From IMG/VR virus record IMGVR_UViG_3300047994_000374, positions 124,001 to 188,000 of that record: a stretch of 64,000 bases of DNA; one strand, written 5' to 3'. Positions 1 to 64,000 of this stretch are shown here, one piece after another. The translations under genes were made by a program, and so were the position numbers. Each line of letters begins with the position of its first letter. Within the stretch, counting starts at the first letter, position 1. The notes beneath the pieces are model-generated. The model was not told the origin of the DNA. It saw only the letters and a program-made list of their open reading frames with translations, and ran no database searches.

Positions 1-113
1 TGTAGTGATGTCGTTAAATTATAAGCATTGGATACATTTACTAAAACAGTCAAATCTCCATTAGCTGCCGTTGATGATGTACCAGAAGTAATTTTAACGA
101 TTTCACTTTTTTC
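1..113 (-). other. Open in-frame continuation beyond the TAA of the tailspike gene, running off the window
   Basis: After TAA (114-116) the same frame reads EKSEIVKITSGTSSTAANGDLTVLVNVSNAYNLTTSL with no start codon; fibre-like composition. Confidence 0.4.
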
Positions 114-3100
114 TTAAATAACCGTCCAAGTAGGCGTTAATAATTTCGTAGAAGATATACTCATTTCTTCGTAGCCCGCGCTCAATACTAAATGAGTATC
201 ATCTGTAATAGATTTAACTATATAGTATTTGTCCGGATCTGAACTAAAATATACAGGTTGATTTACTTTTAATAAAGTAGTAAATGATGTGCCCGTTCCA
301 GTAACATTTGCATTAAGCGCATTTAAAGATACTGTTCCATTTATTTGTAGTGGAGCACAACTCAGATAAGCTTTTTGTCCTGGATTTATTGGCACCGTCG
401 CGTTTGCATTACAACCAACGTTAATATTATAATTTGTATAGTTATAAATAATTCTTTCATACCCGGCAATACATGGTAAAAATAAATTATGCGATGTTGT
501 CATAACATTATTTGTATCTTGTACATAAATTGTTTTCCATAAGAAATCATTAACTAAAGCGGTGTAATCAGTGTCTGTTACCCAGTTAATTGTATGTGAG
601 CTTAATTCTTGCGGCGTAATGTAAACGGGTCCTTGAATTCCATATCCATCTTCAGGCATCCAAGGCTCATAGAATGGTAAATATATGGTCGTAGCAGTTG
701 CTGTGGTTCCCGAATAAGCTTGCGTCAATGTGAATGTAGTACTCGATGTGACTGTCGAGGCGACAATATATTTTGAATTTGGCTGCGTAATGAAAGTAAC
801 TGGAGCGCCAGCAATAAATGTTTGTGCTGTTGATGCGGTAACGGTATTCGATCCATTAATGACATGGAAGGTGCCAACTGCGGTGATATTTTTATTATCT
901 GGATAATATCTTTGACCAGACAATCGAATAGGCCCTGTTCGAAATCCATCTAATGTAACTGGTTCAAAATGAAATATACCTTGAGTTGGTAATGACCCGC
1001 CGATGTCCAAATCTAAAATAGCCTCAATATTTGTAGCTTGACACCCTCCCATTCTAAATAATGGAATACCTGGGCTTGTCGCTAATGCAATAGCGCCACC
1101 AAAAATATTCAATTGTGATAGTGATCCAATAAACATTGCACAATCTGTCACAAAAGTTTGGTCATCATAAATGTAATTATCTATAATTGTAGCTGGTTGC
1201 CCAGGACTAACATCTGCAAAAAAATAAGCTCCGAAGCCAGATGGAACAATGTATAAATTTGAAAACAATCCTCCACACTGTGATGTAATTGCCCAACCAT
1301 TTGAAACAATTTGTGTATTACTTACTTCTACGAATGCTGATCCCTGATCTATTCCAATACCAAAATTCCAATAATTACCAGCGGCGTTGCCTTGAACTTG
1401 GATAACACAATCTGATATTCGGGTTCTATAAGAGAATTGACAAATTTCTAATCCTCGACTGTAAGAGAAAAAATTACAACGACTTATATTGCTATTGAGC
1501 AATGCGCTTGTAGTAATACATGCGCCTATACTTTGGAACTGTAGATCGCTAACATTTGATCCAATAGAATAATTGTCTCCCCAAGGTTGAAATCTAAGCC
1601 AAACATGATATGGATTTAAATTGTAATTTACTGTTGTTGATTGTGCTATAATGTAGCCTGCCGCCAAATTTGGACTTCCAAAGCCTGTTGGGGCTGGAAC
1701 TACGGGTCGATGGGCGCTACTGAAATTTACTAAAAATGCCGTTAGTCGATTAATTAAAATTAGCTCAGATGTTGGAGCGGTAAAATTTGCATTATAAATG
1801 GCTTGTTGACACATTCTAACAGAACCATATTGAAACCCCGTTCCATAATTATATGCAAGATCGCCAACAGTAATGCCCCAACCCGAAACATCCTGACCAA
1901 TCATAATCGTTTCATAATTATTTTGAACGATAGTTCCCGTTGCAGTGGTAGAAGTTTTAGTACCATTAACAAAAACACACAAGTGAATTCCATCATAAGT
2001 AAAAGCAACATGATTCATATTTCCAGCTGTAACTGCATTTGTTGAAGTTACTGAAAAGGAGCCATTTGTTGTAGTGATATTGATAGAAATAAAATTACTG
2101 GAGTTGGTATAATTATTTGCGAATAAAAATGCTTCAGAAGCTGGTCCGGAACCACGACTTCCGCCCGAGCAAACTAATATTTGCGTTTGATTTGCGGTTA
2201 TTGGATCATAAAACATTTCAAAAGTCAGTCCAGAAATCCCCACAACTGCACCTGATGAAATAGTAGCGCCAGCAGCTGCGTTCTCTGGAAAGCCAGTATT
2301 ATATAATGAAATATGAGTGCTATCTATAACTGTCAGATTATAAATGCCACCTCCTATAATCCATACTTTTCCATTACCCGGATATGTGGTTGGAAACCCT
2401 GCCGTGCTAACTACTGAAACAGTAACGGCCGCATTGATTGCTGGCTGTGTAAAATTAGCAGTAGTTGTTGTTGATACTCCAAATCCATGAATATCATTTC
2501 CTAAAGTTTGTCCAAAATTAATTTGACCAAAAGTAGCATGTAATCCCAAACTACCAGGAGATACTGTCGCTGTAGTAATTGCTCCCCTAACTGTATAAAT
2601 TGGATCATAAACAGTTTGTCCTACTTGAAAAATTGGAAATGTATCACCATCACCTAAAGATATTGATGTTCCAATATTTACGCCATTTGTTCCAAAGGCG
2701 CCTGCTCCTTTTAAACTAACACCAAGGTATGGATTAAATATTGGTGCAGTTGTTCGGTAAATTGTAGTAGCACCAGTTAAAAGTTGAGCAGTAGCGATAC
2801 CAGTTACTGGAAAATATACAGTTTGTTCTGAGCCAACAGTATATGCATAGTTAATTGCAGCTTGAATGGCAGCGGTATCGTCCGTTATACCATCACCTTT
2901 GGCGCCAAAATCTAAAACATTGATATAAGAATTTTGTCTATTAATCCATTGATACCCATCATAAACTAATGCGTCTCCAACAGTAGAATTGTAGCCATCT
3001 ATTAATTTGCCGCCCCACCGCCAGAAATAATAATATTTTCTAATGTTGTTAATCGATTTGCTACTGTTCCATAAATACCAGCAGGATTAACACCCAAGGC

Positions 3101-3223
3101 TTGTTCAATGCCTAATATTGCAGATCGTAATTGATTAAATATATCGCCAGTAATGGGCGTCAGAAGATCAATTGCTTGCGGTAAAGTAATTATATTATCT
3201 ATTTGCGCAGGATAAACGGTCAT
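114..3223 (-). CDS. Tailspike/depolymerase-like virion protein (anchor module + pectate-lyase-3-type beta-helix + LamG-like domain), split by a -1 frameshift near 3013-3016
   Basis: 73-aa ORF 3002-3223 is homologous to the N-terminus of the 3272-5719 protein. The -1 frame continues without a start codon as GKLIDGYNSTVGDALVYDGYQWINRQNFYINVLDFGAKGDGITDDTAAIQAAIN directly into ORF 114-2549, which has LamG-like NHVAFTYDG..VFVNG. Confidence 0.75.
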
Positions 3224-3271
3224 GTAAGCCTATAAGAATGCGTAATTAGGAGTTGTATGTTAATATTTATA

Positions 3272-5719
3272 TTATTGAGTAATTATCAACTGCGCGCCAT
3301 AACAAACAACACTTGTTCCATTTGTTCCACTATATAATTCTGCAGTAATAACGCCTGAGCCAGTGACCGATTCCAATGCAGTTATTTCTACTCTAACATG
3401 ATGTAATGTAGAATCTGTACTATAAGAAACTAATGAGCTGGATATAACTGTAGGAATTCCACTTAATGTTATTCCACTAACATCAAATAAATCTAAATTA
3501 ACAGTCGTACCAGGTGAAGATGTTTGAATAATACAATCTAAATAAACTTTATTATGATTAGTTAGAGGAGTAAAATAACATGCTCCTATAATTAGTTTAC
3601 TTGTGTTATCATTTGTTGTTGAACTTACTCCTGATAATAATGAAAACTGTGTTAATGGGCCAATGACAACTGCAATGCCACCTAAAATTGACCAATTAGT
3701 TCCATCAGCTACTAACTCTATTGAGCCATAATTAGTTGCTAAAGTAAAAGAGCTATATCCATCTATTAAATCAGAACTATGATGTAATATACTAATATTA
3801 TTTGTTGAGGCATTTCCTGATGAGTCTTTAATTAATAGACGTCGGCCTGCTCGCGGCGAAGGTAGTGTAATTGTTGCAGGACTAGCGCGATTAACTAAAA
3901 TTGCCTGATCTGGGCCATAACCGTCTACAGTATATGTAGCTCCAGTAATAGTTCTTGCGGCTATCTGTAATGCTGCGCCAGATGTTATTAATGCATTAGT
4001 AGTATCTGCATTTTGCCCAATACTTAAAATATTAGTACCATTAATATTATATTTCCAAGATGTCAATAAAGAGTCTATACTATCAAAAGTAAATGCTCCT
4101 GTTACATTTACGGTTTTAAACGCTGGTATAATATAGGATACAATTGAATTTGAAGTTGTTGCTATTTGTAAATTGCCTACTGCACCGTTTAAAGAAACGA
4201 CCGTATTAGTTATTTGTAATCCATATTGTCCCGCTCCTGCACTAAATAAAACATCTCCAAAACCATCTGTTGATATTAACGGATAATCTGCATTATTAGC
4301 TGTATTCCGATAAGATAAAATGTTCAATTGTGTAGCTCGTGTATTATTATTAACATCGCCCAATCGAATTAATCCGGATTGAGCTAAACCGGTAGAGCCA
4401 ACTGAAATAAAACCAGAACCAATAACAAATTGTTCTGTAGCATTTGTATTAAATTGCCATGATGTTAATTCTGAATCGCTATCGAAAGTAAATGCGTGAT
4501 TCGAAGTATTTACGCTAGCCACATGATTTGCATTAAATCCACTGTTATATGCACTTTGAAGTTTAAATGAGGTATCATCGAAACCAAATGAATTGCCATA
4601 TCCAGTAATTAATTGAATCGTGGCGCTTTGCCCTAAAATTAAAGCACCAACGCCTGTACCAGTGGTTAAATAAATATCAGAAGCTGCATCAGTCCAAAGA
4701 ATTGGAATGTCAGAAGTATTAGCACTATTACGAGCTGATATGATATTTGTTGAATTATAAGACCCTGTAGATATAACATTTCCTAATCGAATTAAACCAG
4801 TAGAAGATTGATGTCCACTAGCGTCTGGAAAAGATAAGTGAGATCCATTTGGAATATTTATTTCAGTTGGTAAAATGCCCAATGCATTAGCGCCATTAAT
4901 ATTAAATTTCCATTCAGTTAAATTGACGTCAGAATCAAATGAGAATATTCCAGTATATCCAACGCTTTGAAAACCGCTATTGACGCCACTTTGTATATGA
5001 CCACTTATTACTGCTAATGAATTTCCCGCTGAAGCTAACAAATTAACATAATAACCTGCAATTTGCGTTACCATAGAATTTGATCCAAAATATAAATCAA
5101 GAGAGCCGTCAGTACTTATAATCGAAACATCTCCTGTATTTGTATAATTACGGCTAGTTATAATATTTGTTGCTATCTGCTCAACATTGCCTAATCGAAT
5201 TAATCCAGATTGAGCCACTCCTGAATGTGCTCCAAATTCTAATGAAGCACTTGGAATGTTAACTAATCCACCTAATCCTGTTAAACTAATAACTTGTTGA
5301 CTTGTAGCTGATCCTCTTAAATCACCACCCGCACTAAATCCTGCTGGAGCAGCTTTCGGTTCCCAATAACCATCTGTAGCTGACCAAGTTAAAATATATC
5401 CGTCAGATGGTGCAGTAGATGCTATTGGTCTTCCTTGAATGCCTATTACTTTTGGAGATGGATAACTTAAGCCAAGATCTCCGCTTGCTGGGCCGGTTGG
5501 TGTTCCGCCTCCACCGCCTGTAATAATGCTTTCAAGTGTATCTAAACGAGAACGAACTGTCCCGTAAATTGTGCTTGGTTTTACCCCTAATTCTTTTTCA
5601 ACGGCAACAATCGCATCTCTTAATGCATTGACGACCGAAGCGGCTACTGGCGTTAAATTGTCAGTAGAAGGCGGCAGCGTAATATTGTTGTCGATGCTAT
5701 CAGGGTAGTTGGTAGTCAA
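3272..5719 (-). CDS. Tail fibre-like virion protein with three internal repeats
   Basis: N-terminal anchor module, GDL..YP.PKVIGIQG motif, three copies of (S/T)GLIRLG.V...RN..N..D..I..TD; Gly/Ser/Thr-rich. Confidence 0.7.
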   Translation of the reverse strand: MTTNYPDSIDNNITLPPSTDNLTPVAASVVNALRDAIVAVEKELGVKPSTIYGTVRSRLDTLESIITGGGGGTPTGPASGDLGLSYPSPKVIGIQGRPIASTAPSDGYILTWSATDGYWEPKAAPAGFSAGGDLRGSATSQQVISLTGLGGLVNIPSASLEFGAHSGVAQSGLIRLGNVEQIATNIITSRNYTNTGDVSIISTDGSLDLYFGSNSMVTQIAGYYVNLLASAGNSLAVISGHIQSGVNSGFQSVGYTGIFSFDSDVNLTEWKFNINGANALGILPTEINIPNGSHLSFPDASGHQSSTGLIRLGNVISTGSYNSTNIISARNSANTSDIPILWTDAASDIYLTTGTGVGALILGQSATIQLITGYGNSFGFDDTSFKLQSAYNSGFNANHVASVNTSNHAFTFDSDSELTSWQFNTNATEQFVIGSGFISVGSTGLAQSGLIRLGDVNNNTRATQLNILSYRNTANNADYPLISTDGFGDVLFSAGAGQYGLQITNTVVSLNGAVGNLQIATTSNSIVSYIIPAFKTVNVTGAFTFDSIDSLLTSWKYNINGTNILSIGQNADTTNALITSGAALQIAARTITGATYTVDGYGPDQAILVNRASPATITLPSPRAGRRLLIKDSSGNASTNNISILHHSSDLIDGYSSFTLATNYGSIELVADGTNWSILGGIAVVIGPLTQFSLLSGVSSTTNDNTSKLIIGACYFTPLTNHNKVYLDCIIQTSSPGTTVNLDLFDVSGITLSGIPTVISSSLVSYSTDSTLHHVRVEITALESVTGSGVITAELYSGTNGTSVVCYGAQLIITQ

Positions 5720-5744
5720 TTATTTTCGCCTTTAATTCATTTAT

Positions 5745-5762
5745 ATGCGAAATATTTGGCAT
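5745..5762. promoter_or_regulatory. Near-palindromic bidirectional late-type promoter candidate ATGCGAAATATTTGGCAT
   Basis: Lies between divergent genes; reads AAATATTT(C/G)GCAT on both strands. Confidence 0.45.
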
Positions 5763-5795
5763 TAATCTGAATTCTCATTTTAACAAGGACCCTGA

Positions 5796-6233
5796 ATGAA
5801 ATCTCTCGATCAAATCAATAAGTTAGTTGCCAAGTTTGAAGCAAAATTATCATTAGCTCAAGATGTCCAGGTTCAGCAACAAGGAACCACCGAACTTTTC
5901 TTTGGTGATGAAAGTAAGCAAATGGCTTTCAATGCAAAAATTCAAGATGGTAAAGGAGCGGTCGCTAAGGTGCTTTTTGATTATTACAGCAAATCAGGTG
6001 GCAAGCCCTGCTCATTTAGTTTAAGTGCTTCTGCTAATCCAAATGTGGGCGCCAAATGGTCTTTAACGACTTCACCAGCATCATTGGCGACTCCTCTTGC
6101 AAAAGCGTTAGATGCAGCTTTACGAACCATTACGGGCAAGGGAATGGCAGATACACAAAAATTTGCTGATGCTGCTGCCAAAAAAGGTGGCGGGTCCGGC
6201 GAGCTTCAAATTGGCAGCTTAGACGCATCATGA
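5796..6233 (+). CDS. Hypothetical protein, possibly virion-associated
   Basis: 145-aa ORF, AAGGA Shine-Dalgarno, Ala/Gly/Lys-rich. Confidence 0.6.
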   Translation: MKSLDQINKLVAKFEAKLSLAQDVQVQQQGTTELFFGDESKQMAFNAKIQDGKGAVAKVLFDYYSKSGGKPCSFSLSASANPNVGAKWSLTTSPASLATPLAKALDAALRTITGKGMADTQKFADAAAKKGGGSGELQIGSLDAS

Positions 6234-6255
6234 GTAAAACATAATAGGAGTTAAT

Positions 6256-6915
6256 ATGGCATTTGATGATCTTGTAAAATTAATGATTACTTATTTTCCA
6301 AATGCCACTATTGCTTATAAAGACCAATCTCTATTAATGAAGTTATTAGGTTATCTTTTATTTTTTAATCCTGATTTCATGACAACTTTTACTACAACAA
6401 TTGGAAATACGATTTATTTTCCATCCCAAGATTATGTAAAGTCTCACCCTGTATCAGCTCAAGTGATATTACTTCATGAAATGACCCATCTTTATGATAA
6501 AAATAGATTGGGAACCTTTTTATTCACAACCTCTTATTTATTCCCTCAACTATTAGCTCCATTTACTTTGCTGCTATTATTTGTTTTATCATGGAAATTT
6601 GTATTACCACTATTTATTTTATGCTTATTACCATTGCCTGCTTATTTTCGAACTTACTTTGAGAAGCGAGCTTATATGGTTGCTATGTATGTTACTTATC
6701 TATTAAGCAAAAAAGAAAATTTTGATCCAAAGTTAGCGGTTCAGGAGGAAGATTTCTTGGGCTACATACATGGTTCGGGCTATTATTTTATGTGGCCATT
6801 TGCCGGGATAAATGCAGAATTTGATGCAGCAACCAAAAATATTGAAGCTAATCATCGTCCCTTTACAGATGATGCTTTATTTACGATGATTGAATCCATT
6901 ATTCAAAAATCATAA
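6256..6915 (+). CDS. Membrane-associated HExxH zinc metallopeptidase-like protein
   Basis: TTIGNTIYFP...LLHEMTH, hydrophobic hairpin, downstream FEKRAY; AGGAG SD. Confidence 0.6.
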   Translation: MAFDDLVKLMITYFPNATIAYKDQSLLMKLLGYLLFFNPDFMTTFTTTIGNTIYFPSQDYVKSHPVSAQVILLHEMTHLYDKNRLGTFLFTTSYLFPQLLAPFTLLLLFVLSWKFVLPLFILCLLPLPAYFRTYFEKRAYMVAMYVTYLLSKKENFDPKLAVQEEDFLGYIHGSGYYFMWPFAGINAEFDAATKNIEANHRPFTDDALFTMIESIIQKS

Positions 6916-6961
6916 AACATTAAATTCATTCGATATATTATACTGTTGAAAGGTATAATGA

Positions 6962-8221
6962 ATGACGAATAAAGATGTCTATGATGTGGCGATTGTAGGA
7001 ATGGGTGTTGCCGGAAGTTTAGCTTGCCTCCGAATTTCTACACATCATAAAAATACTTCTGTAATAGCCTTTGATACTGGACGTCCTCCTGCCAAACGAA
7101 GACTTCAAATGTCGGGTTTCTTGGGACTTTTGCCAATGGGGGATGGAAAACTTTATTCAAATGATATCGAAAAGGTAGCAGAAATTCTTGGCGAACGAAA
7201 AACCAAAGCTGCACTCACGTACTTTAAAAAAGAATTCTCTAAAATAAATGATATGAAGGTAATTAAAGATACGGCGCCATCTATTAATTTAAAAAAGAAG
7301 ATTGTAAAAACTGGATATGATGTGGTTTTAAATGATCATATCCAAATGATACCAAAAGAAATTCATTTGCTATCTAAAAATATCGCCGCCGTATTGAATG
7401 AAAATAAGAAAATAAACTTTCAATATGATACTGAAGTTCAATCTATCCACAAAGAAAAGAATGCATTTATTATCACGACCACGGAAGATAAAGAATATAA
7501 ATGCAAGAAGCTCATTATTTCAGTTGGTCGAAGTGGTTGGAAATGGGCGTCTGAAATTTATGAGAAGTTTGGAATTATTGAAGATAATGACATTGCTCGA
7601 TTTGGAATTTGTGTTGAAATGAACGCTAATTTAATGAAAGATTTTAACATGTCCAATTGCTCATTATTAAAGAATGACATTGAGATTGGTCCAATGAACT
7701 GGCATGGAACCGTTCTACCCGCTGATCATGGTGATATGGCAATTTCGGCATTTAGAGGGAATGAAGAACGGTGGGTTACAGATAAGGTTTCTTTCTCCCT
7801 AATTGGTCACAAGAAAATTGCCGATATCAAAACAAAAGAAACGGAACATTTGGGTGGCTATCAACAGACAAATCGTATTGGGCAACTTACATTCCTACAA
7901 ACTCAAGATCGCATTGCTAAGGAAAAAATTTCAACATTTTTAAAAGGCGGAAGTAAGATAAGAGACTATCGAGAGTATGATTGGATTAAAAGTATTGTTA
8001 ATGAGTTAAAAACAATTATTCCTGATATTACAACAAAAGCTTATATGCATATTCCGTGTATTGTTCCAATGGTTCCCAAAATTAATGTGGGTAGCGATTT
8101 ATCAACTGAAGTTAATAATTTATATGTTGCTGGGGAAAGCGCGGGACTTATGGGAATTTTATCAGCAGGACTTACAGGAATTTGTGTTGCCGATGCGGTT
8201 TGTAAAGGAAAAAATAAATGA
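6962..8221 (+). CDS. FAD-dependent oxidoreductase
   Basis: DVAIVGMGVAG Rossmann motif, ISVGRSG, C-terminal LYVAGESAG..GI.SA. Confidence 0.8.
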   Translation: MTNKDVYDVAIVGMGVAGSLACLRISTHHKNTSVIAFDTGRPPAKRRLQMSGFLGLLPMGDGKLYSNDIEKVAEILGERKTKAALTYFKKEFSKINDMKVIKDTAPSINLKKKIVKTGYDVVLNDHIQMIPKEIHLLSKNIAAVLNENKKINFQYDTEVQSIHKEKNAFIITTTEDKEYKCKKLIISVGRSGWKWASEIYEKFGIIEDNDIARFGICVEMNANLMKDFNMSNCSLLKNDIEIGPMNWHGTVLPADHGDMAISAFRGNEERWVTDKVSFSLIGHKKIADIKTKETEHLGGYQQTNRIGQLTFLQTQDRIAKEKISTFLKGGSKIRDYREYDWIKSIVNELKTIIPDITTKAYMHIPCIVPMVPKINVGSDLSTEVNNLYVAGESAGLMGILSAGLTGICVADAVCKGKNK

Positions 8222-8586
8222 GTGTTATTGCAGGAAGTGCTTTTAAAGGTGATGAAGATACCGTATTTGATAAAGAAGGTTCTGGTGGAAAAGGTGGATA
8301 TCCATTAAGTAAATTCGAACACGAACTTTTTAAAGATGAAGATAATGCGGTGATGCCTATTGTCCGTGTGAAATATGTTGGGGCGGCAAACAAAGTAGAA
8401 AAATGGAAAATTTTTAGGGATGATGAGGTTGTATTTGTCGTTGAAGGCATTAAATTAGCAAAGAAAGAAAAAGAATTCTTACGATCTATTCAGGGAGTTA
8501 ATTTTCTTATTCAGCAATTTAAAATGGGCGAAGCAAAATCTTTTAATCAACTTAAAAAAACAATTAAAGAAGCTATTAAAAAATGA
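8218..8586 (+). CDS. Hypothetical protein
   Basis: 122-aa ORF coupled to the upstream gene by ATGA overlap. Confidence 0.65.
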   Translation: MSVIAGSAFKGDEDTVFDKEGSGGKGGYPLSKFEHELFKDEDNAVMPIVRVKYVGAANKVEKWKIFRDDEVVFVVEGIKLAKKEKEFLRSIQGVNFLIQQFKMGEAKSFNQLKKTIKEAIKK

Positions 8587-8587
8587 C

Positions 8588-8615
8588 TTGACAATAAATC
8601 TTCTTTGGTTAGATT
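8588..8615 (+). promoter_or_regulatory. Sigma70-type promoter TTGACA-N16-TAGATT
   Basis: Consensus -35 and TANNNT -10, ATG at 8623. Confidence 0.55.
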
Positions 8616-8622
8616 GGCTAAC

Positions 8623-8796
8623 ATGACGAAACAACAAATTAAAGCTATGGTATTAGATGTTATCAAACAGGCGGATTATGATGTCTATAAATCTTTACTT
8701 CCTGATGCAACTGGTGATACGGAATTTGCAGCCCAACAACTTCAAGAGTTAATTGAGGTGGTTGAAAAGCATTTGAAAAATTCTATTAAAAAATGA
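8623..8796 (+). CDS. Small hypothetical protein (start revised to ATG 8623)
   Basis: The TTG at 8605 falls inside the promoter; ATGA coupling to the next gene. Confidence 0.55.
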   Translation: MTKQQIKAMVLDVIKQADYDVYKSLLPDATGDTEFAAQQLQELIEVVEKHLKNSIKK

Positions 8797-9386
8797 ATTA
8801 TACTTTATATTGGTTTGATACTGAAACAACTGGTCTTAATTCAGACTGTGATATCATTGAATTATCTCTTATTCGTTCAACGGATTATGCTCAAAAAACT
8901 TGGTGGTTAAAACCAATAAATACAAATTCAATTGAACTTGGCGCATTAAGAGTAAATGGTCATAAATTAGAAGATATTACTTGGCAAACAAAAACGGGTA
9001 AAGACACTTATCGAAATCCATCAGAGGTTATTGTTGAAATTGAAAATTGGGTAAACGAAGATATGACTCCAGCTGAAGATAGAATCTTAGTGGCTCATAA
9101 CGTAGTTTTTGATAAAAATAAAATGGAACAATTATGGGCAAGGTGCAGCTCAACAGATACTTTTCCATTTGGACGCCGGACCTTAGATACTGGGACTATT
9201 GAATTTTTTATGGATTGGTGTAAAGGCGAAATGGCAGAAGGATATAGCCTTCGAAATTTAGCTAAAAAATATGGCGTAAAAAATGATAAAGCTCACACAG
9301 CGGCTTCAGATACATTAACACTTAAAGACATTTTTGAAAAGCAAGTGGAAGCTTTTAAAAAGATATTAGTTAAACAAGGTGATTAA
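8793..9386 (+). CDS. DEDDh 3'-5' exonuclease (DnaQ/epsilon-like)
   Basis: FDTETTGL, VAHNVVFD, AHTAASD motifs. Confidence 0.9.
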   Translation: MNYTLYWFDTETTGLNSDCDIIELSLIRSTDYAQKTWWLKPINTNSIELGALRVNGHKLEDITWQTKTGKDTYRNPSEVIVEIENWVNEDMTPAEDRILVAHNVVFDKNKMEQLWARCSSTDTFPFGRRTLDTGTIEFFMDWCKGEMAEGYSLRNLAKKYGVKNDKAHTAASDTLTLKDIFEKQVEAFKKILVKQGD

Positions 9387-10389
9387 AATTGTTTATGCTG
9401 CTGGCAATTCATTAAATTCAAAGATCCAGTTGAAGAGATTTTTGAATGCCATAAAAAATAAGAATTATCGCATTAAGGTTGCAGCTTATAAAAAGTCATC
9501 CCCAGTCAATACAAATATCGATTGGACATTAGATGCTTTGTTGGATTTTAGGAAACCTTCTCGATTTACTTTTGACTCAGATAATTTTCAAACATTTTAC
9601 GATCAAGTAAAAGCTTTCAGCCCCGATCTTATTATTTCAGACCTTGAACATTTTTCCAGTTATATTGCAAATCAGTTGGGTTGCATTCTTTGGCAGTATA
9701 GCTCGATTTATATTTACCATGCACTGGAACGCCATTATAAAGAAGCAATGGCATTTAAGAGGCATTACCGCGAAGCCATGACCGCGGAGCCAAACTATGA
9801 GCAAACCATTAAGAACCTCATTTTAAATTCAGATAAAAATTACATATGCTCTCATTTTGGAGATGTTCCCAATCCCCCACAAATCGCTTCTAATTTTGAA
9901 TGGGTACGCCCCTACCATCAAATAGGCAAAATATCAAAGCCATGCAAACATAATATCGTCGCTGGGATGTCAAATAATCATAAGCCAATACTCAATGCTT
10001 TAAATCAAAACGAAGATTGTGTCGCTTTTACAGATGGATGCATTGAATATTACCGTAATATTGTAATTAAACCTTTTATCAATGAAGAAGAATATTACTG
10101 CAACTTAAAAAATTGTTCGCTGATGGTGAGTCAGGGGCAAACTACTTTTTTATCAGATGCTTATTACAATGGAAAGTTTAGCGCCTTATATTTAGATTAT
10201 AGCGATATGGAGTGTGTTACGAATGGTATGATTTCTGATAAATTATTTTTCAGTAAAACCATGCCTATAAATGGCGACAAATTAGATGATTTTTTAAATA
10301 TTGATCACGAACCGAAATATAATTCAGGAATAGATATGATTCACAAAAAAATTGAAAACCTCTCGATATATAAAACACAGGAGCTATGA
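9379..10389 (+). CDS. GT-B fold glycosyltransferase-like protein
   Basis: MIKIVYAA start, FSPDLIISDLEHFS, C-terminal G.TTFLSDAYYNGK resembling UDP-sugar-binding GT-B C-domain. Confidence 0.55.
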   Translation: MIKIVYAAGNSLNSKIQLKRFLNAIKNKNYRIKVAAYKKSSPVNTNIDWTLDALLDFRKPSRFTFDSDNFQTFYDQVKAFSPDLIISDLEHFSSYIANQLGCILWQYSSIYIYHALERHYKEAMAFKRHYREAMTAEPNYEQTIKNLILNSDKNYICSHFGDVPNPPQIASNFEWVRPYHQIGKISKPCKHNIVAGMSNNHKPILNALNQNEDCVAFTDGCIEYYRNIVIKPFINEEEYYCNLKNCSLMVSQGQTTFLSDAYYNGKFSALYLDYSDMECVTNGMISDKLFFSKTMPINGDKLDDFLNIDHEPKYNSGIDMIHKKIENLSIYKTQEL

Positions 10390-10868
10390 TGACCGAAGAA
10401 AAAAATAAGTTTTTAAAATTAGGCAAAGTTAAAGAAGTAAAGGGAAGCATCGTCAATCCAGAAAATGGCGGACTTCGCTTCATATTAAGTATCAACAATA
10501 TGGTTGGCAAGCCAGAAGGCAACCCACTATTAAGTATATTTGATAGAAAGTGGCCAAAGGTCCGCGCTGAAAGCAAAGGTTGGTATGGCAATAAAGATCG
10601 TAACTATGTATTGGGCGCGGTTCATAATGTTGCCGTTCAATCGGATGTTTGGGTAAATATGATGCTCGTTCAAGGCGACGATCTTAATGTTGATTTGATT
10701 GGATTAAAGAAAGCATTAGTAGAGGTTCAAAAGCAAGCTGCCGCTGAACAGGCATCAGTCCATGTTTCCAATGTTCTTGTTGATAAGGTTCCCGAGCTAA
10801 AACAATTGGTATCGACTTGTTTGGTTGAAAAGGGAACGAGCGTTTATTTCTACACTGAAACTGCGTAA
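10386..10868 (+). CDS. Divergent macro-domain-like protein
   Basis: VKEVKGSIVNP, I...NN..G, KWP, LGAV, VWV.MM.VQ, A....ASVH pattern; glycine-rich loops degenerate. Confidence 0.5.
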   Translation: MMTEEKNKFLKLGKVKEVKGSIVNPENGGLRFILSINNMVGKPEGNPLLSIFDRKWPKVRAESKGWYGNKDRNYVLGAVHNVAVQSDVWVNMMLVQGDDLNVDLIGLKKALVEVQKQAAAEQASVHVSNVLVDKVPELKQLVSTCLVEKGTSVYFYTETA

Positions 10869-10891
10869 GGTGATTAAATTAATATAACTAC

Positions 10892-11204
10892 ATGCACAAA
10901 CCTCTAAAACCTGAAGATAAAATATCCGTGGATAGTGAAGGGGTATATACTTATTTCCCTTCCTATTATTTTTTTGAAATCTATGTTCGTTGTTGATTAT
11001 AAATTTGTCAGTTTTTGGTGTAAAAGAAAAATTTATTAATGAGCCGGCAATTTATATTCAAGAAAGTTTGATTATAAAAAGATTGTAGAAATTTGTGAAG
11101 GAATTAGTTGTTGTAAATGTGGTGAGCACCATCAGTATGCCGAAGCAAATCAACCAAATGGCACTTTAGTTTGTTACTTATGTCGATTTAATCGTTTTAG
11201 ATAA
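10892..11204 (+). pseudogene. Frameshifted small gene with C-terminal zinc finger
   Basis: ATG 10892; pieces in different frames end in EGISCCKCGEHHQYAEANQPNGTLVCYLCRFNRFR*; that frame has no start codon. Confidence 0.55.
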
Positions 11205-12923
11205 TTAAACTATAATAACAGTTGCATCAGCTGTCATATCAGAAATAAAAGAGTTTGCAGAATTACTAACAAGAATGGTTGCATTTGTACTCGATACTGA
11301 AGCCTGAGTTGCAATTGATATTCCGGTATTACCAATGCTTGGAAAAGTCGACGCCGAATCTGCAGTGAATTGTGTGACAGTTCCTGCTGAATTACTAAAT
11401 CCATAATATTTTCTTGCCATGGTGCCTATTACAGAAGTAGTGCTTCGAGCCACAATAGTACAGTCTATAAAAACTGTTTTTCCAGTTGGTATAGGGATCG
11501 TTAAAATAGTTGTATTTCCTGCGGCGGCGCCCATACGTAATACTCCTTGATATCTTCTATATACTAAAGCTTGAGTATTGGCAGTACCTTGAACGTTTGG
11601 TCCCAAACTATAATCTATGAGTCCAGTAATTACTGAGTTCTGTGGGGAATAATGTAGCCCGTTAGCCGTATCTTGCCAAATCATTCCTGAGTTGATAAGG
11701 TTTGTAGTAGGAGGTGTAGATGTTTTTGCAATGGCTACTATACCAATTCCGCTAGCAAGAGGTCCCAAAAGTAAAATATCATTTCCGGCAGCGCCGAGAT
11801 GTAGTAAGCCATCAACAGAACGAGTATTTCCTGCCCCTGAATACAATTGAAGATCGCCACCTGTAGAGCCTGAGCCCTGCGCATATTGAGCGGTAATTAG
11901 AAGTGGTTGTGCGATAACTGATGTACCAGTATTGGCGATTTGTTTAATAGCAGGAGCCGTAACTGTCGATGCAAATTCTAAAAGTGGTGGAGTTAATGTA
12001 ATAGCAGAAGTAGAAAGATCAAATTGAGTTACTGCATTTATTTTAAATAACCAGTCTGTTAAATTGGTGTCTGAATCAAAGGCGAAGCTTGTGGCTGTAA
12101 TTGATTTTAACCCAGTATTATTTACGCTTGTTAATTGATTAAGAGACGCCTGAATTCCGCTAGCTCCAGCGCAAGAAAGAAAAGAGTAACCTGCGGCGCC
12201 GCAGGTTACTCTAGTTTGATTCCATGAAGATGAGCCGAAAATCATAACGATACTATCACTAGAAATCATTGGCTGATCAACGCCACCACTGACTGCCGCC
12301 AAATAAGTTTGAGCAGTTCCAGGCGAGGTGAATCTTAATGATCCAGTTGCGGGAAGACTTCCAAATGCACCAAAACCCAAATAACTTGAGCTTGGAATAT
12401 TTACTAATCCAGTATGGCTTCCATATCCACCAGTTAATTGCTGAACGACTGATGCTGCAGTCGTTCCTGTAACATCGCCCGCCATTGTTTGATTAGCTTG
12501 ATTGGCAGTAGGCAAAACACCAGTAACAAAATTAGATCCGCCTGCCAAATTAACAGCTGCATACCCTAAAGTAGAACTGCCAGTAACCTGCAAAACGTTT
12601 CCAGTAGTTAAAGAACCTGCAATTGGAACACTTGCACCATGAATATTGATAACGCTTGGACTAAATGCAGATCCTGATAAATCACCACCCCAAGTAATTA
12701 ATTTAGGTTCCCATCGACTATCTGCCGCGGAATAAATTAATAAATTATTATCTGCCGGTACAGCTTGTGATATTGGATAGCCTTGAATTCCAACGACAGT
12801 AGGAGTGGGGTAATTACCGGATAGATCGCCGCCTACAGTTCCAACAACTTTAACATTAGGATCTGTAATAAACTTTACGCCATCGTAGCGGACATAGCCG
12901 GGAGTTAAGAAATTTGGAAGCAT
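11205..12923 (-). CDS. Tail fibre-like virion protein, mosaic paralogue of 3272-5719
   Basis: GGDLSG repeats; GLVNIPS and FAFDSD..LTDW.F.IN segments shared with 3272-5719. Confidence 0.7.
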   Translation of the reverse strand: MLPNFLTPGYVRYDGVKFITDPNVKVVGTVGGDLSGNYPTPTVVGIQGYPISQAVPADNNLLIYSAADSRWEPKLITWGGDLSGSAFSPSVINIHGASVPIAGSLTTGNVLQVTGSSTLGYAAVNLAGGSNFVTGVLPTANQANQTMAGDVTGTTAASVVQQLTGGYGSHTGLVNIPSSSYLGFGAFGSLPATGSLRFTSPGTAQTYLAAVSGGVDQPMISSDSIVMIFGSSSWNQTRVTCGAAGYSFLSCAGASGIQASLNQLTSVNNTGLKSITATSFAFDSDTNLTDWLFKINAVTQFDLSTSAITLTPPLLEFASTVTAPAIKQIANTGTSVIAQPLLITAQYAQGSGSTGGDLQLYSGAGNTRSVDGLLHLGAAGNDILLLGPLASGIGIVAIAKTSTPPTTNLINSGMIWQDTANGLHYSPQNSVITGLIDYSLGPNVQGTANTQALVYRRYQGVLRMGAAAGNTTILTIPIPTGKTVFIDCTIVARSTTSVIGTMARKYYGFSNSAGTVTQFTADSASTFPSIGNTGISIATQASVSSTNATILVSNSANSFISDMTADATVIIV

Positions 12924-12938
12924 TGACCCTCACAAGGA

Positions 12939-12953
12939 ATGCCGTTTTATTAG
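12939..12953 (-). promoter_or_regulatory. Late-type promoter candidate CTAATAAAACGGCAT
   Basis: AATA-N5-GCAT also found at 49626-49638 and 62651-62663 upstream of structural genes. Confidence 0.45.
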
Positions 12954-12959
12954 CGGGAT

Positions 12960-13514
12960 TTAACCCATATGTAGATCAAGAACACTGGTTACTTCTCGGA
13001 TCCGTTCCTGCATATTCTCGGTATTGATGGTAAAATACTTGATTTCATGCTGCTCTAATAATAACTTAATCATGCCATCAATCGAAACAATAGCATCCCA
13101 ATTAAGTATCTCCCTAACCCCATCTGCTTTTAAAGTTGCCTTGGTGGGTCGTACGAAAAATACAAAAGAATTACGAGCCTTTAACATATCTAAATACTCA
13201 GTTAAATCCTGATGCTTCAATAGCTTGGGTAAAATTCGAGAATATTGAGCGGAGTAAGCTAAAATATCCAGCACGCTTCTATCGGAAACAAATTCTTTAT
13301 ATTTTTTCTCTTCTTCCAGCTGCCTATGAAATACATCCTCTTGAAACTTATCCGCCACATCCAAATTGCATCTCAGGCTATCAATCTGAAGCTCTTGTTC
13401 AGAAAGAATCATCCGTGCGGTTTCGCTAATAAAATTCATCTTATAATGTTTTGCAATGTGCCGTGCTACTGTGCTTTTTCCCAAACTCATACCGCCGCTG
13501 AAATACACTCTCAT
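12960..13514 (-). CDS. P-loop nucleotide kinase-like (NadR/AAA_28 type) protein
   Basis: SGGMSLGKST Walker A, SETAR, VSDRSVLD. Confidence 0.75.
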   Translation of the reverse strand: MRVYFSGGMSLGKSTVARHIAKHYKMNFISETARMILSEQELQIDSLRCNLDVADKFQEDVFHRQLEEEKKYKEFVSDRSVLDILAYSAQYSRILPKLLKHQDLTEYLDMLKARNSFVFFVRPTKATLKADGVREILNWDAIVSIDGMIKLLLEQHEIKYFTINTENMQERIREVTSVLDLHMG

Positions 13515-13958
13515 TCACATGAATCCTTTTAGCTTTTGAAACTTGGTTAATTTTTTAAATATAATCTCTTCACTATCTTTAAAAGTATTTTTAATTACAA
13601 AGAAGCATATGAAAGCGTCATTATAACTTGCCTCATATCCCATATTGTAATTATTCCAATGTATATTAATATATGGTATTTCATAAGTCAGTGGAAGTGC
13701 CAATGCATTTAATCCACGGTTAATATCATAGTGTGCAAAATGAGTGGATAAGTTATCTGGCACAGGTACAATAATAATCTTATCCCCAGTTGTATTATAA
13801 AGCTTTGTAAATTCATTTAAGAAATTATAATTTTTTACATTTTTATCAAAGTAATCTTGAATGTTTTGTGAAAATGTAAGTTTATATTTTTGCTTAATTT
13901 CTTTTAACAAATTATCAGCGTATGCTTGTTTGTTATCATTGAGCCGTTCATTGAACAT
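13515..13958 (-). CDS. Hypothetical protein with shared C-terminal motif
   Basis: Ends TKFQKLKGFM*. Confidence 0.6.
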   Translation of the reverse strand: MFNERLNDNKQAYADNLLKEIKQKYKLTFSQNIQDYFDKNVKNYNFLNEFTKLYNTTGDKIIIVPVPDNLSTHFAHYDINRGLNALALPLTYEIPYINIHWNNYNMGYEASYNDAFICFFVIKNTFKDSEEIIFKKLTKFQKLKGFM

Positions 13959-14121
13959 TAGCGATAAGCCTTTTGAATTCTTCTTCTGTCAGCTCCACGC
14001 TATTTAAAACTTTTTTCAAAGGTTCAAGATGATCTCTTGCCCCTATTGTTATTATGATTTTGCCAGGGTTATCGGACCTTGTGCATTCAATATAAGATTT
14101 GTCTGGCCAACTAATTTTCAA
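13948..14121 (-). CDS. Small hypothetical protein (57 aa, not in ORF track)
   Basis: TTG start overlapping the upstream TGA; MKISWPDKSYIECTRSDNPGKIIITIGARDHLEPLKKVLNSVELTEEEFKRLIANVQ; fills an operon gap. Confidence 0.55.
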   Translation of the reverse strand: MKISWPDKSYIECTRSDNPGKIIITIGARDHLEPLKKVLNSVELTEEEFKRLIANVQ

Positions 14122-14336
14122 TTGACACTCCGTGGAATATAAACTTCGCGCATTTCTTTCGTAAGAAGCTTTTGATTTATTACAGGTTCTTTTTGTGAAT
14201 GTTTGATTGTAAATTGAATGGCTTCTAATAAATCCATATGCAAAGTCATCTCAGATTGTGTGTTTGTTTCGATGTTTTTAAATTGATAAAGATACATATT
14301 AAATACTTTCGTTTGCTCTTTGAGTAACGACTTCAA
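14118..14336 (-). CDS. Small hypothetical protein
   Basis: ORF in operon; true start may be an internal ATG. Confidence 0.5.
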   Translation of the reverse strand: MKSLLKEQTKVFNMYLYQFKNIETNTQSEMTLHMDLLEAIQFTIKHSQKEPVINQKLLTKEMREVYIPRSVN

Positions 14337-15126
14337 CTTTGTTATTAACTATTGCAATTGTGTGTTCGAAATGTGAGTTATTTCTGACGGTCGTTACTGT
14401 CCAATTGTCAAGGGGATCAATATAGGTCTTTGTGTCGCCTCGTGTCAATAATGGTTCGATCGCAAATACCATATTGTTTTGAATTCGAACTCCCTCATTG
14501 GGTTCAGCCCGATTGCAAATAAAGGGATCGCCATGAGGAAGATTTTGTCCATTTAGAATGCCGACAATACCATGGCCACCATAAGTATTAATAGTCCTAA
14601 ATTGATCATTTTTAGCAGTCTTATAAATGATATCTCCAATAACTCCAATTCGTTTTCCAACAGCGACTGCTTTAATTGCATTATCTAAACAAAGCTTGGT
14701 TGTTTCTATTAAATCTCTATCTTCATTTGATTTGGGATGTCCGAAAATCATTGTAATGGCAGTATCAGCAATGGAGTTATTATATGTGGCTCCGAAGTCA
14801 AAACTAATAAGGTCGCCCTGTTTTAAATAGCGTTGTTTGGGAACTCCATGCACCAATTCATTATTTACAGATATACATGCAAAATTCGGAAACTTTTTAT
14901 AATCCTTAAAGGTTGCAATACAATTTCGTTTCGTAATCTCTTCACCTATAAAATTATCTAAATCAAGAAGAGATAATTTAGTTTCGTTCTTGATTAAATC
15001 TTCAAGAAGAACCATTATTTCAGCACAGCATTTTCCGGCAACTCTTAAATCCGCAATCCATTGATCATCATGAAGTCGAATGAAAGAGTTGTTAGAAAAT
15101 AATCCCTTTTGTTTTCCGTATTTCAT
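14299..15126 (-). CDS. map: Type I methionine aminopeptidase
   Basis: CISVNNELVHGVP, DFGA...ADTA, GHGI, IEP, HFEHT; metal ligands present. Confidence 0.93.
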   Translation of the reverse strand: MKYGKQKGLFSNNSFIRLHDDQWIADLRVAGKCCAEIMVLLEDLIKNETKLSLLDLDNFIGEEITKRNCIATFKDYKKFPNFACISVNNELVHGVPKQRYLKQGDLISFDFGATYNNSIADTAITMIFGHPKSNEDRDLIETTKLCLDNAIKAVAVGKRIGVIGDIIYKTAKNDQFRTINTYGGHGIVGILNGQNLPHGDPFICNRAEPNEGVRIQNNMVFAIEPLLTRGDTKTYIDPLDNWTVTTVRNNSHFEHTIAIVNNKVEVVTQRANESI

Positions 15127-15608
15127 GACTCCGCAAGAAATGAGGCAAATTCTTCTGAGCCCAATAAGCCTGCAATCTTCTTATCCAAAAGAGCTACCAT
15201 TGGATTATAAAGTTTGATTGCTGGGCGAGATGTATTGGTATTACCGATACAATCCCAAATATAATTACGAATAGCAATAAGACGCTGGACATTAGCAAGA
15301 TCATTTGCAAGCTTTAATGGCGCGGTGAATTTATCAACCGTGATGGTATCTAATTGCTTTAATAATCCACTTGCTTCTGTGCGAAAATCTTCAACTGACT
15401 GGAGGTTTTCAAGAGGCGCTTCTGTTTCTGCTGGAAGAGAAGTTGAACTTGGTGTTTCTTCTGGCGCAGCTGGGGCTATATCAGCCTTTTGGGGTTCAGG
15501 TGAGGTGCCAGTGCGTTTTATTGTGGAAGGCTTTTTAACTGCCTTTTTAGTAAGCTGGGTAGGGAGTTCCTGAGTTTCTAATTCTGGAGATACTTTCTTA
15601 TCAGTCAT
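15123..15608 (-). CDS. Hypothetical protein with disordered Pro/Thr/Glu-rich N-terminus
   Basis: 161-aa ORF coupled to map. Confidence 0.6.
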   Translation of the reverse strand: MTDKKVSPELETQELPTQLTKKAVKKPSTIKRTGTSPEPQKADIAPAAPEETPSSTSLPAETEAPLENLQSVEDFRTEASGLLKQLDTITVDKFTAPLKLANDLANVQRLIAIRNYIWDCIGNTNTSRPAIKLYNPMVALLDKKIAGLLGSEEFASFLAES

Positions 15609-15610
15609 TG

Positions 15611-15949
15611 TTATTGTCCTTTTGCTTGAGTTGAGTTGGCGCCACGGAGTATCTCGCCGCTTTCGCTCAATCCATCGGCAGCTGTCATCCCATATTTAGC
15701 AAATAACTGTGAAACAACCAAACGATATTCTAATTCAGATTTCTCGTTATTAGCAAGGGCTGTTTTTGCTTCCGCAACTGCCGTAAGCTTTTTTTGCTGG
15801 GCAAGCTGGAGGTGAAGAAAGTCTTCTGTTTGAAGTTTTTCCTTGGGTGCTTCAGGCGCAGGAACAACAACTGCTGGAGTTGAAACTGGCGCTGGTGGAG
15901 CGTTATCATGTGATACTAGTTTGAGATCTGGTGGCATTGATTCGGTCAT
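15611..15949 (-). CDS. Hypothetical coiled-coil protein
   Basis: 112-aa ORF, GGAG SD, GATATATA motif upstream. Confidence 0.6.
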   Translation of the reverse strand: MTESMPPDLKLVSHDNAPPAPVSTPAVVVPAPEAPKEKLQTEDFLHLQLAQQKKLTAVAEAKTALANNEKSELEYRLVVSQLFAKYGMTAADGLSESGEILRGANSTQAKGQ

Positions 15950-16020
15950 TTAATTCTCCGGTTATTGGTAAATAATACTACTTGATATGTTATATATCCA
16001 GTTTATAATAACTATTTATT

Positions 16021-16131
16021 TTAAGTAGTCAATGGTAGTTGATTAAGATATTCTAAAAATTCTGTTTTTAAATATTTTACAAGTTTTTTCCATAATATTT
16101 TCGTCCATCTATTCGTAATATATTTATTCAT
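16021..16131 (-). CDS. Possible 36-aa peptide
   Basis: MNKYITNRWTKILWKKLVKYLKTEFLEYLNQLPLTT downstream of TTGACG-N16-TAAGGT (16141-16168). Confidence 0.3.
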   Translation of the reverse strand: MNKYITNRWTKILWKKLVKYLKTEFLEYLNQLPLTT

Positions 16132-16175
16132 AGGTTTATTACCTTAATCATTTATGATAAAACGTCAATAGATAT

Positions 16176-17468
16176 TTATAATAAATCTGCTGCTGCATCA
16201 GCTAATGCACTTCGTTCGCATTTTACCAGATTAATTGAGCCGCCTAAATAAGATGGTTTGAACGCGTCAATAACTGCGACTATCCCATTATCAATGGCGC
16301 TTAATTCTTCTGCGTCGATTTGTTGTAAATCTCCAGTAAGTACGATACGCCCTTCACCCATTCTTGAAATGATTGTTTTTACTTGATCTTTCGGTAAATT
16401 TTGGCATTCATCCAACAGCACTAGGGTATTAGCAGAAAAAGTTCTCCCCCGACAATGCTCAATATTACCAAATTCTAATTTACCCTTTTCTTGCCACATT
16501 TCAACAGTTTGTTTAAAGTTACTGCCCTTCATAGAAAACAAAACCTCAAGGCTATCCATAATTGCTTGAAACCATGGAGCCAGTTTTTCGCCCTCAAGTC
16601 CTGGCAAAAATCCTAAAGTTTTGCCAACACTTTGAAATGGACGATAGATAACTAATTTATCATATTCTTTTTTATTAAAAACTAAATCTAAACAGGCGGC
16701 AAGACACAATAAGCTTTTTCCAGATCCTGTTTTTCCACATAAACTAACCAATGGAACAGAACAATCCATTAACAAATCTATTGCTAAAATTTGCTCATGA
16801 TTTCTTGGCTTTAAATTCCATGGATATAATCTCTTAACTATTTTAATTTTATCGGGGGATACTAATCTGCCAGACGAAATAATATCGCCGTTAAGATCTA
16901 AAAAATTAACGAACTCATGTGGATTTAATTGTAAGTTAAAGTCATTTGGATTAATTTCATTATTACATATTAATTCGCCACCTGCGTCTTCATCAATAAC
17001 ATCTTGAACACCGGTATATACTTCATTAAAATCTCTGTGTTCTGATTTGTGCTCTTCCGCATGAATGCCCTTCGATTTCGCTTTAACTCGAAGATTAATA
17101 TCATTGGTTAAAAGAATTAAATCTTTATTCTCTAACCAATTTGCATAAGCACAAGCTAAAATTTGTGAATCACCATAATCAGCAGGACCCATGCCTCTAA
17201 GAATTTCATGGTCTTCAGCGTCAATTTTAACCAAACAATCATTCTCTAAAAGAATGCCTGTTGTGATATCGCCTTTGTCGCAAATTTCATCTAAATAACG
17301 AATAGCAACTCTGGCATTTCTGGCAGAATCATTGAAACCTTTTTTTAATTTGTCAAGCTCAGTTAATACGGCAACTGGCAGAATGACATCACTTGCGGGA
17401 TAATGATCATAAACTTTAGGATTATTAATTAAAACACTTGTATCTAAAACAAAAACTGGTCGATCCAT
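16176..17468 (-). CDS. phoH: PIN-domain PhoH-family ATPase (PhoH2/YlaK-like)
   Basis: VLDTSVL..ELD..D..IL..TNDINLRVKA PIN domain; GKTGSGKS, LGFLPG, RGRT, DECQN, GDLQQID. Confidence 0.92.
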   Translation of the reverse strand: MDRPVFVLDTSVLINNPKVYDHYPASDVILPVAVLTELDKLKKGFNDSARNARVAIRYLDEICDKGDITTGILLENDCLVKIDAEDHEILRGMGPADYGDSQILACAYANWLENKDLILLTNDINLRVKAKSKGIHAEEHKSEHRDFNEVYTGVQDVIDEDAGGELICNNEINPNDFNLQLNPHEFVNFLDLNGDIISSGRLVSPDKIKIVKRLYPWNLKPRNHEQILAIDLLMDCSVPLVSLCGKTGSGKSLLCLAACLDLVFNKKEYDKLVIYRPFQSVGKTLGFLPGLEGEKLAPWFQAIMDSLEVLFSMKGSNFKQTVEMWQEKGKLEFGNIEHCRGRTFSANTLVLLDECQNLPKDQVKTIISRMGEGRIVLTGDLQQIDAEELSAIDNGIVAVIDAFKPSYLGGSINLVKCERSALADAAADLL

Positions 17469-17541
17469 TTACAGTCCATAAGTAAGTTGTTGGGTTACTT
17501 TATTGCCCGGTGAAACTTATCTTATTTAATATTCTTTGCCA

Positions 17542-17922
17542 TTATTCCTCTTGATCGAAAACTGAAAAACTTTCCACTGTCATTTCTAAATATACTTGCT
17601 TCTTTTTATCAGGTTGAGAAAGGTCTGTTTTCAATTTATATGCAGGTTTAGTCATAGAGGCTATTTTATCTTTTTCTAAATAAACCTCCATCGTTTCCGG
17701 GGTATCAATTACATGCAAATTGTAAATGGCAAGTAGTTGTCTTAATTCCATTTTTTGTTCTGTAGTCAATACGGTTTCTTCTGGCCAAATGAATTCTACT
17801 TTTTCAGCCGCTTCGGTATTATCAAACATCTGCAATAATAATGAACGAAGGAAGCGAGCTTTCTCTTCAGCTTCAACTTGCCTTGTATTTTCATTATGAT
17901 TGAGAAGTATAACTGTTTTCAC
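17542..17922 (-). CDS. Hypothetical protein
   Basis: 126-aa ORF directly after nrdA. Confidence 0.6.
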   Translation of the reverse strand: MKTVILLNHNENTRQVEAEEKARFLRSLLLQMFDNTEAAEKVEFIWPEETVLTTEQKMELRQLLAIYNLHVIDTPETMEVYLEKDKIASMTKPAYKLKTDLSQPDKKKQVYLEMTVESFSVFDQEE

Positions 17923-17924
17923 TT

Positions 17925-19634
17925 TTATCCTTCACAAGCCTTGCACTCATCTTCGCTTCGTGAGGCAAGATCACTTTTAATAACGCCTTCACTTCTGCAA
18001 TAGTATAATGTTTTAAGTCCAGTTTTCCATGCAGCTAAATGAACTTCATGAATATATTTTGGCGAAGAATTGGTCGCGAAAAATAAATTAACCGATTGAG
18101 CCTGATCCACATATCGTTGTCTTTGAACGGCAAGTTTTACAATAGTATGTTGATTAATTTCTCGGGCGGTTAGGAATACTTCTTTTTCTTGTTCACTTAA
18201 AAAGTTTAAATGATGAACGCTTCCACTTTGTTCATTAATTGATTTCCAAATCTCAGTTGTATTTTTACCCTTTGTTTCTAATAGAGCTTCAAGAGTTTTA
18301 TTTTTACGAATGAAAGTTCCTTTGGCTGATTTTTGAACGAAAACATTTGCCGAGAATGGTTCTATTCCTGCGCTATGTCCACCGGAAATAGTTGAATTTG
18401 AAACTGTTGGGGCTACGGCAAGCAAGTGGGTGTGCCTTCTATTAAATCCCTTACACCATTCTGGCTCGCCCAACTCTTTTGCTAGTAATGCTGTTTCTTC
18501 ATTTGCTTTTGTATGCATGCTTTTAAAAATTGTAGCATTTAGCATCATTGTGTCAAAACAATCAAATGGCAATCCTTTTTCTTGAAGAAGCGTGTGCCAG
18601 CCCAAGACGCCCAAGCCAATCGCTCTTCCTTTAATTGCAGAACGACGCGACGCCTCCATGCCCTTCATATTTTTTGTTTTTTCAATGTATTCGGATAGGA
18701 CGGCATCTAAAAATCGAATAGATAAATTAACTGTATCTGTATCTTTCCACTCTTCCCAACGAACTAAATTAAGAGAAGATAGACAACAAACGAAACTATG
18801 ATCGGGATCGGTATGCAATGTAATCTCTGTACAAATATTCGATCCCTTTACTGTCAGTCCATTTTTAACATAACATTCTGGATTAAGTTTATTAACATTG
18901 TCAGTAAAGAATAAGTATGGTTCGCCGGTTTCGACGCGGTTCTTTAAAATCTCTTCCCAAAGCTTTCGTTTATCTTTATCGCCCGCTAACATTGATTCCA
19001 TCCAAGCGTCAGTAATGCATACGCCATGATTGATATTTAAGCAACGACGATTAACATCTCCTGTGGGGCGGCGGATATTAATAAATTCATTGATATCTAA
19101 ATGCTCAATAGGTAAATAAATTGCGGACGCACCACGACGAGTTGAGCCTTGTGATACTGATACAGTTGTTTGATCCATTACTTTAGCCCAAGGAATTATG
19201 CCTTCTGATTTGCCATTTCCATTAATGCCGACGCCGCGACCACGGATGTCTCCAAAGAAAACGCCGACTCCGGCGCCATTTTTTGAAAGCATTGCAAGCT
19301 CATAGTTTTTCATAAAAATGGAGTCTAAGCTATCGCCAACATGAACTGTATTGCAGCTAATGGGTAGCCCTCTATTTGTTCCCATATTACTAAGAATGGG
19401 GGAGCTGGGACAAAGCCAATTCTTCCACATAATTTCAAAAAATTTATCTTCATAATTTTCAGAATAGTAAGATGCAGCTGCTTTTGCTACACGAGAATAC
19501 ATTCCTTTTGGAGTTTCATTTGGAAGCAGATATCCTGACAATAAAGTTTTATATCCAACAATGTCCATAAACTCAGGGGCTTCGCCAGTTTTTTTTAAAT
19601 CAATTAAAATATTTTCCACGCTATCATGAGCCAT
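17925..19634 (-). CDS. nrdA: Ribonucleotide reductase alpha subunit, short form without ATP cone (start revised to ATG 19634)
   Basis: PISCN, SNICTEI, CCLSSLN, APTVSNS, KTLYYCR, C-terminal CKACEG. Confidence 0.95.
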   Translation of the reverse strand: MAHDSVENILIDLKKTGEAPEFMDIVGYKTLLSGYLLPNETPKGMYSRVAKAAASYYSENYEDKFFEIMWKNWLCPSSPILSNMGTNRGLPISCNTVHVGDSLDSIFMKNYELAMLSKNGAGVGVFFGDIRGRGVGINGNGKSEGIIPWAKVMDQTTVSVSQGSTRRGASAIYLPIEHLDINEFINIRRPTGDVNRRCLNINHGVCITDAWMESMLAGDKDKRKLWEEILKNRVETGEPYLFFTDNVNKLNPECYVKNGLTVKGSNICTEITLHTDPDHSFVCCLSSLNLVRWEEWKDTDTVNLSIRFLDAVLSEYIEKTKNMKGMEASRRSAIKGRAIGLGVLGWHTLLQEKGLPFDCFDTMMLNATIFKSMHTKANEETALLAKELGEPEWCKGFNRRHTHLLAVAPTVSNSTISGGHSAGIEPFSANVFVQKSAKGTFIRKNKTLEALLETKGKNTTEIWKSINEQSGSVHHLNFLSEQEKEVFLTAREINQHTIVKLAVQRQRYVDQAQSVNLFFATNSSPKYIHEVHLAAWKTGLKTLYYCRSEGVIKSDLASRSEDECKACEG

Positions 19635-20622
19635 TCGAATCATCTCCCTTAACAATTATTTCCTCATCCCATATGGTAGAAAAATCAACAACTCCTTTGG
19701 AATATGTATCAACACGGCTGGCGAAAAAGTCAGCATGAGAAACGCCCGAAGAGAGGACATCGAACCAGGACATTCTTTCCACAGCATCCTTATCGATATT
19801 TTTCCAAACTTTCTTTAATCCTAAATCACCTAACTTAGTATTAGTTCGAAATCGAATAAATGTTTTAAGATCATGCGCATCAATCCCTTCAACTGTTCCA
19901 TTTTCAAATGCTTTGGAAATAAAGTTATCTTCTAATTCAACAGTTAGGCGAGCTGCATTATAAATTTCTTCTTTTAATTCATCCGTCATAATTTCTGGAA
20001 ATTCACTTATTAAAGTTCTAAATAACCAACAACCAGCGTCAGAATGTAATGATTCGTCCTTGATAGAAAATGCAATAATCTGTCCAAGCCCCTTCATCTT
20101 ATTAAATCGAGAAAAATTTAGTAATATGGCGAACGAAGAGAAGAGATTTACTCCCTCATTAAACGCAGAAAAAATAGCTAAACTTTTTGCAATCTCTTCT
20201 TTGGTCTTCCCCTTGGTTCCGATAAGGCGATCAATTTTTGCTTTGGCAGTTGGCTCATGTAAAAACGCTTCGAAATCTTCAAGTCCTAATGATTGATTTA
20301 GATAAGCATAAGCTACTGCATGAATACTTTCCATTGAAGAAAAGGAGGCTGCCATCATTTGGATTTCTGGCTTCTTGAACCACTTGCCAACCATCTGCCC
20401 CCAATACTCTTGAATAAAAACTTCCGACTGAGTGAAGCCTTTTAAAATATGTCCGATAACATTTTTTTCTGTTTCATTTAAATTAATCTTCCAATCATTA
20501 ATATCAGAAGCCATAGAAATTTCAGAATGAATCCAATGTGATTGCTGTTGAAGCTCCCAGTATTTATAGGCTTTTTCATATTCAAAGGGTGCATAAGTTG
20601 GGCGCGGTGTCAGTATCGTCAT
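19624..20622 (-). CDS. nrdB: Ribonucleotide reductase beta subunit, class Id-like
   Basis: FTQSEV, ESIHAVAY, EGVNLFSSF, DESLH, DFFA. Confidence 0.93.
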   Translation of the reverse strand: MTILTPRPTYAPFEYEKAYKYWELQQQSHWIHSEISMASDINDWKINLNETEKNVIGHILKGFTQSEVFIQEYWGQMVGKWFKKPEIQMMAASFSSMESIHAVAYAYLNQSLGLEDFEAFLHEPTAKAKIDRLIGTKGKTKEEIAKSLAIFSAFNEGVNLFSSFAILLNFSRFNKMKGLGQIIAFSIKDESLHSDAGCWLFRTLISEFPEIMTDELKEEIYNAARLTVELEDNFISKAFENGTVEGIDAHDLKTFIRFRTNTKLGDLGLKKVWKNIDKDAVERMSWFDVLSSGVSHADFFASRVDTYSKGVVDFSTIWDEEIIVKGDDSNGS

Positions 20623-20696
20623 GTAGCCTTGTTTTAGATAGAAGTGTCCATTAAGCTTGTATAGTGCAAGCTTTCTATATAACCTTTTGATTCGGA

Positions 20697-21329
20697 TTAT
20701 ATTTTAATATTATCTCGAAGTTTATCGAGAGCATCGTTTAAAATATCGATGCATTTGTTTCGATTGATATTAAGCTTATGACAAATTTTATTAATTGACA
20801 TTGGCTTATCACCATCAAAACCATAAGCTAACAAAATAACCGTTCGCTTTCGTTTCGTCAAGGACTTCAAAACATCGCGTATTGCTTTCGAAGTTTCTTT
20901 TTCCTCTGCAGAATCAAAAGCATTCATCCCCTCATCAATCATTTCTGGGATTTCAATTTCTTTATGAGGAGCAACGTCTTTTGCGATTTTCATTGGGTAT
21001 CGAATAGTGGAGTGCATGTTCGCGGCTCTTGAAATTCGCGTCCCAATATAATGATGTGCCCAGGAAAAGAAGCTTCCCTTTTTCTGATTGTAGGTTTTCA
21101 TCGCTCGCAAAAGAGCCTCAAAACCCTCTTGATTAAGATCGTCATAATTAGCAAATGACTTATATCTACCAGTGCGCACCGTAACCAAATACTTAAATTT
21201 TTCCATACAAACTTGAAGATGCTTATTTAATTCTTCTTGACTGCCATCTTCTTTTGCTTTAGCCTTGAGACCATTCAATTTGGTCATCAATTCTTTAGCT
21301 TCTTTTTCCGTAATCATTTCATCTCGCAT
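20697..21329 (-). CDS. Phage sigma70-family RNA polymerase sigma factor (start revised to ATG 21329 or 21317)
   Basis: DDLNQEGFEALLRAMKTY..KKGSFFSWA region 2; LTKRKRTVILLAYG...MS..KI region 4 HTH. Confidence 0.88.
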   Translation of the reverse strand: MRDEMITEKEAKELMTKLNGLKAKAKEDGSQEELNKHLQVCMEKFKYLVTVRTGRYKSFANYDDLNQEGFEALLRAMKTYNQKKGSFFSWAHHYIGTRISRAANMHSTIRYPMKIAKDVAPHKEIEIPEMIDEGMNAFDSAEEKETSKAIRDVLKSLTKRKRTVILLAYGFDGDKPMSINKICHKLNINRNKCIDILNDALDKLRDNIKI

Positions 21330-21405
21330 TTGGTGGTAAGTATATATTTCAATATCCCCATAGTTGTATTGCATCATACAGCTAATTATGGGTAAGTATT
21401 GAATT

Positions 21406-21549
21406 TTATTGCTGCATTTCCAATAAACTTTCTCGAACACTTTCTACGGTTGTTCTTAAAATTTCATCATCACTTAAAGATAAAGCAAACTCAAGCAATT
21501 CAATAATGCTTTGAATTTTATCTCTTTCAATGATGATTTTATTTTTCAC
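21406..21549 (-). CDS. Small helical protein (47 aa, not in ORF track)
   Basis: GTG immediately after the upstream TAA; MKNKIIIERDKIQSIIELLEFALSLSDDEILRTTVESVRESLLEMQQ. Confidence 0.55.
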   Translation of the reverse strand: MKNKIIIERDKIQSIIELLEFALSLSDDEILRTTVESVRESLLEMQQ

Positions 21550-21738
21550 TTATTTGTAGCCTTCTTTTGCCCACCCACCACCAACAAGTGCGAAATTTGT
21601 TGAAGAAATAAGACGCTTTAATTTCTTTGGTTCCAAGCCTTCTTCTTTACATTTCGGACATTCTTCTACTGTGTCTTTAATGGAATGTTGGAGTTCAAAA
21701 ACCTTATGAAGTTCGCACTCATATTCGTATACTGGCAT
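21550..21738 (-). CDS. FmdB-like zinc-ribbon protein
   Basis: MPVYEYEC..H.VFE...CPKC...RLIS...F...GGGW. Confidence 0.85.
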   Translation of the reverse strand: MPVYEYECELHKVFELQHSIKDTVEECPKCKEEGLEPKKLKRLISSTNFALVGGGWAKEGYK

Positions 21739-21748
21739 CGGGTTCCTT

Positions 21749-21958
21749 TTAGTTAATACTGTAAGACTCTAATTTAATTAATCTTTTAATATTGTCAAGT
21801 GCCTTCTCTACATTATCCAGCTTATTATTAATCATTTCGATTTCATAAGCCTTTTGACTGGCAGATAAGGATGTATCTTTACTTAAATCATCAATCTTTT
21901 TTAATGTTTCGATGAGTTCTGTTTTGAGTTCTAGTAGTTTGTCGGTATTGACACTCAT
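21749..21958 (-). CDS. Small coiled-coil protein
   Basis: 69-aa ORF with heptad pattern. Confidence 0.55.
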   Translation of the reverse strand: MSVNTDKLLELKTELIETLKKIDDLSKDTSLSASQKAYEIEMINNKLDNVEKALDNIKRLIKLESYSIN

Positions 21959-22266
21959 CGTTTTTTGCTTCGATCAATTTGTTGGGTAAGCTTTTGAAAA
22001 TTGGATTCGCCCAACAAATTTGCGTAAACCTTTTCTGATTTACTTGCATCTCTTTGTAGCTTAGCTGTATCTGACTTCATCTGGGCAACCAATTCATTTC
22101 CTGTGAGTTCGACGACACCCCTACTACCACCAGGACTAATCAAACGTTTTACTTCATGTTTCTGTCCAGTTGATTCGCACTTTGGGCAAAATTCTAATTT
22201 AATAGATATAGAATGAAATTCTTCAAACTCTCCGCAAGTTCCGCATTCGTATAAATAAGTGGGCAT
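21955..22266 (-). CDS. FmdB-like zinc-ribbon protein
   Basis: MPTYLYECGTCGEFE...CPKC...RLIS. Confidence 0.85.
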   Translation of the reverse strand: MPTYLYECGTCGEFEEFHSISIKLEFCPKCESTGQKHEVKRLISPGGSRGVVELTGNELVAQMKSDTAKLQRDASKSEKVYANLLGESNFQKLTQQIDRSKKR

Positions 22267-22308
22267 AATTATTTCCTTTTCTATTAAACATATATCCAGT
22301 CAAAACTA

Positions 22309-22569
22309 TTATTCGTTCCAAAATGCTTTCATTTTTAGCAATCTACTTGCACCATCTATACTAAAAGTGTTTAAATCAATTTCGGGCGACCATTCAAGAG
22401 CATTATAATTTATTACTTCATGTGGCTCAAGTGAGCAGTCACATACTCTTATTTTGTCGCTACTCATGGATGGATAATATGGTAAAATATTTAATTTCAT
22501 TAATTTAAGTCCTGTTCGATGAGTTTTATGATCGTAATAGTCTGCATATTTAATGTGCCCAGAATCCAT
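22309..22569 (-). CDS. Hypothetical protein with variant of the shared C-terminal motif
   Basis: Ends SRLLKMKAFWNE*. Confidence 0.5.
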   Translation of the reverse strand: MDSGHIKYADYYDHKTHRTGLKLMKLNILPYYPSMSSDKIRVCDCSLEPHEVINYNALEWSPEIDLNTFSIDGASRLLKMKAFWNE

Positions 22570-22620
22570 TTGATACCAGCATCATTGCATAATAGGGCGG
22601 CTTTTAAAACCAATTGGATA

Positions 22621-22800
22621 TTAGTCATTGACAGCTAAAGCCTTCCCAATAATCTTAAACTCAATATCGCTTAACCAATCACGAATAATAGTTTGCTTTA
22701 GTTTCTCGTCCTTAACTTCAAAGACAATATACATTCTACCGGTAAGATCGTCTCTCTCCACTCTTACGGCTTCGGCAACTATCTTTTCGTCAGGCTTCAA
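22621..22800 (-). CDS. Small hypothetical protein (start revised to TTG 22800)
   Basis: MKPDEKIVAEAVRVERDDLTGRMYIVFEV...; the longer N-terminus overlaps dnaB. Confidence 0.55.
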   Translation of the reverse strand: MKPDEKIVAEAVRVERDDLTGRMYIVFEVKDEKLKQTIIRDWLSDIEFKIIGKALAVND

Positions 22801-24220
22801 TTTCCAAATCCTCAATCTCTTCTGAAATGTCATCCATGTTATATTGAATGAATTGTTTATTGATATCGGAAGATCCCTCTTCTTCTTTTTCATCAATATT
22901 TAAAAGGGTAGCGCAAGCAAAGTTCTTAATCAACTTGCCCTGGGTTTTTGGACCCTTTCTATTTTTGATCAAGTGAAGTTTTAGATCAAAATGCTGCTCT
23001 TCTTGAGGGCGGGATTCAATTTGAAGAACGTGGGTGGCATGGGTTGCGATGGTTGCAGAACGAGCCAATCGTGATAAGCCAATGTTCTCTGCTGGGTCTT
23101 TACCAGTGCCTGCCTTTCGATTTAACTGAACGGCTGAAAAGATTGGAATGTTTCTACGACGAGCAATGCTACGGGTCTCATAAGATATAACTCCCTGCTT
23201 CAACCAATCTTGCTCATCTGAATTGCCTTCATTGGGCTTCATAATTCCAAGGTAGTCAATGATCGATACATCAACATTGAAAGTGCAGTCATCAATAATT
23301 GCATCAATATCATTTGCGCAAGCGTCTGGAATATCTACAATCTCGAAATGATTTGGATATCGTTTAATGAAATCCAATGCTTTTTTAAGTCGAGCCATCT
23401 CATCACGATCAAGTGTGGCGTTTTCAATCTTATGGGAAGACACTCCTGAAAGTCTGGATAATAAACGATTAAAGCAATCCTCATGATTCATTTCAAGGGA
23501 GAAGTAAATTACATTCTTGCCTGGTTTGAATTCAGTATCATCTATGGAATTTCCTTGCATCCAAATCTGAACCGCCATATTATTAAGGACCAGTGATTTG
23601 CCGAATCCAGACTCACCACAAACAAGAATGAAATCACTTCCTTTAATTCCATTGGTTGCCGTATCAAAGAATGTGTAGCCCGTTTTAATCCCAACATCTA
23701 AATCAGGATTATTCTTTCGAGCATTAAATCGTTCGGTAAATGAGGCGAGTGAATCCTTAATCGTTCTGCGTTCAAAAGACTTTGCTTCTTTGATGGACTT
23801 TACATTTTGTATAATCTTTTGAATATCTTGAACTGTCTTATCGACATTAACGGAACCTGGCTCTATTTTGGCTAATTGGTTCTTGGCTAATAGAATTTGT
23901 TCTTCTGAATAGCGCGTTTTAAGTTTATTAAGGAAATGCTTATACTCTTCCGGCTTTACATGAACTTCATCAAGCTCGCCCCAAACTCCATGGATATGTT
24001 CAAGTAGCTTTTCATTGTTTGGTTTGTTTAATTTTTCAGATAGAACTCGTAAGGTAGGAAGTTCCTTATGTGTCTTGATATAGGAAACAATGGTATTGGC
24101 AAAGTTCCAAACATCCACGGAAAATAACTTGGCGTCCGTTTCTGCCACAAATTCAAGGGCAAATTTCTTATTGGTGATTAAATTTTTAAGGACGATTAGG
24201 TCAATTTCTTGTATGCTCAT
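22790..24220 (-). CDS. dnaB: DnaB-family replicative helicase
   Basis: GESGFGKS, YFSLEM, IIDYLGIM, SAVQLNR, IKNRKG. Confidence 0.92.
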   Translation of the reverse strand: MSIQEIDLIVLKNLITNKKFALEFVAETDAKLFSVDVWNFANTIVSYIKTHKELPTLRVLSEKLNKPNNEKLLEHIHGVWGELDEVHVKPEEYKHFLNKLKTRYSEEQILLAKNQLAKIEPGSVNVDKTVQDIQKIIQNVKSIKEAKSFERRTIKDSLASFTERFNARKNNPDLDVGIKTGYTFFDTATNGIKGSDFILVCGESGFGKSLVLNNMAVQIWMQGNSIDDTEFKPGKNVIYFSLEMNHEDCFNRLLSRLSGVSSHKIENATLDRDEMARLKKALDFIKRYPNHFEIVDIPDACANDIDAIIDDCTFNVDVSIIDYLGIMKPNEGNSDEQDWLKQGVISYETRSIARRRNIPIFSAVQLNRKAGTGKDPAENIGLSRLARSATIATHATHVLQIESRPQEEQHFDLKLHLIKNRKGPKTQGKLIKNFACATLLNIDEKEEEGSSDINKQFIQYNMDDISEEIEDLEIEA

Positions 24221-24918
24221 TTTGCCTTTCGGAAGTCATTGCCAAATACTGGAAACATTGTCATATACCCATTAAATAAACTTCCAATACTTTCTTTCAA
24301 TGGTCCCTGTAAACTTTCAAGTATATTAGGTGAGTTAGTGCACATAATGGTCGGCAATTTATTTGAAGCCCTTGTTCTAAATACTGATTCTAAAGTCCGG
24401 GCATATAAATCACTGGCACTTGATGAGCCATACATTCTTGCATCAAATTCATCTAAAACTAAAAAATCAACCAAATTTAATTCTCTACGAGCCAAATATT
24501 TTTCATCATTATCTGCCGAGGTCATTACAGACACGACGCTTGACAAATCAGTATAAAGAGCAGTGTATCCTTTTTGAACCGCCTTCTTTAAAATACAGGT
24601 AGACGTTAGGGTTTTTCCACGACCATGCTGCCCCGCTAAACAAATTGAACCTCCTGACATGTAAGAGGACTTCATATCAGCCGTATACTCATCGAACTTT
24701 ACTTTAAGATTTGGATCGCCTTTAAAATCTCGCTCCATTTTTAAGCTCCAATACTCAATAGGAATATTAGCTTCTGCATAACGATTGATAGCAGTGGTGC
24801 GAACAAGCTTTTTCTGAATATCAATATCGCTTTCACTAACTACATTGAGCGCTTCTTGTAGTTTCTTTTGAGGAATATTGTTAAGTGCTTTTGAGCGACA
24901 AAAATTTTGGAAGTCCAT
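24217..24918 (-). CDS. DnaC/IstB-like AAA+ helicase loader
   Basis: GQHGRGKT, LVLDEF, R..NKLPTIMCTN, DFR; adjacent to dnaB. Confidence 0.85.
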   Translation of the reverse strand: MDFQNFCRSKALNNIPQKKLQEALNVVSESDIDIQKKLVRTTAINRYAEANIPIEYWSLKMERDFKGDPNLKVKFDEYTADMKSSYMSGGSICLAGQHGRGKTLTSTCILKKAVQKGYTALYTDLSSVVSVMTSADNDEKYLARRELNLVDFLVLDEFDARMYGSSSASDLYARTLESVFRTRASNKLPTIMCTNSPNILESLQGPLKESIGSLFNGYMTMFPVFGNDFRKAK

Positions 24919-25300
24919 AATCTACCGGCTTTACTTCATTGGTTATAGTGTGTGTGCTTAATTTTTCTGATAATTCTTTTCGCTCTTCTTCATTGAGTAA
25001 GCTTTTTAATTGAGCGAGATTTTTATTCTTTAAATCTGATGTAGGTTGTTCTTTTACTTCTTCAAACTTTTCTTCTAACTTTGCTTTTTGAACTTGTCGT
25101 GGTGATGTTTCTTTTGGGACTGATTTGCCTATTTCAATTTCCACCATTAGGATTGTTTCAGTTGGATGGTATATAATAAGCATCTTGGAGTTCTTTTCCA
25201 AGATGACATTGTCTTTATTCCATTCTTTTACGATACCATCAATACAAAGATCGTTCTTTAAAAAAACTTTTACTTGTTGACCTAAATTTGGGGTTTTCAT
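24881..25300 (-). CDS. Hypothetical protein (Sm/SH3-like beta N-terminus, charged C-terminus)
   Basis: GQQVKVFLKN...IDGIVKEW pattern. Confidence 0.55.
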   Translation of the reverse strand: MKTPNLGQQVKVFLKNDLCIDGIVKEWNKDNVILEKNSKMLIIYHPTETILMVEIEIGKSVPKETSPRQVQKAKLEEKFEEVKEQPTSDLKNKNLAQLKSLLNEEERKELSEKLSTHTITNEVKPVDYGLPKFLSLKST

Positions 25301-25656
25301 AAAAATGGTCCTAAATAATAAAATCTTTTATATTGTACAATGTAATCGTCATTTATTATAGCCACTTTATAATATGCAAATCCTTTAGGAATTGAATTCC
25401 AGAATTGTTTTGGAAACATTCCCCATAAAATAATATCATTATCTTTTATATACAAATAATTAAGAGGCAAACGATTTGGATTTTGCCCAGTAGAACCCGA
25501 TCCAACGACCACTGGGTTTTCTGCTATAATATACGCTTCTGTAATTGCAAATCCCATATAATTACCTGAGAGCAAATTTCCAATATAAGAATAAACAACC
25601 TTACTAAAAGGTTTTTCAGTTATTTTTTCAAATTCACTTACATGCATAAATCTCAT
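25297..25656 (-). CDS. Tandem paralogue A1 with shared C-terminal motif
   Basis: Starts MRFMHVSEFEKIT, ends YKRFYYLGPFL*. Confidence 0.65.
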   Translation of the reverse strand: MRFMHVSEFEKITEKPFSKVVYSYIGNLLSGNYMGFAITEAYIIAENPVVVGSGSTGQNPNRLPLNYLYIKDNDIILWGMFPKQFWNSIPKGFAYYKVAIINDDYIVQYKRFYYLGPFL

Positions 25657-25955
25657 AAGAACGCCATTATCTTATCGTATTTTTTATAGAGTTCTGGAAA
25701 TTTTTCATAACTCACAAACCACACGATCTTTGCGTTTGAATAACTTTCTTTCCATTGCCCATAAATGCAACAAAGATTATTTACATCCAATCCATTATTC
25801 GAAGCAAACATCCTACATCTTAATTGGAAATCTTTATCTTGTATGGCAGACACAAATGCTTGTATTTTTTGAATTCTGACAATTTCATTAAACTTATCTG
25901 GATCAAGGTACGTTCCTGTAATTTCTTTAAATGCATCTGCGCCAATAAATCTCAA
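25653..25955 (-). CDS. Tandem paralogue A2 with shared C-terminal motif
   Basis: Starts MRFIGADAFKEIT, ends YKKYDKIMAFL*. Confidence 0.65.
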   Translation of the reverse strand: MRFIGADAFKEITGTYLDPDKFNEIVRIQKIQAFVSAIQDKDFQLRCRMFASNNGLDVNNLCCIYGQWKESYSNAKIVWFVSYEKFPELYKKYDKIMAFL

Positions 25956-26272
25956 ACGAACGCCTCAATATTAAGAAATTTTTTATACATTTCCAATACG
26001 TCCATATCACTTATTAATACAACGCCAACTCGATTCGGATTATTTGTAAAACTAACTGAGCCAAATAAAACCACACAACGATCTGCGTCAAAGTAAGCGT
26101 AATACTTGTCTATTAATGCCCTACATTCTGTTTTAAAGAATTTCATTTCAACGCTTGTGTAGATGGCTGAAAAATTATCAAACACAGTGCGCATCTCGTT
26201 AAAAGTGCGCTGATCGAACTCTTCTCCAACTACTCGTTTAAATTGTTTGGGTCCGATGTATCTTATTTTCAT
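25952..26272 (-). CDS. Tandem paralogue A3 with shared C-terminal motif
   Basis: Starts MKIRYIGPKQFKRVV, ends YKKFLNIEAFV*. Confidence 0.65.
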   Translation of the reverse strand: MKIRYIGPKQFKRVVGEEFDQRTFNEMRTVFDNFSAIYTSVEMKFFKTECRALIDKYYAYFDADRCVVLFGSVSFTNNPNRVGVVLISDMDVLEMYKKFLNIEAFV

Positions 26273-26871
26273 ACAACCGTCGCTAAAATATTTCGATCAA
26301 ACCCTAATCGAGATAATTCTTCGAAGGCTTGAGAAAGATTATCAGACATGGGATCGGATTGATTTAAAAATGCTAAATCTCCATATGTCGATATAGATAT
26401 TCCATTACTTGCGAATACTTCCAGATAATTTGATGGCAATTGAGTAGATCGATTTATTCCATTTCCAACTTTATTTTTATTGGAGAACAACACTTTCATT
26501 TTATAATCGTGTATATTCTCTTCCTTGGCGATGAAGGAAATGGAGGTAAATCGCTTCTTTAATTGAGGGACCTTGTTTTCAAAAAGCCAATCAATGTACT
26601 CTTTTAGGAGGGCTGGATCTGATGTTAAATTCACACCCAACTTCTTAATGTTAAAGACTTCAAATGATTTTACCGGCGAGGGAGTATTAAATTTAAATTG
26701 ATACTTACACTTGTAGTATTGTTCATATACTTTTTTGAAGTAGCCGACTAAATGACCGACCTTCCACTCATGAACATCAAGCGTATCAATTTCTTTAAAC
26801 TTCTCGAAGAACTTTATATATTTTTGGTTAGGCAGTTCGCTAAGTTCTCCGCCAAAATCATCTGAATTCAT
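26269..26871 (-). CDS. Hypothetical protein, possibly replication-associated
   Basis: First gene of the run leading to dnaC-like/dnaB; own sigma70-type promoter. Confidence 0.55.
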   Translation of the reverse strand: MNSDDFGGELSELPNQKYIKFFEKFKEIDTLDVHEWKVGHLVGYFKKVYEQYYKCKYQFKFNTPSPVKSFEVFNIKKLGVNLTSDPALLKEYIDWLFENKVPQLKKRFTSISFIAKEENIHDYKMKVLFSNKNKVGNGINRSTQLPSNYLEVFASNGISISTYGDLAFLNQSDPMSDNLSQAFEELSRLGFDRNILATVV

Positions 26872-26877
26872 AAGGGT

Positions 26878-26905
26878 ATTGTAAGTATTGGAATGGTATT
26901 GTCAA
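26878..26905 (-). promoter_or_regulatory. Sigma70-type promoter TTGACA-N16-TACAAT
   Basis: Near-consensus; ATG starts 7 nt after the end of the -10 box. Confidence 0.6.
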
Positions 26906-26907
26906 CC

Positions 26908-28197
26908 CTACTCTATTTTATACATGCTTTGCGCTAAATTTATTTTTAATTCTGATATAATAACTTCTTTATATGATTGCCTTCTTATAATTCGTAAGAC
27001 TATATGTCGATCACAATTATATTTTTTAGATATTTCATTAATTTTTAATCCAGCAATAAAATCATCGAATACGTTTTCTACAATATGTGAATATCGTCCA
27101 TAATTAGGATCTTTTAATTTAAGGGCATGGCGGAGTTTTTGTTTAGATATTTTTAGTTGGTCCGATATTTCTTCTATAGTTTTTCCAGATTCAAATAGAG
27201 AAATTATCGTTAACTTAACGCTTGGAATAATTTGCTTCATTCTTCTTTGGAGTGGAATTTTATCAATAATTTTTAATAATTGAGATTCTATAATAATATT
27301 TTGCCATAATTTCATATCTAAAATATTATAAATTTTTTGCTGACTTAATTTATAAGTCTTACCTATATAATTTAATTTATTTTTATCTGGATAGACTTTA
27401 AATATTTGTGTTTTAATATCAACGCGGGATGCATCGTCCCTAATAATGTGACGAATATCATTTAAAATTTTTTGAGTTTTTGTAATAATTTTTGAATCTA
27501 TTGGTACGGTTTTCCAAGTCTGTCGCCGGAGAACAAACTCAATATTTGAAATTTGGACATTAAATATTTTGGCAACTTTTGTTAATGATTTTAATTTAAT
27601 AAATTTTGTAAAAATATCAGGAATAATTCTAGCTTTTAGCTTAATTAATTTCCCGTTTTCATTCATTTTTGGTATAAATTTACGATGTCGTTTAAGCCAT
27701 GTTTGATATAAAGTCTCATCATTAATAGCAATCGAAATATAAATTTTTCTATTTAAAATATCTTTAATAGATGATAAATTTATTTTATATTTTATAGCAA
27801 TTTCTGATGTACACATATCAGTATTAATATAATCTTTGAATATATTTTTAATAGCTCTTGGTCCGAGCTTCCTTCCTGAATCGCCAAACCCGCGGCCTCC
27901 CGATGTCAGATTATAACCAAATTTTTGCTTATTTGATTTAAATTGTGATATATATTCGATTTCCTTTAAATAAGCCAAATTTTCATTTTCTAAATATTCG
28001 ATTATGTCAAATTTAAAATTATCTAAACCATATTTTAAAATTGCCCTATGTATTGGTAGTTGTTTTTTAGTTTTTGATTTTAATGAATCTCGAACATGAT
28101 CCCTCCATCGTCTAGTTGGATTGGCGCTGGTTTTTCCTATATAAATTTTATTGTTCTTCATATTAGTAATTGAATATATACAAAAGTTTTTGTTCAT
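26908..28197 (-). CDS. GIY-YIG homing endonuclease with repeated HTH-like C-terminal domains
   Basis: CIYSITN..NNKIYIGKT...RRW..H, E..YI, GYNLTSGG. Confidence 0.88.
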   Translation of the reverse strand: MNKNFCIYSITNMKNNKIYIGKTSANPTRRWRDHVRDSLKSKTKKQLPIHRAILKYGLDNFKFDIIEYLENENLAYLKEIEYISQFKSNKQKFGYNLTSGGRGFGDSGRKLGPRAIKNIFKDYINTDMCTSEIAIKYKINLSSIKDILNRKIYISIAINDETLYQTWLKRHRKFIPKMNENGKLIKLKARIIPDIFTKFIKLKSLTKVAKIFNVQISNIEFVLRRQTWKTVPIDSKIITKTQKILNDIRHIIRDDASRVDIKTQIFKVYPDKNKLNYIGKTYKLSQQKIYNILDMKLWQNIIIESQLLKIIDKIPLQRRMKQIIPSVKLTIISLFESGKTIEEISDQLKISKQKLRHALKLKDPNYGRYSHIVENVFDDFIAGLKINEISKKYNCDRHIVLRIIRRQSYKEVIISELKINLAQSMYKIE

Positions 28198-29663
28198 TTC
28201 ATCTCTTTGCTTTTTACTACTTTAAATCCTCTTTCAGCTTTATAAATATTGTATCGAATTTTAGAATGTTTTCTTAGAAATTTAGATTGATCAAAAAAAT
28301 CTATTACTGCGGCATATTTTTTGCCTTGCCTTAAAATTCTACCCACGCGCTGAGTTGCCTTTACACTGCTACAGCCTCCTCCGGCTAAAACCAAACCACT
28401 TAATATTGGCCAATTTATACCTATATCAAAAATGGTACTTGCCAATATAACATCTACCGCCTTATTGTACAACTGTGTTTTAACTTTATTCCTTTTTTCT
28501 AAACTGTCGTTTCCATCAAGTAGGGCAACTTTAATTCCTTCTGCCTCTAATAGCTCAAGTAATATTTCACCATGCTTTATTTGTTTAAATAAAACAAGTG
28601 GCACATATTTTTGTTTTAATAGCTGTTTAACTGATTTTATTATTAAATTATTTCTAACTTCATTCTCAACTATATATTTTTTATAAACGCCTTGATACGT
28701 ATCATCAGGAAATTGTTGATTTGGAACAGTAATAAACTGAATAATAGGTTGAGCTAGTAAATCTTTTCCTATAAGTTCCGAAGCAGATATATTAATAATC
28801 TGTTCTCCAAGAATGGAATTTATTAATAAGTCTGTATTGTCATCTCGATACGGCGTTCCTGAAAGTCCATAGATGCGTTCAGGGTCGATGATCTTATAGA
28901 TAGCCCGAATTGTATCTGAGGCTACAATATGGGATTCGTCGAACAAATGTATGGGAGTTGTTTCAAGAAGTTTAATTATTTTGTCGCAATTCTCTTGAGA
29001 TTGTGATTTTTCTTTTATGGCAACATCTGCGTCCATAAAGATTTGTTTTTTATCCATTCGCAATGCACTGCCCACTGTCCAAACTGAAACAATATTGATG
29101 CGTTGAATATCACAGATACCATTTCCAACATAACCGATTTTCTCATTAAATATTGAAGTAAAGAGATCGTGAAATTGTCCAAGAAGATCTAATCCAATGA
29201 CATAGATATTTGTGGGCTTATTGAAATGCGCAGCAATCATCGCGGCTGTCAAGGTTTTCCCTGATCCCGTGCATGATCTGATGATGCCTTTTGAATTTTG
29301 AATAGTGGCTTGGAGAATTTTTTCCTGATGATCTCGAGGAACTAAATTAAGAGATTTAAGCTTTTCAGATATATCAAGTGGTTGGGCAGGGATAATGGCT
29401 TTACGATTATCTGTTAAAGTGAAGGGTATTTTATTGTCATTTAAATATTCTTTGAATTGAGATACTAATCCAGAACCGAACGATCCTTTTGGAGTAATTA
29501 AATAGGTGACACCATCCCATCCTGAATTTTGACTTGCGTAACTAAATTCATAGCCTTCAATGCGATAGGAGAATGCTTTACGAACAGTTGATAATAGCTT
29601 CGGATCTTCTGTTATAAATTGAGCTTTTTTATTGTTATGAATGATTAATTGATTTTCGGTCAT
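28194..29663 (-). CDS. SF2 DExH helicase (UvsW-like)
   Basis: CTGSGKT, FDESH, GLSGTPYR, DIGIN, QRVGRILR. Confidence 0.9.
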   Translation of the reverse strand: MTENQLIIHNNKKAQFITEDPKLLSTVRKAFSYRIEGYEFSYASQNSGWDGVTYLITPKGSFGSGLVSQFKEYLNDNKIPFTLTDNRKAIIPAQPLDISEKLKSLNLVPRDHQEKILQATIQNSKGIIRSCTGSGKTLTAAMIAAHFNKPTNIYVIGLDLLGQFHDLFTSIFNEKIGYVGNGICDIQRINIVSVWTVGSALRMDKKQIFMDADVAIKEKSQSQENCDKIIKLLETTPIHLFDESHIVASDTIRAIYKIIDPERIYGLSGTPYRDDNTDLLINSILGEQIINISASELIGKDLLAQPIIQFITVPNQQFPDDTYQGVYKKYIVENEVRNNLIIKSVKQLLKQKYVPLVLFKQIKHGEILLELLEAEGIKVALLDGNDSLEKRNKVKTQLYNKAVDVILASTIFDIGINWPILSGLVLAGGGCSSVKATQRVGRILRQGKKYAAVIDFFDQSKFLRKHSKIRYNIYKAERGFKVVKSKEMK

Positions 29664-29689
29664 AGCTGTCCGAGAACCTATATATCAAG

Positions 29690-30550
29690 TCATCTACCAA
29701 ATTTATTTTTTATGAAATTAAAGATGGAAGTGAATGCACTAACTTCAGCTTGAGTTGGGGCTGTAAGAATAGTTTTAACTGTGTCTAATACTTTGGTGCC
29801 GGTGGTTGGCGCAGTTGGTTGGGCTGGTGGTGGCACAGGAATGGGGGATGTAGGGGCTGGTGTTGAATAGATATCAACTGGTGGGGGCGCGTTATAAATA
29901 TCGACTGGGGGCGTATTTATGACTGATGGTGCGGCAGTTGAGAATATAGATAGATCGGGACATTCATCAAGATCTGTATTTACTCCGGTTCCAGGTAATG
30001 GTCCTTGTCCTTTTTGCCATAAAACATAGTTAGTCCAAGGCGCTGGAATAGCTGGGGTGGATTCATATGACGCAATCCAAAGTGGATATTGGGTAAAATC
30101 TGAAGTAAATTTAACATTGGCACAAAAATCCGGATATGTATAGATCATTGGCTTACGACCACTCAATCGCTCATATTCAGTTAGATATGCTTGAGCCCAT
30201 GTTTTAATTTGCGAAGCCGAGCACCCCCAGGTAGCCCAGTCTTTGGGGAGCGGCCACTCTAAATCGCAAACCATTACTTCGCCAAGACTTGCATTAAAGT
30301 GATACTGTGCTTGAGCTACTGGGTCTCTCGAAGGCTTTCCTGTCGCGGGAGGCAATGGATATACGAAGTGATAGCAGGCAGTTGATAATCCAGCTGATTT
30401 TGCTGCAGCTACATTGTGCGCATAGTTCTTATCTATACTATCATTGCCAATTCCACAACGAAGGACAACGAAGGTAGCTCCACTGCTTTTTATAGCCGTC
30501 CAGTTTGGCACACCTTGTATTGCACTTATATCAAATCCATTAAATGGCAT
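29690..30550 (-). CDS. GH25 muramidase endolysin with Pro/Thr-rich linker and amphipathic C-terminal tail
   Basis: GFDISAIQG, YHF, DLE, PMIYT, YPLWIASY, WQ, DLD. Confidence 0.9.
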   Translation of the reverse strand: MPFNGFDISAIQGVPNWTAIKSSGATFVVLRCGIGNDSIDKNYAHNVAAAKSAGLSTACYHFVYPLPPATGKPSRDPVAQAQYHFNASLGEVMVCDLEWPLPKDWATWGCSASQIKTWAQAYLTEYERLSGRKPMIYTYPDFCANVKFTSDFTQYPLWIASYESTPAIPAPWTNYVLWQKGQGPLPGTGVNTDLDECPDLSIFSTAAPSVINTPPVDIYNAPPPVDIYSTPAPTSPIPVPPPAQPTAPTTGTKVLDTVKTILTAPTQAEVSAFTSIFNFIKNKFGR

Positions 30551-30576
30551 ATAAAAATGCCGTTAAAATGATAGAA

Positions 30577-30825
30577 CTATCTTTTAAGTAGTATCATCAG
30601 TTTTGGTGTGCCGCCCAAATATCCAAATAACTTTAATAAATAAAAAGCTATTATAAAAGTAAATTCATCATCATTATCAAATCCACCAAAACTCCCACCT
30701 AAAGTCATTTGTTTGCTATTTGATTTTATAAGTTTAAAATAATATCCTATTTTATATAGGAATCCGCCTGCATTTAATACAAATGCAATAATAACAATGA
30801 CAGATGCAATAACAGTAATTATCAT
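30577..30825 (-). CDS. Small membrane protein, holin candidate
   Basis: Two hydrophobic segments, immediately upstream of the endolysin. Confidence 0.4.
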   Translation of the reverse strand: MIITVIASVIVIIAFVLNAGGFLYKIGYYFKLIKSNSKQMTLGGSFGGFDNDDEFTFIIAFYLLKLFGYLGGTPKLMILLKR

Positions 30826-32240
30826 TTTCTACGATCGATCTTGCCACCGCCCATAAGCTTGCCAAATGAGCTGCTCTGACTTGCAATCTTGTCCTTGATC
30901 TTTTGAGCTGCACTGACATTTGCTTCCGTTCCCGTATCAATCTTCAAATTCAAAGAGCGGTTCTCATCTTTGACTTTTGCCTTTTGATTAAGCTCCTTTG
31001 TCTCTGCCTTTAACTGTTCAATTCGTGCATCAGGTAACAGTAGTCCAGAAAACAACGAATATACTTTGACAACATTCTCTGGCATGTTAGTCTCATAAAT
31101 TCCTTTGAAGATATTTTTTGGAGATCCACAAGCGTCATTCACCATAGCAAGCGCATAATTGATCGAAGCATTTGGAATTTTTGCCCACACATCTTTATTA
31201 GCGACAAAGAGCACTCCAACATAGGCTGATTGTTTAAGATCAAATCCACCGGCTAAAAGATTATTATTCATATTATTGATAACGGCTTCTGCCAATGAAG
31301 TTTCTTCTTCAAAATTATCAACTGATAACTCTCCATAAACAGTTAAACCTGAAGTGCCCAAAAGAAGCTTCGTAAATTCAGCTTCATCCAATCCCTTTGT
31401 AGCAGACGGAGTGCTTGACAAAGTATTGAAAACATCTAGTGGTTCAACAATAGCTTTGTTTGCCACATTGAAGAAACTCATTGGACTGACATCCGCGTAG
31501 ATTGCTTCTAACTTAGCATTATCAACGACAATGAGATTTGAGATTTTATTATTCTGAGCAAGATTGGCTAATTTAGAAAGTGTCGTCAAAGCATTTGATT
31601 TCGTTTGTGAATCCTCAGAATCCATTGGTAAGGCTGCAATAACAATCACAGGCCTTCCAACTTCATTTAAGACCTCAACCATTGTTTCCGCTGACCCTGC
31701 GCCTGAACCACCACCGAGTGAAGTGCAGAAAATATTTACTTGTGAGTCTGCAAGCTTATCATTGACTAATTGAAGAATTTCACCTTTGTAAGAAATTGCA
31801 GCGGAATGTCCAATCTGCAATTCTTTCGCGGCACCTCCGATATGCTGCTCTAATAAAAGCTTATTCGCATCTGGAATATTAATGCCCTTTAAATCAACAA
31901 GCGTAGTATTGCAAACAACCGCCGCATAACCTAAATTATAAAAGGCTTCGGCAAGTCTTGAACCGCATTGACCTGATCCAACAATACCAAACTGCAAACT
32001 TCTTTCTTTCTTTGCTACAATCTTCGCTGCCATCTTACTCTCCTGTGCCTTCGCTGCACTTTTCGCTTTTAATGCCGCCAACTTTTTCTCATCAACTGGA
32101 GCTTCTGGTTGTTTGACTTCCAAATCACTTACATCGTCTTTTACTTCTTCGGTCATATTTTTCTCTTCCATTTCGGTCTTTGAGGTTGCAGTCATAGTGT
32201 TATCAATCCTTATTCTCGGGATACGCGGTGGATTATGCAT
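30822..32240 (-). CDS. Tubulin/FtsZ-superfamily GTPase (PhuZ/TubZ-like); start may be slightly downstream
   Basis: GIVGSGQCGSRLA, GGAAKE..IG, SLGGGSGAG signature, VVDN, LDEAEF T7-like loop. Confidence 0.88.
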   Translation of the reverse strand: MHNPPRIPRIRIDNTMTATSKTEMEEKNMTEEVKDDVSDLEVKQPEAPVDEKKLAALKAKSAAKAQESKMAAKIVAKKERSLQFGIVGSGQCGSRLAEAFYNLGYAAVVCNTTLVDLKGINIPDANKLLLEQHIGGAAKELQIGHSAAISYKGEILQLVNDKLADSQVNIFCTSLGGGSGAGSAETMVEVLNEVGRPVIVIAALPMDSEDSQTKSNALTTLSKLANLAQNNKISNLIVVDNAKLEAIYADVSPMSFFNVANKAIVEPLDVFNTLSSTPSATKGLDEAEFTKLLLGTSGLTVYGELSVDNFEEETSLAEAVINNMNNNLLAGGFDLKQSAYVGVLFVANKDVWAKIPNASINYALAMVNDACGSPKNIFKGIYETNMPENVVKVYSLFSGLLLPDARIEQLKAETKELNQKAKVKDENRSLNLKIDTGTEANVSAAQKIKDKIASQSSSFGKLMGGGKIDRRK

Positions 32241-33039
32241 TTTTTAAAATCAAGTATTCGTTGTTATTTTTCCAAGCTTTTTTGGCGCCGTCGATACAAT
32301 AATCAACAGCCATATCCATCATCTCTACATACTTTTGAGATTGATAAAGATCTTGGATTGCTAAATGCTTATCATAACTTAATAACCATTTGTTTTTTGT
32401 CAATAGTGTATTTCTTAATCTTTCATGGTCTTGGTGATTCATCGTTTCAAAATACAACCCGTTCCCTTTTTGATAATACGGTGGATCAAGATAAACCGGG
32501 CAATCTTTATCTTTTAAGTATTCATCAAAGTCTTCGTTATCTACAATTGTCCTACCTGATAATAATTTATTGATTTTTAAAACTTTATCTTTAAGAAGTT
32601 TTGCATTATAGCGACAATCAACTTTATACTTTCCTGTTTGTTCTTTACCGCCGATGGGTCCAGACTTTAATATTCCAGAGAAAGCTGTTCGATTAAAAAA
32701 GAGCGCTTTATAGGCGCAATGAATTTTATCGTTGTTCTTATCCGTTCGAAGTTCATAAAACAAATCAATCGTAGGTTTGGCAGATAGCTTTTCGATAAGC
32801 ACATTGACATCATCTGAAATAACCACTTGCCAAAAACAACTCATCCAATAATCTTTATCATTAATAAAAAGTTGCAAATTAGGATGTTGTGTAGCCACTT
32901 CAAGAACAACAGATCCGCCTCCTACAAATGGCTCACAAAAACTATCGGCATCTTGAAGCAAAACGTTCATGTGCTTCATGATGGCTGGGAGCATTTTATT
33001 TTTAGCGCCAGGATAACGGAAGCAACTTAGATTTGCCAA
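32233..33039 (-). CDS. Dam/D12-class N6-adenine DNA methyltransferase
   Basis: FRYPGAK, EPFVGGGSV, NRTAFSG, YLDPPYY, LLSYD. Confidence 0.92.
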   Translation of the reverse strand: MANLSCFRYPGAKNKMLPAIMKHMNVLLQDADSFCEPFVGGGSVVLEVATQHPNLQLFINDKDYWMSCFWQVVISDDVNVLIEKLSAKPTIDLFYELRTDKNNDKIHCAYKALFFNRTAFSGILKSGPIGGKEQTGKYKVDCRYNAKLLKDKVLKINKLLSGRTIVDNEDFDEYLKDKDCPVYLDPPYYQKGNGLYFETMNHQDHERLRNTLLTKNKWLLSYDKHLAIQDLYQSQKYVEMMDMAVDYCIDGAKKAWKNNNEYLILKNA

Positions 33040-33590
33040 AGATTACCAATACTTGCTAATGAGTTATAATAAACTGCCTTCTTATTTGAACGCAAGCTTT
33101 CCTTTTTCATTTCTTCAAAAAGATTATGCTCTTGTAAATAAGACGTTTTCACTACAGACTTTACTTCGCCCGTTTTGTTCAATAAGTCTATCTGCACAAA
33201 CATACAGTAATGATCATCTGATGCGTTGTCAAATATTTCTTTATCATACCCAACTTTTTTCTTGTCGTCCTTTTGAAATACCCAAGATACTTCATATTGA
33301 TTTGCCATTCGTATCTCTTGGGATTTGACTGCAAATTTTCTTGAGCCGGACATTTCTTTTAAATCTGATTCCCAAGACTTTTCGGTTGCCTCGTAGATTT
33401 TAAAATCAGGATAATAAACTTTAACACCAATCGATTGCAAATAAGCTCCGGCTACAATTTCACCAAGCTTACCCACATAAATATCTTGAATAATTTTTAA
33501 TGGATCCGATTGTCCTCTTGCTCCATAATTATTGGATTGAAGGGTGGCGAACTTGTATGACTTATCAATATCTTGTTGACGAAGTTTCAT
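33027..33590 (-). CDS. Putative PD-(D/E)xK-like nuclease
   Basis: GKLGE...PDF...SDL...AVKSQ; overlaps the methylase start. Confidence 0.45.
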   Translation of the reverse strand: MKLRQQDIDKSYKFATLQSNNYGARGQSDPLKIIQDIYVGKLGEIVAGAYLQSIGVKVYYPDFKIYEATEKSWESDLKEMSGSRKFAVKSQEIRMANQYEVSWVFQKDDKKKVGYDKEIFDNASDDHYCMFVQIDLLNKTGEVKSVVKTSYLQEHNLFEEMKKESLRSNKKAVYYNSLASIGNLWQI

Positions 33591-34516
33591 TCGGTATTTA
33601 ATTTAAACAATGAGCTATTATTTGAACACCACTGAATAGTTTCACTTAATCCATCTTTAAGTTTATATCCTGATTTCCAGCCGAGCGCTTCGATCTTATC
33701 CATTTCCATAGCTCTTGAAAAATCATTAGGTTTTACTTTGTCGAAAGTAATAAGACCATAGCTCTTATTCATGATCGAACAAATCATATGGGCAACCTCT
33801 AATACCGAGAACTCTTGTCCGGCTCCCACATTGTATATCTCATTTGGCTGACCCTTTTCTAAAATACACATAATTGAGGAAACGGTATCAAAAATATAAG
33901 TCCAATCTCTCGTTACGCTACCATCTCCATGAACAACAACTGGCTGATCATTTAACAAAGCGCGAATAGATTTGGAAATAAACTTATCTGAACGATCCCA
34001 ATTGCCATACGTATTTCCAAGCCGAAGAATATTATAATGCATACCACTTACTTTGGATCGTGCCATAAGAATATCTTCTTCATCTAATTTATAAATATTT
34101 TCTGATCGTGTTCGATTTGTTTCAGCGTGCTCGGAAAGTGGATTAGAAGCTTTTGCATAGACTTGATCAGAAGACAAATAAATAAACTTTGATACTTTAT
34201 ATTTTTCGCAAACATCCATTACATTATTGATCCCGAATACATCTGCTTTATATGTATCGGAGGCATAATTAATTGATGCGCCATAAATAACATAATCTGG
34301 CTTTTCTTTTTCGAAAATGCGATTTAGAATATTGGCATCTCGAATATCAGCTGGATAAAAAGTATGATAACGATTAGTGTAAATTGTATTAAAATCACCA
34401 TTCGTTAAGTTATCAATGGATACAAGAGCATAACTTTCTTTATGACCATAGATAATTTTTCTTACAAAATTACCAAGTATGAACCCTGCCGATCCAATGC
34501 ATAATATTTTTTTCAT
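33587..34516 (-). CDS. Extended-SDR NAD-dependent epimerase/dehydratase (RmlB-like, divergent active site)
   Basis: GSAGFILG, SSDQVY, LRLGNTYG, HGDGSVTRDWTY, EIYNVG. Confidence 0.85.
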   Translation of the reverse strand: MKKILCIGSAGFILGNFVRKIIYGHKESYALVSIDNLTNGDFNTIYTNRYHTFYPADIRDANILNRIFEKEKPDYVIYGASINYASDTYKADVFGINNVMDVCEKYKVSKFIYLSSDQVYAKASNPLSEHAETNRTRSENIYKLDEEDILMARSKVSGMHYNILRLGNTYGNWDRSDKFISKSIRALLNDQPVVVHGDGSVTRDWTYIFDTVSSIMCILEKGQPNEIYNVGAGQEFSVLEVAHMICSIMNKSYGLITFDKVKPNDFSRAMEMDKIEALGWKSGYKLKDGLSETIQWCSNNSSLFKLNTE

Positions 34517-35322
34517 TTAGGTGCTCGATATAGATTTAAATTTGGGTTCTTCATATAATCATTCTCGTCAAGCTTATATTTACCACGCCACTTTTTCATA
34601 AAATATTGAATGTTGTGTGGCATGAATAACTTATTCACTGGGTTCTTTTTAAGGGAAGCCGATTCTTCGTGGTAAATATTTGTTTGACCACAATAGATTA
34701 TTTTTTTACCGATATTATATTTTATTTTTAAAGCCAAATCCACATCGTCGAAACACCAAATAAAATTACAATCAAACCCATTTACCTTTTTAAAATCTTC
34801 TGCTCTCATCAACATCACGGCGCCGGTCACAACTTGGAACTCTCTATTTTGACTGTCAATCTTGGTCGCCTCTTGCCCTATTTTAAAATGAGTTGGAGTT
34901 TGATGATGGTTATGAAAGACTACCCCGCAATGTTGTATCTTATTCGTGTTCGTATAAAGAAGTTTTGCTCCGACAACGCCAACAGTAGAATCATTTTCCA
35001 TAATAGAGATCATATTCTTTATAGAGTGCGTATCATTGATAATTACATCGTTGTTCAGCAATAAAATATAATCGTCATCTTTGGGATTGGCTTTGTCGAA
35101 AAGATAATTCATCCCTTGAGCAAAATTATCTTTATTATGTGGATAAGGAAATACTTTTACTTTATCGCCCCAAGTAGAAATCTCTTCTACTGTTCCATCT
35201 GTTGAGACATTGTCACGAATTAGCCATTCATAATCCAAATCATTTAAAGCTGGTTGAAGAGATGCTCGAAGAAATTTTAATTTGTCAAGTCCGTTCCAGG
35301 AGAGGGTTTGTATTTTGATCAT
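34513..35322 (-). CDS. GT2 glycosyltransferase
   Basis: DNVSTDGT, NFAQGMN, LLNND, VGAKLLY, VTGAVML, DDVDL. Confidence 0.9.
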   Translation of the reverse strand: MIKIQTLSWNGLDKLKFLRASLQPALNDLDYEWLIRDNVSTDGTVEEISTWGDKVKVFPYPHNKDNFAQGMNYLFDKANPKDDDYILLLNNDVIINDTHSIKNMISIMENDSTVGVVGAKLLYTNTNKIQHCGVVFHNHHQTPTHFKIGQEATKIDSQNREFQVVTGAVMLMRAEDFKKVNGFDCNFIWCFDDVDLALKIKYNIGKKIIYCGQTNIYHEESASLKKNPVNKLFMPHNIQYFMKKWRGKYKLDENDYMKNPNLNLYRAPK

Positions 35323-36698
35323 AATGAGCCATTCTTATTGCGGCTGATGAGCGATTTTTTAGTATTGTTACAAATTGGGCACCAAGTTTTATTATTTCTG
35401 ATATTCTTATAATATGATTTCCAAGTGTGTCCCAGATGACATTGCCATTTTAATTTTTTAGATTTATCAAGTTTAAGTGATAGGCATGTTCCATTATTAT
35501 TTTTGGCATCTAATTTAGCATCTTCTATTGTTAGTTTTTTTAAACCAACACATTCTGCGCACCAAGCTCCGCTTTTAAGGTTATTCAACGACATTTTAAA
35601 TAAATGATTTTTATTACATTTTATTTTTAAATAAAAATGTGTGTTAATATAATTTGGACTCAATAAAATCCCGTTTTTTAAAATTATTATTTTTTGCGCC
35701 TCATTATAATAATAATTACTTGAATTAACTGACGATAAATTTATTTCTTGTTCAAAATCATAACCTGATATATCTAATTTATTTTTTAGACATTTATTTT
35801 TAATAAAAGAGGCTAAATTTTTTAATTTTGTTCGTTGCATTAATTGAGGAATTTGTATTAAAATAATATTTCTATCATTGCATAGTTTAACTTTTACTTT
35901 ATCATCGATTTTTCTTTGTTTTAAAGAAAAATCGCCAAAATAATTAGAGTTTGTTTTATTTTTAGTAAAATGTTGTTCGCCCTGATGTTCAAAAGCTAAA
36001 AATTTACCATTAATCATAATTTCACTTAGTCCGTCTAATTCCATACAATTATTTCTGTCATTTAAAAGCCATTTCGGCCTTACTTTTTTAAATGCAGTAT
36101 TAAATATTTTCTCTAAAAATGTCCTACATATTTCTTCTGAACTCCAACATGAGCACTCCGGACACCAAATCTTTTTTCCAGCAATTATTTCAGTTAATTT
36201 TTTCGAAAAAATATGTCCATGGCGGCACTTCCATTTTAACTTAGTATTTGCATTAATATATTTTTTGCTTAATAATTTGCCGCCATTATTTTGAGCTGCC
36301 TTTTTAGCGTCGCCTATGTTTAGTTTAAAATTACCAGCGCATTTTGGACACCATCTACCTGCTCTAATTTGCATAAATGTCGCATTCCATTGATGTTTTT
36401 TACTACACTCCCAGATCATTTTAGTAGCGGTATTAATATAATTAATAGATAAGCAATGACCGCCATTTTGTTTGGCAATTTTTTTCGCGTCATTTATATT
36501 TAATTTTTTATTATTATCACTGCATATTCTGCACCAACTTTTTCTATTTTTTATAGAATCAATCTTTGCATACCATTCGTGATCTTTTGAACATCTCCAT
36601 AATAATTTTTGGCACGAACTATATGTTTCTGATAAACAAATTCCATTATTTTCTAATGCTATTTGCTTTGCTAATTCAATAGATAATTTTTTCCCCAT
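35319..36698 (-). CDS. Zinc-ribbon repeat protein with ELDG..FEHQGEQH endonuclease domain (putative homing endonuclease)
   Basis: Repeated G.CLS..Y......L.W.C...H.W........WC..C units around a Vsr/PD-(D/E)xK-like core. Confidence 0.7.
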   Translation of the reverse strand: MGKKLSIELAKQIALENNGICLSETYSSCQKLLWRCSKDHEWYAKIDSIKNRKSWCRICSDNNKKLNINDAKKIAKQNGGHCLSINYINTATKMIWECSKKHQWNATFMQIRAGRWCPKCAGNFKLNIGDAKKAAQNNGGKLLSKKYINANTKLKWKCRHGHIFSKKLTEIIAGKKIWCPECSCWSSEEICRTFLEKIFNTAFKKVRPKWLLNDRNNCMELDGLSEIMINGKFLAFEHQGEQHFTKNKTNSNYFGDFSLKQRKIDDKVKVKLCNDRNIILIQIPQLMQRTKLKNLASFIKNKCLKNKLDISGYDFEQEINLSSVNSSNYYYNEAQKIIILKNGILLSPNYINTHFYLKIKCNKNHLFKMSLNNLKSGAWCAECVGLKKLTIEDAKLDAKNNNGTCLSLKLDKSKKLKWQCHLGHTWKSYYKNIRNNKTWCPICNNTKKSLISRNKNGSL

Positions 36699-37709
36699 TT
36701 AAAGTCCTACTTGCAATCCTAATAATGCCCCAAAATTACCAGAAGTATCTAAGAATACACTTGGACCAAAATATGTATTATGGAGCAGAGGAACAATTTT
36801 ACCAATATTAAAAGTTATCGGAGTTATGAGTAACTCTGGTTTTCTACTGATGACACCATATCCAATGCCAACAGCCGCAATCGATAAATCAGGAGTTGTT
36901 TTAAATTGCCCATATGAAAACAATGCTAAATCTAAATTTGGAGAAAATTCACCCTGCACCGGGTTTAAAGCTATACCACCAGCGATACCAATAAGGGGGC
37001 GAGGATTGAAACTAAATGATGCCGTTGGAACTTGCTGAACAGTCTTGGCAGTAGTAATAGGGAGCGTATAAGTTTGACCATTAACAACTATTGTAAATTT
37101 ATTGAAAAATGCTACCTGTCCATTCGTATCTGTGGCAACCACATTATCTACATTGTATTGACGAGGATAAACATTCAATGTCCAGGGCGTATTTGACCAT
37201 GCTGAAAATCCTGCATTCCCCCATGGAACTTGCGTAGATGGTGCAAAATCTTCATTGAGAACCAAATTCTGTTGTGTTTTTTGATAACCAAACGGATCTG
37301 CATTTGGACATACCGCAGTTGAACCTGTACAAGGAACCGTAGTGGTTGCTACGGGATTTGGATTGACCGGACCATTGGAAGAACTTACTCCATTCTTTAC
37401 GGCTTGACCTTGGCTATTGACTTGAATAGTATTGGCAGCAGTAATCGTTCCATTCAACTTATCTACTGCATCTTGCACGGTCTTTAAATTAACACCATTT
37501 TGAGTGATGAAATTGTCAAGGTCTGATTTTGTTGCAAATTGACTTGAGCTTTGTGTAATGCCGTTGATCAATTGTTGTTGGGCAATTTGTGAATTAGCAA
37601 TTGTTGTTTGTTGCACTTTCATTTCGTGCTGGAGATAAATAATAACTCCAAGTGCGGCGACAAGAATGAGTGATCCCAAAGCAATTAAAATTTTGTTCAA
37701 AGTCGTCAT
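36699..37709 (-). CDS. Envelope protein: N-terminal TM helix, coiled coil, C-terminal amphipathic beta-strands
   Basis: ILIALGSLILVAALGVIIYL; Gln-rich coil; ends FGALLGLQVGL. Confidence 0.55.
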   Translation of the reverse strand: MTTLNKILIALGSLILVAALGVIIYLQHEMKVQQTTIANSQIAQQQLINGITQSSSQFATKSDLDNFITQNGVNLKTVQDAVDKLNGTITAANTIQVNSQGQAVKNGVSSSNGPVNPNPVATTTVPCTGSTAVCPNADPFGYQKTQQNLVLNEDFAPSTQVPWGNAGFSAWSNTPWTLNVYPRQYNVDNVVATDTNGQVAFFNKFTIVVNGQTYTLPITTAKTVQQVPTASFSFNPRPLIGIAGGIALNPVQGEFSPNLDLALFSYGQFKTTPDLSIAAVGIGYGVISRKPELLITPITFNIGKIVPLLHNTYFGPSVFLDTSGNFGALLGLQVGL

Positions 37710-37735
37710 AGTTCTTCCTTTTAACTTAATGTGCT

Positions 37736-37763
37736 AATGTAATATTTAATCAATAATTGTCAA
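37736..37763 (-). promoter_or_regulatory. Sigma70-type promoter TTGACA-N16-TACATT
   Basis: Intergenic, upstream of 37709 with AAGGAAG SD. Confidence 0.55.
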
Positions 37764-37771
37764 GTGGTGAA

Positions 37772-38071
37772 TTAAGAAAATGCTGATAACCTATTGTATC
37801 GTTCTACTGCTGCCAACAAGGTATCATCTGCATATTTCTTTCCATCTTTAATATATGGTGAATACATTAAATCCCAACGTCTTTGTTTCGGAGCGTATGG
37901 TTCCAAATAAAGTAGGCGAGCCCAATTGATAATCCACTTATAATTTTCGTCATCTCTTTTAATTCCAAACTCTATCCAGGACTCATTATTAACTCTAACA
38001 TAATCATTTCTCATCCATCTTTTATGCCAAGGACTTAATATGATTTTCTTTTTACCTACAATAATTTTCAT
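37772..38071 (-). CDS. Tandem paralogue B1 with shared C-terminal motif
   Basis: KIILSPWHK...; ends VERYNRLSAFS*. Confidence 0.6.
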   Translation of the reverse strand: MKIIVGKKKIILSPWHKRWMRNDYVRVNNESWIEFGIKRDDENYKWIINWARLLYLEPYAPKQRRWDLMYSPYIKDGKKYADDTLLAAVERYNRLSAFS

Positions 38072-38406
38072 ATAAACGTCTGTAATTTAAGGTATCTTTT
38101 AAGAATATATAGGGATTGATCTTGAGCTGCTTTTAATGTTTCAAATTTATTGTTTAATTTATTTAGAAACATTTCATTCAAAAAAGATAAATCATGAAAA
38201 AATTTAATATGATATTTATCGCCCTTTCTAATGCTACATAAATTTCCCATTGTTTTTCCAGCTGCATAAGATGTTCCGCTATCCCAACGACTATCTAATC
38301 CGCTGCAAAAATGTTGCTTATCTTTGGGACGAAAATAAATCTTTTCTTCTTCCCAATAATTAAGTATAAATTCTCGATTATCTAATTTAAATTTTAGTAA
38401 TGACAT
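38068..38406 (-). CDS. Tandem paralogue B2 with shared C-terminal motif
   Basis: EFILNYWEE...; ends LKRYLKLQTFI*. Confidence 0.6.
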   Translation of the reverse strand: MSLLKFKLDNREFILNYWEEEKIYFRPKDKQHFCSGLDSRWDSGTSYAAGKTMGNLCSIRKGDKYHIKFFHDLSFLNEMFLNKLNNKFETLKAAQDQSLYILKRYLKLQTFI

Positions 38407-38691
38407 TTATAAAAATGCCTTTATCGACATATACTTTTCTAAAATACGATCGGCGAGATCACAAGCTTCTTTTATATTATTAAAGATAATGGGTGATGGA
38501 AGTAATTGGTTAGTTGGTTCAAATTCACGATAAAATTTAATACTCCATCTGTCGCTTATACCAAAATGCTGGACAACAATAGCAAATGGCTGTGATTCTA
38601 TTAAAAATGAACGACTATAAATGATGCGGATTTGTTCATCGATACCAGATCCACTCCATTTATGCCAATCTGTTAAATTTATTTTCCCCAT
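38407..38691 (-). CDS. Tandem paralogue B3 with shared C-terminal motif
   Basis: KINLTDWHK...; ends LEKYMSIKAFL*. Confidence 0.6.
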   Translation of the reverse strand: MGKINLTDWHKWSGSGIDEQIRIIYSRSFLIESQPFAIVVQHFGISDRWSIKFYREFEPTNQLLPSPIIFNNIKEACDLADRILEKYMSIKAFL

Positions 38692-39371
38692 TTTTCAACA
38701 AATATCTTTCTTGCCTCTGAATAAAGTTTTGATGTATTTAATTGTTTAGAACTAACTTTACCAAAATGAACTACTGGCACCTCTATTACTTTAGATGGGA
38801 TCCCTAATTGCCTCGCTAAAAATCCCATATGAGTGTCTTCGAAATAACAAAAATATCTTTCTGAAAATGGACCTCTGTCATTTCCTTCAATCAATTTATT
38901 AAATGTTTCTTTTAATCCGCCCAAACACCATCCTGACATATATGAGTTTCCGGGCAATACTTTATTTGCCTCTTGCACAAAATTTAAATCTTTATCGAGC
39001 TGTCCCATTGTTGGACCTACTATACAACCATCTCTAGCCTCTTTAATAATTACATCGATCCAATTTGTATGATTGCTTTTAACTCGCACATCATTATTTA
39101 AAAATAAAACATTAGGTGCTGATGCGACTTGAAACCCAATATTTGAAGCGCGACCGAACCCAATATTCTCATTATTTCTTATATAGGTAATTCTTTTATT
39201 TTTACTTAATTCTGCTTCAGTTTCGTCGGAGGAGGCGTTATCTACTATAATTATTTCCACATCATCTGGCAATTTAGACAAATCAGATAAATAACTTTTC
39301 GTAAAATTAACCTTATTAAAAACTGGGGTAATAATAGATAATCGTTTTCTCATATTGCTTTTAGCTCCCAT
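38679..39371 (-). CDS. GT2 glycosyltransferase
   Basis: SIITPVFN, VDNASSDET, NIGFGRASN, FLNND, YFED. Confidence 0.9.
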   Translation of the reverse strand: MGAKSNMRKRLSIITPVFNKVNFTKSYLSDLSKLPDDVEIIIVDNASSDETEAELSKNKRITYIRNNENIGFGRASNIGFQVASAPNVLFLNNDVRVKSNHTNWIDVIIKEARDGCIVGPTMGQLDKDLNFVQEANKVLPGNSYMSGWCLGGLKETFNKLIEGNDRGPFSERYFCYFEDTHMGFLARQLGIPSKVIEVPVVHFGKVSSKQLNTSKLYSEARKIFVEKWGK

Positions 39372-40033
39372 ACAAATTGATATACCTCACCATAAACTCT
39401 CGACTTTAAAAACTCTGCCACATGATCTGGAACAAGATTATAAGCCCCTGCAAATTCTGAACAATCTACGGCATTCTTTAAATTTCTTCGCATGACCACT
39501 TTATAACCACAGTCTTCTACCATTTCTTGTAAAGAGTTGTTTGTAAAAAATTTAATATGAGTATTGTCCAATAGCCCGACCTCTCTGTATGTAAATTGAT
39601 CATTCATTAGCTCACATATAATTCCATTGTACGATGCGTTAGGAATAGATATCCAAATAGTTCCGTTTGGTTTTAATAATGTCTTTGTTGATTTTAAAAC
39701 CCATTCCGGATCTTTTAAATGCTCCAATACATCGGCAAAAATTACTGTATCATAGAATTGCTTTCTTTGAACTAAGTCGTGAAACAACATTCCTTCAATA
39801 TCTCCATAATCATCCAAATAAGCATTACGAGCCCATAATCCCGCGACCTTACCGGCTTGCAAATTTGGCTCTACAATATCAACCGTACAGTTTAACTGTT
39901 CTTTAAGATATTTGGTCATTCTACCGTATGCTGATCCAACCTCTAATACTGTGCTATTGGGGGCTATATTTTTTAGTATAGTAGAATTAGAATTTTCTGA
40001 ATCCATATCTAAATCGAAATTATATTTACTCAT
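39350..40033 (-). CDS. Class I SAM-dependent methyltransferase (glycan-associated type)
   Basis: VLEVGSAYG, FADVLEHL.DP, ISIPN, GLLDNTHIKFFT, YQFV. Confidence 0.88.
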   Translation of the reverse strand: MSKYNFDLDMDSENSNSTILKNIAPNSTVLEVGSAYGRMTKYLKEQLNCTVDIVEPNLQAGKVAGLWARNAYLDDYGDIEGMLFHDLVQRKQFYDTVIFADVLEHLKDPEWVLKSTKTLLKPNGTIWISIPNASYNGIICELMNDQFTYREVGLLDNTHIKFFTNNSLQEMVEDCGYKVVMRRNLKNAVDCSEFAGAYNLVPDHVAEFLKSRVYGEVYQFVWELKAI

Positions 40034-41178
40034 TTTCTTTTATACTTTCCTCGATTTTTATTGGCGCAATGGGGGCACCAACTTCCTTTTTTTATAACGT
40101 ATGGAAATTGCTCCCATACATGTCCAAATTTACATTTCCATTTCAATTTTTGATTAGCGGCGCCGCAATAATCAGACAGGCATTTACCTCCTTTTGATTT
40201 AGCTATGTTCAAATATACATCAAAAGATTTTTTATCATAACAATTACTTAAATTTATATTTATATTTGGATAAGGTATATATATTTTATTATCTTTACAA
40301 AAATTAATTATTATGTTTCTTAATTTATTTAATGGAGTATTATTAAATAAATGTTTAATGACTATTAAATAAACGTTATATTTTTTACACATTTTTAATT
40401 TTAATTTATCATTTTTAATACAAGCGCTATTATCTCTTTTTTTATTTTTATAATGGAAAGTTCCGTTATGTTCGAAAGCTAAATTTAATTTTTCACAATA
40501 CCCATCTAATTCTAAATTGTATCCATTAGACTTTTTTAACCAATTAGGGCGAACATTGATAAATTTTTCTCCAAACATTTGTTCAAAATATGCTCTACAA
40601 ATTTCTTCACTTATATTATTTGTTCGAGAACATTTTGGGCACCAATGTTTATTATCAATTGCGCAATAATATACCATATAAAATATATGTTTGTTTTTGC
40701 ATTTAAATTTTAATTTTGATAAACTACCATTATATTTTTTAGATAAACAAATGCCACCCCTTTTTTCGGCATGTTCTTTTGCTTTTATTAATTGAGATAT
40801 TTGAAAGCATTTTTTACATCTAATAAAATCTTTGTCCATACCGTTTTTAGATTGTTTAAAATTAAAATTACATTTTAAACATTGCCATTTTAAAATATGT
40901 TTATTATCAATGTAGATCGTAGAAATGCACTTTACATTTTTACTTATATATTGATTATTTATTTTATTAATATCTAATTTTGCAATTCCAGAACACTCTC
41001 TGCACCATCGTTTGTCAAAAATACTTGATGGATCCATATAAAAAATATGATTATTTTTACATTGAAATTTTAATTTAGTTTTAATATTTATGTATGATTC
41101 AGATAAACATTCTCCATTTTTTTTATTACAAAAATTTAAAATTTTTATAAATTGCTTTTCCTTATTTACTGGACGCAT
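40030..41178 (-). CDS. Second zinc-ribbon repeat endonuclease-like protein, paralogue of 35319-36698
   Basis: G.CLS..Y repeats, WCP.C, SEEICR..., RP.WL, LELDGY..LAFEHNG..H. Confidence 0.7.
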   Translation of the reverse strand: MRPVNKEKQFIKILNFCNKKNGECLSESYINIKTKLKFQCKNNHIFYMDPSSIFDKRWCRECSGIAKLDINKINNQYISKNVKCISTIYIDNKHILKWQCLKCNFNFKQSKNGMDKDFIRCKKCFQISQLIKAKEHAEKRGGICLSKKYNGSLSKLKFKCKNKHIFYMVYYCAIDNKHWCPKCSRTNNISEEICRAYFEQMFGEKFINVRPNWLKKSNGYNLELDGYCEKLNLAFEHNGTFHYKNKKRDNSACIKNDKLKLKMCKKYNVYLIVIKHLFNNTPLNKLRNIIINFCKDNKIYIPYPNININLSNCYDKKSFDVYLNIAKSKGGKCLSDYCGAANQKLKWKCKFGHVWEQFPYVIKKGSWCPHCANKNRGKYKRK

Positions 41179-42292
41179 AATTTTATTATTTCGTGAGCTA
41201 TATTATCCCAGCTATATTTAGTAAAAATATATTCTTTATCAATATTCGCATTAATAATTTCATAATTACTATATGCCTGTTTAAGCTTATCGGCTGCTTC
41301 ATCTGTATTGGGATTAAAACATATGGCATTATTTTTCCCTTCCCAATACATACTTTTAGGATCTGCTCTCATTTCTTTGCCAGACACTAATAATGAATTA
41401 TTTTCATTTAAAAAATCTAATTGCCCGCCCCACGCAGGAGCAATAACCATTTTTCCGCAAGCAATAGATTCAAGTCCTGGAAAAAAAAAAATCCCTCACA
41501 GTGGCTTAAGGTAAAAGTACAATCAATGCTTCTATAAAGATCTGACATGTCTTCTATAAATTCTGTGTAAATTTTAAGTTCTGCGTGCTTTGGAAATTTT
41601 TTATTAAAATCAGATAGGCACTCTTTTAAAGATACATCGAAGGCTTGAACAATTGGCTTTTCTTTTGCCTTTAGAATTAAACATACGTCATCTTGGTTCG
41701 TAAAGGCTTTTCCATATGCTTCTAATATTCCTGGGATATTCTTTCTTTTATGATTTTGAGCCAAATTTACAAGTAATTTAAATTTCTTATTTGTTTTTAA
41801 ATCAATGGCGGTAGTCTTCTTATAATTTTCAACATTGATTCCGTGTGGTATAACTTTGATCGCAGAATATGGAATGCCTGAATTCATAAATACATCTTTA
41901 GCAAAATTGGTTGGAGCTAACAAATAATCGCAGGCTTTATAATTTTTAGCAAAACCTGATGGCAATACATTTTTGCCCTGCCACTCATAGCACCAGATTC
42001 CGAAACGATTTTTAGTTCCGTTTGAAAGATACATTGGGAAATTCCTCATTGCTGTATAGCTAATTTGAGCATCATATTCTGGATCAGGAAGACGTCCAAC
42101 TAATTTTTCTGGCTTATTTAATTCACAATAACCAATAACATGCGGTTTCAAATGATTTGGAATATGTTCAATGCCATCCGTCGAAAATAAATGAACTTCG
42201 TGTCCTTGTTTGATTAAAGCAGTTGCAATTCCATGCCCTACCTCAACCCAGCTATGCAACTTCCCTAAAAATTGTCTAATTAATATTTTCAT
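41166..42292 (-). pseudogene. GT4 glycosyltransferase split at a T11 homopolymer (41481-41491)
   Basis: KVIPHG, RKN motifs; a T9 allele would restore EGFFFPGLE (E-X7-E) and SIACGKMVIAPAWGG in one ORF. Confidence 0.8.
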
Positions 42293-42347
42293 GTGAAACT
42301 ACTAATTGTTTGAGATATATACATTATAGGTCCAAAGGAATAATAAA

Positions 42348-43196
42348 ATGAAAAAAGTAGGTCGTCCATCAATATTAAATATAACACAGAAAAAGGAAGT
42401 TGTCAAATATTATATCGAAAATCAAATGACACCAAATAAAATATGTAAAATTTTTTCTGTTTCAGAAGAAACAATTAGAAACATATTGATATCAGAAAAA
42501 GTGCCAAGAAGAACTTGCGCCGATTCTAAAAAACTAAGAATGAAATTTACATTCACAAAAATGAATAAAGATAAGGCTTTTTTATTGGGATTAATTTATG
42601 GCGACGGTTCAATAAGCAATAGGCAGTGCTATATTAATATAACTTCCGGTGATTTAGATTTACTAGAAAAAGCCCAAAATACATTTAAAAAATATGAAGG
42701 TGAATTTAAAATAGAACAAGTGAAGGGTAAAAAATATTATAGGGGTCATACCTATACTAAAAAACTGTGTGTGGAGTTATTTGATTTATTTAAGCTTACT
42801 AATAATAAGAGTGATAAATTAATATGGCCAAAATTAGATGATAAATTATTGCCTTATTTTATATCAGGATATTTAGCCACTGATGGTTGTATCACAATAG
42901 CAAAAAAAGATAATTTGTTACAGCTTATTTTTTATTCTTGTTCAGAGGGGCACTTGCAATCCTTAAATGAATACCTTTGTTATAAGACCAATTTGCCATT
43001 ACGTAAAATTTATAAACGTACAAAAATAAAAGGACATTTTGGTAAAAAGCCACTTTTTACTTTAAATTTCAATGGAATTAAAGCTGAAAAAGCTTGTGAA
43101 TTTATATTTGCCAATACTACTTCAGAAACAAGAAGTGATAGAAAGTTTTTAATATATAAAGAATTTATGAAATCTAAATATAATATTATTATTTAA
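42348..43196 (+). CDS. LAGLIDADG homing endonuclease with N-terminal HTH
   Basis: FLLGLIYGDGSI and FISGYLATDGCI motifs; opposite strand to neighbours. Confidence 0.85.
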   Translation: MKKVGRPSILNITQKKEVVKYYIENQMTPNKICKIFSVSEETIRNILISEKVPRRTCADSKKLRMKFTFTKMNKDKAFLLGLIYGDGSISNRQCYINITSGDLDLLEKAQNTFKKYEGEFKIEQVKGKKYYRGHTYTKKLCVELFDLFKLTNNKSDKLIWPKLDDKLLPYFISGYLATDGCITIAKKDNLLQLIFYSCSEGHLQSLNEYLCYKTNLPLRKIYKRTKIKGHFGKKPLFTLNFNGIKAEKACEFIFANTTSETRSDRKFLIYKEFMKSKYNIII

Positions 43197-43897
43197 GTCC
43201 AAAGCCATTTTCTAATTTTTATCAATCTCAAAATCATCTCTTCTTCTTGAGCTGCATTATACGCTTCTATTTCATTTAATTTTTTCCACCAAATTTCTTG
43301 ATCTGGTCGATTTTTCATTCGAGCCTCGTGCCAAGCATCAAGTGTATTTTCGGCGTCTTCTAATTTTCTTGGACGATCTTCATTCCACCATTTATGAAGA
43401 GCGAGCATCTCTAATCCAGCCTCTCTTTGATCAGACGATAATCCGCCCATATCATTTTCATTTTTTTCTATTTCATCTTCTGGTGGTATATAAAAATTGC
43501 TAAATTCATTATTCATAAAATTATTTAATATATTGAATAGGGCGTATAGAATTTGCTTATCTGAATCGCACCAACCATAATTGTAGTATTCTGGATTTGG
43601 TTTATTATTTTTTAATTTTGGTTGGCGTAAATCTAAAATATGATATCGATGTGATGGTATAAAATGACACTTAAACCAATAAATAGCATCTTTAATATGT
43701 CGTTTGGGAGCCCAGAAATATGTAGGTAATTGTTCTAATAGCCAGTAGCGAATTGGATAAGAAGATTTAACTTCTGTTCGCCAATCATCCCAAGTATAAG
43801 CTGACGAGTCACAATTAGAAAAGCCTTTTATTGGCAAGGCGTTTGATTTTGAACGACCCAATTCTTTTGGAGTTGGAAGGTGAAAAAATTTAAACAT
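43193..43897 (-). CDS. Trp-rich hypothetical phage protein
   Basis: 234-aa ORF behind TTGACT-N16-TACATT (43904-43931). Confidence 0.65.
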   Translation of the reverse strand: MFKFFHLPTPKELGRSKSNALPIKGFSNCDSSAYTWDDWRTEVKSSYPIRYWLLEQLPTYFWAPKRHIKDAIYWFKCHFIPSHRYHILDLRQPKLKNNKPNPEYYNYGWCDSDKQILYALFNILNNFMNNEFSNFYIPPEDEIEKNENDMGGLSSDQREAGLEMLALHKWWNEDRPRKLEDAENTLDAWHEARMKNRPDQEIWWKKLNEIEAYNAAQEEEMILRLIKIRKWLWT

Positions 43898-43976
43898 TGT
43901 TGCAATGTAATGATTATTTTTTAAAAGTCAAATAGAATGCGTAACGATCTAATTTATATGCCACCCTTGTCCCACT

Positions 43977-45859
43977 TTATGATCCTAGGCTTTGAAATAC
44001 TGGGGCAGCTATGGCAGCAATCAATGCGCAGCCCGCTGGTGTTGGGTGAACTCCACCAGATTGAAAATATGTAGCATTATTTTTAGCACCAACGGTATTT
44101 AGTAGAGGTTGCGTGGTTAAATTTACTACTGCGTCGGCTCCTGCGGCGTTTGCAATAACAAGTGCGTTAAATGTAGCCCTATTAGTATCATATGTTGATT
44201 GTGGTGTAGATCCGGCATTTCGATCTATCATAGTCCATGCAATTACTTTCCAACCTGCTGCCTGTCTGGTTTGAATATATGATGTATAATTTGCATATAC
44301 CGATGCAGCACTTACCGATCCATTTGCAAGGTCATTTGTGCCACCAAAGCAGCTGCAAATATTAAGCTGAAATGCATCATAAAGTGGATCGATATATGTG
44401 GGTGCCAACTGAATCATTCCGGGCGTTCCAGCCAAGGTTTGTCCGCTTATTCCTTTATTTATTAATTTACCGAATTTATTGCCTAATAATGCTTCCAACT
44501 GTCCGACATAACCCTGTGTTGCAATATTGGTTAAGCCAAATCCTGCAGTAATTGAGTCGCCATCTGCTACAACATTATAAATTTGTGGGAATGATGGTAT
44601 GATATGCATAAACGGCGCATTTGCCGTTGGATATCCTTCAATCATTTGAACGCGCGAAGTCATTTGTAATGTTGTGCCATAGCCATTAATATTCATTCCG
44701 CCAGAAGGTGAGATACTTGCAAAAGTTGTTGCCCCAGAACTACCAAGGCTAATAAGCGGCTTTCCTACTGACATATAAGAGGCAGAGCTTTGTCCAGCAC
44801 CAAATGAAATCATAAAATGAAGTGATTTATTTTTTTTCCATGATAATACAACAGATGATAACCAGGCAGAACTATGTACAACGACATTGAGCTTACGAGT
44901 AGATGTAATCTCAATATATGTGGTTGAATCATTTGGATCGCTCCACAATCTACGTGGAAATGCGTATGCGGAAATATCAGCTTTTGGACACCATTGAAGA
45001 TGTAAATTTAGGCGTCCGCCCGAAAAGCATGCAGCTCCGTTTGGAATAAGAATTTCTTCACCCTGTCGACTCGCTGGATTAGGTGCAGTAGTTGCTGCAT
45101 TTGGAATATATTCAGTTGCAACTTGCCCAGCTTCTACTTGAAATCCCCATACATAAACACTAACAGGAACGATAGTGGGTTGTGTTCTTTGATCAAATGT
45201 CAATGCAGTCGCTGGTGAAACATATTGTTCAAAGCGATGCCAAATTGGTGTTGCATTGAAAGGTGGCAAATCATATGGTTTTACTTCGGTCGCGACGCCA
45301 TTTAAATTAATAAAAAGGTTTGTTGCTCCAGATCCAGAACTCCATTGGCATAATGAAAGCTCCAAATCGAGTTGGATTGTTGATTGCTTTCAAGCCAAAA
45401 TGCGTTATATGAGCTGGTATCTGGAACTGTAAGTAATGTTGCTGTTAAATTTCCGTCTGGCGCTTGTTCATTAGCCGTGGCAGTCCCGGTGCCTGGAGTG
45501 AATGCCCAAATCGATCCACTGCCCGTTGCACCTGGACCAACTGAAACGGGTCCGTTATTACTAGATGCATGATCAATAACAAGTCCGCGAGTTTCTGCAC
45601 TTTCACCAGCTTGACCAATACGAGCAATATTAGCTAATATTCCAGTAATAACGTCACCTTCACTAACTCTAACAGAGGCTGGAGGATCAGATGTTGTATT
45701 TGCGCATGCTCGAAGTAAAGATATTGTACCAGCGATTGGATCGGTTGGTAAAGTAGTTTGAGGTCCAATTCCTAATTTCGTAAAATCAAAAGACCATGAT
45801 GGAGTTATGGTTGAGCTTGATACAAATCCATTTTCATTTAATATAACGCCAATGCCCAT
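43977..45859 (-). CDS. Virion-associated carbohydrate-binding + SGNH/GDSL esterase protein, split by a -1 frameshift in 45302-45365
   Basis: APDG..TATLL half-domain in ORF 45302-45859 is continued by WHRF..VWGFQVEAG..ATEYIP in ORF 43977-45365; DGDSIT, GISG, GTND, VHP SGNH blocks. Confidence 0.7.
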
Positions 45860-48800
45860 TATAGTAATTCCTTACTATTTACGTCAATGGTCCAATCAAT
45901 AGTGGTTGTGTCACCAGCAATTTGTACAAGCCATGTATTACCTATTATGCCGATGGATGCCCCCCAAGCGGAACCATTACCAAATGTATCTGGCGCTGAA
46001 TCTGATGACCCACCTGATAATAAGTGTGGAGCGCTGGCGTTGTATCTATTGTAAGTTGCATGAAGTTTCCACTTAGCACTATCAGGACCATTTTTATTCT
46101 TAGCTAAAACCGTTACCTCGATAGCTGTTAAAGAGTCATCCTTTAAAGCTACTGGAGCAAAAGCATTTACAGGCGTTGCAGATGTCGTTCTAATTTTATA
46201 TTTGTTGGCTAATTCAGTTTGCTGACCATTACCATCAACCAATATCCATGATTGCGAGCCGCCGATCATTTGGAAAGATGAGAAAATTCCAATAGGTGGA
46301 GAAACTTCAGCTAAGTTTAAACCACCGCCGAAACCACTTACTAAACTTAACATATTTTGAACTTTACTCGAACCAACGAACAGTGGAGCGTTATTGAATC
46401 CGCCCTTCTTTAAAAATACGTTAACTTGAACTTTGGTGCTTAATGTAGTTAGAACTGCGTCTTCATAAAGATTTGTGAAATTTAATGTTAATAATCCGGT
46501 TGTGTAATCAATATTAACGCCCATCTTGCCATCTACAATTGCGCCATAATATCCGTCAGAACTTAAGCCATTGGTATTAGGCGAAAAGGATTGAACCGCA
46601 ACGCTGAAGCGCAACTGATCATTTGTTAGCGCTTCTGAAGTTACAAATGAACAATCGGCAAATCTTAATGATGGAAAACCTAGACGAGTGGTTCCATTGC
46701 CCGTATAATCGACAATGAAATCGTTCATAATATCAATCGTCTTTTCTGCACCAAAGAACCCGTCTGGAATTTCCAAAACAATGGTGCCTACTTCAAAATC
46801 TACCTTATAAAAATCACCATCTGGGCGCTTTAATTCACCAGTTCCAATGATTAAGTTATTGGGCGCGAAGACATCGACAACACCTGGATCGAAATCTTGC
46901 GGAACTGGATAAACGGATGATTGAACGCCTTCAATACTACAGTTATTAACAATCAATCCATTTTCAGAGCTAAAAATAGTGGGGACCAAACGACCCTGGC
47001 TGCTTACTGAAATAAGTGATTTATCCCAAGTTAATTCTTTATCAATCGCAATAGGAAGTGGGAAATGAAAGAAATCATGACCAGCTAAATAACCATCACC
47101 CAAGAAAATATCTTGCACTGGATGGACGGATACTGCACGAGTAGCTGGGTTTGAAGTGTAATCATCATTTCGATCGACAAACAACTCTACTCTTAATCGA
47201 ATGACATTGAAGCGGGAACCAATTTTAAGATAAGGATCTGAAGTGGGTCCTGGATACAAAGTAGATGCTGTTGGTATCGTTGGATTAACTTGCCTTTCAA
47301 TATATGCATTTAATAAATAGCCATCTGCATTTGAAATAACGAAATCGCCATCAATATCTGCTCTAAACATCTGGGCTAAATTATCACCCGTTAAAAATGT
47401 CTTACTAATCGTTAATGCGTTCGCTTCCACATCTAAACTAACAATATTAAATCCGCCCCAATCCGCCTCATTCACCGTAGAATTGAAGATAACAAGATTA
47501 TAAGAGCTTAACCCTATAATCTCATTAAAGAGCACTGTAGAGCTTGTAAAGACCGCCGTAGATGGAGATGAAGGATCAACGACAATGTATCCGTCATAAC
47601 CATCTGCTGCAACTAAATTGGTAGCAGGATCAACCAGTTGAAATTGAATAGTGGATAAATTAGCGAATGGCTGTGTTAATGTTTGATAGCCATTTGAAAA
47701 AGTTGTTGTATAGCCATCTGAAACGATTGTTGTGTGAGCCTGTAAGCCGACATTTAAATTATAACCTAAATAATTATTAAGAAGATCTAGATCACTTTCA
47801 TCTACAATCCCATCGCCGTTCACATCACCTAAAATCATTGAATCAAGGTGAGCATCTGCAATACGATAAAAAGTGGATGGATTGGTTGCATCTGGAATAA
47901 TTTTAGCACCAACTAAATCGCCATTAAGAAGATTGGTCATCAATCCAGAAACAGAAGTGTCGAACCTTTTTGCATCGGTAGGATCGTCAACCACTTTAAT
48001 AAGAAGCTCGTCAAAGGCAAATGCAGCTGAATACAAAGTGCTATTGATTTGTGAATCGCTTGGATTAAATGACTTAATGTTTTTATCAGATATTGTGCCG
48101 AGAACTAATGGCTCTGAAGCATTTTCTAAATTCGTAATATCAATTGTATTGAGAAGTTCAATAGATGGTTCATTTTGCTGACGAGAAAATACTGGATTGC
48201 CCGTTCTTTGATCTGGAACGGGAACGCTTTCAACATTTGCACTTTGATACACCAAACTATAAACATCATTGCCAGTGAATGAAGTTGCTGGAAATACATA
48301 ATCAATAGTGGATTGGGTGGTGGGGTCAAGGATAGTTTTCGTAATTTGAGATCCAACCCCCTGATCATAAGCTGCACCATCCGTAATTGTTGCCGAGTCG
48401 GTCCATACTTGAAACCATAAATCTTGATCTGTTAAATCAACCCACAATGAGCCTGTAAAAGAAGTCACTCTCGCATTGGCTGTTAAATCGCCACCGCCTG
48501 AAACAAGAATATCACAGGCATTATTTGAGCCGGATCGTTTGAGGGCGAAACAAAGATAAGAGCCAATATCAATTGTATTTCCATTAGCTACAGCAGAATT
48601 AGAGAAAATAAAATCGACAGGTTGTGGAATACTTGATAACACGATACCGGCTGCCATTAAGCTTGTGTAATTAAAGCTAATTTGAGCGAGTGGAATATTT
48701 GATGGTGAAAAATCAATGGGCAAGTTTGGAGTAATATCAGAATCGCAATTAACCGTAGATTGAAGTGGATAGATGCTTAAAATTAAATCACCAGTCCAAT

Positions 48801-49611
48801 TTAAATTTGTCGATTGTCCGAGTGTTGTATTTTGAACACTTAATAATACAGTTATCTTTTGAATGTTATTTGTGGTGGCTAAAAACTTTTCACCGATTTG
48901 AGAGGTTACATCATTTGCGGCAAGAGTAAATGCTTGGAGCTGTTGCGTTTGAATATTAAGCCGTGTAATATCGTAAAGTGGCAACGCTGCAATCAACATG
49001 TTTTGAAGCGAAGTGAAGCCCGTTGATGGATCTAAGAAGAAATTGGCAAATGGAAGATTAGGCTGCTCGACCTGTGATACCATGATTGGAGATGAGCTTA
49101 AAGTTAAAGGCGCTGCTTCTGAAATAACAAGACGACCACCCAAATTGAAACTGACTTTTGGATCACCATTTAAATCATTAAATAGAAGAACTAAAATTTT
49201 TGCGAAATGCTTTCTTGATATAAGCGTTTCATTGGTTTTAAAAATAAATGTTTCGTATTGAAGGTTGGAATTAAAATCAAGACCAATAACGATAACTTTA
49301 ACTTGTTTCGATCCGCTTGCTAAACTATTCGTTAATGATAAAGACAGTTGATTGCCGAAATTATTATCGGATGGTTGTGCTTGAGGAGAAATACTTTTAC
49401 CATCAATATAACCAACAACCAAATCGCTATCAAAAAGAATTGGTGCGATGAGATTTGAAGAAAGGATGCCTGACCCTATATGATTATTAATTAAAGCTAC
49501 GGTGGTTTGTGTTTGCGAATTTTGAAGCTCAGTCAGGTCTTCCGATTCGACTTGCTGAGAATCATAGAAGAGGCTTGTTTGAACACTGATTGGCAGTCTA
49601 TTATTAGGCAT
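45859..49611 (-). CDS. Large virion structural protein with split dockerin-like Ca-binding repeats
   Basis: GDVNGDGIVDESDL..L..YL and ADIDGDFVISNADG.LL..YI; late-type motif upstream. Confidence 0.65.
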   Translation of the reverse strand: MPNNRLPISVQTSLFYDSQQVESEDLTELQNSQTQTTVALINNHIGSGILSSNLIAPILFDSDLVVGYIDGKSISPQAQPSDNNFGNQLSLSLTNSLASGSKQVKVIVIGLDFNSNLQYETFIFKTNETLISRKHFAKILVLLFNDLNGDPKVSFNLGGRLVISEAAPLTLSSSPIMVSQVEQPNLPFANFFLDPSTGFTSLQNMLIAALPLYDITRLNIQTQQLQAFTLAANDVTSQIGEKFLATTNNIQKITVLLSVQNTTLGQSTNLNWTGDLILSIYPLQSTVNCDSDITPNLPIDFSPSNIPLAQISFNYTSLMAAGIVLSSIPQPVDFIFSNSAVANGNTIDIGSYLCFALKRSGSNNACDILVSGGGDLTANARVTSFTGSLWVDLTDQDLWFQVWTDSATITDGAAYDQGVGSQITKTILDPTTQSTIDYVFPATSFTGNDVYSLVYQSANVESVPVPDQRTGNPVFSRQQNEPSIELLNTIDITNLENASEPLVLGTISDKNIKSFNPSDSQINSTLYSAAFAFDELLIKVVDDPTDAKRFDTSVSGLMTNLLNGDLVGAKIIPDATNPSTFYRIADAHLDSMILGDVNGDGIVDESDLDLLNNYLGYNLNVGLQAHTTIVSDGYTTTFSNGYQTLTQPFANLSTIQFQLVDPATNLVAADGYDGYIVVDPSSPSTAVFTSSTVLFNEIIGLSSYNLVIFNSTVNEADWGGFNIVSLDVEANALTISKTFLTGDNLAQMFRADIDGDFVISNADGYLLNAYIERQVNPTIPTASTLYPGPTSDPYLKIGSRFNVIRLRVELFVDRNDDYTSNPATRAVSVHPVQDIFLGDGYLAGHDFFHFPLPIAIDKELTWDKSLISVSSQGRLVPTIFSSENGLIVNNCSIEGVQSSVYPVPQDFDPGVVDVFAPNNLIIGTGELKRPDGDFYKVDFEVGTIVLEIPDGFFGAEKTIDIMNDFIVDYTGNGTTRLGFPSLRFADCSFVTSEALTNDQLRFSVAVQSFSPNTNGLSSDGYYGAIVDGKMGVNIDYTTGLLTLNFTNLYEDAVLTTLSTKVQVNVFLKKGGFNNAPLFVGSSKVQNMLSLVSGFGGGLNLAEVSPPIGIFSSFQMIGGSQSWILVDGNGQQTELANKYKIRTTSATPVNAFAPVALKDDSLTAIEVTVLAKNKNGPDSAKWKLHATYNRYNASAPHLLSGGSSDSAPDTFGNGSAWGASIGIIGNTWLVQIAGDTTTIDWTIDVNSKELL

Positions 49612-49625
49612 GTGTTTCCATTATT

Positions 49626-49638
49626 ATGCGTGAATATT
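49626..49638 (-). promoter_or_regulatory. Late-type promoter candidate AATATTCACGCAT
   Basis: AATA-N5-GCAT about 15 nt upstream of ATG 49611. Confidence 0.45.
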
Positions 49639-49718
49639 GGGTGGGCTTACTTTTGACTTTATACCTATTATATATCCAATAAAATAATTGATTTTTTAAT
49701 AAAATCTACTAAAGTATT

Positions 49719-49734
49719 GATATATAGTTATATA
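49719..49734 (+). promoter_or_regulatory. GATATATAGTTATATA promoter candidate
   Basis: Identical 16-mer at 62161-62176 (minus) upstream of the baseplate J gene. Confidence 0.55.
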
Positions 49735-49737
49735 CAG

Positions 49738-50928
49738 ATGCTCAAGTCCTATAAATATCGCATTTATCCCACTAAAGAACAAGAAAAACACTTTGTTTAA
49801 TCAATGGGTTGTGTTCGTTATATTTATAATAAAGGTCTCGAAACAAAAATAAAATACTACGAAACAAATGGTAAAACATTAAATTATTTTGATATGGCAG
49901 GACCGACAGGGCTTTTAATTAAAGAAAAACGAGAATATACTTGGCTAAATATTCCCAATGCCCAGTCTCTTCAGATGAGTTTGAGGAATTTAGATAATGC
50001 TTTTACAAATTTTTTCAAAAAGAAAAGTAAATTCCCAGTATTTAAAAAGAAATCTGGACATGAGTCAATTCAATATCCACAATATGTTTTTGTAGATTTT
50101 AAAAATAACATAACTAAAATTCCAAAAGCAGGAAAAGTATTTACAGTTTTTGACAGGAAATTTGATGGCAAGATTAAAACTTGTACTGTATCCAAGACAC
50201 CAACTAATAAGTTTTTCATCTCAATTCTTGTGGATGATTCAAAAGAACTTCCAATGAAAGCACAGATCAATTCACTTACGGCAGTTGGTATCGATCTGGG
50301 CATTAAAGACTTCGCTATACTTTCAAATGGGGAAAAGGTCGCGAACCCAAAATATCTAAAGAAAGTTTTAAATAGAATTAAAGTTTTACAAAAAAGAGCC
50401 TCAAAGAAAACGAAAGGATCAAATAATAAAAAGAAAGCAAATTTAAAGATAGCAAGAGCTTATGAAAAAGTATCTAACCAGCGCACAGATTTTTTACAGA
50501 AGACTTCCACAAAAATAATTCGTGAGAACCAAACGATTATTTTAGAGGATCTTAATGTATCTGGTATGATGAAAAATCATAAGTTGTCTCAAGCAATCTC
50601 GGATGTTAGTTGGTCAGAATTCATACGCATGCTCACATACAAAGCCGAGTGGAATGGGAAAAACATTATTCACATAGGGCGGTTTGAACCGAGCAGCAAG
50701 TTATGTAATGAATGCGGTTGGAAGAATAAAGAATTAACTTTGGCAGACCGAGAGTGGTCATGCAAAGAATGCGGCGTAGTTCATGACAGAGATCTGAATG
50801 CCGCAATAAACATTAAAAAGTTTGGTCTGATAAAGGCTAAATCAGGGCAGGAATTGTCCGAAGAGCTTGTGGAGATGCCTCGTTGTAAAGGGGATCAAAG
50901 AAACAAGAAGTCAAAAACCGCAAGGTAA
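49738..50928 (+). mobile_element. tnpB: Solo IS200/IS605-family TnpB with in-frame TAA at 49798-49800
   Basis: MLKSYKYRIYPTKEQEKHFV*SMGCVRYIYN HTH start; RuvC GIDLG, ILEDL, DRDLNAA; CNEC/CKEC zinc finger; no tnpA in the window. Confidence 0.9.
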
Positions 50929-50960
50929 TTGATAGTTCACATCCGTTCTTTAAGCGTATT
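50843..50960 (+). ncRNA. Putative TnpB omega-RNA 3' scaffold/right end (ending TAGTTCAC at 50940) plus guide ATCCGTTCTTTAAGCGTATT
   Basis: Hairpins GGGCAG-GAA-TTGTCC and TCAA-AA-ACC-GCAA-GGT-AA-TTGA; TTCAC terminus typical of IS605 right ends; 5' boundary uncertain. Confidence 0.6.
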
Positions 50961-53900
50961 TTATAAAAGGACGGGAATTTGCAGGAGAAAGTGTTAGTAT
51001 GAGGCTGTTCAATATTTCTTTGAGCTTGGCGGAATTGGCAATCAAAGAGAATTCATCAAATATTGTTATTGTGAAATCGTTTGAATCATCACTGATTAGC
51101 GTTGCAAAATTCGTCACTAAAGATTTAGTCGAGTTGTCTTGCTGCAAATAAGTAGTGTATAAGTCTGATTCCACTGGAAAATTATTCTTTAAAATGCTCG
51201 TATAATTAACATCTAAATTCTCACCGAATACAGTATAAAGCGGACGATAAGCATTTGAAATACGAAGGTTGCTCAATAATGTATCAGCCCCTGACTGCTC
51301 TAAATAATCAGATCCTACATAAAGATAATTGATTGGATCACTAAAAAGAATAGTAGTCCCACTTAAGCCAGACCCACCTACCGTTGTTGATCCGAAGGTA
51401 TATGGATTTGAACCAAATAAAGCCCCTTGACCGAAAAGAAGGTTATTGTATTCGTATCCATCAAGGAATAAAGCCATCGTGCTATTTTTTGAATTAACCC
51501 GATATTGACATTTTACACGATGCCATGAGCCTGCATCCCAAACTGCCTGGGCTCTTAATGCATAATCCACATTGCTGGCTCGTATTTTGAAATTCATATA
51601 CCCAGCCGTATCTTTATAAATAGAAATGCGATCCCCTTGAACGCCTTGGGGCAGATAATTAACAACTACTTGACTATTTTGACTTGGAAGCTGTCTGTTT
51701 AATCTGATGACTTGACCGTTTAGGTTATTGTCTCCAGTGGCAGTTGATTTATAAATAACGCTCATTGTCAAATTACTTCTTGGCAAGGTTATACTCAAAT
51801 AAATTGTCTTGCCATCACTGCCGATAACGGAATCTTGTCCATAATCTTTGCCAGAAAGATCGCCGACAATTTTAACACTAATAACTTGTAGGATGGCTTG
51901 AGATACCTTGACCGATCCGTTGCCTTGGCTTGTGGTATTTTCTTGAATGGCGTTTTCCGTATCAATGCTCAATGTTCCACCAGCAAAATAATCGATAGTT
52001 GGATCGCCCGCTTTCAAAGTGACGCTTAAAATTTGACTTGCAGGATTGCTAATTTTTACACTGACATTATTCGTGCTTATGGCTTCCTCAACAATGGCAG
52101 AAGAGGCATCAAAGTAATACCGCTCTTGTGGGTCATTAGCCGTATCGTAAAGAGGGCTCATCCAAAATTCAATGGTTCCTTCTTTTTTGGTATCTAAAAG
52201 TCCTTCATTTGACAATACGATAGGCTTATCTAAAATAACAATGGACTGTGGAAAATTATCATTGACTGCCCAAGAACTTTGAAGTAAAGCTGTTTGCGAG
52301 TTACCGTTTGTATAAAAGTTAGCTATATTTGTAAAAGGAAATTCGTCGAAATTTATGAAAACCAGCGTATTCATATCTGGGTTCCATGGCTTTAAAGAGT
52401 TAAAATCTTTGGTGATGGAACGTTGGTTATTGGGTACAGACATTCCAATTCGAGTATCTTCTAGCATGATTGAATAAATGACCGTTTGATCAAGAACTGA
52501 ATTTGCCTGATGATGCCCAAACATATCTGAACCCAAATAAATATATTCAGCGCTAAATGGCTTGAACTTAATACTGGCATAAGTTTCATATTCCAATTTA
52601 TAAAAACCATCTCTCAAAAGATATGGCGTACCTGGCATATTTTTTAATTCAAATGTAAAGAACCCGTTTTGCAATCCAGAGCGGTAAGCATTGACATCTA
52701 AAATTTGATAAGTGCCAGCGGTAAATGAAGCGACTGTTCCACCGCCAACTGGACTGACAGTTAATGAGTGCCTGTCCGTAGATACTGCCGAAATAACATA
52801 ATATCCTGCCGCTTGTGCTGGAGAGCTAATCATCAAATAATTTCCGACATCGCCCATTGAAAATAAATTATATCCATCTGAAACGGTCGAGCCCGAACCT
52901 GATAATGTATAGCCTCCACCAATGTGATATGAGAAACGAACAATAGGAACATAGCCGTCAGAAAATTCAGCATAAGTTAATGGATATTTTTCTTCTACTA
53001 TAACAGCTCCAGCATTCTTGGATGAATTAATTGGTTTTACAACTACCTGAATATAACTGATAGCCTGATAAGCATGAACAAAATTCAATGTACCATAATC
53101 AGAGAATGATATGGTTTCAGTGATTGGTGAATTCGATGATGTTCCATGAATAATTACTTGAGCCGGTGTTGTAAAATCGATATTAGTTCCAGACAATGTT
53201 GCAGACAGCGTTCGCCCTAAAATATTATTAGTTGGCGGCGAGAATGGTAAATTATTTGAAGTAAAAATACCGCCTGACAATGTTGAGTTCGCTGGTCCAA
53301 TCGCAATATTTGGAACGATAATTTTTGTGATTGTCGCTTGGTCTAATGAGATGGGTGGCGGCAACTGGGTCATGAGCACATTCTCATAGCCATCACTCCA
53401 TACATAATAATTTTGTTTAACTGTCCTACTATTTATTCCGAAGGTGCGAATAAGAATTAAATCATTTTTGAAAACATCATTGAATACGGTAAGTACATTA
53501 TTGAAATTACTATCTTGTGATATAGAATAGTCTGGACGAAGTGCATTAACCCCAGGCAACTCATTCTCTGTATTGGAATAAATTTGATAAGTTGCGTTTG
53601 TTAAATTGATTGTAGCTTCATCTGTTATTGTTAATGAATGCCCTGAAACCTGAAGGATCGTATAGGTTAAATTAAATGCGCCGTTATCAATTCTTAATAA
53701 ATAACCTGGAAGAACATTTGCAGTCGTAAAGTTTGTTGAAGTAGAAGATACGGTTGGTGAATTAATGGTTACTTGTAAGTCGGCTCCCGTGATAAATGTA
53801 TGAATGGTTGAAATCGCAACGCTTGGAGCTACATTGATATCTGATGTAATAAAATAGTTTGTTTGATTCACTGAAAATCGCGCATTTGTCAATGTGGTTG

Positions 53901-56900
53901 GCATTGCCGTATTCAAAGTAAGCGTTTGCCCATTAATGTTTGTAATGGTGTATCCTGCAGTATTAAATCCGATCTCGTTAATAAATATCGTATTGCCGAT
54001 CGATATGTTATAGGCAGAAAAATTAATAGATGAAGTTACAACGGGAGATCCTATTGCCGTAACTAAATCGTCTGAACCAATAATGTCTGATGAGGCTAAT
54101 CCAACAACTTCTTCCGGATCAATGGTTCTGTATTTCTCATGCAGATATGGATTAAGTTTTTGTCCATATCTAATGATATTTGGAACTTCAAATCCATCAA
54201 TAAATAAGTGCATCTCATCACGGTTGTTTCTGGAATTTAATTTCCATGAGGCTGCAACCATATGTGGTTCATTCATTTTCCATGAAGATATATCTGATGA
54301 TAATGAGTACGCAACGCCATTTTTATCAAAAACTCTAAAATTCATATAACCGGAAACATCTTTAAAAATAGAAAGGCGTGAGTTATTTTTCGCTGTTCCA
54401 AAATCCAAAATAAAATGCTCTATATCTGAAACAAAACTAAATCCTTCATCAATAGGAAATCCACCTGTAATTGTAACGGTCGCTGAATTGGTTCCAGTAG
54501 TAGTTGTAAGATTGGAGGGCTTTGGAAGTGTTAAAGATTGAAGGTCATAAAACTTTCCATTTGAACTAATTTTAACTGTATAGGTATTATTATTAGCAAA
54601 TACATAGCCGTCAATGATTTCTACATACCAGCGAAGATAATTGCCAGAAGCATCATTATCATAATAAATGAATACGCCATCTTTATTTGTATTTGGATAA
54701 CCAGATACATTATCATTCTTATTGAGTGAAAAATTGCCAGCAGATATTATTGGGTGATATTCTGATGCTCCAATGAATACTCGTGACGGGGCAATGGGCA
54801 AATTATTAACTGTGATTTGAAATGTCAATTCTGCATCATTATCCAAACCATTCCATTGTGGAAGTATCCATTGTTCAAATGATCCTTCTTCTAATCGTAA
54901 GTTTGAATTAGCAGGAATTTTTATAGTTTGATTGCTATTAATTAGAGCGCCGTTGCCATACTTTGCAGGAACCAATTGAAACGAGCCAGTTGTGATTGGT
55001 GGTTCAGGAAATAGAATAGACGATCCTAATGACCAAGAATTAAATGCAGATTCAACAATGGCTGGTTCAATGTGAGAAATAATTTGTCCAATATTTTTCA
55101 TTGCCGCAATCGTTGGACCCTGAATGAATGAAGATAGGGCTGCCATTAATGCATCACGATATCTTTCACGATCAAGCTCCAAATCAAAAGTAGCAAGTAA
55201 AGGAACATTAACAAGCGTTCCGAAATTTTTTAATAAGGCATCACGGAGAGCACCAACTTTATAAGAAACATAATATTGCGTTCCTTGTGGTAAATTTTTA
55301 TTTTGACGAAAATCTAATGCATTGTCACCATATTCATAAGAAACAAGAATTTCATCGGCAACATAACTGTAATCAATAAAGAAATCACCTTTATTGTAAT
55401 CAACAACTACCCTAGCTAATGAATTGATTGTGAATGAATAATTGACATTAACTAAATCTCCAATAGCAGGAGATCCAGTTCCAGGCAATACTAATTTAAT
55501 TGGATTTCCTGGAACAACAGATCCAGAACTACTATTCCATAATTGCTGCCCATCAGACACTCGAACAACACTAAATGTGTATGTAATTGTTGAAGATAAA
55601 AATGGAATATTTTCATTTAAATTAACATAAAAATGCGTTCCATCATATTGAACGTTTTCAAAAGCCTGTTTATTAATAGGCTGAACTGTAATCACATTGC
55701 CAGAGAACGTAGAAGATTGGGCAAAATTAGTTGGAGAAGTGTTATTCGATAAATCATTAAAATCAAAAATAGATCGAACGAATTTGATTTGATTTGTGAC
55801 ACCGTCTACGAAAGTTGAACCAACAAACGCTCCAATTTCATTATTGAATATTTGATATGGTGCAGAAACGGTATCATTCAAAAATGCTTCATCAGAGACA
55901 TCTAAATTATCTGGAACAATACTTGTATCCCCAAATGATACATAAGTAAATTGTTTATTTTTTGGATTAAGTGGTGAAATGCGATAATAAATATCATTAA
56001 CACTTATGATATGTGAATTATCCGGCACGATACTATTTTTCTTATAAGATGCCGAGCCAATATTGAAATCTTGATCGTTCGCTACTGCAACATAAACAAT
56101 ACCATTTCCATAATCAACCATATATTGTCCAACAGCTGTTAATCGCTGTAGATTGGTTGTCACATTAAACTCAATATTGTACCATTTTTCAGAAACGAAA
56201 ACTGCTGTATTATTAAATGTAAGGGTCGTATTAAAAGAAGATCCGATCGCATCTTGTGTGCCAGCAATAATATTATTATCTGCCAAAAATATGGTGAAAA
56301 TTTTAATACCATTATTAACCGTATTATTAACTGTTAAAAGCTCATTGGAGACATCTAAAAATGAAGAATTCTCACCTATGTTTGAAAGTATTCTTGGGGC
56401 ACTATTGTATCTAAAATAAACGCGGTTGTCTTCCCAACGATCAACATTATAAATTTCACCAGACGTTTCGTTATATACTTGAAAAACATCAGTAATGGGT
56501 GAGTTTTCAGTAGTCAAAACATTGATTGCATTTAAACGATTGGCAACTCTTTCATTTAACGATTCTTCATGAACTTCTGCAATATAATCAGTACCAGGAA
56601 CTAAAATTTGTTCGTAATTAAAAGTAACCGTTCCTGGAAAATTAATTAAAGAACCGTTTGGTAATGAAACTACATCTAAACTATCAGGATCAAGAACATA
56701 ATCGATTTCTGAACTGTAATCAAATTTGTAGTAGTAAGTTGCTAATGGTGGAGATGGTCCTGTTCCGTCATTAAGTCCGCTTGAACCATATACATAAACA
56801 GTTCCATTTGGATAATCAATTGAATATTGTCCAATCATAAATGGAAGTGATGATAAGCTGAATGGAATTTCAGTTGTAAACGCTGGGTGAGGCGTACCAA

Positions 56901-58056
56901 GAGTAGAATTAGGATCTGTGAAAACAACATCCCCTATTTCGCCAGGATTATTCGAAGCATCTGTGATAGGGGCGTTCTTTAAATTAAATACATTAATGAT
57001 TGGAGGTAATACTTCACGAATAGATTGTAGCGTTGTAAAAACATCAAGTGAGGCATCGTCAATCTGACGCCCTAAACTTTTATATTCGTATTGTATTGTG
57101 ATATTAAAAATTTGATCGATGGCAAAGTTTGGATCCTCTAAAACTTTTTCACTTAATTTAACTTGATTGTCTTCAAGCAGTAGGTAAGATGATGCAAAAT
57201 CCTGATCATATCTTGAACTTTCTAATTGATAGCCGAGAGTTGGGATATCATAAGTATAGTTTGGATAAGATGTAAGTAAAGTAAAAGTAATGCTATCTAC
57301 CTTACTTATTGGGTTGTTTTGCAAATTAAAAGTGAGCGTATTGATGTTAAAAGTTCCAACTTGATCTTCTGATGATGGTAAAATTAAATCAGTTGTGATT
57401 TGGCGCTGTAAAGTAATTGGATATGAAGGGAAATCATCAAACACCATATTCATAGTTGCATTTGATGCAGTTGGACCTAGGCCGACCCGCATTACTTCGT
57501 AGGCACTCTCTTCATTTAAACGATCAAATGGTCCGGGTCCTCGATATTTCTGTTCGTCAATGATTGTGTAAGATAAGTAATTTTCATTTTTAGCTTGACG
57601 AATATCATAAAGCGCGCGTGACATATTAATCGAAAGTGATTGAATATAACTTGCGAGGACTGGACTTGCTAAATCATAAATATTATTCTGAAAATATGCG
57701 GACAGGTAATTGGCAACTGGATTATCAGATGACATTGGTCCAGTGATTAATGTTTTATTTGATATGCCATCATTACCGATTTGCGCATCTGCATTGATAG
57801 AGATAAATGGATTAGCTGCGGTCGATTGAAATTGAAGAAAATACGCAGCCAATGTAGTAAGTGGCTGGCATGTAATAGTTAGTGTAGCTCCTACAACACT
57901 CACTTGAAGAACTTCTGAATCAGGAGCGTTTGGCGTTTGAGATAAAATAGAAACGTTTGCCGGCACTAATTCTGGAGTCAAATTCGAAGTGAAAGTGACT
58001 GCGATTTCAGTGGAACTATTGATAACAACATTGAGTATTCTAAGGTTTTGTGCCAT
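50950..58056 (-). CDS. Very large baseplate/wedge-type structural protein with LamG-like domains
   Basis: 2368 aa; RERYRDAL...FIQGPT..AM baseplate-wedge-like segment; EG(S/T).E.W..P, HMVAASW, LFIDG/LFLDG LamG motifs; coupled to baseplate J. Confidence 0.65.
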   Translation of the reverse strand: MAQNLRILNVVINSSTEIAVTFTSNLTPELVPANVSILSQTPNAPDSEVLQVSVVGATLTITCQPLTTLAAYFLQFQSTAANPFISINADAQIGNDGISNKTLITGPMSSDNPVANYLSAYFQNNIYDLASPVLASYIQSLSINMSRALYDIRQAKNENYLSYTIIDEQKYRGPGPFDRLNEESAYEVMRVGLGPTASNATMNMVFDDFPSYPITLQRQITTDLILPSSEDQVGTFNINTLTFNLQNNPISKVDSITFTLLTSYPNYTYDIPTLGYQLESSRYDQDFASSYLLLEDNQVKLSEKVLEDPNFAIDQIFNITIQYEYKSLGRQIDDASLDVFTTLQSIREVLPPIINVFNLKNAPITDASNNPGEIGDVVFTDPNSTLGTPHPAFTTEIPFSLSSLPFMIGQYSIDYPNGTVYVYGSSGLNDGTGPSPPLATYYYKFDYSSEIDYVLDPDSLDVVSLPNGSLINFPGTVTFNYEQILVPGTDYIAEVHEESLNERVANRLNAINVLTTENSPITDVFQVYNETSGEIYNVDRWEDNRVYFRYNSAPRILSNIGENSSFLDVSNELLTVNNTVNNGIKIFTIFLADNNIIAGTQDAIGSSFNTTLTFNNTAVFVSEKWYNIEFNVTTNLQRLTAVGQYMVDYGNGIVYVAVANDQDFNIGSASYKKNSIVPDNSHIISVNDIYYRISPLNPKNKQFTYVSFGDTSIVPDNLDVSDEAFLNDTVSAPYQIFNNEIGAFVGSTFVDGVTNQIKFVRSIFDFNDLSNNTSPTNFAQSSTFSGNVITVQPINKQAFENVQYDGTHFYVNLNENIPFLSSTITYTFSVVRVSDGQQLWNSSSGSVVPGNPIKLVLPGTGSPAIGDLVNVNYSFTINSLARVVVDYNKGDFFIDYSYVADEILVSYEYGDNALDFRQNKNLPQGTQYYVSYKVGALRDALLKNFGTLVNVPLLATFDLELDRERYRDALMAALSSFIQGPTIAAMKNIGQIISHIEPAIVESAFNSWSLGSSILFPEPPITTGSFQLVPAKYGNGALINSNQTIKIPANSNLRLEEGSFEQWILPQWNGLDNDAELTFQITVNNLPIAPSRVFIGASEYHPIISAGNFSLNKNDNVSGYPNTNKDGVFIYYDNDASGNYLRWYVEIIDGYVFANNNTYTVKISSNGKFYDLQSLTLPKPSNLTTTTGTNSATVTITGGFPIDEGFSFVSDIEHFILDFGTAKNNSRLSIFKDVSGYMNFRVFDKNGVAYSLSSDISSWKMNEPHMVAASWKLNSRNNRDEMHLFIDGFEVPNIIRYGQKLNPYLHEKYRTIDPEEVVGLASSDIIGSDDLVTAIGSPVVTSSINFSAYNISIGNTIFINEIGFNTAGYTITNINGQTLTLNTAMPTTLTNARFSVNQTNYFITSDINVAPSVAISTIHTFITGADLQVTINSPTVSSTSTNFTTANVLPGYLLRIDNGAFNLTYTILQVSGHSLTITDEATINLTNATYQIYSNTENELPGVNALRPDYSISQDSNFNNVLTVFNDVFKNDLILIRTFGINSRTVKQNYYVWSDGYENVLMTQLPPPISLDQATITKIIVPNIAIGPANSTLSGGIFTSNNLPFSPPTNNILGRTLSATLSGTNIDFTTPAQVIIHGTSSNSPITETISFSDYGTLNFVHAYQAISYIQVVVKPINSSKNAGAVIVEEKYPLTYAEFSDGYVPIVRFSYHIGGGYTLSGSGSTVSDGYNLFSMGDVGNYLMISSPAQAAGYYVISAVSTDRHSLTVSPVGGGTVASFTAGTYQILDVNAYRSGLQNGFFTFELKNMPGTPYLLRDGFYKLEYETYASIKFKPFSAEYIYLGSDMFGHHQANSVLDQTVIYSIMLEDTRIGMSVPNNQRSITKDFNSLKPWNPDMNTLVFINFDEFPFTNIANFYTNGNSQTALLQSSWAVNDNFPQSIVILDKPIVLSNEGLLDTKKEGTIEFWMSPLYDTANDPQERYYFDASSAIVEEAISTNNVSVKISNPASQILSVTLKAGDPTIDYFAGGTLSIDTENAIQENTTSQGNGSVKVSQAILQVISVKIVGDLSGKDYGQDSVIGSDGKTIYLSITLPRSNLTMSVIYKSTATGDNNLNGQVIRLNRQLPSQNSQVVVNYLPQGVQGDRISIYKDTAGYMNFKIRASNVDYALRAQAVWDAGSWHRVKCQYRVNSKNSTMALFLDGYEYNNLLFGQGALFGSNPYTFGSTTVGGSGLSGTTILFSDPINYLYVGSDYLEQSGADTLLSNLRISNAYRPLYTVFGENLDVNYTSILKNNFPVESDLYTTYLQQDNSTKSLVTNFATLISDDSNDFTITIFDEFSLIANSAKLKEILNSLILTLSPANSRPFIKYA

Positions 58057-61000
58057 TAACGAACTTCCGTATTGATAATAATATTGTTGGGCTCAAATCC
58101 CTGATCTCCGTTGGCATTGAAAGTTAATATTTGTCCTTTCAATCCAGTTTGATTAAAATATAAAATGCGGGCTCTTGAAATACCAGTTACGGCTTGCGCT
58201 ACATTGATAAGCGTCACCTGATCGATTGTCTCTCCCAAAGTGGTGCTCGTTAACGCTGTCACCAATTGATTTCTCAAATTTTGAAGAACTGTCGTAGTTG
58301 AATTTAGATAGTTAGCAGCAATAACTACATTTATTGTAAGATCAAGTTGAGCTAATTTGTCGCCGCGCACGAGAACATCTGCATTTATAGGTCGTGAATT
58401 TTCTACCGAGAAAGTTACATCTGAAATAAGCTTATTGTAGTTATATTGGATTACAATTCTTTCATTTTGCTTTGGTGCCAAATAATCATAAAATGCTGTA
58501 TAGCGGGCACCGAGGTTTGGTTTAGTAAATGATGTGGCTGTAAATTTCGTAGCTTGTGATGCACCGAAACCTGAACTAACATACATCTTATTAATCAATG
58601 CAAACTTTTTATTTGTATAAAGAGTCCCAATACGAGTAAATGATAAACTTTCCTGATCATTATCAGTCGTGTAATAAAATGTTATGCGAAGCTGATCTCC
58701 AATAGCTGGCAAATTATTGGTCGCCCCAGTTGAAGAATTATTTACAGTGTTTGGAAGTATAAAATCTAAACTTGATAGTGCTGGATTTGCCAACATATCT
58801 TCTGCATAATAAAGGTTGCTTGAGAGCGTTGTATTTTTTATATCATATGTAGCTAATGTCTCGAGGACGATATCACTGCCAATAGTATATGTATCTACTT
58901 TTTCAAGTTTAACAATTTTAGCTATCTTGATATTTGATGGAATTGATGCTGATGAATTTAAGTTCAGTGTTTTGCGTAGGGCTTCTTGTAAATTTTGGTA
59001 AAGCCCAGTTGCCGTTGCAGTAAAAACAATGTCTTGTGCTAATGTCATTGTAGTTCCGGCAATATTAATAACGCCAGTATTTACATTTTGATCTGCAATG
59101 GTTCCAATTATTCTTGTTGGTGCTTGACGAATGTTCTGAAAATTAAAGAACATAACAAAGACTTCATCGCCAACAGAAGCATTAGTACTTACAGGAATTA
59201 ATAGACGATTATTTACTAAATCAATTGTTCCAGAATAATTCCATAACTCTTGCCCATCTAACAGTCTAACAACGGCAATTTGATCTTTAATAAGATGTGA
59301 TGTCGTTAAAGTAATTGTAATTTCATTTGTTGAGGCGTTATAGCTTAAAATATCATATGTACCATTGTTATTTGGCGTAGATGCATTAATAATTTTCACG
59401 ACCTTGTTGGTGATATCTGGTAATGTAGAAAAATTAACTGTCGGGCTTGTAACTTGCGCTTGCCCTGAACCATTAAACGATAAGTATCCATCCGAAACAA
59501 CAAAGTAATATCCATCTGAATTTGCATCAATAACATTAAATGACAGTCCGCTTACCTGTGCCGTGAAACTTGAAATTGGAACAGTAAAACTATTCGTCGC
59601 CACATCTAAACTTAGCTGATTAACGGATGTCTTGATAACTTCATTGTTAAAGCTAAATGGTTGAAATCTGCGAACATCAAGGGCATAGTATAAAATCAGA
59701 ACACGATCATTAGTAACTGGAGCATTGAATCCTGTTAAAATGAGTTGGTAGTTTCCATCTGTGCCATTGACAATCTGACCGCCATTATTTTCGTTCCATA
59801 ATTCTTTACCATCTGATAAACGAATAATTGAAATGACTTGCCCTTGAAGCAAAGAATAATCTGTCGTATTTATACTTAATTCAACAAAGTATTGGTTGCT
59901 TAAATTCTTTTGAACAATTTGATTTTCACGACGAGATACATTGACAATTGAAAAATTATTAAAACCATTATTGTTTAATGTGTTATATCCATTTCCACAT
60001 CGGCTTGCTGGTAAAGATGTAACCGCCGATGAGTAAAGATCAGAAACATTTGCAATATAAGTGACTTTCAAAACAATGCTATCGCCTGTCGTATTGATCA
60101 ACGAAGATGGTATCGTGATTTGAGTTCCTGAAGAGCTTCCTTGTGCAGTTGAAGATTGATAAACATTGGTTGAATTCAAATATACTGAAACGACATCATT
60201 GACAGAAGCTACTGCATCGCTTGGAAGAATGATTGTCGTAGTATAAAGTAAATTTGTGCCAACTACAATTGGTATGCTCGTAAAGCTGCCGTTTGATTGT
60301 GCAGTATCATAAAGTTCAACATTTGAATTGGTTAAAACAACGCTATCAACCGTATTTGTTGCAATTGCCAAAAAGCTCGTAACAACGGACAATCTTCCGG
60401 TAAAAATTCCAGATTGAACTTGCTGAATATAACCATCAATCTTTAAATAATTATCAGTTGATATTACTGTGTCTATTGGATGGCTTGTATTTCCAATAAA
60501 ATAATTATTGCCAGTAACTGCTGTAAATTCAATTAATTCATTCCGAACGGCAGAGGCATATCCCCAATCAATGCTGTCCGTTGAGGGACGTGGATTTTCA
60601 GTGCTTTTAAGCCCATCAAAGTCAGAGTATGGATCAAATCCGATTATCCAAGTATAATCAACTTGTAATACATCACTTGGGGAAGGAAGCGTGTTGCCTG
60701 AAATCTGAATACGTCCAGTTAAATTGTAGGTTGGTGTGTTGTCGTAATTTTGGTTGGTAACAACATAGCGTTCGCCCGTATTGGTGTTAAAAACTCGAGT
60801 TACACTGGCAGCTGGAGTATGAATAAGTTGAATGATAGAACGATCGGTTGTGACTGCACTATTTTCATTAGTAATATTTAAATTTTGTGTTGCAGATGTA
60901 ATTTCTGTAACATCGGTAAAGGTAGTTGCATCTTGTCCGTTATTTTGACCCTTGACAATATCTTCTTGGAAGTCAATTGCATTTGAAGTCCAAGCAAAGG

Positions 61001-62150
61001 TATCAAATCCAAAAGGACTTCCGCCATATGCACCCATGTCTTTAATGAGTTCAAAATTTCCTGATACACGACCATAACTATCGGTGGTTTTTGGGGTAAA
61101 ATTCGATCCGCTCAATGATCCAGTAACCGTCAGAAGCGTATCAACGGGTTGTGCTGGCAATTGTCCATTTGCGATATCATCAATCCGACGACGATTAATG
61201 GTTTTATTTGCATCGGCTGCAATTTGACCTAATACAAAGTTATTTTTTGGATTGGTTGGATCGCCTGTATTGCTTTTATCTTGGTAAATATAAGTGTCAG
61301 TATTTTGAACTTCGTTAGTTCCGAGGACAACGACATCTACCTTGCCTCCGGAGCCTTCAGAAATGACCGTTAAAACGCCATTCTCCACAGCTGATACAGT
61401 TCCATCCCTGGTCATCAAAGGATTACCTGGACCGATTACAGCCGCATCTTGAACGCCTGTTGTTCCAAGCGCTGCATTCAAATATCCTAATGTCGTTCCA
61501 ACGCTTGATCCAGAGAACGCAGATAGAATTCGATTTCGAAAAGCAGCATCTGTTTCTTGATCTGTTCCGCCATTAAAAGCATTTACATTGGTTACATTAT
61601 TGACACCAGAAATCGATGTAGATGATAAAGCATATTGCCCTATGTTGCTGGATGAACCTGGAGCCGATGCAATAACCGTCACTTGAATAGCGTATTGATC
61701 TGTAATGCCAGCAAATGCTAATTGAGCTTGAAATTGCGTGGCAACAGAACGATAATAATTAAGATTAGATGGAATTAGTGAAACGCCCGTATTAACAACG
61801 AATGATAACCCATTGTTTGCCGTGATACTCGCGCCCTTGTTTACATTGATTGTCGCATTAAGTGATGAAAATGTAAGTAAAGCAATTCCGGTAGAAGTTG
61901 TGGATTGCTTTCGAATAAGACCGAAATTTTTTGCTAATTTATCTAAATCTGAGCCAACAGAAAGGCGAAGTGACTGTTTGTTTGAAATTCCAGAAAGCTC
62001 ATCATATAATAAAGAAAGTTGGGCTGCGGGACCTTCAATAAATAGATCGCGAGCTACTGAACCGGGCGAGGTCGTCATGTTAGGCTGCGCCAGACGAAAA
62101 AAATCGAGCAGATTTAAAATAATTTCTGACGATGACCTTAAGTTTACCAA
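58056..62150 (-). CDS. Baseplate J-like protein with large insertion
   Basis: PGSVARDLFI, DLDKLAKNFGLIRK, G..SNI, GGTDQETDAAFRNRI, GGKVDVVV. Confidence 0.85.
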   Translation of the reverse strand: MVNLRSSSEIILNLLDFFRLAQPNMTTSPGSVARDLFIEGPAAQLSLLYDELSGISNKQSLRLSVGSDLDKLAKNFGLIRKQSTTSTGIALLTFSSLNATINVNKGASITANNGLSFVVNTGVSLIPSNLNYYRSVATQFQAQLAFAGITDQYAIQVTVIASAPGSSSNIGQYALSSTSISGVNNVTNVNAFNGGTDQETDAAFRNRILSAFSGSSVGTTLGYLNAALGTTGVQDAAVIGPGNPLMTRDGTVSAVENGVLTVISEGSGGKVDVVVLGTNEVQNTDTYIYQDKSNTGDPTNPKNNFVLGQIAADANKTINRRRIDDIANGQLPAQPVDTLLTVTGSLSGSNFTPKTTDSYGRVSGNFELIKDMGAYGGSPFGFDTFAWTSNAIDFQEDIVKGQNNGQDATTFTDVTEITSATQNLNITNENSAVTTDRSIIQLIHTPAASVTRVFNTNTGERYVVTNQNYDNTPTYNLTGRIQISGNTLPSPSDVLQVDYTWIIGFDPYSDFDGLKSTENPRPSTDSIDWGYASAVRNELIEFTAVTGNNYFIGNTSHPIDTVISTDNYLKIDGYIQQVQSGIFTGRLSVVTSFLAIATNTVDSVVLTNSNVELYDTAQSNGSFTSIPIVVGTNLLYTTTIILPSDAVASVNDVVSVYLNSTNVYQSSTAQGSSSGTQITIPSSLINTTGDSIVLKVTYIANVSDLYSSAVTSLPASRCGNGYNTLNNNGFNNFSIVNVSRRENQIVQKNLSNQYFVELSINTTDYSLLQGQVISIIRLSDGKELWNENNGGQIVNGTDGNYQLILTGFNAPVTNDRVLILYYALDVRRFQPFSFNNEVIKTSVNQLSLDVATNSFTVPISSFTAQVSGLSFNVIDANSDGYYFVVSDGYLSFNGSGQAQVTSPTVNFSTLPDITNKVVKIINASTPNNNGTYDILSYNASTNEITITLTTSHLIKDQIAVVRLLDGQELWNYSGTIDLVNNRLLIPVSTNASVGDEVFVMFFNFQNIRQAPTRIIGTIADQNVNTGVINIAGTTMTLAQDIVFTATATGLYQNLQEALRKTLNLNSSASIPSNIKIAKIVKLEKVDTYTIGSDIVLETLATYDIKNTTLSSNLYYAEDMLANPALSSLDFILPNTVNNSSTGATNNLPAIGDQLRITFYYTTDNDQESLSFTRIGTLYTNKKFALINKMYVSSGFGASQATKFTATSFTKPNLGARYTAFYDYLAPKQNERIVIQYNYNKLISDVTFSVENSRPINADVLVRGDKLAQLDLTINVVIAANYLNSTTTVLQNLRNQLVTALTSTTLGETIDQVTLINVAQAVTGISRARILYFNQTGLKGQILTFNANGDQGFEPNNIIINTEVR

Positions 62151-62160
62151 AATCGCTCCT

Positions 62161-62176
62161 TATATAACTATATATC
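62161..62176 (-). promoter_or_regulatory. GATATATAGTTATATA promoter candidate
   Basis: Intergenic, followed by AGGAG SD. Confidence 0.55.
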
Positions 62177-62192
62177 GCTTACTTTCTTATAT

Positions 62193-62636
62193 TTATTGAT
62201 TTGTTTGGATATTTGAAACAGTAAATCCTGTAGAAACTTGTTGGAAGCCCTTGGTTATAACATTGATTGTGATGCTAAAAAGTCGCGGATCAATAGTGCT
62301 TCGTCCAACATCTAATGCTAAAATTGCAGCTAACTGTTCATCTGCACTTACCTGTTGAAAAGATTTTACTTGAAGCGCTTGAAGCTGTTGTAAATTAGTG
62401 AGCGCTGTATTAAGTTGTGATTTGGCAATTTGAACAAGAGCATCTGATGCCATAGCAGAACCAATAATCGAGCGAGACAAATAAGATCCATAGCCTGGCT
62501 GACTTGGATTACTACCGATATCTGTTAAGCAAATTTTTAATATATCTTGTGTGAGTTTTGCCGCATCTTTAACGGTCTGTAATTGACCGTTTGCGATAAC
62601 TAAGTCGCCATTCACCAATTGTAAGTCAAAAGACAT
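62193..62636 (-). CDS. gp25/GPW-like baseplate wedge subunit
   Basis: DLQLVNGDL, L.QDILK..LT..GSNP..PGYGS, DPR; directly upstream of baseplate J. Confidence 0.75.
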   Translation of the reverse strand: MSFDLQLVNGDLVIANGQLQTVKDAAKLTQDILKICLTDIGSNPSQPGYGSYLSRSIIGSAMASDALVQIAKSQLNTALTNLQQLQALQVKSFQQVSADEQLAAILALDVGRSTIDPRLFSITINVITKGFQQVSTGFTVSNIQTNQ

Positions 62637-62650
62637 ATTTCCTCACAATG

Positions 62651-62663
62651 ATGCAAAATTATT
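62651..62663 (-). promoter_or_regulatory. Late-type promoter candidate AATAATTTTGCAT
   Basis: AATA-N5-GCAT followed by GAGG SD. Confidence 0.45.
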
Positions 62664-62676
62664 AGGACAGTCTTAA

Positions 62677-64000
62677 TTAAACGTTGGAGGCATTGTTATT
62701 TAATGTGTCCGCAAATATAATGTCCATTATTTGATATAATCCTTGAATATTATAAGCTAAAGTAGCCATGGCACCTGGAAGATTGCCTGTGTTATCTACA
62801 TTGGTTCCGAGAGCTTGGTTCATTCGGTTAATTGAATCGCTATCCAGAAATTCCAGTAAATCTGTTTCACTCATCAAATACAATCCGCCCATAATCGCAA
62901 TAATATCGCAAAGACCAAATCCAGAATACTCGCCCATAATCTGCTCAATGGTTTGAAGGGCTTGTCCAGCTTGATTTAACTGCTGATCTCGTAATGAATT
63001 AAGTTTGTCCAAGGTTGTTGTAGCATTGTCACCATAAGATGAACTTGAATCTGTTCCAAAGGTTAATGAGAATGCCTTAAAAGCGAATGAACCAACATCA
63101 GGTGTAGAATTATCGGTTGAACCTGCGCTTGTTAAATTATTAATTGTGGTTTGTGCTGACTTAAAAATAATATCAATATCTTTAGGCGTAACTAAATTTG
63201 ATGACATTGTGGATGAGATAATTACTGGCTGGCTTGTAATACCACCCTCAACACCACTGGAAGAAACCTTGGGTAAGAAATAATAAAGACCCTGCGCTTT
63301 TTGGACGATCTTAAGTGATTCAACTAATTTCGTCATCATACTTTGAATAATAGATAAATATTGCGCGAAAGAATTTTGTTGTGAATAAATATTGGCAGAA
63401 CTTACTTGATTAACAAGCACGCTATCTTGAATTGTTTTTACCGACTTAATATAATCAATAATATTTTGATTTGCCGTCCCCACATCTTGACTTTGTGCAA
63501 ATTTTTCTCGAATAATCTTTTCAAGTAATGGTCGTTGAGCATAAGCCGTCGCACTTGCCTTTAAAAAAGTCTGATCTGGAACAAATGGAACAGCCACTCG
63601 TTTAGCTACATTGGCATGAGTTCCCGAATCAACCGGATAAACACTAAAGTCAATGCGAGGATCGACAATAAATGGTTTTATGATATGGCTATGTGATCCC
63701 AATAAATTTAGATTAGGGAAATTGCCATTTGCATCTTGAAAATTAGCTAATGGAACTTCAACATTTCCGACTAAACTTGACATTCCATTTTGATTTAAAG
63801 AGTATGACTGATTTAATGGATTGATATCAAATGCGTCAGAACTAATTGTAAATGGAGCGTTGAATTGACGAATATTAATTGTGCTATTAACGCCATAAGT
63901 CCCAGATGTTAATGCTAAAACACTTGAATCAATGCTGCCAGGAATAGAAAACACTTTCGCGTTATTTACTACATACTGTTCTCGTGCAAAAGATAATTTT
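62677..64000 (-). CDS. Partial structural-module protein (5' end outside the window)
   Basis: Frame stays open from 63954 to the window edge. Confidence 0.6.
   Translation of the reverse strand, partial: KLSFAREQYVVNNAKVFSIPGSIDSSVLALTSGTYGVNSTINIRQFNAPFTISSDAFDINPLNQSYSLNQNGMSSLVGNVEVPLANFQDANGNFPNLNLLGSHSHIIKPFIVDPRIDFSVYPVDSGTHANVAKRVAVPFVPDQTFLKASATAYAQRPLLEKIIREKFAQSQDVGTANQNIIDYIKSVKTIQDSVLVNQVSSANIYSQQNSFAQYLSIIQSMMTKLVESLKIVQKAQGLYYFLPKVSSSGVEGGITSQPVIISSTMSSNLVTPKDIDIIFKSAQTTINNLTSAGSTDNSTPDVGSFAFKAFSLTFGTDSSSSYGDNATTTLDKLNSLRDQQLNQAGQALQTIEQIMGEYSGFGLCDIIAIMGGLYLMSETDLLEFLDSDSINRMNQALGTNVDNTGNLPGAMATLAYNIQGLYQIMDIIFADTLNNNASNV

What the first reader, a model, noticed from the sequence alone, without database searches (positions are those of the whole stretch)
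114..62150. DGY tripeptide strongly enriched in virion proteins of a phage with its own glycosylation cluster: candidate modification sequon
Seen: I count 21 DGY in about 6,800 aa of five structural proteins (3 in 114-3223, 4 in 3272-5719, 6 in 45859-49611 including DGYDGY, 5 in 50950-58056, 3 in 58056-62150), often as SDGY. A rough composition estimate gives only 1-2 expected. Among non-structural proteins I saw only one (ELDGY in a nuclease motif). Flanks are otherwise unrelated, so this is not a domain repeat, and the homologous module in 11205-12923 lacks it (ADNNLLIYSAADSRWEPK versus SDGYILTWSATDGYWEPK). The window also encodes two GT2, a GT4, another GT-B protein, an SDR sugar enzyme and a methyltransferase. 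Inference: DGY may be a surface turn recognised by a phage enzyme (e.g. Tyr or adjacent Ser O-glycosylation of the virion), a binding site for a decoration protein, or a cleavage/isoaspartate site.
Basis: partly seen in the sequence, partly recalled or inferred. Interest (0 to 1): 0.8.

Follow-up and report, generated by a model that had tools for sequence, protein, structure and literature searches.

The report
DGY motif on megaphage tail proteins
The exact tripeptide Asp-Gly-Tyr is about 16-fold over-represented, and repeatedly re-invented, on the outward-facing tail proteins of a large clade of roughly 400-500 kb phages, which points to a short recognition or modification motif whose reader is still unknown.

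Summary
The five tail/baseplate genes carry 21 DGY against 1.3 expected. DGY is by far the top of all 8000 tripeptides. All other ORFs together carry one.

The signal is at protein level: codons vary, and out-of-frame matches are at chance level. DG without Y and GY without D are not enriched, nor are NGY, EGY or SGY.

The window is part of a 394 kb moss-metagenome phage distantly related to Bacillus phage G. Hundreds of relatives show the same enrichment: 289 observed against 15 expected in 62 tail ORFs, at GC 26-48%. Across three protein families DGY occurs at 94 alignment columns; 19 are near-invariant and most are sporadic. Relatives also show tandem xDGY amplifications. Phage G and one homologous baseplate lineage lack the enrichment.

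In AlphaFold models the Asp usually sits directly after a β-strand end. Sheath outer regions and a 2078-aa neighbour also carry DGY; tape-measure-sized and tube-sized proteins do not.

A glycosyltransferase/dehydratase module always follows the tail genes, so co-occurrence cannot discriminate. Its GT4-like gene is frameshifted here.

Modification sequon (favoured, about 0.33) versus structural strand cap remains undecided.

The parts
58056..62150 (-). Baseplate wedge (gp6/Baseplate_J-like) protein, 1364 aa, with a long C-terminal extension. DGY codons at 60437-60429, 59516-59508 and 59492-59484, all outside the conserved N-terminal domain.
   Evidence: Pfam PF04865 E 1e-19 and phrog_6 E 7e-33. 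DGY positions. In 120 homologs: mean 3.03 DGY against 0.19 expected, at 11 alignment columns.
50950..58056 (-). Giant 2368-aa baseplate/fibre protein built of β-sandwich modules. DGY at 54612-54604, 53394-53386, 52959-52951, 52878-52870 and 51462-51454.
   Evidence: In 113 full-length homologs: mean 6.35 DGY against 0.48 expected, at 55 columns, rank 1 of 2853 comparable tripeptides. AF2 model of residues 1070-1800, pLDDT 78.8. Weak Foldseek matches to a glycan-binding protein, CBMs and phage tail parts.
45859..49611 (-). 1250-aa tail protein with two dockerin/EF-hand-like loops. DGY at 47718-47710, 47604-47596, 47595-47587 (these two form DGYDGY), 47325-47317, 47097-47089 and 46557-46549.
   Evidence: Dockerin_1, E 4e-4, below cut-off. 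In 120 homologs: mean 5.68 DGY against 0.22 expected, at 28 columns, rank 1 of 2350. AF2 model, pLDDT 70.8. hhalign.
3272..5719 (-). 815-aa tail fibre. DGY at 5404-5396, 5374-5366 (the SDGYILTWSATDGYWEPK stretch), 3925-3917 (DGYGPDQAI, an RTX-like turn) and 3763-3755.
   Evidence: No Pfam or PHROG match. No relative found in viral contigs apart from the same contig.
114..2999 (-). Distal part of a second tail fibre/tailspike-like gene (pectate-lyase-like N-terminal motif plus ConA-like Laminin_G_3 domain). It lacks a start codon of its own until 2549. DGY at 2999-2991, 2960-2952 and 650-642.
3002..3223 (-). 73-codon N-terminal anchor homologous to the start of 3272..5719. It ends at two stop codons and is out of frame with 114..2999; a -1 shift near ggtggggcggcaaattaatag would join them.
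   Evidence: The same letters occur in a contig of a second run; contigs of a third run stop matching at 3007-3014.
11205..12923 (-). 572-aa tail-fibre paralogue that shares the ...WEPK module but has no DGY. It serves as an internal contrast.
40498..40506 (-). The only DGY outside the tail genes, in the 382-aa ORF 40030..41178, which has no family match.
33587..34516 (-). SDR sugar-nucleotide enzyme. Its best match is dTDP-glucose 4,6-dehydratase, below the equivalog cut-off.
   Evidence: Pfam Epimerase E 1.5e-34. NCBIfam TIGR01181, 164 bits against a cut-off of 365. Syntenic in relatives.
34513..35322 (-). GT2 glycosyltransferase, conserved next to the SDR gene across the clade.
   Evidence: Pfam PF00535 E 2e-11. 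67 related loci found with it.
38679..39371 (-). Second GT2 glycosyltransferase.
   Evidence: Pfam PF00535 E 3e-17. Weak NCBIfam hits to polysaccharide, teichuronic-acid and rhamnosyl transferases.
39350..40033 (-). Class I SAM-dependent methyltransferase within the sugar cluster.
   Evidence: Pfam Methyltransf_23 E 1e-20.
41166..42292 (-). GT4-like (GT-B) glycosyltransferase in two overlapping frames (41417..42292 and 41166..41450). The break is at a T11 run at 41481-41491.
   Evidence: The homolog is intact in L011, L020 and L021.
9379..10389 (+). Possible further GT-B glycosyltransferase lying between the tail-fibre genes. The match is weak.
   Evidence: Pfam Glyco_trans_1_3 E 1.9e-4 (21 bits, cut-off 25). 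NCBIfam MJ1255/VC2487 family E 4e-8, below cut-off.

Best explanation
DGY is a genuine short linear motif that selection maintains as a three-residue unit. It occurs on the outward-facing tail proteins of a large clade of phage-G-like megaphages: sheath N-terminal regions, the extension of the baseplate wedge protein, the giant baseplate/fibre proteins and the tail fibres. It typically begins the turn directly after a β-strand.

I think it most likely serves as a sequon: a surface-presented element read as a unit by a clade-specific enzyme that modifies it covalently. The leading candidate is O-glycosylation of the Tyr hydroxyl (or of a neighbouring residue) in the host cytoplasm. The candidate enzymes are the nucleotide-sugar-dependent glycosyltransferases encoded directly downstream of the tail genes, fed by the adjacent 4,6-dehydratase-like enzyme, with a methyltransferase trimming the sugar.

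Shown: the enrichment, its exact-residue specificity, its protein-level origin, its restriction to tail proteins, recurrent gain and amplification, the strand-exit position, and the conserved synteny with the sugar module.

Inferred: that a reader enzyme exists, that it is one of these glycosyltransferases, and that Tyr is the acceptor.
For: Strength and specificity:
- 21 observed against 1.3 expected in the window; DGY is the top of all 8000 tripeptides.
- Only the full tripeptide is enriched. DG-nonY and nonD-GY are at expectation, and Y is 9.6x after DG.
- Pooled over 62 tail ORFs from about 45 contigs: DGY 19x, DGF 1.2x, NGY 2.1x, EGY 0.5x, SGY 0.8x.
- Such exactness, especially Tyr but not Phe and Asp but not Asn or Glu, is typical of enzyme sequons and unusual for a purely conformational turn.

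Protein-level origin:
- All synonymous codons are used, and out-of-frame GAYGGNTAY is at chance.
- The enrichment holds from GC 0.26 to 0.48.

Recurrent origin:
- DGY sits at 11, 28 and 55 alignment columns in three families, ranked 29th of 2093, 1st of 2350 and 1st of 2853 comparable tripeptides.
- 39 of the 94 columns have under 5% occupancy.
- At many variable columns sequences have all three residues or at most one, with two-of-three intermediates rare.
- Relatives carry tandem xDGY amplifications.

Context:
- Local contexts differ (hairpin, strand, helix start, loops), but the Asp lies within 2 residues after a strand end in 15 of 30 columns, against 14% for random positions.

Distribution:
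- Present in the sheath (outside its conserved core), a 2078-aa neighbour (11 against 0.42), a 720-aa baseplate protein, the wedge extension and the fibres.
- Absent from tape-measure-sized, tube-sized and hub-region proteins and from 17 other large ORFs.

Lineage specificity:
- Phage G's tail module has 2 against 2.0 expected.
- A homologous baseplate lineage has 0 in about 3,800 aa, with TGx where this clade has its most conserved DGY.

Sugar module:
- The GT4-like/GT2/GT2/SDR module directly follows the tail genes in every relative whose tail-adjacent neighbourhood could be read.

Precedents:
- Tyr-linked glycans on Firmicute S-layer proteins (PMC2943079).
- Glycosylated mycobacteriophage capsid and tail-tube proteins (Freeman et al. 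2023, as cited in PMC12619734).
Against: - There is no direct evidence of any modification.
- The co-occurrence of DGY enrichment with the GT module has no contrast group, so it carries little weight.
- In relatives the module is interleaved with Fpg/Nei DNA glycosylase and C5 DNA methylase genes. In the window it is adjacent to a Dam-type methylase. The transferases may therefore act on DNA or on host wall polymers.
- The GT4-like gene is frameshifted in this very phage while DGY is retained.
- From my own knowledge, no GT2 or GT4 enzyme is known to glycosylate Tyr.
- 19 of 94 columns are near-invariant. One is the last ligand position of a dockerin-like Ca loop, and others alternate with L/V/I, which looks structural or partly buried.
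- DGY counts per protein are over-dispersed rather than held constant.
- Side-chain exposure was not measured.
Confidence: 0.33

Rival explanations
1. DGY is a purely structural micro-motif. It acts as a β-strand C-cap and tight turn in which Asp and Gly form the turn (an SDG-type loop) and the Tyr hydroxyl makes a stabilising hydrogen bond, comparable in spirit to a tyrosine corner or an Asp-box. The clade would have adopted it repeatedly to rigidify very large β-sandwich tail proteins. No enzyme reads it.
For: - The Asp lies within 2 residues after a strand end in 15 of 30 columns, including nearly all high-occupancy sites.
- DGY632 and the relatives' site 1084 are two-residue hairpin turns in confident model regions.
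- Flanks are β-strand-like, with S, I or A at position -1.
- 19 columns are near-invariant.
- Some sites sit in a shared β domain where DGY aligns with DGV.
- A conserved GTKDGY exists inside the Baseplate_J domain of distant phages.
- From my own knowledge, tyrosine-corner Tyr residues are also poorly replaced by Phe.
Against: - Turn-forming equivalents are not enriched: NGY 1-2x, DG followed by any other residue about 1x, DGF 1.2x.
- The same folds in phage G and in the P0372 lineage do without DGY.
- Contexts also include a helix start and long loops.
- Tandem xDGY arrays of up to four units are hard to explain as single strand caps.
Confidence: 0.3
2. DGY forms many weak ligand-binding micro-sites on the tail surface. 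The ligand would be Ca2+ (Asp carboxylate plus backbone carbonyls) or host cell-wall glycan (Tyr stacking plus Asp hydrogen bonds). The sites would give multivalent adhesion or metal-dependent rigidity.
For: - Some sites fit Ca-binding turns: DANSDGY (a DxNxDG pattern), DGYGPDQAI, and the relatives' DGYGIDGYGVDEG.
- Distant phages carry GTADDGYGADxIx tandem repeats that match the RTX xGxGxDxUx pattern.
- DGY763 closes a dockerin-like loop.
- The carrier proteins contain ConA-like or CBM-like β-sandwiches and resemble glycan-binding proteins weakly.
- A GDSL/SGNH esterase tail protein suggests a polysaccharide receptor.
Against: - Positions -2 and -4 are not enriched for Asp or Asn, and only 5 of 50 non-redundant sites have Gly at +1. 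Ca-loop contexts are therefore a minority.
- A three-residue linear element in diverse local structures is unlikely to form a defined sugar site.
- The motif also occurs on the sheath and the wedge, not only on distal receptor-binding parts.
- The clade spans GC 26-48%, hence probably many hosts with different receptors.
Confidence: 0.15
3. DGY is a neutral by-product. It would be spread by 9-15 base slippage duplications and by module exchange among paralogous tail genes, then inherited by a large clade. There would be no selection on the tripeptide itself.
For: - Tandem xDGY amplifications exist.
- Some sites lie in domains shared between tail proteins.
- Counts are over-dispersed, as expected from lineage effects.
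- Tail-fibre modules visibly recombine: contigs of a third run break at 3007-3014.
Against: - Most of the 94 columns are isolated substitutions with unrelated flanks.
- Codons differ between sites.
- Near-invariant sites persist across sequences of 55-70% identity.
- The enrichment persists across relatives down to 44% identity and across wide GC drift.
- No other tripeptide behaves this way.
Confidence: 0.05

Closest known systems
Protein glycosylation sequons and their turnover on viral surface proteins (N-x-S/T; Bacteroidota O-glycosylation D-(S/T)-(A/I/L/V/M/T)). Recalled from my own knowledge.
   Same: It is a three-residue linear element with exact residue requirements. It is enriched only on exposed proteins. 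It is gained and lost at many non-homologous positions, while some sites stay fixed.
   Different: No glycan has been shown. The putative acceptor would be Tyr (or Asp), not Asn, Ser or Thr. Modification would have to occur in the cytoplasm by soluble Leloir-type transferases. No known sequon reads D-G-Y.
Virion glycosylation of mycobacteriophages by phage-encoded glycosyltransferases (Freeman et al. 2023, cited in PMC12619734).
   Same: Phage-encoded glycosyltransferases sit near structural genes, and the virion surface proteins are the substrate.
   Different: There the glycans sit on C-terminal regions of capsid and tail-tube subunits. Here the candidate sites are dispersed DGY turns on sheath, baseplate and fibre proteins of a myovirus-type megaphage. 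No experimental evidence exists here.
Tyrosine O-glycosylation of S-layer proteins in Paenibacillus, Thermoanaerobacter and related Firmicutes (PMC2943079).
   Same: It is a bacterial-world precedent for Tyr-linked glycans rich in 6-deoxyhexose. The phage's nearest cultured relative infects a Firmicute, and its SDR enzyme resembles a dTDP-glucose 4,6-dehydratase.
   Different: S-layer glycans are assembled on a lipid carrier and transferred outside the membrane by an oligosaccharyltransferase. No such enzyme, flippase or initiating transferase was seen in the window. No DGY consensus is reported for those sites.
Asp-box (S-x-D-x-G-x-T-W) and tyrosine-corner motifs: short β-hairpin or strand-end motifs found in unrelated folds. 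Recalled from my own knowledge.
   Same: These are short, recurrent motifs at a β-turn or strand end, occurring with unrelated flanks. They carry an essential Asp/Gly or an essential Tyr hydroxyl.
   Different: The sequence pattern and spacing differ. Those motifs are universal, whereas DGY enrichment is confined to one phage clade and absent from homologous folds elsewhere.
Bacillus phage G (Donellivirus gee) baseplate module.
   Same: It is the closest cultured relative: 28.6% identity over the N-terminal Baseplate_J domain of the wedge protein. It is also a roughly 500 kb myovirus-type jumbo phage.
   Different: Its tail module shows no DGY enrichment: 2 observed against 2.0 expected in 9,019 aa.

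Membership tests
Enzyme-read modification sequon (glycosylation-type) | Short linear motif with strict residue identity, containing a possible acceptor residue. | tested here: met
   DGY is enriched 16-19x while DGF, NGY, EGY, SGY and DG-other are about 0.5-2x. Tyr-OH and Asp are possible acceptors.
Enzyme-read modification sequon (glycosylation-type) | Sites lie on solvent-exposed parts of the substrate proteins. | tested here: inconclusive
   The Asp sits at a strand exit in 15 of 30 columns, and the carriers are outward-facing tail proteins. No coordinates were available to compute side-chain exposure. Some columns alternate with L/V/I.
Enzyme-read modification sequon (glycosylation-type) | A cognate transferase is present and co-varies with the motif across genomes. 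| tested here: inconclusive
   The GT4-like/GT2/GT2/SDR module is syntenic with the tail genes in all relatives whose tail-adjacent neighbourhood could be read. No DGY-poor genome with a readable neighbourhood was available as contrast. The GT4-like gene is frameshifted in the window.
Enzyme-read modification sequon (glycosylation-type) | A covalent adduct is present on the motif. | not testable with these tools
   This needs mass spectrometry of virions or of co-expressed fragments.
Generic two- or three-residue β-turn (type I' NG/DG, or SDG G1-bulge loop) | Located between or after β-strands. | tested here: met
   AF2 secondary structure and the strand-end statistic.
Generic two- or three-residue β-turn (type I' NG/DG, or SDG G1-bulge loop) | Degenerate residue use: Asn interchangeable with Asp, and many residues allowed after Gly. 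| tested here: not met
   NG is 1.07x, NGY about 1-2x, DG followed by non-Y about 1.0x, and Y after DG 9.6x.
Asp-box (S-x-D-x-G-x-T-W) | The spaced consensus S-x-D-x-G-x-T-W. | tested here: not met
   The flank profile of 50 non-redundant sites shows no T or W at the required positions, and D, G and Y are contiguous.
Ca2+-binding DxDxDG / EF-hand / dockerin / RTX turns | Asp or Asn at the alternating ligand positions before DG, or G-x-G-x-D after it. | tested here: not met
   This holds for a few sites only: DGY763 in a dockerin-like loop, DANSDGY and DGYGPD. Positions -2 and -4 are not enriched for D or N, and +1 is Gly in 5 of 50 sites.
Repeated protein domain (the sites as one conserved position of a domain family) | Flanks of different sites align significantly. 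| tested here: not met
   Profile-profile comparison of 18 site-centred slices was run. Apart from overlapping slices, only a few pairs score, e.g. wedge ~830-900 against 1250-aa ~650-720 (probability 97.6%) and the two dockerin-like loops. Most pairs are unrelated.
DNA-level motif (restriction, methylation or recombination site) | Fixed nucleotide sequence, frame-independent and strand-symmetric in occurrence. | tested here: not met
   GAT/GAC, all four GGN codons and TAT/TAC are used. 22 of 27 minus-strand matches to GAYGGNTAY are in-frame DGY. There are 2 plus-strand matches, against about 3 expected per strand.
Baseplate_J / T4 gp6-like wedge protein (for gene 58056..62150) | Significant match to the family profile above the curated cut-off. 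| tested here: met
   PF04865, 71 bits (cut-off 21), E 1e-19. phrog_6 E 7e-33.

The most novel reading that the evidence does not exclude
DGY is the sequon of a previously undescribed phage-encoded, cytoplasmic protein glycosylation system. The system would attach 6-deoxyhexose-containing, possibly methylated, glycans to tyrosine on the exposed tail surfaces of a widespread clade of 400-500 kb phages. Site density would be tuned by gain, loss and tandem amplification of the tripeptide, and glycan expression might be switched by a homopolymer tract in the GT4-like gene.
Probability: 0.18. Interest if true: 0.9.

Novelty: new variant of a known kind. Interest (0 to 1): 0.66.

Why it matters
If DGY is a modification sequon, it would define a new virion glycosylation chemistry in phages: a Tyr-directed, cytoplasmic system with a simple three-residue code. 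It would also mean that a large, uncultured group of environmental megaphages coats its tail in glycans. That would bear on host recognition, resistance to proteases and receptor mimicry. It could also provide a portable tag for glyco-engineering.

If DGY is instead a structural strand cap, it is a rare example of a lineage-specific, convergently spread stabilising micro-motif. That would be useful for designing β-rich proteins.

In both cases the motif is a compact, testable handle on proteins of 1,000-2,400 residues that otherwise have no annotation. It is also a simple sequence signature for recognising the tail genes of this clade in metagenomes.

Tried and rejected
- DNA-level cause: rejected, because codons vary and out-of-frame matches are at chance.
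- Single repeated domain: rejected as a general explanation. The flank profile is nearly flat and few profile-profile matches exist.
- General EF-hand/DxDxDG explanation: rejected, because there is no D/N enrichment at -2 or -4.
- Avoidance of deamidation-prone NG in favour of DG: rejected. NG is not depleted (1.07x) and DG-nonY is not enriched.
- Stabilising selection on the number of sites per protein: not seen. Variance exceeds the independent expectation.
- General property of tail proteins: rejected. Phage G shows 2 against 2.0. The 3.4x in distant wedge proteins is mostly one conserved GTKDGY site.
- Host identification through TnpB relatives in genomes: uninformative. The best hit is 54% identity on a 1.7 kb MAG contig. 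No tRNA genes are in the window.
- Near-identical cultured phage: none.
- Fold matches: none significant for the 1250-aa model, and only weak multi-domain matches for the 2368-aa model.
- Sequence matches of the transferases to solved structures: none useful.
- ESM Atlas: scores below the useful range.
- Literature searches for a DGY motif or a Tyr-glycosylation consensus: nothing relevant. One wanted paper was not held.
- Walking along the contig by DNA pattern: the second attempt returned the same stored chunk. One exact-protein look-up failed.
- Contrast lineage without DGY: only short contigs (8-19 kb) were found, so the GT module could not be scored there.

Full report
**1. The observation**

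There is one DGY in the remaining 13,637 residues of called ORFs.

Composition predicts 1.30 and a first-order Markov model 3.9. Poisson p is 1.4e-18 and 1.3e-9. DGY is far ahead of every other tripeptide in these proteins; the runner-up has p of about 2e-4.

The signal belongs to the whole tripeptide. DG not followed by Y (29) and GY not preceded by D (20) are at expectation. Y follows DG 9.6 times more often than composition predicts. NG is not depleted. NGY, EGY and SGY are at or below expectation; DGF (5 against 1.4) and AGY (7 against 1.5) are mildly raised.

All synonymous codons are used. The degenerate DNA pattern occurs out of frame and on the other strand only at chance level. The cause therefore lies in the protein, not the DNA.

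One correction concerns '114-3223'. It is two reading frames: a 73-codon N-terminal anchor (3002..3223) ends in two stops, and the rest (114..2999) continues in another frame.

**2. What the genes are**

The window is part of IMGVR_UViG_3300047994_000374, a 394 kb contig from a moss metagenome.

- Gene 58056..62150 is a Baseplate_J/gp6-like wedge protein with a roughly 1,000-residue extension, and 62193..62636 is a gp25-like baseplate protein.
- 114..2999 carries a tailspike-type N-terminal motif and a ConA-like domain.
- 43977..45365 is a tail protein with a GDSL/SGNH esterase domain.
- The 815-, 1250- and 2368-residue proteins match no family, apart from dockerin-like loops in the 1250-residue one.
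- The closest cultured phage is Bacillus phage G, at 28.6% identity over the wedge N-terminal domain.

- an SDR enzyme most like dTDP-glucose 4,6-dehydratase;
- two GT2 genes;
- a SAM methyltransferase;
- a GT4-like gene;
- a weak GT-B candidate at 9379..10389.

**3. Relatives**

Searches with three of the proteins returned hundreds of homologs at 55-82% identity, many from contigs of 340-510 kb.

| Family | Mean DGY per protein | Expected | Alignment columns with DGY | Median columns, comparable tripeptides | Rank of DGY |
|---|---|---|---|---|---|
| Wedge (bpJ) | 3.03 | 0.19 | 11 | 3 | 29 of 2093 |
| 1250-aa | 5.68 | 0.22 | 28 | 4 | 1 of 2350 |
| 2368-aa | 6.35 | 0.48 | 55 | 10 | 1 of 2853 |

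Of the 94 columns, 19 are occupied in more than 90% of members and 39 in fewer than 5%. At many variable columns sequences carry either all three residues or at most one. Intermediates with two of the three are rare, for example 49/1/48/22 or 38/2/73/0 for three, two, one and zero matches. Shared ancestry can contribute to this pattern.

Some relatives carry tandem amplifications such as IDGYVDGYFDGY, DGYVVDGYMIDGYVMDGY and FDGYGIDGYG.

A wider sample was anchored on the GT2 gene. It comprises 62 tail ORFs from about 45 contigs with GC 0.26-0.48. It gives 289 DGY against 15.2 expected (19x), with DGF 1.2x, NGY 2.1x, EGY 0.5x, SGY 0.8x and DGL, DGT and DGS about 1x. Seventeen other large ORFs in the same loci have none. 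These pooled counts include homologous sites, so the p-values overstate independence. The column counts above are the fairer measure.

**4. Where the enrichment stops**

- Phage G's tail module has 2 DGY against 2.03 expected in 9,019 residues.
- Among representatives of the wedge family, the observed/expected ratio falls from 16 in the close clade to 5.4, 4.5 and 3.4 with distance.
- The residual 3.4x is mostly one conserved GTKDGY site inside the Baseplate_J domain.
- A relative at 44% identity still has 19 DGY against 1.05 expected in its three large tail proteins.
- A lineage at about 39% identity has none in about 3,800 residues of baseplate proteins. It carries TGA, TGN or TGT where this clade has its most conserved DGY. 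The fold therefore does not require DGY.

Within this phage, extra sequence outside the window shows where else DGY occurs:
- the sheath has 2 DGY, at residues 147 and 419, outside the conserved C-terminal domain;
- a 2078-residue protein upstream of the sheath has 11 against 0.42 expected;
- 275-, 465- and 720-residue proteins have 1, 1 and 3.

The tape-measure-sized protein, the two roughly 215-residue proteins and the 299-, 692- and 747-residue proteins have none. That gives 39 DGY in about 11,300 residues of the carrier proteins. These are the large, K/R/E-poor, S/T/N-rich proteins expected to face outward.

**5. Local structure**

Two AlphaFold models were built on 57-61 homologs (pLDDT 70.8 and 78.8).

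In the 1250-residue protein:
- DGY632 is a hairpin turn;
- DGY670/673 lie in a long strand;
- DGY763 lies at the end of a dockerin-like loop, at a helix start;
- two further sites lie in low-confidence loops.

In the 2368-residue protein, all four window sites and the main sites of relatives have the Asp directly after a β-strand. Over 30 DGY columns in that region, the Asp lies within two residues after a strand end in 15. The figure is 14% for random positions and 24% for other Asp residues.

Flanks of 50 non-redundant sites carry little information beyond S, I or A at -1 and hydrophobic residues nearby.

Profile-profile comparison finds a shared domain between the wedge extension and the 1250-residue protein, where DGY aligns with DGV. 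It also finds two dockerin-like loops. Most site pairs are unrelated.

For the second it gives weak matches to a Bacteroides surface glycan-binding protein, CBMs and phage tail parts.

**6. The sugar module**

In every relative whose tail-adjacent neighbourhood could be read, a GT4-like gene, a GT2, a roughly 330-residue unknown, a second GT2 and the SDR gene follow the 1250-type tail gene and precede a TubZ/PhuZ-like tubulin gene.

This linkage, stable from GC 0.26 to 0.48, suggests a tail-related role. It offers no contrast for a correlation test.

Three observations count against a simple link:
- relatives have an Fpg/Nei DNA glycosylase and sometimes a C5 DNA methylase inside the module;
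- the window has a Dam-type methylase next to it;
- the GT4-like gene of this phage is split at a T11 run.

No transferase matches a characterised enzyme closely enough to name its acceptor.

**7. Interpretation**

The exact-residue specificity argues for a motif read as a unit by a clade-specific macromolecule: Tyr not Phe, Asp not Asn or Glu, and nothing for DG or GY alone. So do the restriction to outward-facing tail proteins, the recurrent origin, the tandem amplification, and the absence from homologous folds elsewhere.

A modification sequon served by the adjacent sugar enzymes is the most economical candidate. It has precedents in Tyr-linked S-layer glycans (PMC2943079) and in glycosylated mycobacteriophage virions (Freeman et al. 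2023, cited in PMC12619734). I give it about one chance in three.

A Tyr-hydroxyl-dependent strand-cap motif is nearly as likely. It is favoured by the consistent strand-exit position and the invariant sites.

Ca2+ or glycan micro-sites explain a minority of contexts. Neutral spread explains little.

No step beyond the sequence statistics and predicted secondary structure is shown. The existence of a reader enzyme, its identity and the acceptor atom are all inference.

**8. Verdict**

The finding is real, clade-wide and, as far as the searched literature shows, undescribed. The experiment that would settle it is feasible with recombinant proteins.

Noticed in passing
window 41166-42292, homopolymer at 41481-41491: The GT4-like glycosyltransferase gene is split into 291- and 94-codon overlapping frames at an 11-base T run on the coding (minus) strand. 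Nine or twelve T would keep the frame. Homologs in relatives are intact and read EGFYF there. This could be a phase-variable tract, transcriptional slippage or an assembly error.
   Followed up: partly
window ~3000-3025 (gene 114-3223): The tail-fibre gene changes frame just after its conserved N-terminal anchor, and the anchor frame ends in two stop codons. The same letters occur in a contig of a second moss-metagenome run. Contigs of a third run stop matching at 3007-3014, which suggests a module-swap junction at this point.
   Followed up: partly
window 49804-50928 (+): A TnpB / IS605 OrfB gene (OrfB_IS605 plus Cas12f1-like TNB domain) lies on the opposite strand between the 2368-aa and 1250-aa tail genes. 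Relatives have these two genes adjacent. The closest genomic relative found is 54% identical, on a 1.7 kb MAG contig.
   Followed up: partly
window 42348-43196 (+): A LAGLIDADG homing endonuclease gene is inserted between the 234-aa gene (43193..43897) and the GT4-like gene. It is absent at this place in L011, L020 and L021. Another relative has a LAGLIDADG gene elsewhere in the sugar module.
   Followed up: partly
L025:3764-10000 (same contig, outside the window): A 2078-aa protein just upstream of the tail sheath gene has 11 DGY against 0.42 expected and matches no PHROG family. The sheath itself (L025:10945-13731) has 2 DGY in its non-conserved N-terminal two thirds.
   Followed up: partly
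P0421 residues ~1110-1195; P0439 residues ~1050-1090: Distant baseplate-wedge homologs of about 2,000-2,300 aa carry 13-residue tandem repeats GTADDGYGADxIx. These fit the RTX-type Ca-binding turn xGxGxDxUx with DGY at its start.
   Followed up: no
window, all five large tail genes versus the rest: The tail proteins are strongly depleted in Lys (2.4% against 9.0%), Glu (2.7% against 5.4%) and Arg (2.4% against 3.3%), and enriched in Ser, Thr and Asn. The sheath and the 2078-aa protein outside the window share this composition.
   Followed up: no
window 30822-32240 (-): A TubZ/PhuZ-like tubulin gene lies directly after the sugar module, and this order is conserved in all relatives examined. A GH25 lysozyme (29690..30550), a UvsW-like helicase and a GIY-YIG endonuclease follow.
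   Followed up: no
L011:16497-17336, L020:17026-17862, L021:15755-16624 and 16648-17595: In relatives an Fpg/Nei-type DNA glycosylase, and in one case a C5 DNA methylase, sit inside the glycosyltransferase module. The window lacks the Fpg gene there. This raises the possibility that the transferases act on DNA.
   Followed up: no
window 38068-38406 (-): A small ORF inside the sugar cluster has a sub-threshold Pfam match to accessory-Sec protein Asp3 (E 0.0012, 19 bits against a cut-off of 27). From my own knowledge, Asp3 belongs to the export pathway of glycosylated serine-rich adhesins. The match is probably chance.
   Followed up: no
P0195, P0203 (1250-aa family members): Two longer members of the 1250-aa tail protein family carry a precomputed PF11999 domain hit (recalled as the ice-binding-like DUF3494 family) that the window's protein lacks.
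   Followed up: no

What the first reader, a model, noticed from the sequence alone, without database searches (positions are those of the whole stretch)
13515..38691. Eight small proteins from unrelated families share a C-terminal tag: candidate phage sorting/docking signal
Seen: C-termini are LTKFQKLKGFM* (13515), ASRLLKMKAFWNE* (22309), YKRFYYLGPFL* (25297), YKKYDKIMAFL* (25653), YKKFLNIEAFV* (25952), VERYNRLSAFS* (37772), LKRYLKLQTFI* (38068) and LEKYMSIKAFL* (38407). Consensus is hydrophobic-x-[KR]-[FY]-x-x-[LIM]-x-[AGPT]-F-x-stop, an amphipathic helix with Phe at the penultimate position in seven of eight. The bodies fall into two distinct tandem families plus two singletons at four loci, and codons differ synonymously, so conservation is at protein level. 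None of the recognisable enzymes or virion proteins ends this way. Inference: a portable tag delivering diverse cargo (e.g. anti-defence or host-takeover effectors) to one receptor, such as capsid packaging/ejection machinery, a clamp or polymerase pocket, a phage compartment, or a protease adaptor. Caveat: the x-A/G-F part sometimes overlaps the SD of the next coupled gene, but 37772 has no coupled gene and the upstream [KR][FY]xx[LIM] is not explained by an SD.
Basis: partly seen in the sequence, partly recalled or inferred. Interest (0 to 1): 0.85.

Follow-up and report, generated by a model that had tools for sequence, protein, structure and literature searches.

The report
Conserved C-terminal tail in jumbo-phage proteins
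Dozens of small, otherwise dissimilar proteins of an uncultured 394-kb phage and its relatives end in the same nine residues (R/K-h-x-K/N-L-K-A-F-L, then stop), most likely a peg that docks them onto one shared, still unidentified partner.

Summary
All eight C-termini read as written. Seven fit [KR][FY]xx[LIM]x[AGPT]Fx-stop, against 0.01 expected. The window belongs to a 394-kb IMG/VR phage contig from moss metagenomes. Relatives, which are an independent test set, carry the same tail (20 hits against 0.03 expected). Other parts of the same genome hold tandem arrays of tagged genes: about 41 of 130 ORFs in 97 kb. I collected 113 distinct tagged proteins in about 82 body clusters.

Synonymous sites vary freely, so selection acts on the protein. 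The motif sits with exactly one residue after Phe in 60 of 65 unbiased occurrences. The last nine residues are conserved on every side of the helix. The first half of the 19-residue helix evolves like the body. About a quarter of tagged genes have no coupled downstream gene yet keep the tail.

Bodies show no detectable homology, and two low-confidence models differ in topology. No Pfam, PHROG or PDB match exists.

Best reading (0.5): a C-terminal docking peg for a common partner, receptor unknown. Main rival (0.25): one ancient superfamily with a structural helix. T4-type clamp tails, the PDF ribosome helix and a neighbouring Kelch propeller were tested as leads and not supported.

The parts
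13515..13958 (-). 147-aa tagged protein. Tail KFQKLKGFM at 13518-13544. Its stop is directly followed by the ATG of the AAA_28 gene at 12960-13514.
   Evidence: Positional orthologues of 160-161 aa in L015, L017, L018 and L076 end ..K[FL]xxLKAF[LV]*. The gene is absent at this position in L011.
22309..22569 (-). 86-aa tagged protein just downstream of DnaB. Tail RLLKMKAFW at 22318-22344, followed by two extra residues (NE). This is the one exception to the 'one residue after F' rule.
   Evidence: Positional orthologues in L014, L017, L018, L020 and L005 end ..LKAFW*, and the one in L002 ends ..RFRSFL*.
25297..25656 (-). 119-aa protein, third gene of tandem trio A. Tail KRFYYLGPFL, last nine codons at 25300-25326. 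ATGA overlap with the untagged 139-aa gene at 24881-25300.
   Evidence: weak similarity to 25952, E 0.1.
25653..25955 (-). 100-aa protein, second gene of trio A. Tail KKYDKIMAFL, last nine codons at 25656-25682. It also has an internal look-alike, RIQKIQAF, 66 residues before the end.
   Evidence: (paralogue of 25952, E 1e-6).
25952..26272 (-). 106-aa protein, first gene of trio A. Tail KKFLNIEAFV, last nine codons at 25955-25981.
   Evidence: AF2 model with pLDDT 54: three helices, a beta hairpin and a C-terminal helix at 92-105; the last four residues have pLDDT below 50. Only itself was found among 5.8 billion proteins.
37772..38071 (-). 99-aa protein, last gene of trio B. Tail ERYNRLSAFS, last nine codons at 37775-37801. 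TAA stop and no coupled gene. A sigma-70-like promoter for the next gene lies at 37763-37736.
38068..38406 (-). 112-aa protein, middle gene of trio B. Tail KRYLKLQTFI, last nine codons at 38071-38097.
   Evidence: In a 95-99% identical strain (run X7) residue -3 is Ala instead of Thr, which is the consensus residue.
38407..38691 (-). 94-aa protein, first gene of trio B. Tail EKYMSIKAFL, last nine codons at 38410-38436.
   Evidence: Body-level BLAST relatives in L019. AF2 model with pLDDT 65: five to six strands plus a helix at 73-93; the last three residues have pLDDT below 50.

Best explanation
The tail is a C-terminal docking peg. Each of these small accessory proteins ends in an amphipathic helix of about 19 residues. 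The first two to three turns of the helix pack on the protein's own variable body. The last two turns, [RK]-h-x-[KN]-[LIM]-[KR]-[AVS]-F-[LIV] plus the free carboxylate, stick out and are read on all sides by a pocket of one shared partner. The variable bodies, a third of which carry an N-terminal CxxC zinc ribbon, supply the individual specificity or activity. The family would thus be a set of interchangeable heads on one plug, made from early or middle operons and from tandem arrays that grow and decay. Shown here: the motif, its exact terminal position, protein-level selection, its spread over many bodies and genomes, and its accessory nature. Inferred: that a partner exists, that the end of the helix is exposed, and what the partner is. 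The candidates I rank highest are a cytoplasmic hub such as an AAA+ protease or unfoldase, the replisome or the transcription machinery. I rank these above the capsid.
For: (1) Enrichment at C-termini is about 700-fold in the window and in independent relatives. (2) Position: the motif has exactly one residue after Phe in 60 of 65 occurrences that were not selected by my DNA pattern, and in 25 of 28 in the window plus DnaB-anchored loci (all data 93 of 98). Such a fixed end across about 82 body clusters points to recognition of the free terminus. (3) Conservation profile over 113 proteins: -9 is R or K in 110; -6 is K/N/R in 101; -5 is L/I/M; -3 is A/V/S; -2 is F in 112. By helical geometry these positions lie all around the helix. 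Positions -19 to -10 keep only an amphipathic pattern and an N-cap. (4) In homologous pairs the body is 35% identical, the first half of the helix 37% and the last nine residues 64%. (5) Synonymous sites are free. They are no more alike within a genome than between genomes (0.49 against 0.46), so this is old purifying selection on the peptide. (6) Bodies: hhalign with the tails removed finds nothing between seven groups, except one pair at 25% probability. The two AF2 models differ in topology, and in both the last 3-4 residues have pLDDT below 50. (7) Scale: about 41 tagged genes among 130 ORFs in 97 kb of the same genome, including arrays of 14, 6 and 4 genes, plus about 8 more in L147. (8) Tagged genes without a coupled downstream gene keep the tail.
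Against: No receptor was identified. There is no multimer prediction and no experiment. Both structure models are of low confidence (pLDDT 54 and 65), so exposure of the last turns is not established. All members share a beta hairpin followed by the helix, and similar sizes, which fits common descent with a structural helix. The tail correlates with TGA stops (65-82% against 40%) and with ATGA overlaps, which hints at some translation-level constraint. A profile of the tail finds nothing new among 1.84 billion representative proteins, so the system is confined to one uncultured clade and cannot be cross-checked in a studied phage.
Confidence: 0.5

Rival explanations
1. All tagged proteins are one ancient, fast-evolving superfamily of small alpha/beta proteins. 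The C-terminal helix is simply the best-conserved part of the fold's core. There is no common partner.
For: Members share a common layout, a hydrophobic strand pair followed by an N-capped helix of about 19 residues, and sizes of 65-160 aa. Positional homologues upstream of DnaB from different phages align over their full length. There is no DNA-level sign of tag transfer. In both AF2 models the helix has the highest pLDDT of the chain apart from its last residues.
Against: A structural helix does not explain why the chain stops exactly one residue after Phe in more than 90% of members. It does not explain why residues on the polar face (A -3, K/N -6, K -4, R/K -9) are conserved in identity while the packing half of the helix drifts like the body. 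Profile comparison of the bodies finds no homology, and the predicted topologies differ: three helices plus a hairpin against an all-beta body.
Confidence: 0.25
2. The constraint acts during translation. Either the 3' end of the gene serves as SD and spacer for an ATGA-overlapped next gene, or the last nine residues act as a nascent peptide in the exit tunnel that modulates termination or re-initiation at UGA.
For: TGA is the stop in 28 of 34 DnaB-anchored tagged genes and in 51 of 79 tagged genes not chosen by my DNA pattern, against about 40% of untagged genes. TAG is never used. A 4-nt ATGA overlap occurs in 49-58% of tagged genes against 17-18% of untagged ones. AAG-GCN places AAGG at -11..-8, where this phage's SD lies. 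All-round conservation of the last nine residues is also what a tunnel-bound peptide would show.
Against: Synonymous variation with invariant amino acids rules out a pure RNA signal. Lys at -4 uses AAA 16 times and AAG 12 times, close to the genome's 68:32 ratio. About a quarter of tagged genes have no downstream start within 30 nt, and 25-35% end in TAA, yet their tails are canonical. Tandem duplication and the NTA codon of the last Leu or Ile can explain the ATGA excess. No precedent is known to me for a coupling-enhancing nascent peptide.
Confidence: 0.08
3. The tail is a membrane-targeting amphipathic helix of the MinD/FtsA type that brings diverse small proteins to the inner face of the cell membrane.
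For: The helix is C-terminal, amphipathic and net basic (+1.5 over the last 20 residues), with Phe and Leu on one face. No member has a transmembrane segment.
Against: There is no flexible linker, since the helix follows a beta strand directly. Conservation is not limited to the hydrophobic face. Small Ala at -3 and the exact chain end are not needed for lipid binding. The first half of the helix is acidic.
Confidence: 0.07

Closest known systems
C-terminal sliding-clamp-binding tails of T4 gp43, gp33 and gp55
   Same: A short motif at the extreme C-terminus, shared by otherwise unrelated phage proteins, that plugs them into one hub and can be swapped between them (PMC2988020). The helicase in this window is distantly gp41-like.
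   Different: The T4 tails are hydrophobic and acidic and hang on a variable, flexible linker (PMC2988020). The tail here is hydrophobic and basic and continues a helix. T4 has three or four clients, whereas this genome has 40 or more. No clamp gene was seen in the parts of the genome I could read.
HbYX motif (hydrophobic-Tyr-X-COOH) of proteasome activators, and the HslU C-terminal tail (own knowledge)
   Same: A penultimate aromatic residue preceded by a hydrophobic or small residue, with exactly one residue and the free carboxylate after it. This is the feature that makes the present tail unusual.
   Different: The aromatic residue here is Phe in 112 of 113 proteins and never Tyr. HbYX sits on flexible tails of hexameric ATPases, not on small monomers. 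No proteasome-like partner is known for this phage.
Ribosome-docking C-terminal helix of E. coli peptide deformylase
   Same: A dedicated C-terminal helix of about 22 residues that anchors an enzyme to one site, the L22/L32 groove at the tunnel exit (bioRxiv 10.1101/312850). The E. coli sequence ..KLDRLKARA* matches tail positions -9 to -3 in register.
   Different: PDF lacks F -2 and L -1. In other Enterobacterales the last nine residues and the chain end vary (..KMAKLNARAN..KLDKQKNRTK..KLARQTTRAS), so the match is peculiar to E. coli and most likely coincidental.
Cargo-targeting peptides of protein shells: encapsulin C-terminal loading peptides, microcompartment encapsulation helices, the T4 capsid-targeting sequence (own knowledge)
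   Same: A short terminal peptide shared by different cargo proteins that binds the inside of a shell. Microcompartment peptides are amphipathic helices of about 18 residues.
   Different: Those peptides are joined by linkers, have other consensus sequences, and are not pinned to the last residue. The T4 signal is N-terminal. The tagged genes here lie in replication-type operons with sigma-70-like promoters, not among late structural genes.
Poxvirus ankyrin/PRANC (F-box-like) and similar viral multigene adaptor families (own knowledge)
   Same: Large, rapidly diversifying, tandemly duplicated viral gene families with variable binding parts and one conserved C-terminal docking element for a host machine.
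   Different: These are eukaryotic viruses with a different fold and motif. The partner (Skp1/cullin) is known there and unknown here.

Membership tests
Any curated protein family (Pfam-A, PHROGs) | A significant match to a family model | tested here: not met
   The eight window proteins have no Pfam hit above the cut-off and only PHROG hits with E of 0.001 or worse. Ten more tagged proteins also gave none, apart from zinc-ribbon noise and one PHROG of unknown function.
T4-type clamp-binding C-terminal motif | [quoted passage not shown] | tested here: not met
   The last nine residues carry K/R at -9, -6 and -4, and the net charge of the last 20 residues is +1.5. The helix follows a strand without a linker. 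Definition taken from PMC2988020.
T4-type clamp-binding C-terminal motif | A gp45-like clamp encoded by the same phage, with binding to it | not testable with these tools
   Only about 117 of 394 kb of the genome could be read, and no clamp was seen there. No multimer prediction was available.
HbYX motif | Hydrophobic-Tyr-X at the extreme C-terminus | tested here: not met
   The position rule is met (one residue after the aromatic), but the residue is Phe in 112 of 113 and Trp in 1 of 113, never Tyr.
PDF-like ribosome-docking helix | A conserved terminal sequence shared with PDF across species | tested here: not met
   E. coli PDF fits positions -9 to -3, but PDFs from ten other Enterobacterales differ in those residues and in chain end.
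MinD/FtsA-type membrane-targeting sequence | A C-terminal amphipathic helix after a flexible linker, with conservation confined to the hydrophobic face and basic flanks | tested here: inconclusive
   The helix is amphipathic and basic. There is no linker, however, and polar-face residues (A -3, K/N -6) are conserved. Lipid binding cannot be tested here.
Solved structures carrying a similar tail | Sequence match of the 22-residue tail profile to any PDB chain | tested here: not met
   The best E-value was 0.62, and no match extended to the A-F-L end. Foldseek of the trio-B model found nothing at E of 0.001 or better.
Kelch (KLHDC2-like) C-end receptor paired with the tail | Co-occurrence or adjacency of the propeller with tagged genes across genomes | tested here: not met
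   The propeller is a core gene of the clade in a fixed NAMPT-UvrD-Kelch-PTH2 block. L143 has it with no tagged gene in 21 kb, and in L144 it is followed directly by a seryl-tRNA-N-like gene and then PTH2. The adjacency in this genome comes from an inserted array.

The most novel reading that the evidence does not exclude
A clade of uncultured 360-490-kb phages runs its own protein address system. A nine-residue C-terminal code, read together with the free carboxylate, delivers 50 or more different small accessory proteins per genome to a single hub. The zinc-ribbon and other heads could bind host or defence targets, and the hub could be a protease or unfoldase, the replisome or RNA polymerase, or a phage-built compartment. 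This would be a bacterial-virus counterpart of the F-box/PRANC type adaptor families of large eukaryotic viruses.
Probability: 0.3. Interest if true: 0.85.

Novelty: new variant of a known kind. Interest (0 to 1): 0.68.

Why it matters
Jumbo phages carry hundreds of small genes of unknown function. Here a sizeable fraction of them, about 30% of the ORFs in the stretches I could read (a sample biased toward the gene arrays), is tied together by one short, strictly terminal peptide. If this peptide is a docking peg, a single pull-down with a 19-mer would name the hub. It would also assign a common mode of action to more than a hundred orphan protein families. The peptide would be a ready-made portable tag for that hub. 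The tandem arrays would then be a natural library of heads evolving against host targets. If instead the tail is only structural, it still defines a large new protein superfamily and a simple sequence rule for recognising it.

Tried and rejected
1. DNA-level element (SD, promoter or recombination site) as the cause. Rejected because of synonymous variation and because uncoupled genes keep the tail.

2. Alternative genetic code or read-through at TGA. Not pursued. Code-11 ORFs of 1250-2368 aa are intact, so TGA is a stop.

3. Kelch propeller next to one array as the receptor. It is a core gene whose adjacency is accidental.

4. MetAP link. One relative has MetAP fused to a tail-bearing domain of about 120 aa (L114). 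Other MetAPs of the clade lack it. This is most simply a fusion with an inserted downstream gene.

5. PDF helix. The match is specific to E. coli.

6. T4 clamp tails. The chemistry differs.

7. Large searches. The word-index search with 25952 found only itself. The tail profile against 1.84 billion representatives returned no new family member: eight training sequences plus one 1617-aa hit with no matched stretch. The ESM Atlas gave only unnamed viral clusters. Foldseek against PDB found nothing.

8. No cultured relative. The best phage hits to the helicase are about 25% identical T4-like gp41.

9. A 143-aa family ending ..NPLNVKAFL* picked up by my DNA pattern looks like a GroES-type co-chaperonin by eye (not run against a family library). 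It is on small contigs and is a chance look-alike.

10. Gene-content comparison of tag-bearing and tag-less relatives around DnaB gave no candidate partner.

11. Read laying showed only DNA-type contigs from moss and soil metagenomes and one run of unknown kind. It gave no usable expression evidence.


Full report
**The observation**

Seven fit [KR][FY]..[LIM].[AGPT]F followed by one residue and the stop. The eighth, 22309, has RLLKMKAFW followed by NE.

With a simple gene call of 69 proteins, the full motif is at 7 C-termini. The internal rate predicts 0.01 and shuffled last-15-mers give 0.015. The short core [LIM]x[AGPTS]Fx is at 7 C-termini against 0.16-0.21 expected. Among about 540 other ORFs of at least 25 aa, only one matches.

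**Where the window comes from, and relatives**

The DnaB-like helicase (22790-24220) is 100% identical to IMGVR_UViG_3300047994_000374, a 394,192-bp viral contig. Window base 1 corresponds to about contig base 124,004. The same DNA is in moss metagenome runs.

The window carries these genes:
- PIN-PhoH
- both ribonucleotide reductase subunits
- a sigma factor
- MetAP
- a DnaC-like loader
- a UvsW-like helicase
- a TubZ-like tubulin
- glycosyltransferases and methyltransferases
- homing endonucleases
- TnpB
- a baseplate J protein

No cultured phage is close. Megablast finds nothing, and the helicase is about 25% identical to T4-type gp41.

A helicase alignment fetched 19 related loci from IMG/VR and metagenomes. 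They have 44-62% identity and sit on contigs of up to 473 kb. Small genes at the same three positions there end in an even cleaner tail, for example KINKLKAFL*, RIVNIKAFI*, RYFELKAFW*, KFQNLKAFL* and RVAKLKAFI*. The three positions are:
- a tandem set between a 200-aa protein and a 139-aa protein upstream of the loader and helicase
- one gene just after the helicase
- one gene before the AAA_28 gene

This is an independent test of a motif defined on the window: 20 C-terminal hits against 0.03 expected. Four relatives (L006, L011, L012, L021) lack the genes at these positions, and there the flanking core genes abut. The tagged genes are therefore accessory insertions.

**Scale**

It returned two kinds of hit. 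Chance hits had an in-frame ORF of 6-30 codons. Real hits had ORFs of 85-170 aa on large contigs.

Four of the loci belong to the window's own genome. They hold tandem arrays:
- about 14 genes of about 100 aa that start MNCPxCN and end ..K[LIM]x[AGS]FL* (L070)
- six genes of 65-76 aa with two CxxC pairs that end ..DPKLKAFT* (L047)
- four genes of about 115 aa (L069)
- further genes in L107

In the 97 kb of this genome then available, 29 ORFs fit a strict pattern and about 12 a looser one, out of 130 ORFs of at least 50 aa. A further 20 kb region of small genes has about 8 of about 55.

Over all loci I collected 113 distinct tagged proteins. They fall into 82 clusters when the last 16 residues are removed (BLASTP E below 1e-3).

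A profile of the tail region found no new member among 1.84 billion representative proteins. Eight of the nine hits were training sequences, and the ninth was a 1617-aa protein with no matched stretch. The family is confined to this uncultured clade.

**Protein level or nucleic-acid level**

In 34 tails from the window and the helicase-anchored loci, first and second codon positions are fixed while third positions vary:
- Ala: GCA 21, GCT 5, GCG 7, GCC 1
- Phe: TTT 22, TTC 11
- Lys: AAA 18, AAG 15
- Leu/Ile/Met at -5: seven different codons

For tails on unrelated bodies, codon identity at identical residues is 0.49 within a genome and 0.46 between genomes. There has been no recent copying of tail DNA, and the peptide is held by old purifying selection.

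There is a real link to gene coupling:
- The stop is TGA in 28 of the 34 and in 51 of 79 tagged genes not chosen by my pattern, against about 40% of untagged genes.
- The stop overlaps the next start as ATGA in 49-58% of tagged genes, against 17-18% of untagged ones.
- This phage's SD is AAAGG at -13..-8, so AAG-GCN of K-A can serve the next gene.

Three points argue against coupling as the cause. Lys at -4 uses AAA 16 times and AAG 12 times, close to the genome-wide 68:32 ratio. About a quarter of tagged genes have no same-strand start within 30 nt. Those genes, including 37772 in the window, have canonical tails. Coupling may shape the last codon and the stop, but it does not create the motif.

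**Anatomy of the tail**

Over the 113 proteins:

| Position | Residues |
|---|---|
| -19 | S/P/T/D (an N-cap) |
| -17, -16 | acidic |
| -15, -14, -12, -11, -8 | hydrophobic |
| -9 | R or K in 110 |
| -6 | K/N/R in 101 |
| -5 | L/I/M in 109 |
| -4 | K or R in 74 |
| -3 | A/V/S in 102 |
| -2 | F in 112 |
| -1 | L/I in 76 |

On a helical wheel (my geometry), the conserved residues of the last two turns point in all directions. The first half shows only a hydrophobic stripe.

In 35 homologous pairs the body is 35% identical, positions -19..-10 are 37% identical and positions -9..-1 are 64% identical. For unrelated bodies the first half is at the random level (10%) and the last nine at 41%. The shared element is therefore the terminal nonapeptide.

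Its position is fixed. The pattern [RK]h.[KNR][LIM].[AVSTG]F occurs 98 times in 2,298 proteins, 93 times with exactly one residue after F. Without the pattern-selected genes the figure is 60 of 65, and in the window plus helicase-anchored loci it is 25 of 28.

In a near-identical strain, the atypical Thr at -3 of gene 38068 is Ala, the consensus residue.

**Bodies**

Within the window, 25653 and 25952 are paralogues (E 1e-6). The pairs 25297/25952 and 37772/38407 are only marginally similar, and 38068, 13515 and 22309 match nothing.

hhalign between seven groups with the last 18 residues removed gives probabilities of at most 1.3%, except one pair at 25%.

AlphaFold2 on small alignments gave low-confidence models:
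- The 25952 family has three helices, a hairpin and a terminal helix (pLDDT 54).
- The 38407 family has five or six strands and a terminal helix (pLDDT 65).
- In both models the last 3-4 residues have pLDDT below 50.

Foldseek against PDB and the ESM Atlas gave nothing useful. Forty of the 113 proteins have CxxC within the first 40 residues, and none has a membrane segment. Charge is unremarkable.

Different folds are thus suggested but not proven. A common hairpin-plus-helix core is visible in all alignments.

**Context**

A near-consensus sigma-70-type promoter (TTGACA, 16 nt, TACAAT; window 26905-26878, minus strand) precedes an operon. The operon runs 200-aa protein, trio A, 139-aa protein, loader, helicase. 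Another promoter-like site follows gene 37772. The arrays consist of small genes of the kind usually expressed early. This speaks, weakly, for a cytoplasmic early or middle role rather than packaging into capsids.

**Search for a partner**

A 405-aa Kelch propeller lies directly upstream of one array. It is a core gene of the clade in a fixed block. It occurs in a relative with no tagged gene nearby, so the adjacency is accidental.

T4 clamp-binding tails are acidic and sit on linkers.

The C-terminal ribosome-docking helix of E. coli deformylase (bioRxiv 10.1101/312850) matches tail positions -9..-3 in register. That relaxed pattern is otherwise found only in tagged proteins in my data, at 65 of 2,003 C-termini; 64 have F at -2 and one is a degenerate member ending ALL. 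However, deformylases of other Enterobacterales vary in just these residues and in chain end, so I treat the match as coincidence.

A tail profile finds nothing in PDB. Comparing gene content of tag-bearing and tag-less loci around the helicase gave no candidate.

**Verdict**

The most economical reading of three facts is a docking peg recognised together with the free carboxylate by one partner (0.5). The facts are a fixed chain end, all-round conservation of the last two turns, and drifting bodies. The partner is unknown.

A purely structural helix in one old superfamily is the main rival (0.25). A translation-level role (0.08) and membrane targeting (0.07) are less likely.

The two leading readings are not exclusive as to origin. 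The family may well descend from one ancestor and still use the tail as a plug.

No curated family, solved structure or studied phage covers this element. The general idea of a C-terminal docking peptide is known. This motif, its strict geometry and its scale in a phage genome are not.

Noticed in passing
window 30822-32240 (-): A TubZ/PhuZ-like tubulin conserved next to the UvsW-like helicase in all relatives. Its own C-terminus is conserved as ..FGKL(5-7 residues)DRRK*, which looks like a second terminal docking peptide, different from the tail studied here.
   Followed up: partly
window 14299-15126 (-); L114:2161-3324: The phage encodes a methionine aminopeptidase (Peptidase_M24). In one relative it is fused to a C-terminal domain of about 120 aa that ends in the canonical tail (..LKRLRNLKAFL*). 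Other relatives have the plain enzyme.
   Followed up: partly
L069:1989-3206 (same genome, contig 368-381 kb); L143, L144: A 405-aa Kelch-repeat beta-propeller is a core gene of this phage clade, with 141 homologues on contigs of up to 498 kb. It sits in a block with NAMPT, ADP-ribosyl glycohydrolase, a UvrD helicase, PTH2, tRNA-synthetase-like genes, Thg1, NAD-dependent ligase, and in some genomes SET and PARP domains.
   Followed up: partly
L070:6080-6544 and L147:9432-10465 (same genome): An identical 154-aa protein occurs at two places of the 394-kb contig. At one place it follows a serine recombinase (Resolvase) gene, so this is probably a duplicated insertion element. The window also holds a TnpB/OrfB_IS605 gene (49804-50928), a LAGLIDADG gene (42348-43196) and a GIY-YIG gene (26908-28197).
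   Followed up: no
window 25653-25955 (-), residues about 27-34: The protein carries an internal look-alike of the tail (RIQKIQAF) 66 residues before its real C-terminal tail. This may be chance or the trace of an internal duplication.
   Followed up: no
L060:3260-3691, L083, L065 and others: A 138-143-aa family on small viral contigs ends ..NPL[NK]VKAF[LI]*. By eye it resembles a GroES-type co-chaperonin; I did not run it against a family library. It lacks R/K at -9 and the helix, so it is a chance look-alike that my DNA pattern picked up.
   Followed up: partly
L097, L137, L142:1947-3246, L147:18864-19824: Some zinc-ribbon arrays use variant ends such as ..KLKTIINFS*, ..KLQTLITFS*, ..RRMKLVAF* (no residue after F) and ..ELLLAYT* (Tyr for Phe). 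Some array members have lost the tail altogether (L070:2609-2932, L070:4234-4521). The arrays appear to evolve by birth and decay.
   Followed up: no
window 20697-21440 (-): A phage-encoded sigma-70-family factor (regions 2 and 4) lies between the ribonucleotide reductase genes and two small FmdB-type zinc-ribbon genes (21550-21738 and 21955-22266) that start MPxYxYxC.
   Followed up: no
window 37128-39205, run X7: A run of unknown library type from a coded organism holds short contigs 95-99% identical to this stretch. They carry a 3-nt in-frame deletion in gene 37772 and five substitutions in trio B. One restores consensus Ala at -3 of 38068, and one changes Tyr to Cys at -8 of 38407.
   Followed up: partly

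What the first reader, a model, noticed from the sequence alone, without database searches (positions are those of the whole stretch)
33587..42292. Phage-encoded glycan synthesis cluster
Seen: a co-oriented run of GT4, SAM methyltransferase, GT2, GT2 and SDR epimerase genes, plus a separate GT-B gene at 9379. Established: these families build and methyl-cap O-antigen/S-layer-type glycans, and some phages glycosylate their virions or host surfaces. No base hydroxymethylase is visible here, so protein or surface glycosylation looks more likely than DNA glucosylation (inference).
Basis: partly seen in the sequence, partly recalled or inferred. Interest (0 to 1): 0.6.

Follow-up and report, generated by a model that had tools for sequence, protein, structure and literature searches.

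The report
Huge-phage glycan module with slippery gene
A 394-kb phage carries, next to its tail genes, a set of sugar-adding enzyme genes shared by a whole clade of huge phages; the first gene is broken by a run of eleven T's that recurs at the same spot in related phages and may switch the sugar coat on and off.

Summary
They form a conserved module: GT4, GT2, a phage-only membrane protein, GT2 and an RmlB-like SDR, with a SAM methyltransferase in a subset. Seven related huge-phage contigs carry it between the baseplate/fibre genes and the replication genes; six have TubZ next to it.

- Two HNH/DUF4379 endonuclease genes, a LAGLIDADG gene and other inserts break up the run.
- The SDR lacks the catalytic Tyr and Glu that its relatives keep.
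- The GT4 is out of frame at a T11 run inside its E-x7-E motif, the only homopolymer of 10 or more in the genome.

An independent sample reproduces the T11 run. Two other divergent phages have it at the same spot, and a fourth has an in-frame T12. The downstream frame stays open and conserved in all. All four long-tract genes are followed by an orthologous endonuclease gene.

No hydroxymethylase, TET or C5-methylase is encoded, and neither is lipid-carrier machinery; the enzymes are soluble. The acceptor is most likely a phage protein, with host surface glycan the main rival. The tract is probably a contingency or recoding switch. No biochemistry was possible.

The parts
41166..42292 (-). GT4 (GT-B) glycosyltransferase gene in two frames. 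The front part is 41417-42292 (291 aa). The rear part runs in the -1 frame from 41480 to the stop at 41166-41168 (104 codons).
   Evidence: The Pfam and PHROG hits are. The intact 375-aa relative P0001 aligns to both pieces. The rear frame stayed open in 0 of 20000 shuffles and is 46-49% identical to its relatives.
41481..41491 (-). T11 run (A11 on the + strand) inside the E-x7-E coding motif of the GT4. It is the site of the frameshift. In the zero frame its 3' end is the slippery heptamer U UUU UUC.
   Evidence: It is the only homopolymer of 10 or more in 394 kb, and the sequence is shown. An independent Logan contig from sample X3 covers it with 0 differences. L021 and L022 have the same T11, and L023 has T12.
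40030..41178 (-). HNH/DUF4379 homing-type endonuclease gene (382 aa). Its start overlaps the end of the GT4 rear frame by 13 nt.
   Evidence: It matches PHROG 559 at E 6e-32. Orthologues at 52-56% identity follow the GT4 in L021, L022 and L023 only.
39350..40033 (-). Class I SAM-dependent methyltransferase (227 aa).
   Evidence: It matches Methyltransf_23 at E 1e-20. It is present at this place only in the window, L001 and L018.
38679..39371 (-). GT2 (GT-A) glycosyltransferase (230 aa), soluble.
   Evidence: It matches PF00535 at E 3e-17. It is 52-65% identical to its relatives, with the motifs kept. It has no TM segment.
37772..38691 (-). Three small tandem ORFs (99, 112 and 94 aa) that are weak paralogues. 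They stand where most relatives have an Fpg/Nei-like gene.
   Evidence: They have no family hits. The relatives' Fpg/Nei gene is shown.
36699..37709 (-). Phage-specific 336-aa protein with an N-terminal TM helix, a helical stretch, an S/T/P/N-rich linker and beta domains. The C-terminal 100 residues form a small beta-barrel. It is a constant member of the module.
   Evidence: 74 homologue clusters were found, all metagenomic and unnamed. The AF2 model has pLDDT 77. The best structural match is a designed barrel at Z 9.5. The hydrophobicity peak is KD19 2.76 at residue 7.
35319..36698 (-). Second HNH/DUF4379 endonuclease gene (459 aa), an insert absent from relatives.
   Evidence: It matches DUF4379 at E 1.5e-16 and PHROG 559 at E 1e-41.
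34513..35322 (-). GT2 (GT-A) glycosyltransferase (269 aa), soluble.
   Evidence: It matches PF00535 at E 2e-11. It is 54-55% identical to its relatives, with many invariant columns.
33587..34516 (-). Extended SDR related to dTDP-glucose 4,6-dehydratase (309 aa). The catalytic Tyr and the Glu of the Asp-Glu pair are replaced, and 7 residues are deleted.
   Evidence: TIGR01181 scores 164 bits against a cut-off of 365.
42348..43196 (+). Free-standing LAGLIDADG endonuclease gene on the opposite strand, inserted between the 234-aa gene and the GT4.
   Evidence: It matches LAGLIDADG_3 at E 1.6e-9 and PHROG 4645 at E 1e-29. It is absent from relatives.
43193..43897 (-). Conserved 234-aa protein of unknown function that precedes the GT4 in several relatives.
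   Evidence: It is 39-47% identical to the ORFs before the GT4 in L016 and L017. It falls only in virus clusters.
9379..10389 (+). Separate putative GT-B glycosyltransferase (336 aa) next to a DnaQ-like exonuclease gene. No link to the module was shown.
   Evidence: It matches the MJ1255/VC2487 family at E 4e-8, below the cut-off. It has no PDB sequence match.

Best explanation
This is a glycosylation module that belongs to the backbone of a clade of huge contractile-tailed phages.

Shown:
- The gene order GT4, GT2, 330-aa membrane protein, GT2, RmlB-like SDR sits directly after the baseplate/tail-fibre genes and before the replication genes in this genome and in seven related contigs of 67-490 kb. 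Six of the seven have TubZ next to it.
- A SAM methyltransferase is added in a subset.
- The enzymes have no membrane segments.
- The genome encodes no initiating lipid-carrier transferase, no flippase and no route to hydroxymethylated DNA bases.

Inferred: the three transferases work in the cytoplasm with host nucleotide sugars. They put a short glycan, methylated in this subclade, on a protein of the phage itself. The acceptor would be baseplate or fibre proteins, or the co-encoded membrane protein, rather than DNA.

Shown for this genome:
- The first transferase cannot be read straight through. A T11 run in its E-x7-E motif puts the rear third in the -1 frame.
- That rear third is intact and conserved.
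- Two other divergent phages have the same T11, and a fourth has an in-frame T12.
- All four carry an orthologous HNH endonuclease gene overlapping the gene's end.

Inferred: the tract is a slippage switch. Full-length enzyme, reading E-G-F-F-F-F-P-G-L-E as in the T12 allele, arises in one of three ways: T11/T12 replication slippage, transcriptional slippage, or a -1 ribosomal shift on U UUU UUC. Glycosylation would then be partial or variable across the population.

The SDR of this sublineage has lost catalytic residues and probably no longer makes the 4-keto-6-deoxy sugar.
For: - Families.
- Virus record. Baseplate context.
- Conserved synteny in L001, L016, L017, L018, L020 and two contigs without DNA.
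- Soluble enzymes.
- No Bac_transf, WecA/MraY family or Wzx.
- No ThyA-like hydroxymethylase, Tet/JBP or C5 methylase.
- T11 is unique in the genome and is reproduced in a contig of another sample.
- The rear frame is open (0 of 20000 shuffles) and is better conserved than that of an intact relative.
- Identical T11 in L021 and L022, and T12 in L023.
- dN/dS of the rear parts is about 0.2-0.3, like the front parts.
- Orthologous endonuclease genes follow all four long-tract genes and none of six short-tract loci.
- Precedent for a homopolymer switch in a phage glycosyltransferase gene, T2 agt: bioRxiv 10.1101/2025.10.21.683753.
- Precedent for soluble virus-encoded transferases plus a methyltransferase decorating capsid protein: PMC9614988.
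- Phage virion glycosylation, as summarised in PMC12619734.
Against: - No acceptor was identified, and no expression or protein data exist.
- Only assembled contigs could be laid, so tract-length variation within the population could not be seen.
- There is no significant RNA structure after the tract (z -1.2).
- The module also borders replication genes, and in relatives it encloses an Fpg/Nei DNA glycosylase gene. Position alone therefore does not tie it to the virion.
- Synteny is conserved across the whole region, so adjacency of the membrane protein need not mean shared function.
- The tree of GT4 front parts does not group the long-tract genes, and the AU test is indecisive (p 0.16).
- dS is saturated, so dN/dS cannot separate an old programmed shift from recent switching.
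Confidence: 0.45

Rival explanations
1. The module remodels a host surface polysaccharide (O-antigen, capsule or similar) in infected cells. It would add sugars to host lipid-linked intermediates at the cytoplasmic face, and host machinery would export them. This masks the phage's own receptor against superinfection or loss of progeny on debris.
For: - Jumbo-phage transferase clusters with methyltransferases have been read this way (PMC7824862; PMC12801897).
- The GT2 and GT4 enzymes resemble O-antigen, EPS and teichuronic-acid transferases, though weakly.
- A tail-associated GDSL/SGNH esterase gene lies next to the module, which suggests a glycan receptor.
- The constant membrane protein has a barrel-like C-terminus.
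Against: - The 92%-complete genome has no initiating transferase, flippase or polymerase.
- The module stands at the end of the baseplate/fibre gene block, not among early genes.
- All enzymes lack membrane segments.
- None of these points excludes use of host carriers.
Confidence: 0.3
2. In this particular genome the module is a decaying relic. The GT4 is a pseudogene, the SDR is dead, and selfish elements are filling the space. The T11 run is just the mutation that killed the gene.
For: - The GT4 is frameshifted in its catalytic motif.
- The SDR has lost its Tyr and Glu and has a deletion.
- Five selfish genes lie within 20 kb: two HNH, one LAGLIDADG, TnpB and GIY-YIG.
Against: - The rear 104 codons are still open (0 of 20000 shuffles) and are more conserved than in the intact L001 gene.
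- Two other phages, about 35% diverged in protein, have exactly the same T11 with open rear frames.
- An in-frame T12 allele exists.
- Both GT2 genes, the methyltransferase and the membrane protein keep their conserved columns.
- The degenerate SDR type persists at full length through 71-42% identity.
Confidence: 0.15
3. The transferases glycosylate phage DNA, as in T-even phages or the 5mC/TET/transferase systems, to escape restriction.
For: - The GT-B and GT-A folds are also used by DNA glucosyltransferases.
- The module borders DNA replication genes and, in relatives, encloses an Fpg/Nei gene.
- A homopolymer switch is known in the T2 DNA glucosyltransferase gene.
- Diverse DNA glycans made by phage transferases are reported (bioRxiv 10.1101/2023.12.21.572611).
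Against: - The whole record has no thymidylate-synthase-like hydroxymethylase, no Tet/JBP match (control silent) and no C5 DNA methylase.
- An NDP-sugar dehydratase-like SDR and a sugar-type methyltransferase fit glycan building better.
- 8% of the genome may be missing.
Confidence: 0.05
4. The T11 run is a sequencing or assembly error, and the real gene is in frame.
For: - Long homopolymers are error-prone.
- The record is a metagenome assembly.
Against: - The IMG/VR record, a 91-kb Logan contig of X1 and a 635-nt contig of a different sample, X3, all read the same tract with no gap.
- Two unrelated runs give T11 in two other phages, and the same assembler gives T12 in a fourth.
Confidence: 0.05

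Closest known systems
Virion glycosylation of mycobacteriophages (Freeman et al. 2023, known to me only through citations in PMC12619734 and PMC12801897; the paper itself was not held)
   Same: The phage encodes its own transferases beside its structural genes. The enzymes are cytoplasmic. The presumed acceptors are the phage's own structural proteins.
   Different: The host, phage type and enzyme set differ. Here there is a five-gene module with an SDR and a membrane protein in 130-490 kb myoviruses. Glycans on virions were not shown here.
Chlorovirus PBCV-1 A064R/A061L capsid glycan machinery (PMC9614988)
   Same: Soluble virus-encoded transferases work with SAM methyltransferases on deoxyhexose-type sugars. 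Mutations, insertions and truncations in the transferase gene give antigenic variants with shorter glycans.
   Different: That is a eukaryotic virus with unrelated sequences and a single multidomain protein. A GT2-MT-GT4 fusion of 1141 aa exists elsewhere in this genome, not in the window.
Surface-polysaccharide modification clusters of jumbo cyanophages (PMC7824862, PMC12801897)
   Same: These are clusters of several transferase families with NDP-sugar enzymes and O-methyltransferases in very large phages.
   Different: Those clusters are sporadic and polymorphic between related phages. This one is a fixed backbone element with constant order and a constant membrane protein partner.
Contingency locus in the T2 alpha-glucosyltransferase gene agt (bioRxiv 10.1101/2025.10.21.683753)
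   Same: An A/T homopolymer inside a phage glycosyltransferase gene gives reversible frameshifts.
   Different: T2 agt acts on DNA, the tract is 9 nt long, and switching was measured in the laboratory. Here the evidence is a natural allele series (T11 three times, T12 once) in metagenomes. The tract lies in the catalytic motif and is linked to a homing endonuclease gene.
Phase-variable LOS/LPS glycosyltransferase genes of Neisseria, Haemophilus and Campylobacter (my own knowledge, not tested here)
   Same: Homopolymer tracts in transferase genes switch surface glycan structures on and off.
   Different: Those are cellular genes, mostly with poly-G/C tracts near the 5' end.
Programmed -1 frameshifts (dnaX, phage tail chaperone G/GT) and transcriptional slippage at A/T runs (my own knowledge)
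   Same: There is a perfect X XXY YYZ heptamer at the 3' end of the run, and a run of 11 is long enough for polymerase slippage. The shift site is conserved in three homologues.
   Different: No stimulatory structure was found. Most family members have no tract and are read straight through. No product ratio is known.

Membership tests
GT4-type GT-B glycosyltransferase | N-terminal Glyco_transf_4 domain | tested here: met
   PF13439 scores 33.8 bits against a cut-off of 28.5, and PHROG 2170 gives E 2e-20.
GT4-type GT-B glycosyltransferase | C-terminal Glycos_transf_1 nucleotide-sugar domain in one reading frame | tested here: not met
   The domain starts in the 291-aa ORF (11.3 bits) and continues in the -1 frame after the T11 run. 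Relatives carry PF00534.
GT4-type GT-B glycosyltransferase | E-x7-E motif (defining role known from my own knowledge) | tested here: inconclusive
   Relatives read E-[GC]-F-[YW]-[FM]-P-G-L-E. The window would give E-x8-E after a -1 shift, as does the in-frame T12 allele of L023. Nine T's would give E-x7-E.
GT2 (GT-A) glycosyltransferases, both genes | Glycos_transf_2 domain above the cut-off, with acidic motifs conserved among orthologues | tested here: met
   The scores are 63.5 and 44.3 bits against a cut-off of 23.3. The N-N-D, F-D-D-V-D and F-E-D-T columns are kept.
dTDP-glucose 4,6-dehydratase (RmlB) | Equivalog score | tested here: not met
   TIGR01181 scores 164 bits against a cut-off of 365.
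dTDP-glucose 4,6-dehydratase (RmlB) | Catalytic Tyr-x3-Lys and the Asp-Glu pair (roles known from my own knowledge) | tested here: not met
   The window has E-N-I-Y-K where relatives and PDB enzymes have Y-S-x-S-K, and S-D-Q where they have T-D-E. Four relatives are canonical.
Class I SAM methyltransferase | Methyltransf_23/11/12 domain | tested here: met
   The match is E 1e-20 at 74 bits against a cut-off of 27. The substrate was not tested.
Contingency locus (phase-variable simple repeat) | Repeat inside a coding region, with in-frame and out-of-frame alleles among relatives and an intact downstream frame | tested here: met
   T11 is found in the window, L021 and L022, and T12 in L023. The rear frames of 104-106 codons are open.
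Contingency locus (phase-variable simple repeat) | Length variation within one population and an elevated reversible mutation rate | not testable with these tools
   Only Logan contigs were available, and they drop minority variants.
Programmed -1 ribosomal frameshift | Slippery heptamer X XXY YYZ in the zero frame leading into the downstream frame | tested here: met
   U UUU UUC is followed by CCA of the rear frame (and the frame arithmetic in the report).
Programmed -1 ribosomal frameshift | Stimulatory downstream RNA structure | tested here: not met
   The 91 nt after the run fold no better than shuffles (z -1.23).
Phage DNA glycosylation systems | An enzyme that makes a hydroxymethyl pyrimidine acceptor (ThyA-like hydroxymethylase, or C5 methylase plus TET/JBP) | tested here: not met
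   The whole record has no PF00303, PF12851 or PF00145. The TET control was silent, and the genome is 92% complete.
Lipid-carrier surface glycan pathway (Wzx/Wzy or similar) encoded by the phage | Initiating phosphoglycosyl transferase and flippase | tested here: not met
   There is no PF02397, PF00953 or PF01943. Host enzymes could still serve.
Phage virion glycosylation | Glycans attached to virion proteins | not testable with these tools
   Only gene position is known: the module follows the baseplate/fibre genes.

The most novel reading that the evidence does not exclude
The T11/T12 run in the catalytic motif of the GT4 gene is a maintained switch, shared by a subclade of huge phages, that makes their glycan decoration variable. 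It owes its origin to the homing endonuclease gene that always follows it. In this reading the extra Phe codon is the scar that protects the donor genome's copy of the conserved E-x7-E coding sequence from cleavage. The slippery run it created now also gates translation of the endonuclease ORF that overlaps the end of the shifted frame.
Probability: 0.3. Interest if true: 0.7.

Novelty: new variant of a known kind. Interest (0 to 1): 0.5.

Why it matters
Phage-encoded glycan clusters are known, but their targets are mostly guessed. Here the cluster is a fixed backbone element of an uncultured clade of 130-490 kb phages and always comes with one phage-only membrane protein. That gives a defined five-gene unit to express and test.

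The recurring T11/T12 tract is a natural allele series for a slippage switch in a phage glycosyltransferase gene. It comes from environmental genomes and complements the recent laboratory report of contingency loci in T2 and T4. If the switch is real, virion or surface glycosylation in these phages is heterogeneous by design. That would bear on receptor masking, on defence evasion and on how such genes should be annotated: as one recoded gene, not as two ORFs or a pseudogene.

The strict link between the tract and a homing endonuclease gene suggests a way in which selfish elements create hypermutable sites in conserved genes.

Tried and rejected
- Phage database searches found nothing: megablast of 33000-43000 and tblastn of TubZ against 50,697 phage records. 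No cultured relative could be named.
- Rfam over 29000-52000 found no family, so there is no intron or guide RNA by known models.
- The window has no tRNA genes.
- The promoter and terminator scan was not above shuffles: 92 against 83 promoters and 14 against 9.7 terminators. Operon structure is therefore not claimed.
- The RNA fold after the tract was not significant.
- The 336-aa protein stayed unexplained.
  - Pfam, PHROGs and NCBIfam gave nothing.
  - A profile against PDB sequences gave nothing.
  - Foldseek gave only weak barrel hits.
  - The Atlas gave only unnamed virus clusters.
  - A second model, from a 7-sequence alignment of residues 86-336, was poor for the middle domain (pLDDT 61.6) and was not searched.
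  - A spanin-like or LptC-like reading was considered, but Z 5.9 is within noise.
- dN/dS was computed but dS is saturated. It shows only that the rear frames are not free of constraint over the whole divergence.
- The tree of 119 GT4 front parts does not group the long-tract genes, and the AU test gives p 0.16. A single origin is neither shown nor rejected.
- Two-piece function of the GT4 was considered unlikely, because the break lies inside the second Rossmann domain.
- The Freeman et al. paper was not held.
- Complex prediction and the large representative search were not used.

Full report
**Context.** The window is bases 124001-188000 of a single 394,192-bp contig with 36% G+C. It is held as an IMG/VR virus record, linear, with a CheckV completeness of 92%. 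Public runs that hold it are moss metagenomes.

Upstream of the finding, on the same strand, lies a contractile-tail baseplate block. It holds a sheath-initiator-like gene, a 1364-aa Baseplate_J protein, a 2368-aa protein and a 1250-aa protein with a dockerin-like repeat. Downstream lie TubZ, a GH25 lysozyme, helicases, DnaB, ribonucleotide reductase and PhoH. No record in the phage collection is similar at DNA level or to TubZ. The phage is therefore an uncultured huge myovirus.

**Check of the observation.**
- GT4 at 41417-42292;
- a class I SAM methyltransferase at 39350-40033;
- GT2 at 38679-39371;
- GT2 at 34513-35322;
- an extended SDR at 33587-34516, all five on the minus strand;
- a weakly assigned GT-B gene at 9379-10389 on the plus strand.

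The run is not contiguous. Between the enzymes lie:
- an HNH/DUF4379 endonuclease gene at 40030-41178;
- three small paralogous ORFs at 37772-38691;
- a 336-aa membrane protein gene at 36699-37709;
- a second HNH/DUF4379 gene at 35319-36698.

A LAGLIDADG gene on the other strand (42348-43196) precedes the GT4.

**A conserved module.** The closest IMG/VR relative is L001. It has, in one direction, the two giant proteins, an intact 375-aa GT4, the methyltransferase, GT2, an Fpg/Nei-like gene, the membrane protein, GT2, SDR and TubZ, with no endonuclease genes.

The membrane protein has 74 homologue clusters. All are metagenomic and unnamed, and several lie on contigs of 200-490 kb. The contigs I could read show the same order. 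They are L016, L017, L018, a 254-kb contig without DNA, and L020, a 383-kb contig binned with a Chitinophagales MAG.

Constant members are GT4, GT2, the membrane protein, GT2 and the SDR. A 234-aa protein precedes the GT4 in several contigs. The methyltransferase is present only in the window, L001 and L018. The Fpg/Nei gene is replaced in the window by the three small ORFs. G+C among these contigs ranges from 26 to 46%, so the clade is broad.

**The GT4 gene.**

*The break.* The 291-aa ORF covers only positions 21-267 of a 374-position PHROG profile. The next ORF (41166-41450) matches residues 281-374 of the L001 enzyme. The break lies in a run of eleven T's at 41481-41491, the only homopolymer of ten or more in the whole genome.

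It sits in the motif that relatives read as E-G-F-Y-F-P-G-L-E, which is the E-x7-E signature of this enzyme class (the role of the motif is from my own knowledge).

*The tract is real.* A 91-kb Logan contig of run X1 matches the stretch exactly. A 635-nt contig of a different sample and study (X3) spans 40911-41545 without a difference or gap.

*The rear part is not decaying.* Its 104 codons are open, whereas 0 of 20000 shuffles were, and the other two frames hold 7 and 18 stops. It is 46-49% identical to L016-L018, more than the rear part of the intact L001 gene at 34-35%.

*The family.* Among the 120 best of 574 homologues almost all are 372-384 aa long. Three are cut short at the same place and read E-G-F-F-F-F-Q-D: the window, P0172 and P0176. 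The DNA of the latter two (L021 and L022, from unrelated runs) has the same GGA-T11-CCAGGAC, with open rear frames of 105 and 106 codons.

The three genes are only 63-66% identical in their front parts. Their rear parts are 56-64% identical, no less than among in-frame genes. Rough dN/dS is 0.2-0.3 in both parts (dS is saturated).

A fourth gene (P0230, L023) has T12 in frame and reads E-G-F-F-F-F-P-G-L-E. L024 has an interrupted run and L001 has T-A-T in the middle.

*Routes to a full-length product.* In the zero frame the run ends in U UUU UUC followed by CCA of the rear frame. Three events would all give the product that the T12 allele encodes directly:
- a -1 ribosomal shift;
- one extra U added in transcription;
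- one extra T added in replication.

No stimulatory RNA fold follows the run.

**Link to a homing endonuclease.** All four long-tract genes are followed at once by orthologous DUF4379/HNH genes that are 48-56% identical. The start codons of these genes overlap the last codons of the GT4 rear frame.

None of six loci with a short or interrupted tract has such a gene. These are L001, L016, L017, L018, L024 and the contig of P0136, the window's nearest GT4 at 77% identity.

The tree of front parts does not group the four. A single clade is not rejected either. Tract and endonuclease gene may travel together, or the tract may be a consequence of the endonuclease. That is inference.

**The SDR.** It scores best against dTDP-glucose 4,6-dehydratase, but far below the equivalog cut-off. 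Aligned to solved dehydratases and to four orthologues, it differs in three ways:
- S-D-Q where they have T-D-E;
- E-N-I-Y-K where they have Y-S-A-S-K;
- seven residues missing after the fourth strand.

It is 40-42% identical to orthologues that are 72-84% identical to each other. A small sublineage shares the loss of the Glu and the deletion; it consists of P0078 at 71%, P0079, P0080 and P0096. One other member also lacks the Tyr.

The protein has stayed full-length through this divergence. It is more likely a changed or non-catalytic form than a fresh pseudogene.

**The membrane protein.**
- It has one N-terminal hydrophobic helix, the only TM segment in the module.
- A helical stretch follows, then a linker rich in S, T, P and N.
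- Beta domains follow. The last 100 residues model with pLDDT above 90 as a small barrel.
- The best structural matches are designed barrels, at Z 9.5 and 6.1.
- Foldseek and the Atlas give only weak outer-membrane-barrel hints.
- The chain ends in G-L-x-V-G-F/L in most homologues. This resembles an outer-membrane insertion signal, a point from my own knowledge and only a lead.

Its function remains open.

**What is glycosylated.**

*DNA is unlikely.* The record has no thymidylate-synthase-like hydroxymethylase, no Tet/JBP and no C5 methylase.

*A self-contained surface pathway is not encoded.* There is no initiating transferase of either family and no Wzx flippase.

*The enzymes are soluble*.

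Together with the position after the baseplate and fibre genes, this favours direct glycosylation of phage proteins in the cytoplasm. That is the case in mycobacteriophages (as summarised in PMC12619734) and in chloroviruses (PMC9614988).

Modification of host lipid-linked intermediates, the reading given to jumbo-phage clusters in PMC7824862, remains a serious rival. A tail-type GDSL esterase gene next to the module points to a glycan receptor.

**Other sugar loci in the genome, outside the window.**
- At 229.6-237.8 kb lies a cluster with a UXS-like SDR, a sugar C-methyltransferase, a cupin, a GT4-like gene and a 1141-aa GT2-methyltransferase-GT4 fusion. It stands beside a collagen-repeat protein.
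- At 337-343 kb lies a set with nucleotidyltransferase-like, adh_short, dehydroquinate-synthase-like, kinase-like and methyltransferase-DUF7796 genes.
- At 390.5-392.8 kb lie a GT1 gene and a polysaccharide pyruvyl transferase gene.

They are not recent copies of the window's genes.

Two things go beyond it. The first is the fixed five-gene module with its own membrane protein in a whole clade of huge phages. The second is the recurring T11/T12 tract in the catalytic motif, tied to a homing endonuclease gene.

A homopolymer switch in a phage glycosyltransferase gene was reported in 2025 for T2 agt. The tract is therefore a new variant rather than a new principle. Whether it works by replication slippage, transcription slippage or ribosomal shifting could not be tested here. 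Whether the glycan ends up on virions could not be tested either.

Noticed in passing
window 49804-50928 (+): A TnpB/IS605 OrfB-type gene (OrfB_IS605 plus the Cas12f1-like TNB domain) sits between the 2368-aa and 1250-aa baseplate/fibre genes, which are adjacent in relatives. A second TnpB-like gene lies at G000 387458-388747.
   Followed up: partly
window 32233-33590 (-): A D12-class N6-adenine DNA methyltransferase gene and an unassigned 187-aa ORF lie between the SDR and TubZ only in this genome. In relatives the SDR and TubZ genes are neighbours.
   Followed up: partly
window 43977-45859 (-): A 462-aa protein has a weak tail-protein-like N-terminus and a GDSL/SGNH esterase domain, and a 185-aa S/T-rich ORF lies beside it. 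Both are absent from the relatives read. This suggests an acetylated glycan receptor.
   Followed up: no
G000:C1:229646-237788 (L013), outside the window: A second sugar cluster holds a GFO/IDH/MocA oxidoreductase, a UXS-like SDR, an NDP-hexose C-methyltransferase type, a cupin, a GT4-like gene and a 1141-aa GT2-methyltransferase-GT4 fusion. A patatin-like gene and a collagen-repeat protein lie nearby.
   Followed up: partly
G000:C1:337070-343038 (L014) and 390532-392800 (L015), outside the window: One set has nucleotidyltransferase-like, adh_short, dehydroquinate-synthase-like, kinase-like and methyltransferase-DUF7796 genes. Separately there are a GT1 gene and a polysaccharide pyruvyl transferase gene. 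A microbial-type PARG gene lies at 386061-386939.
   Followed up: no
L020 (JAIXLO010000160.1, 383-kb contig): A contig with the same module but no TubZ at this place, and 26% G+C, is binned in a Chitinophagales MAG. Together with the barrel-like end of the 336-aa protein, this is a weak lead to a Gram-negative Bacteroidota host.
   Followed up: partly
window 37772-38691 (-): Three tandem small ORFs are weak paralogues at 27-37% identity and share a C-terminal pattern. The window's nearest relative by GT4 (the contig of P0136) has a longer row of similar-sized ORFs at the same place.
   Followed up: partly
window 37128-39678, run X7: A run from another study and another labelled organism holds pieces 95-99% alike over this part only, with a 3-nt deletion at 38016. 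Nothing was laid beyond about 40.6 kb. A related phage may lack the endonuclease and carry a different GT4.
   Followed up: no
window 26908-28197 (-): A GIY-YIG homing endonuclease gene lies among the replication genes. With the two HNH genes, the LAGLIDADG gene and TnpB, that makes five selfish genes within about 24 kb.
   Followed up: no
window 8793-10389 (+): The separate GT-B gene overlaps the end of a DnaQ-like 3'-5' exonuclease gene by 8 nt. It has no sequence match among solved structures, and its role is open.
   Followed up: partly
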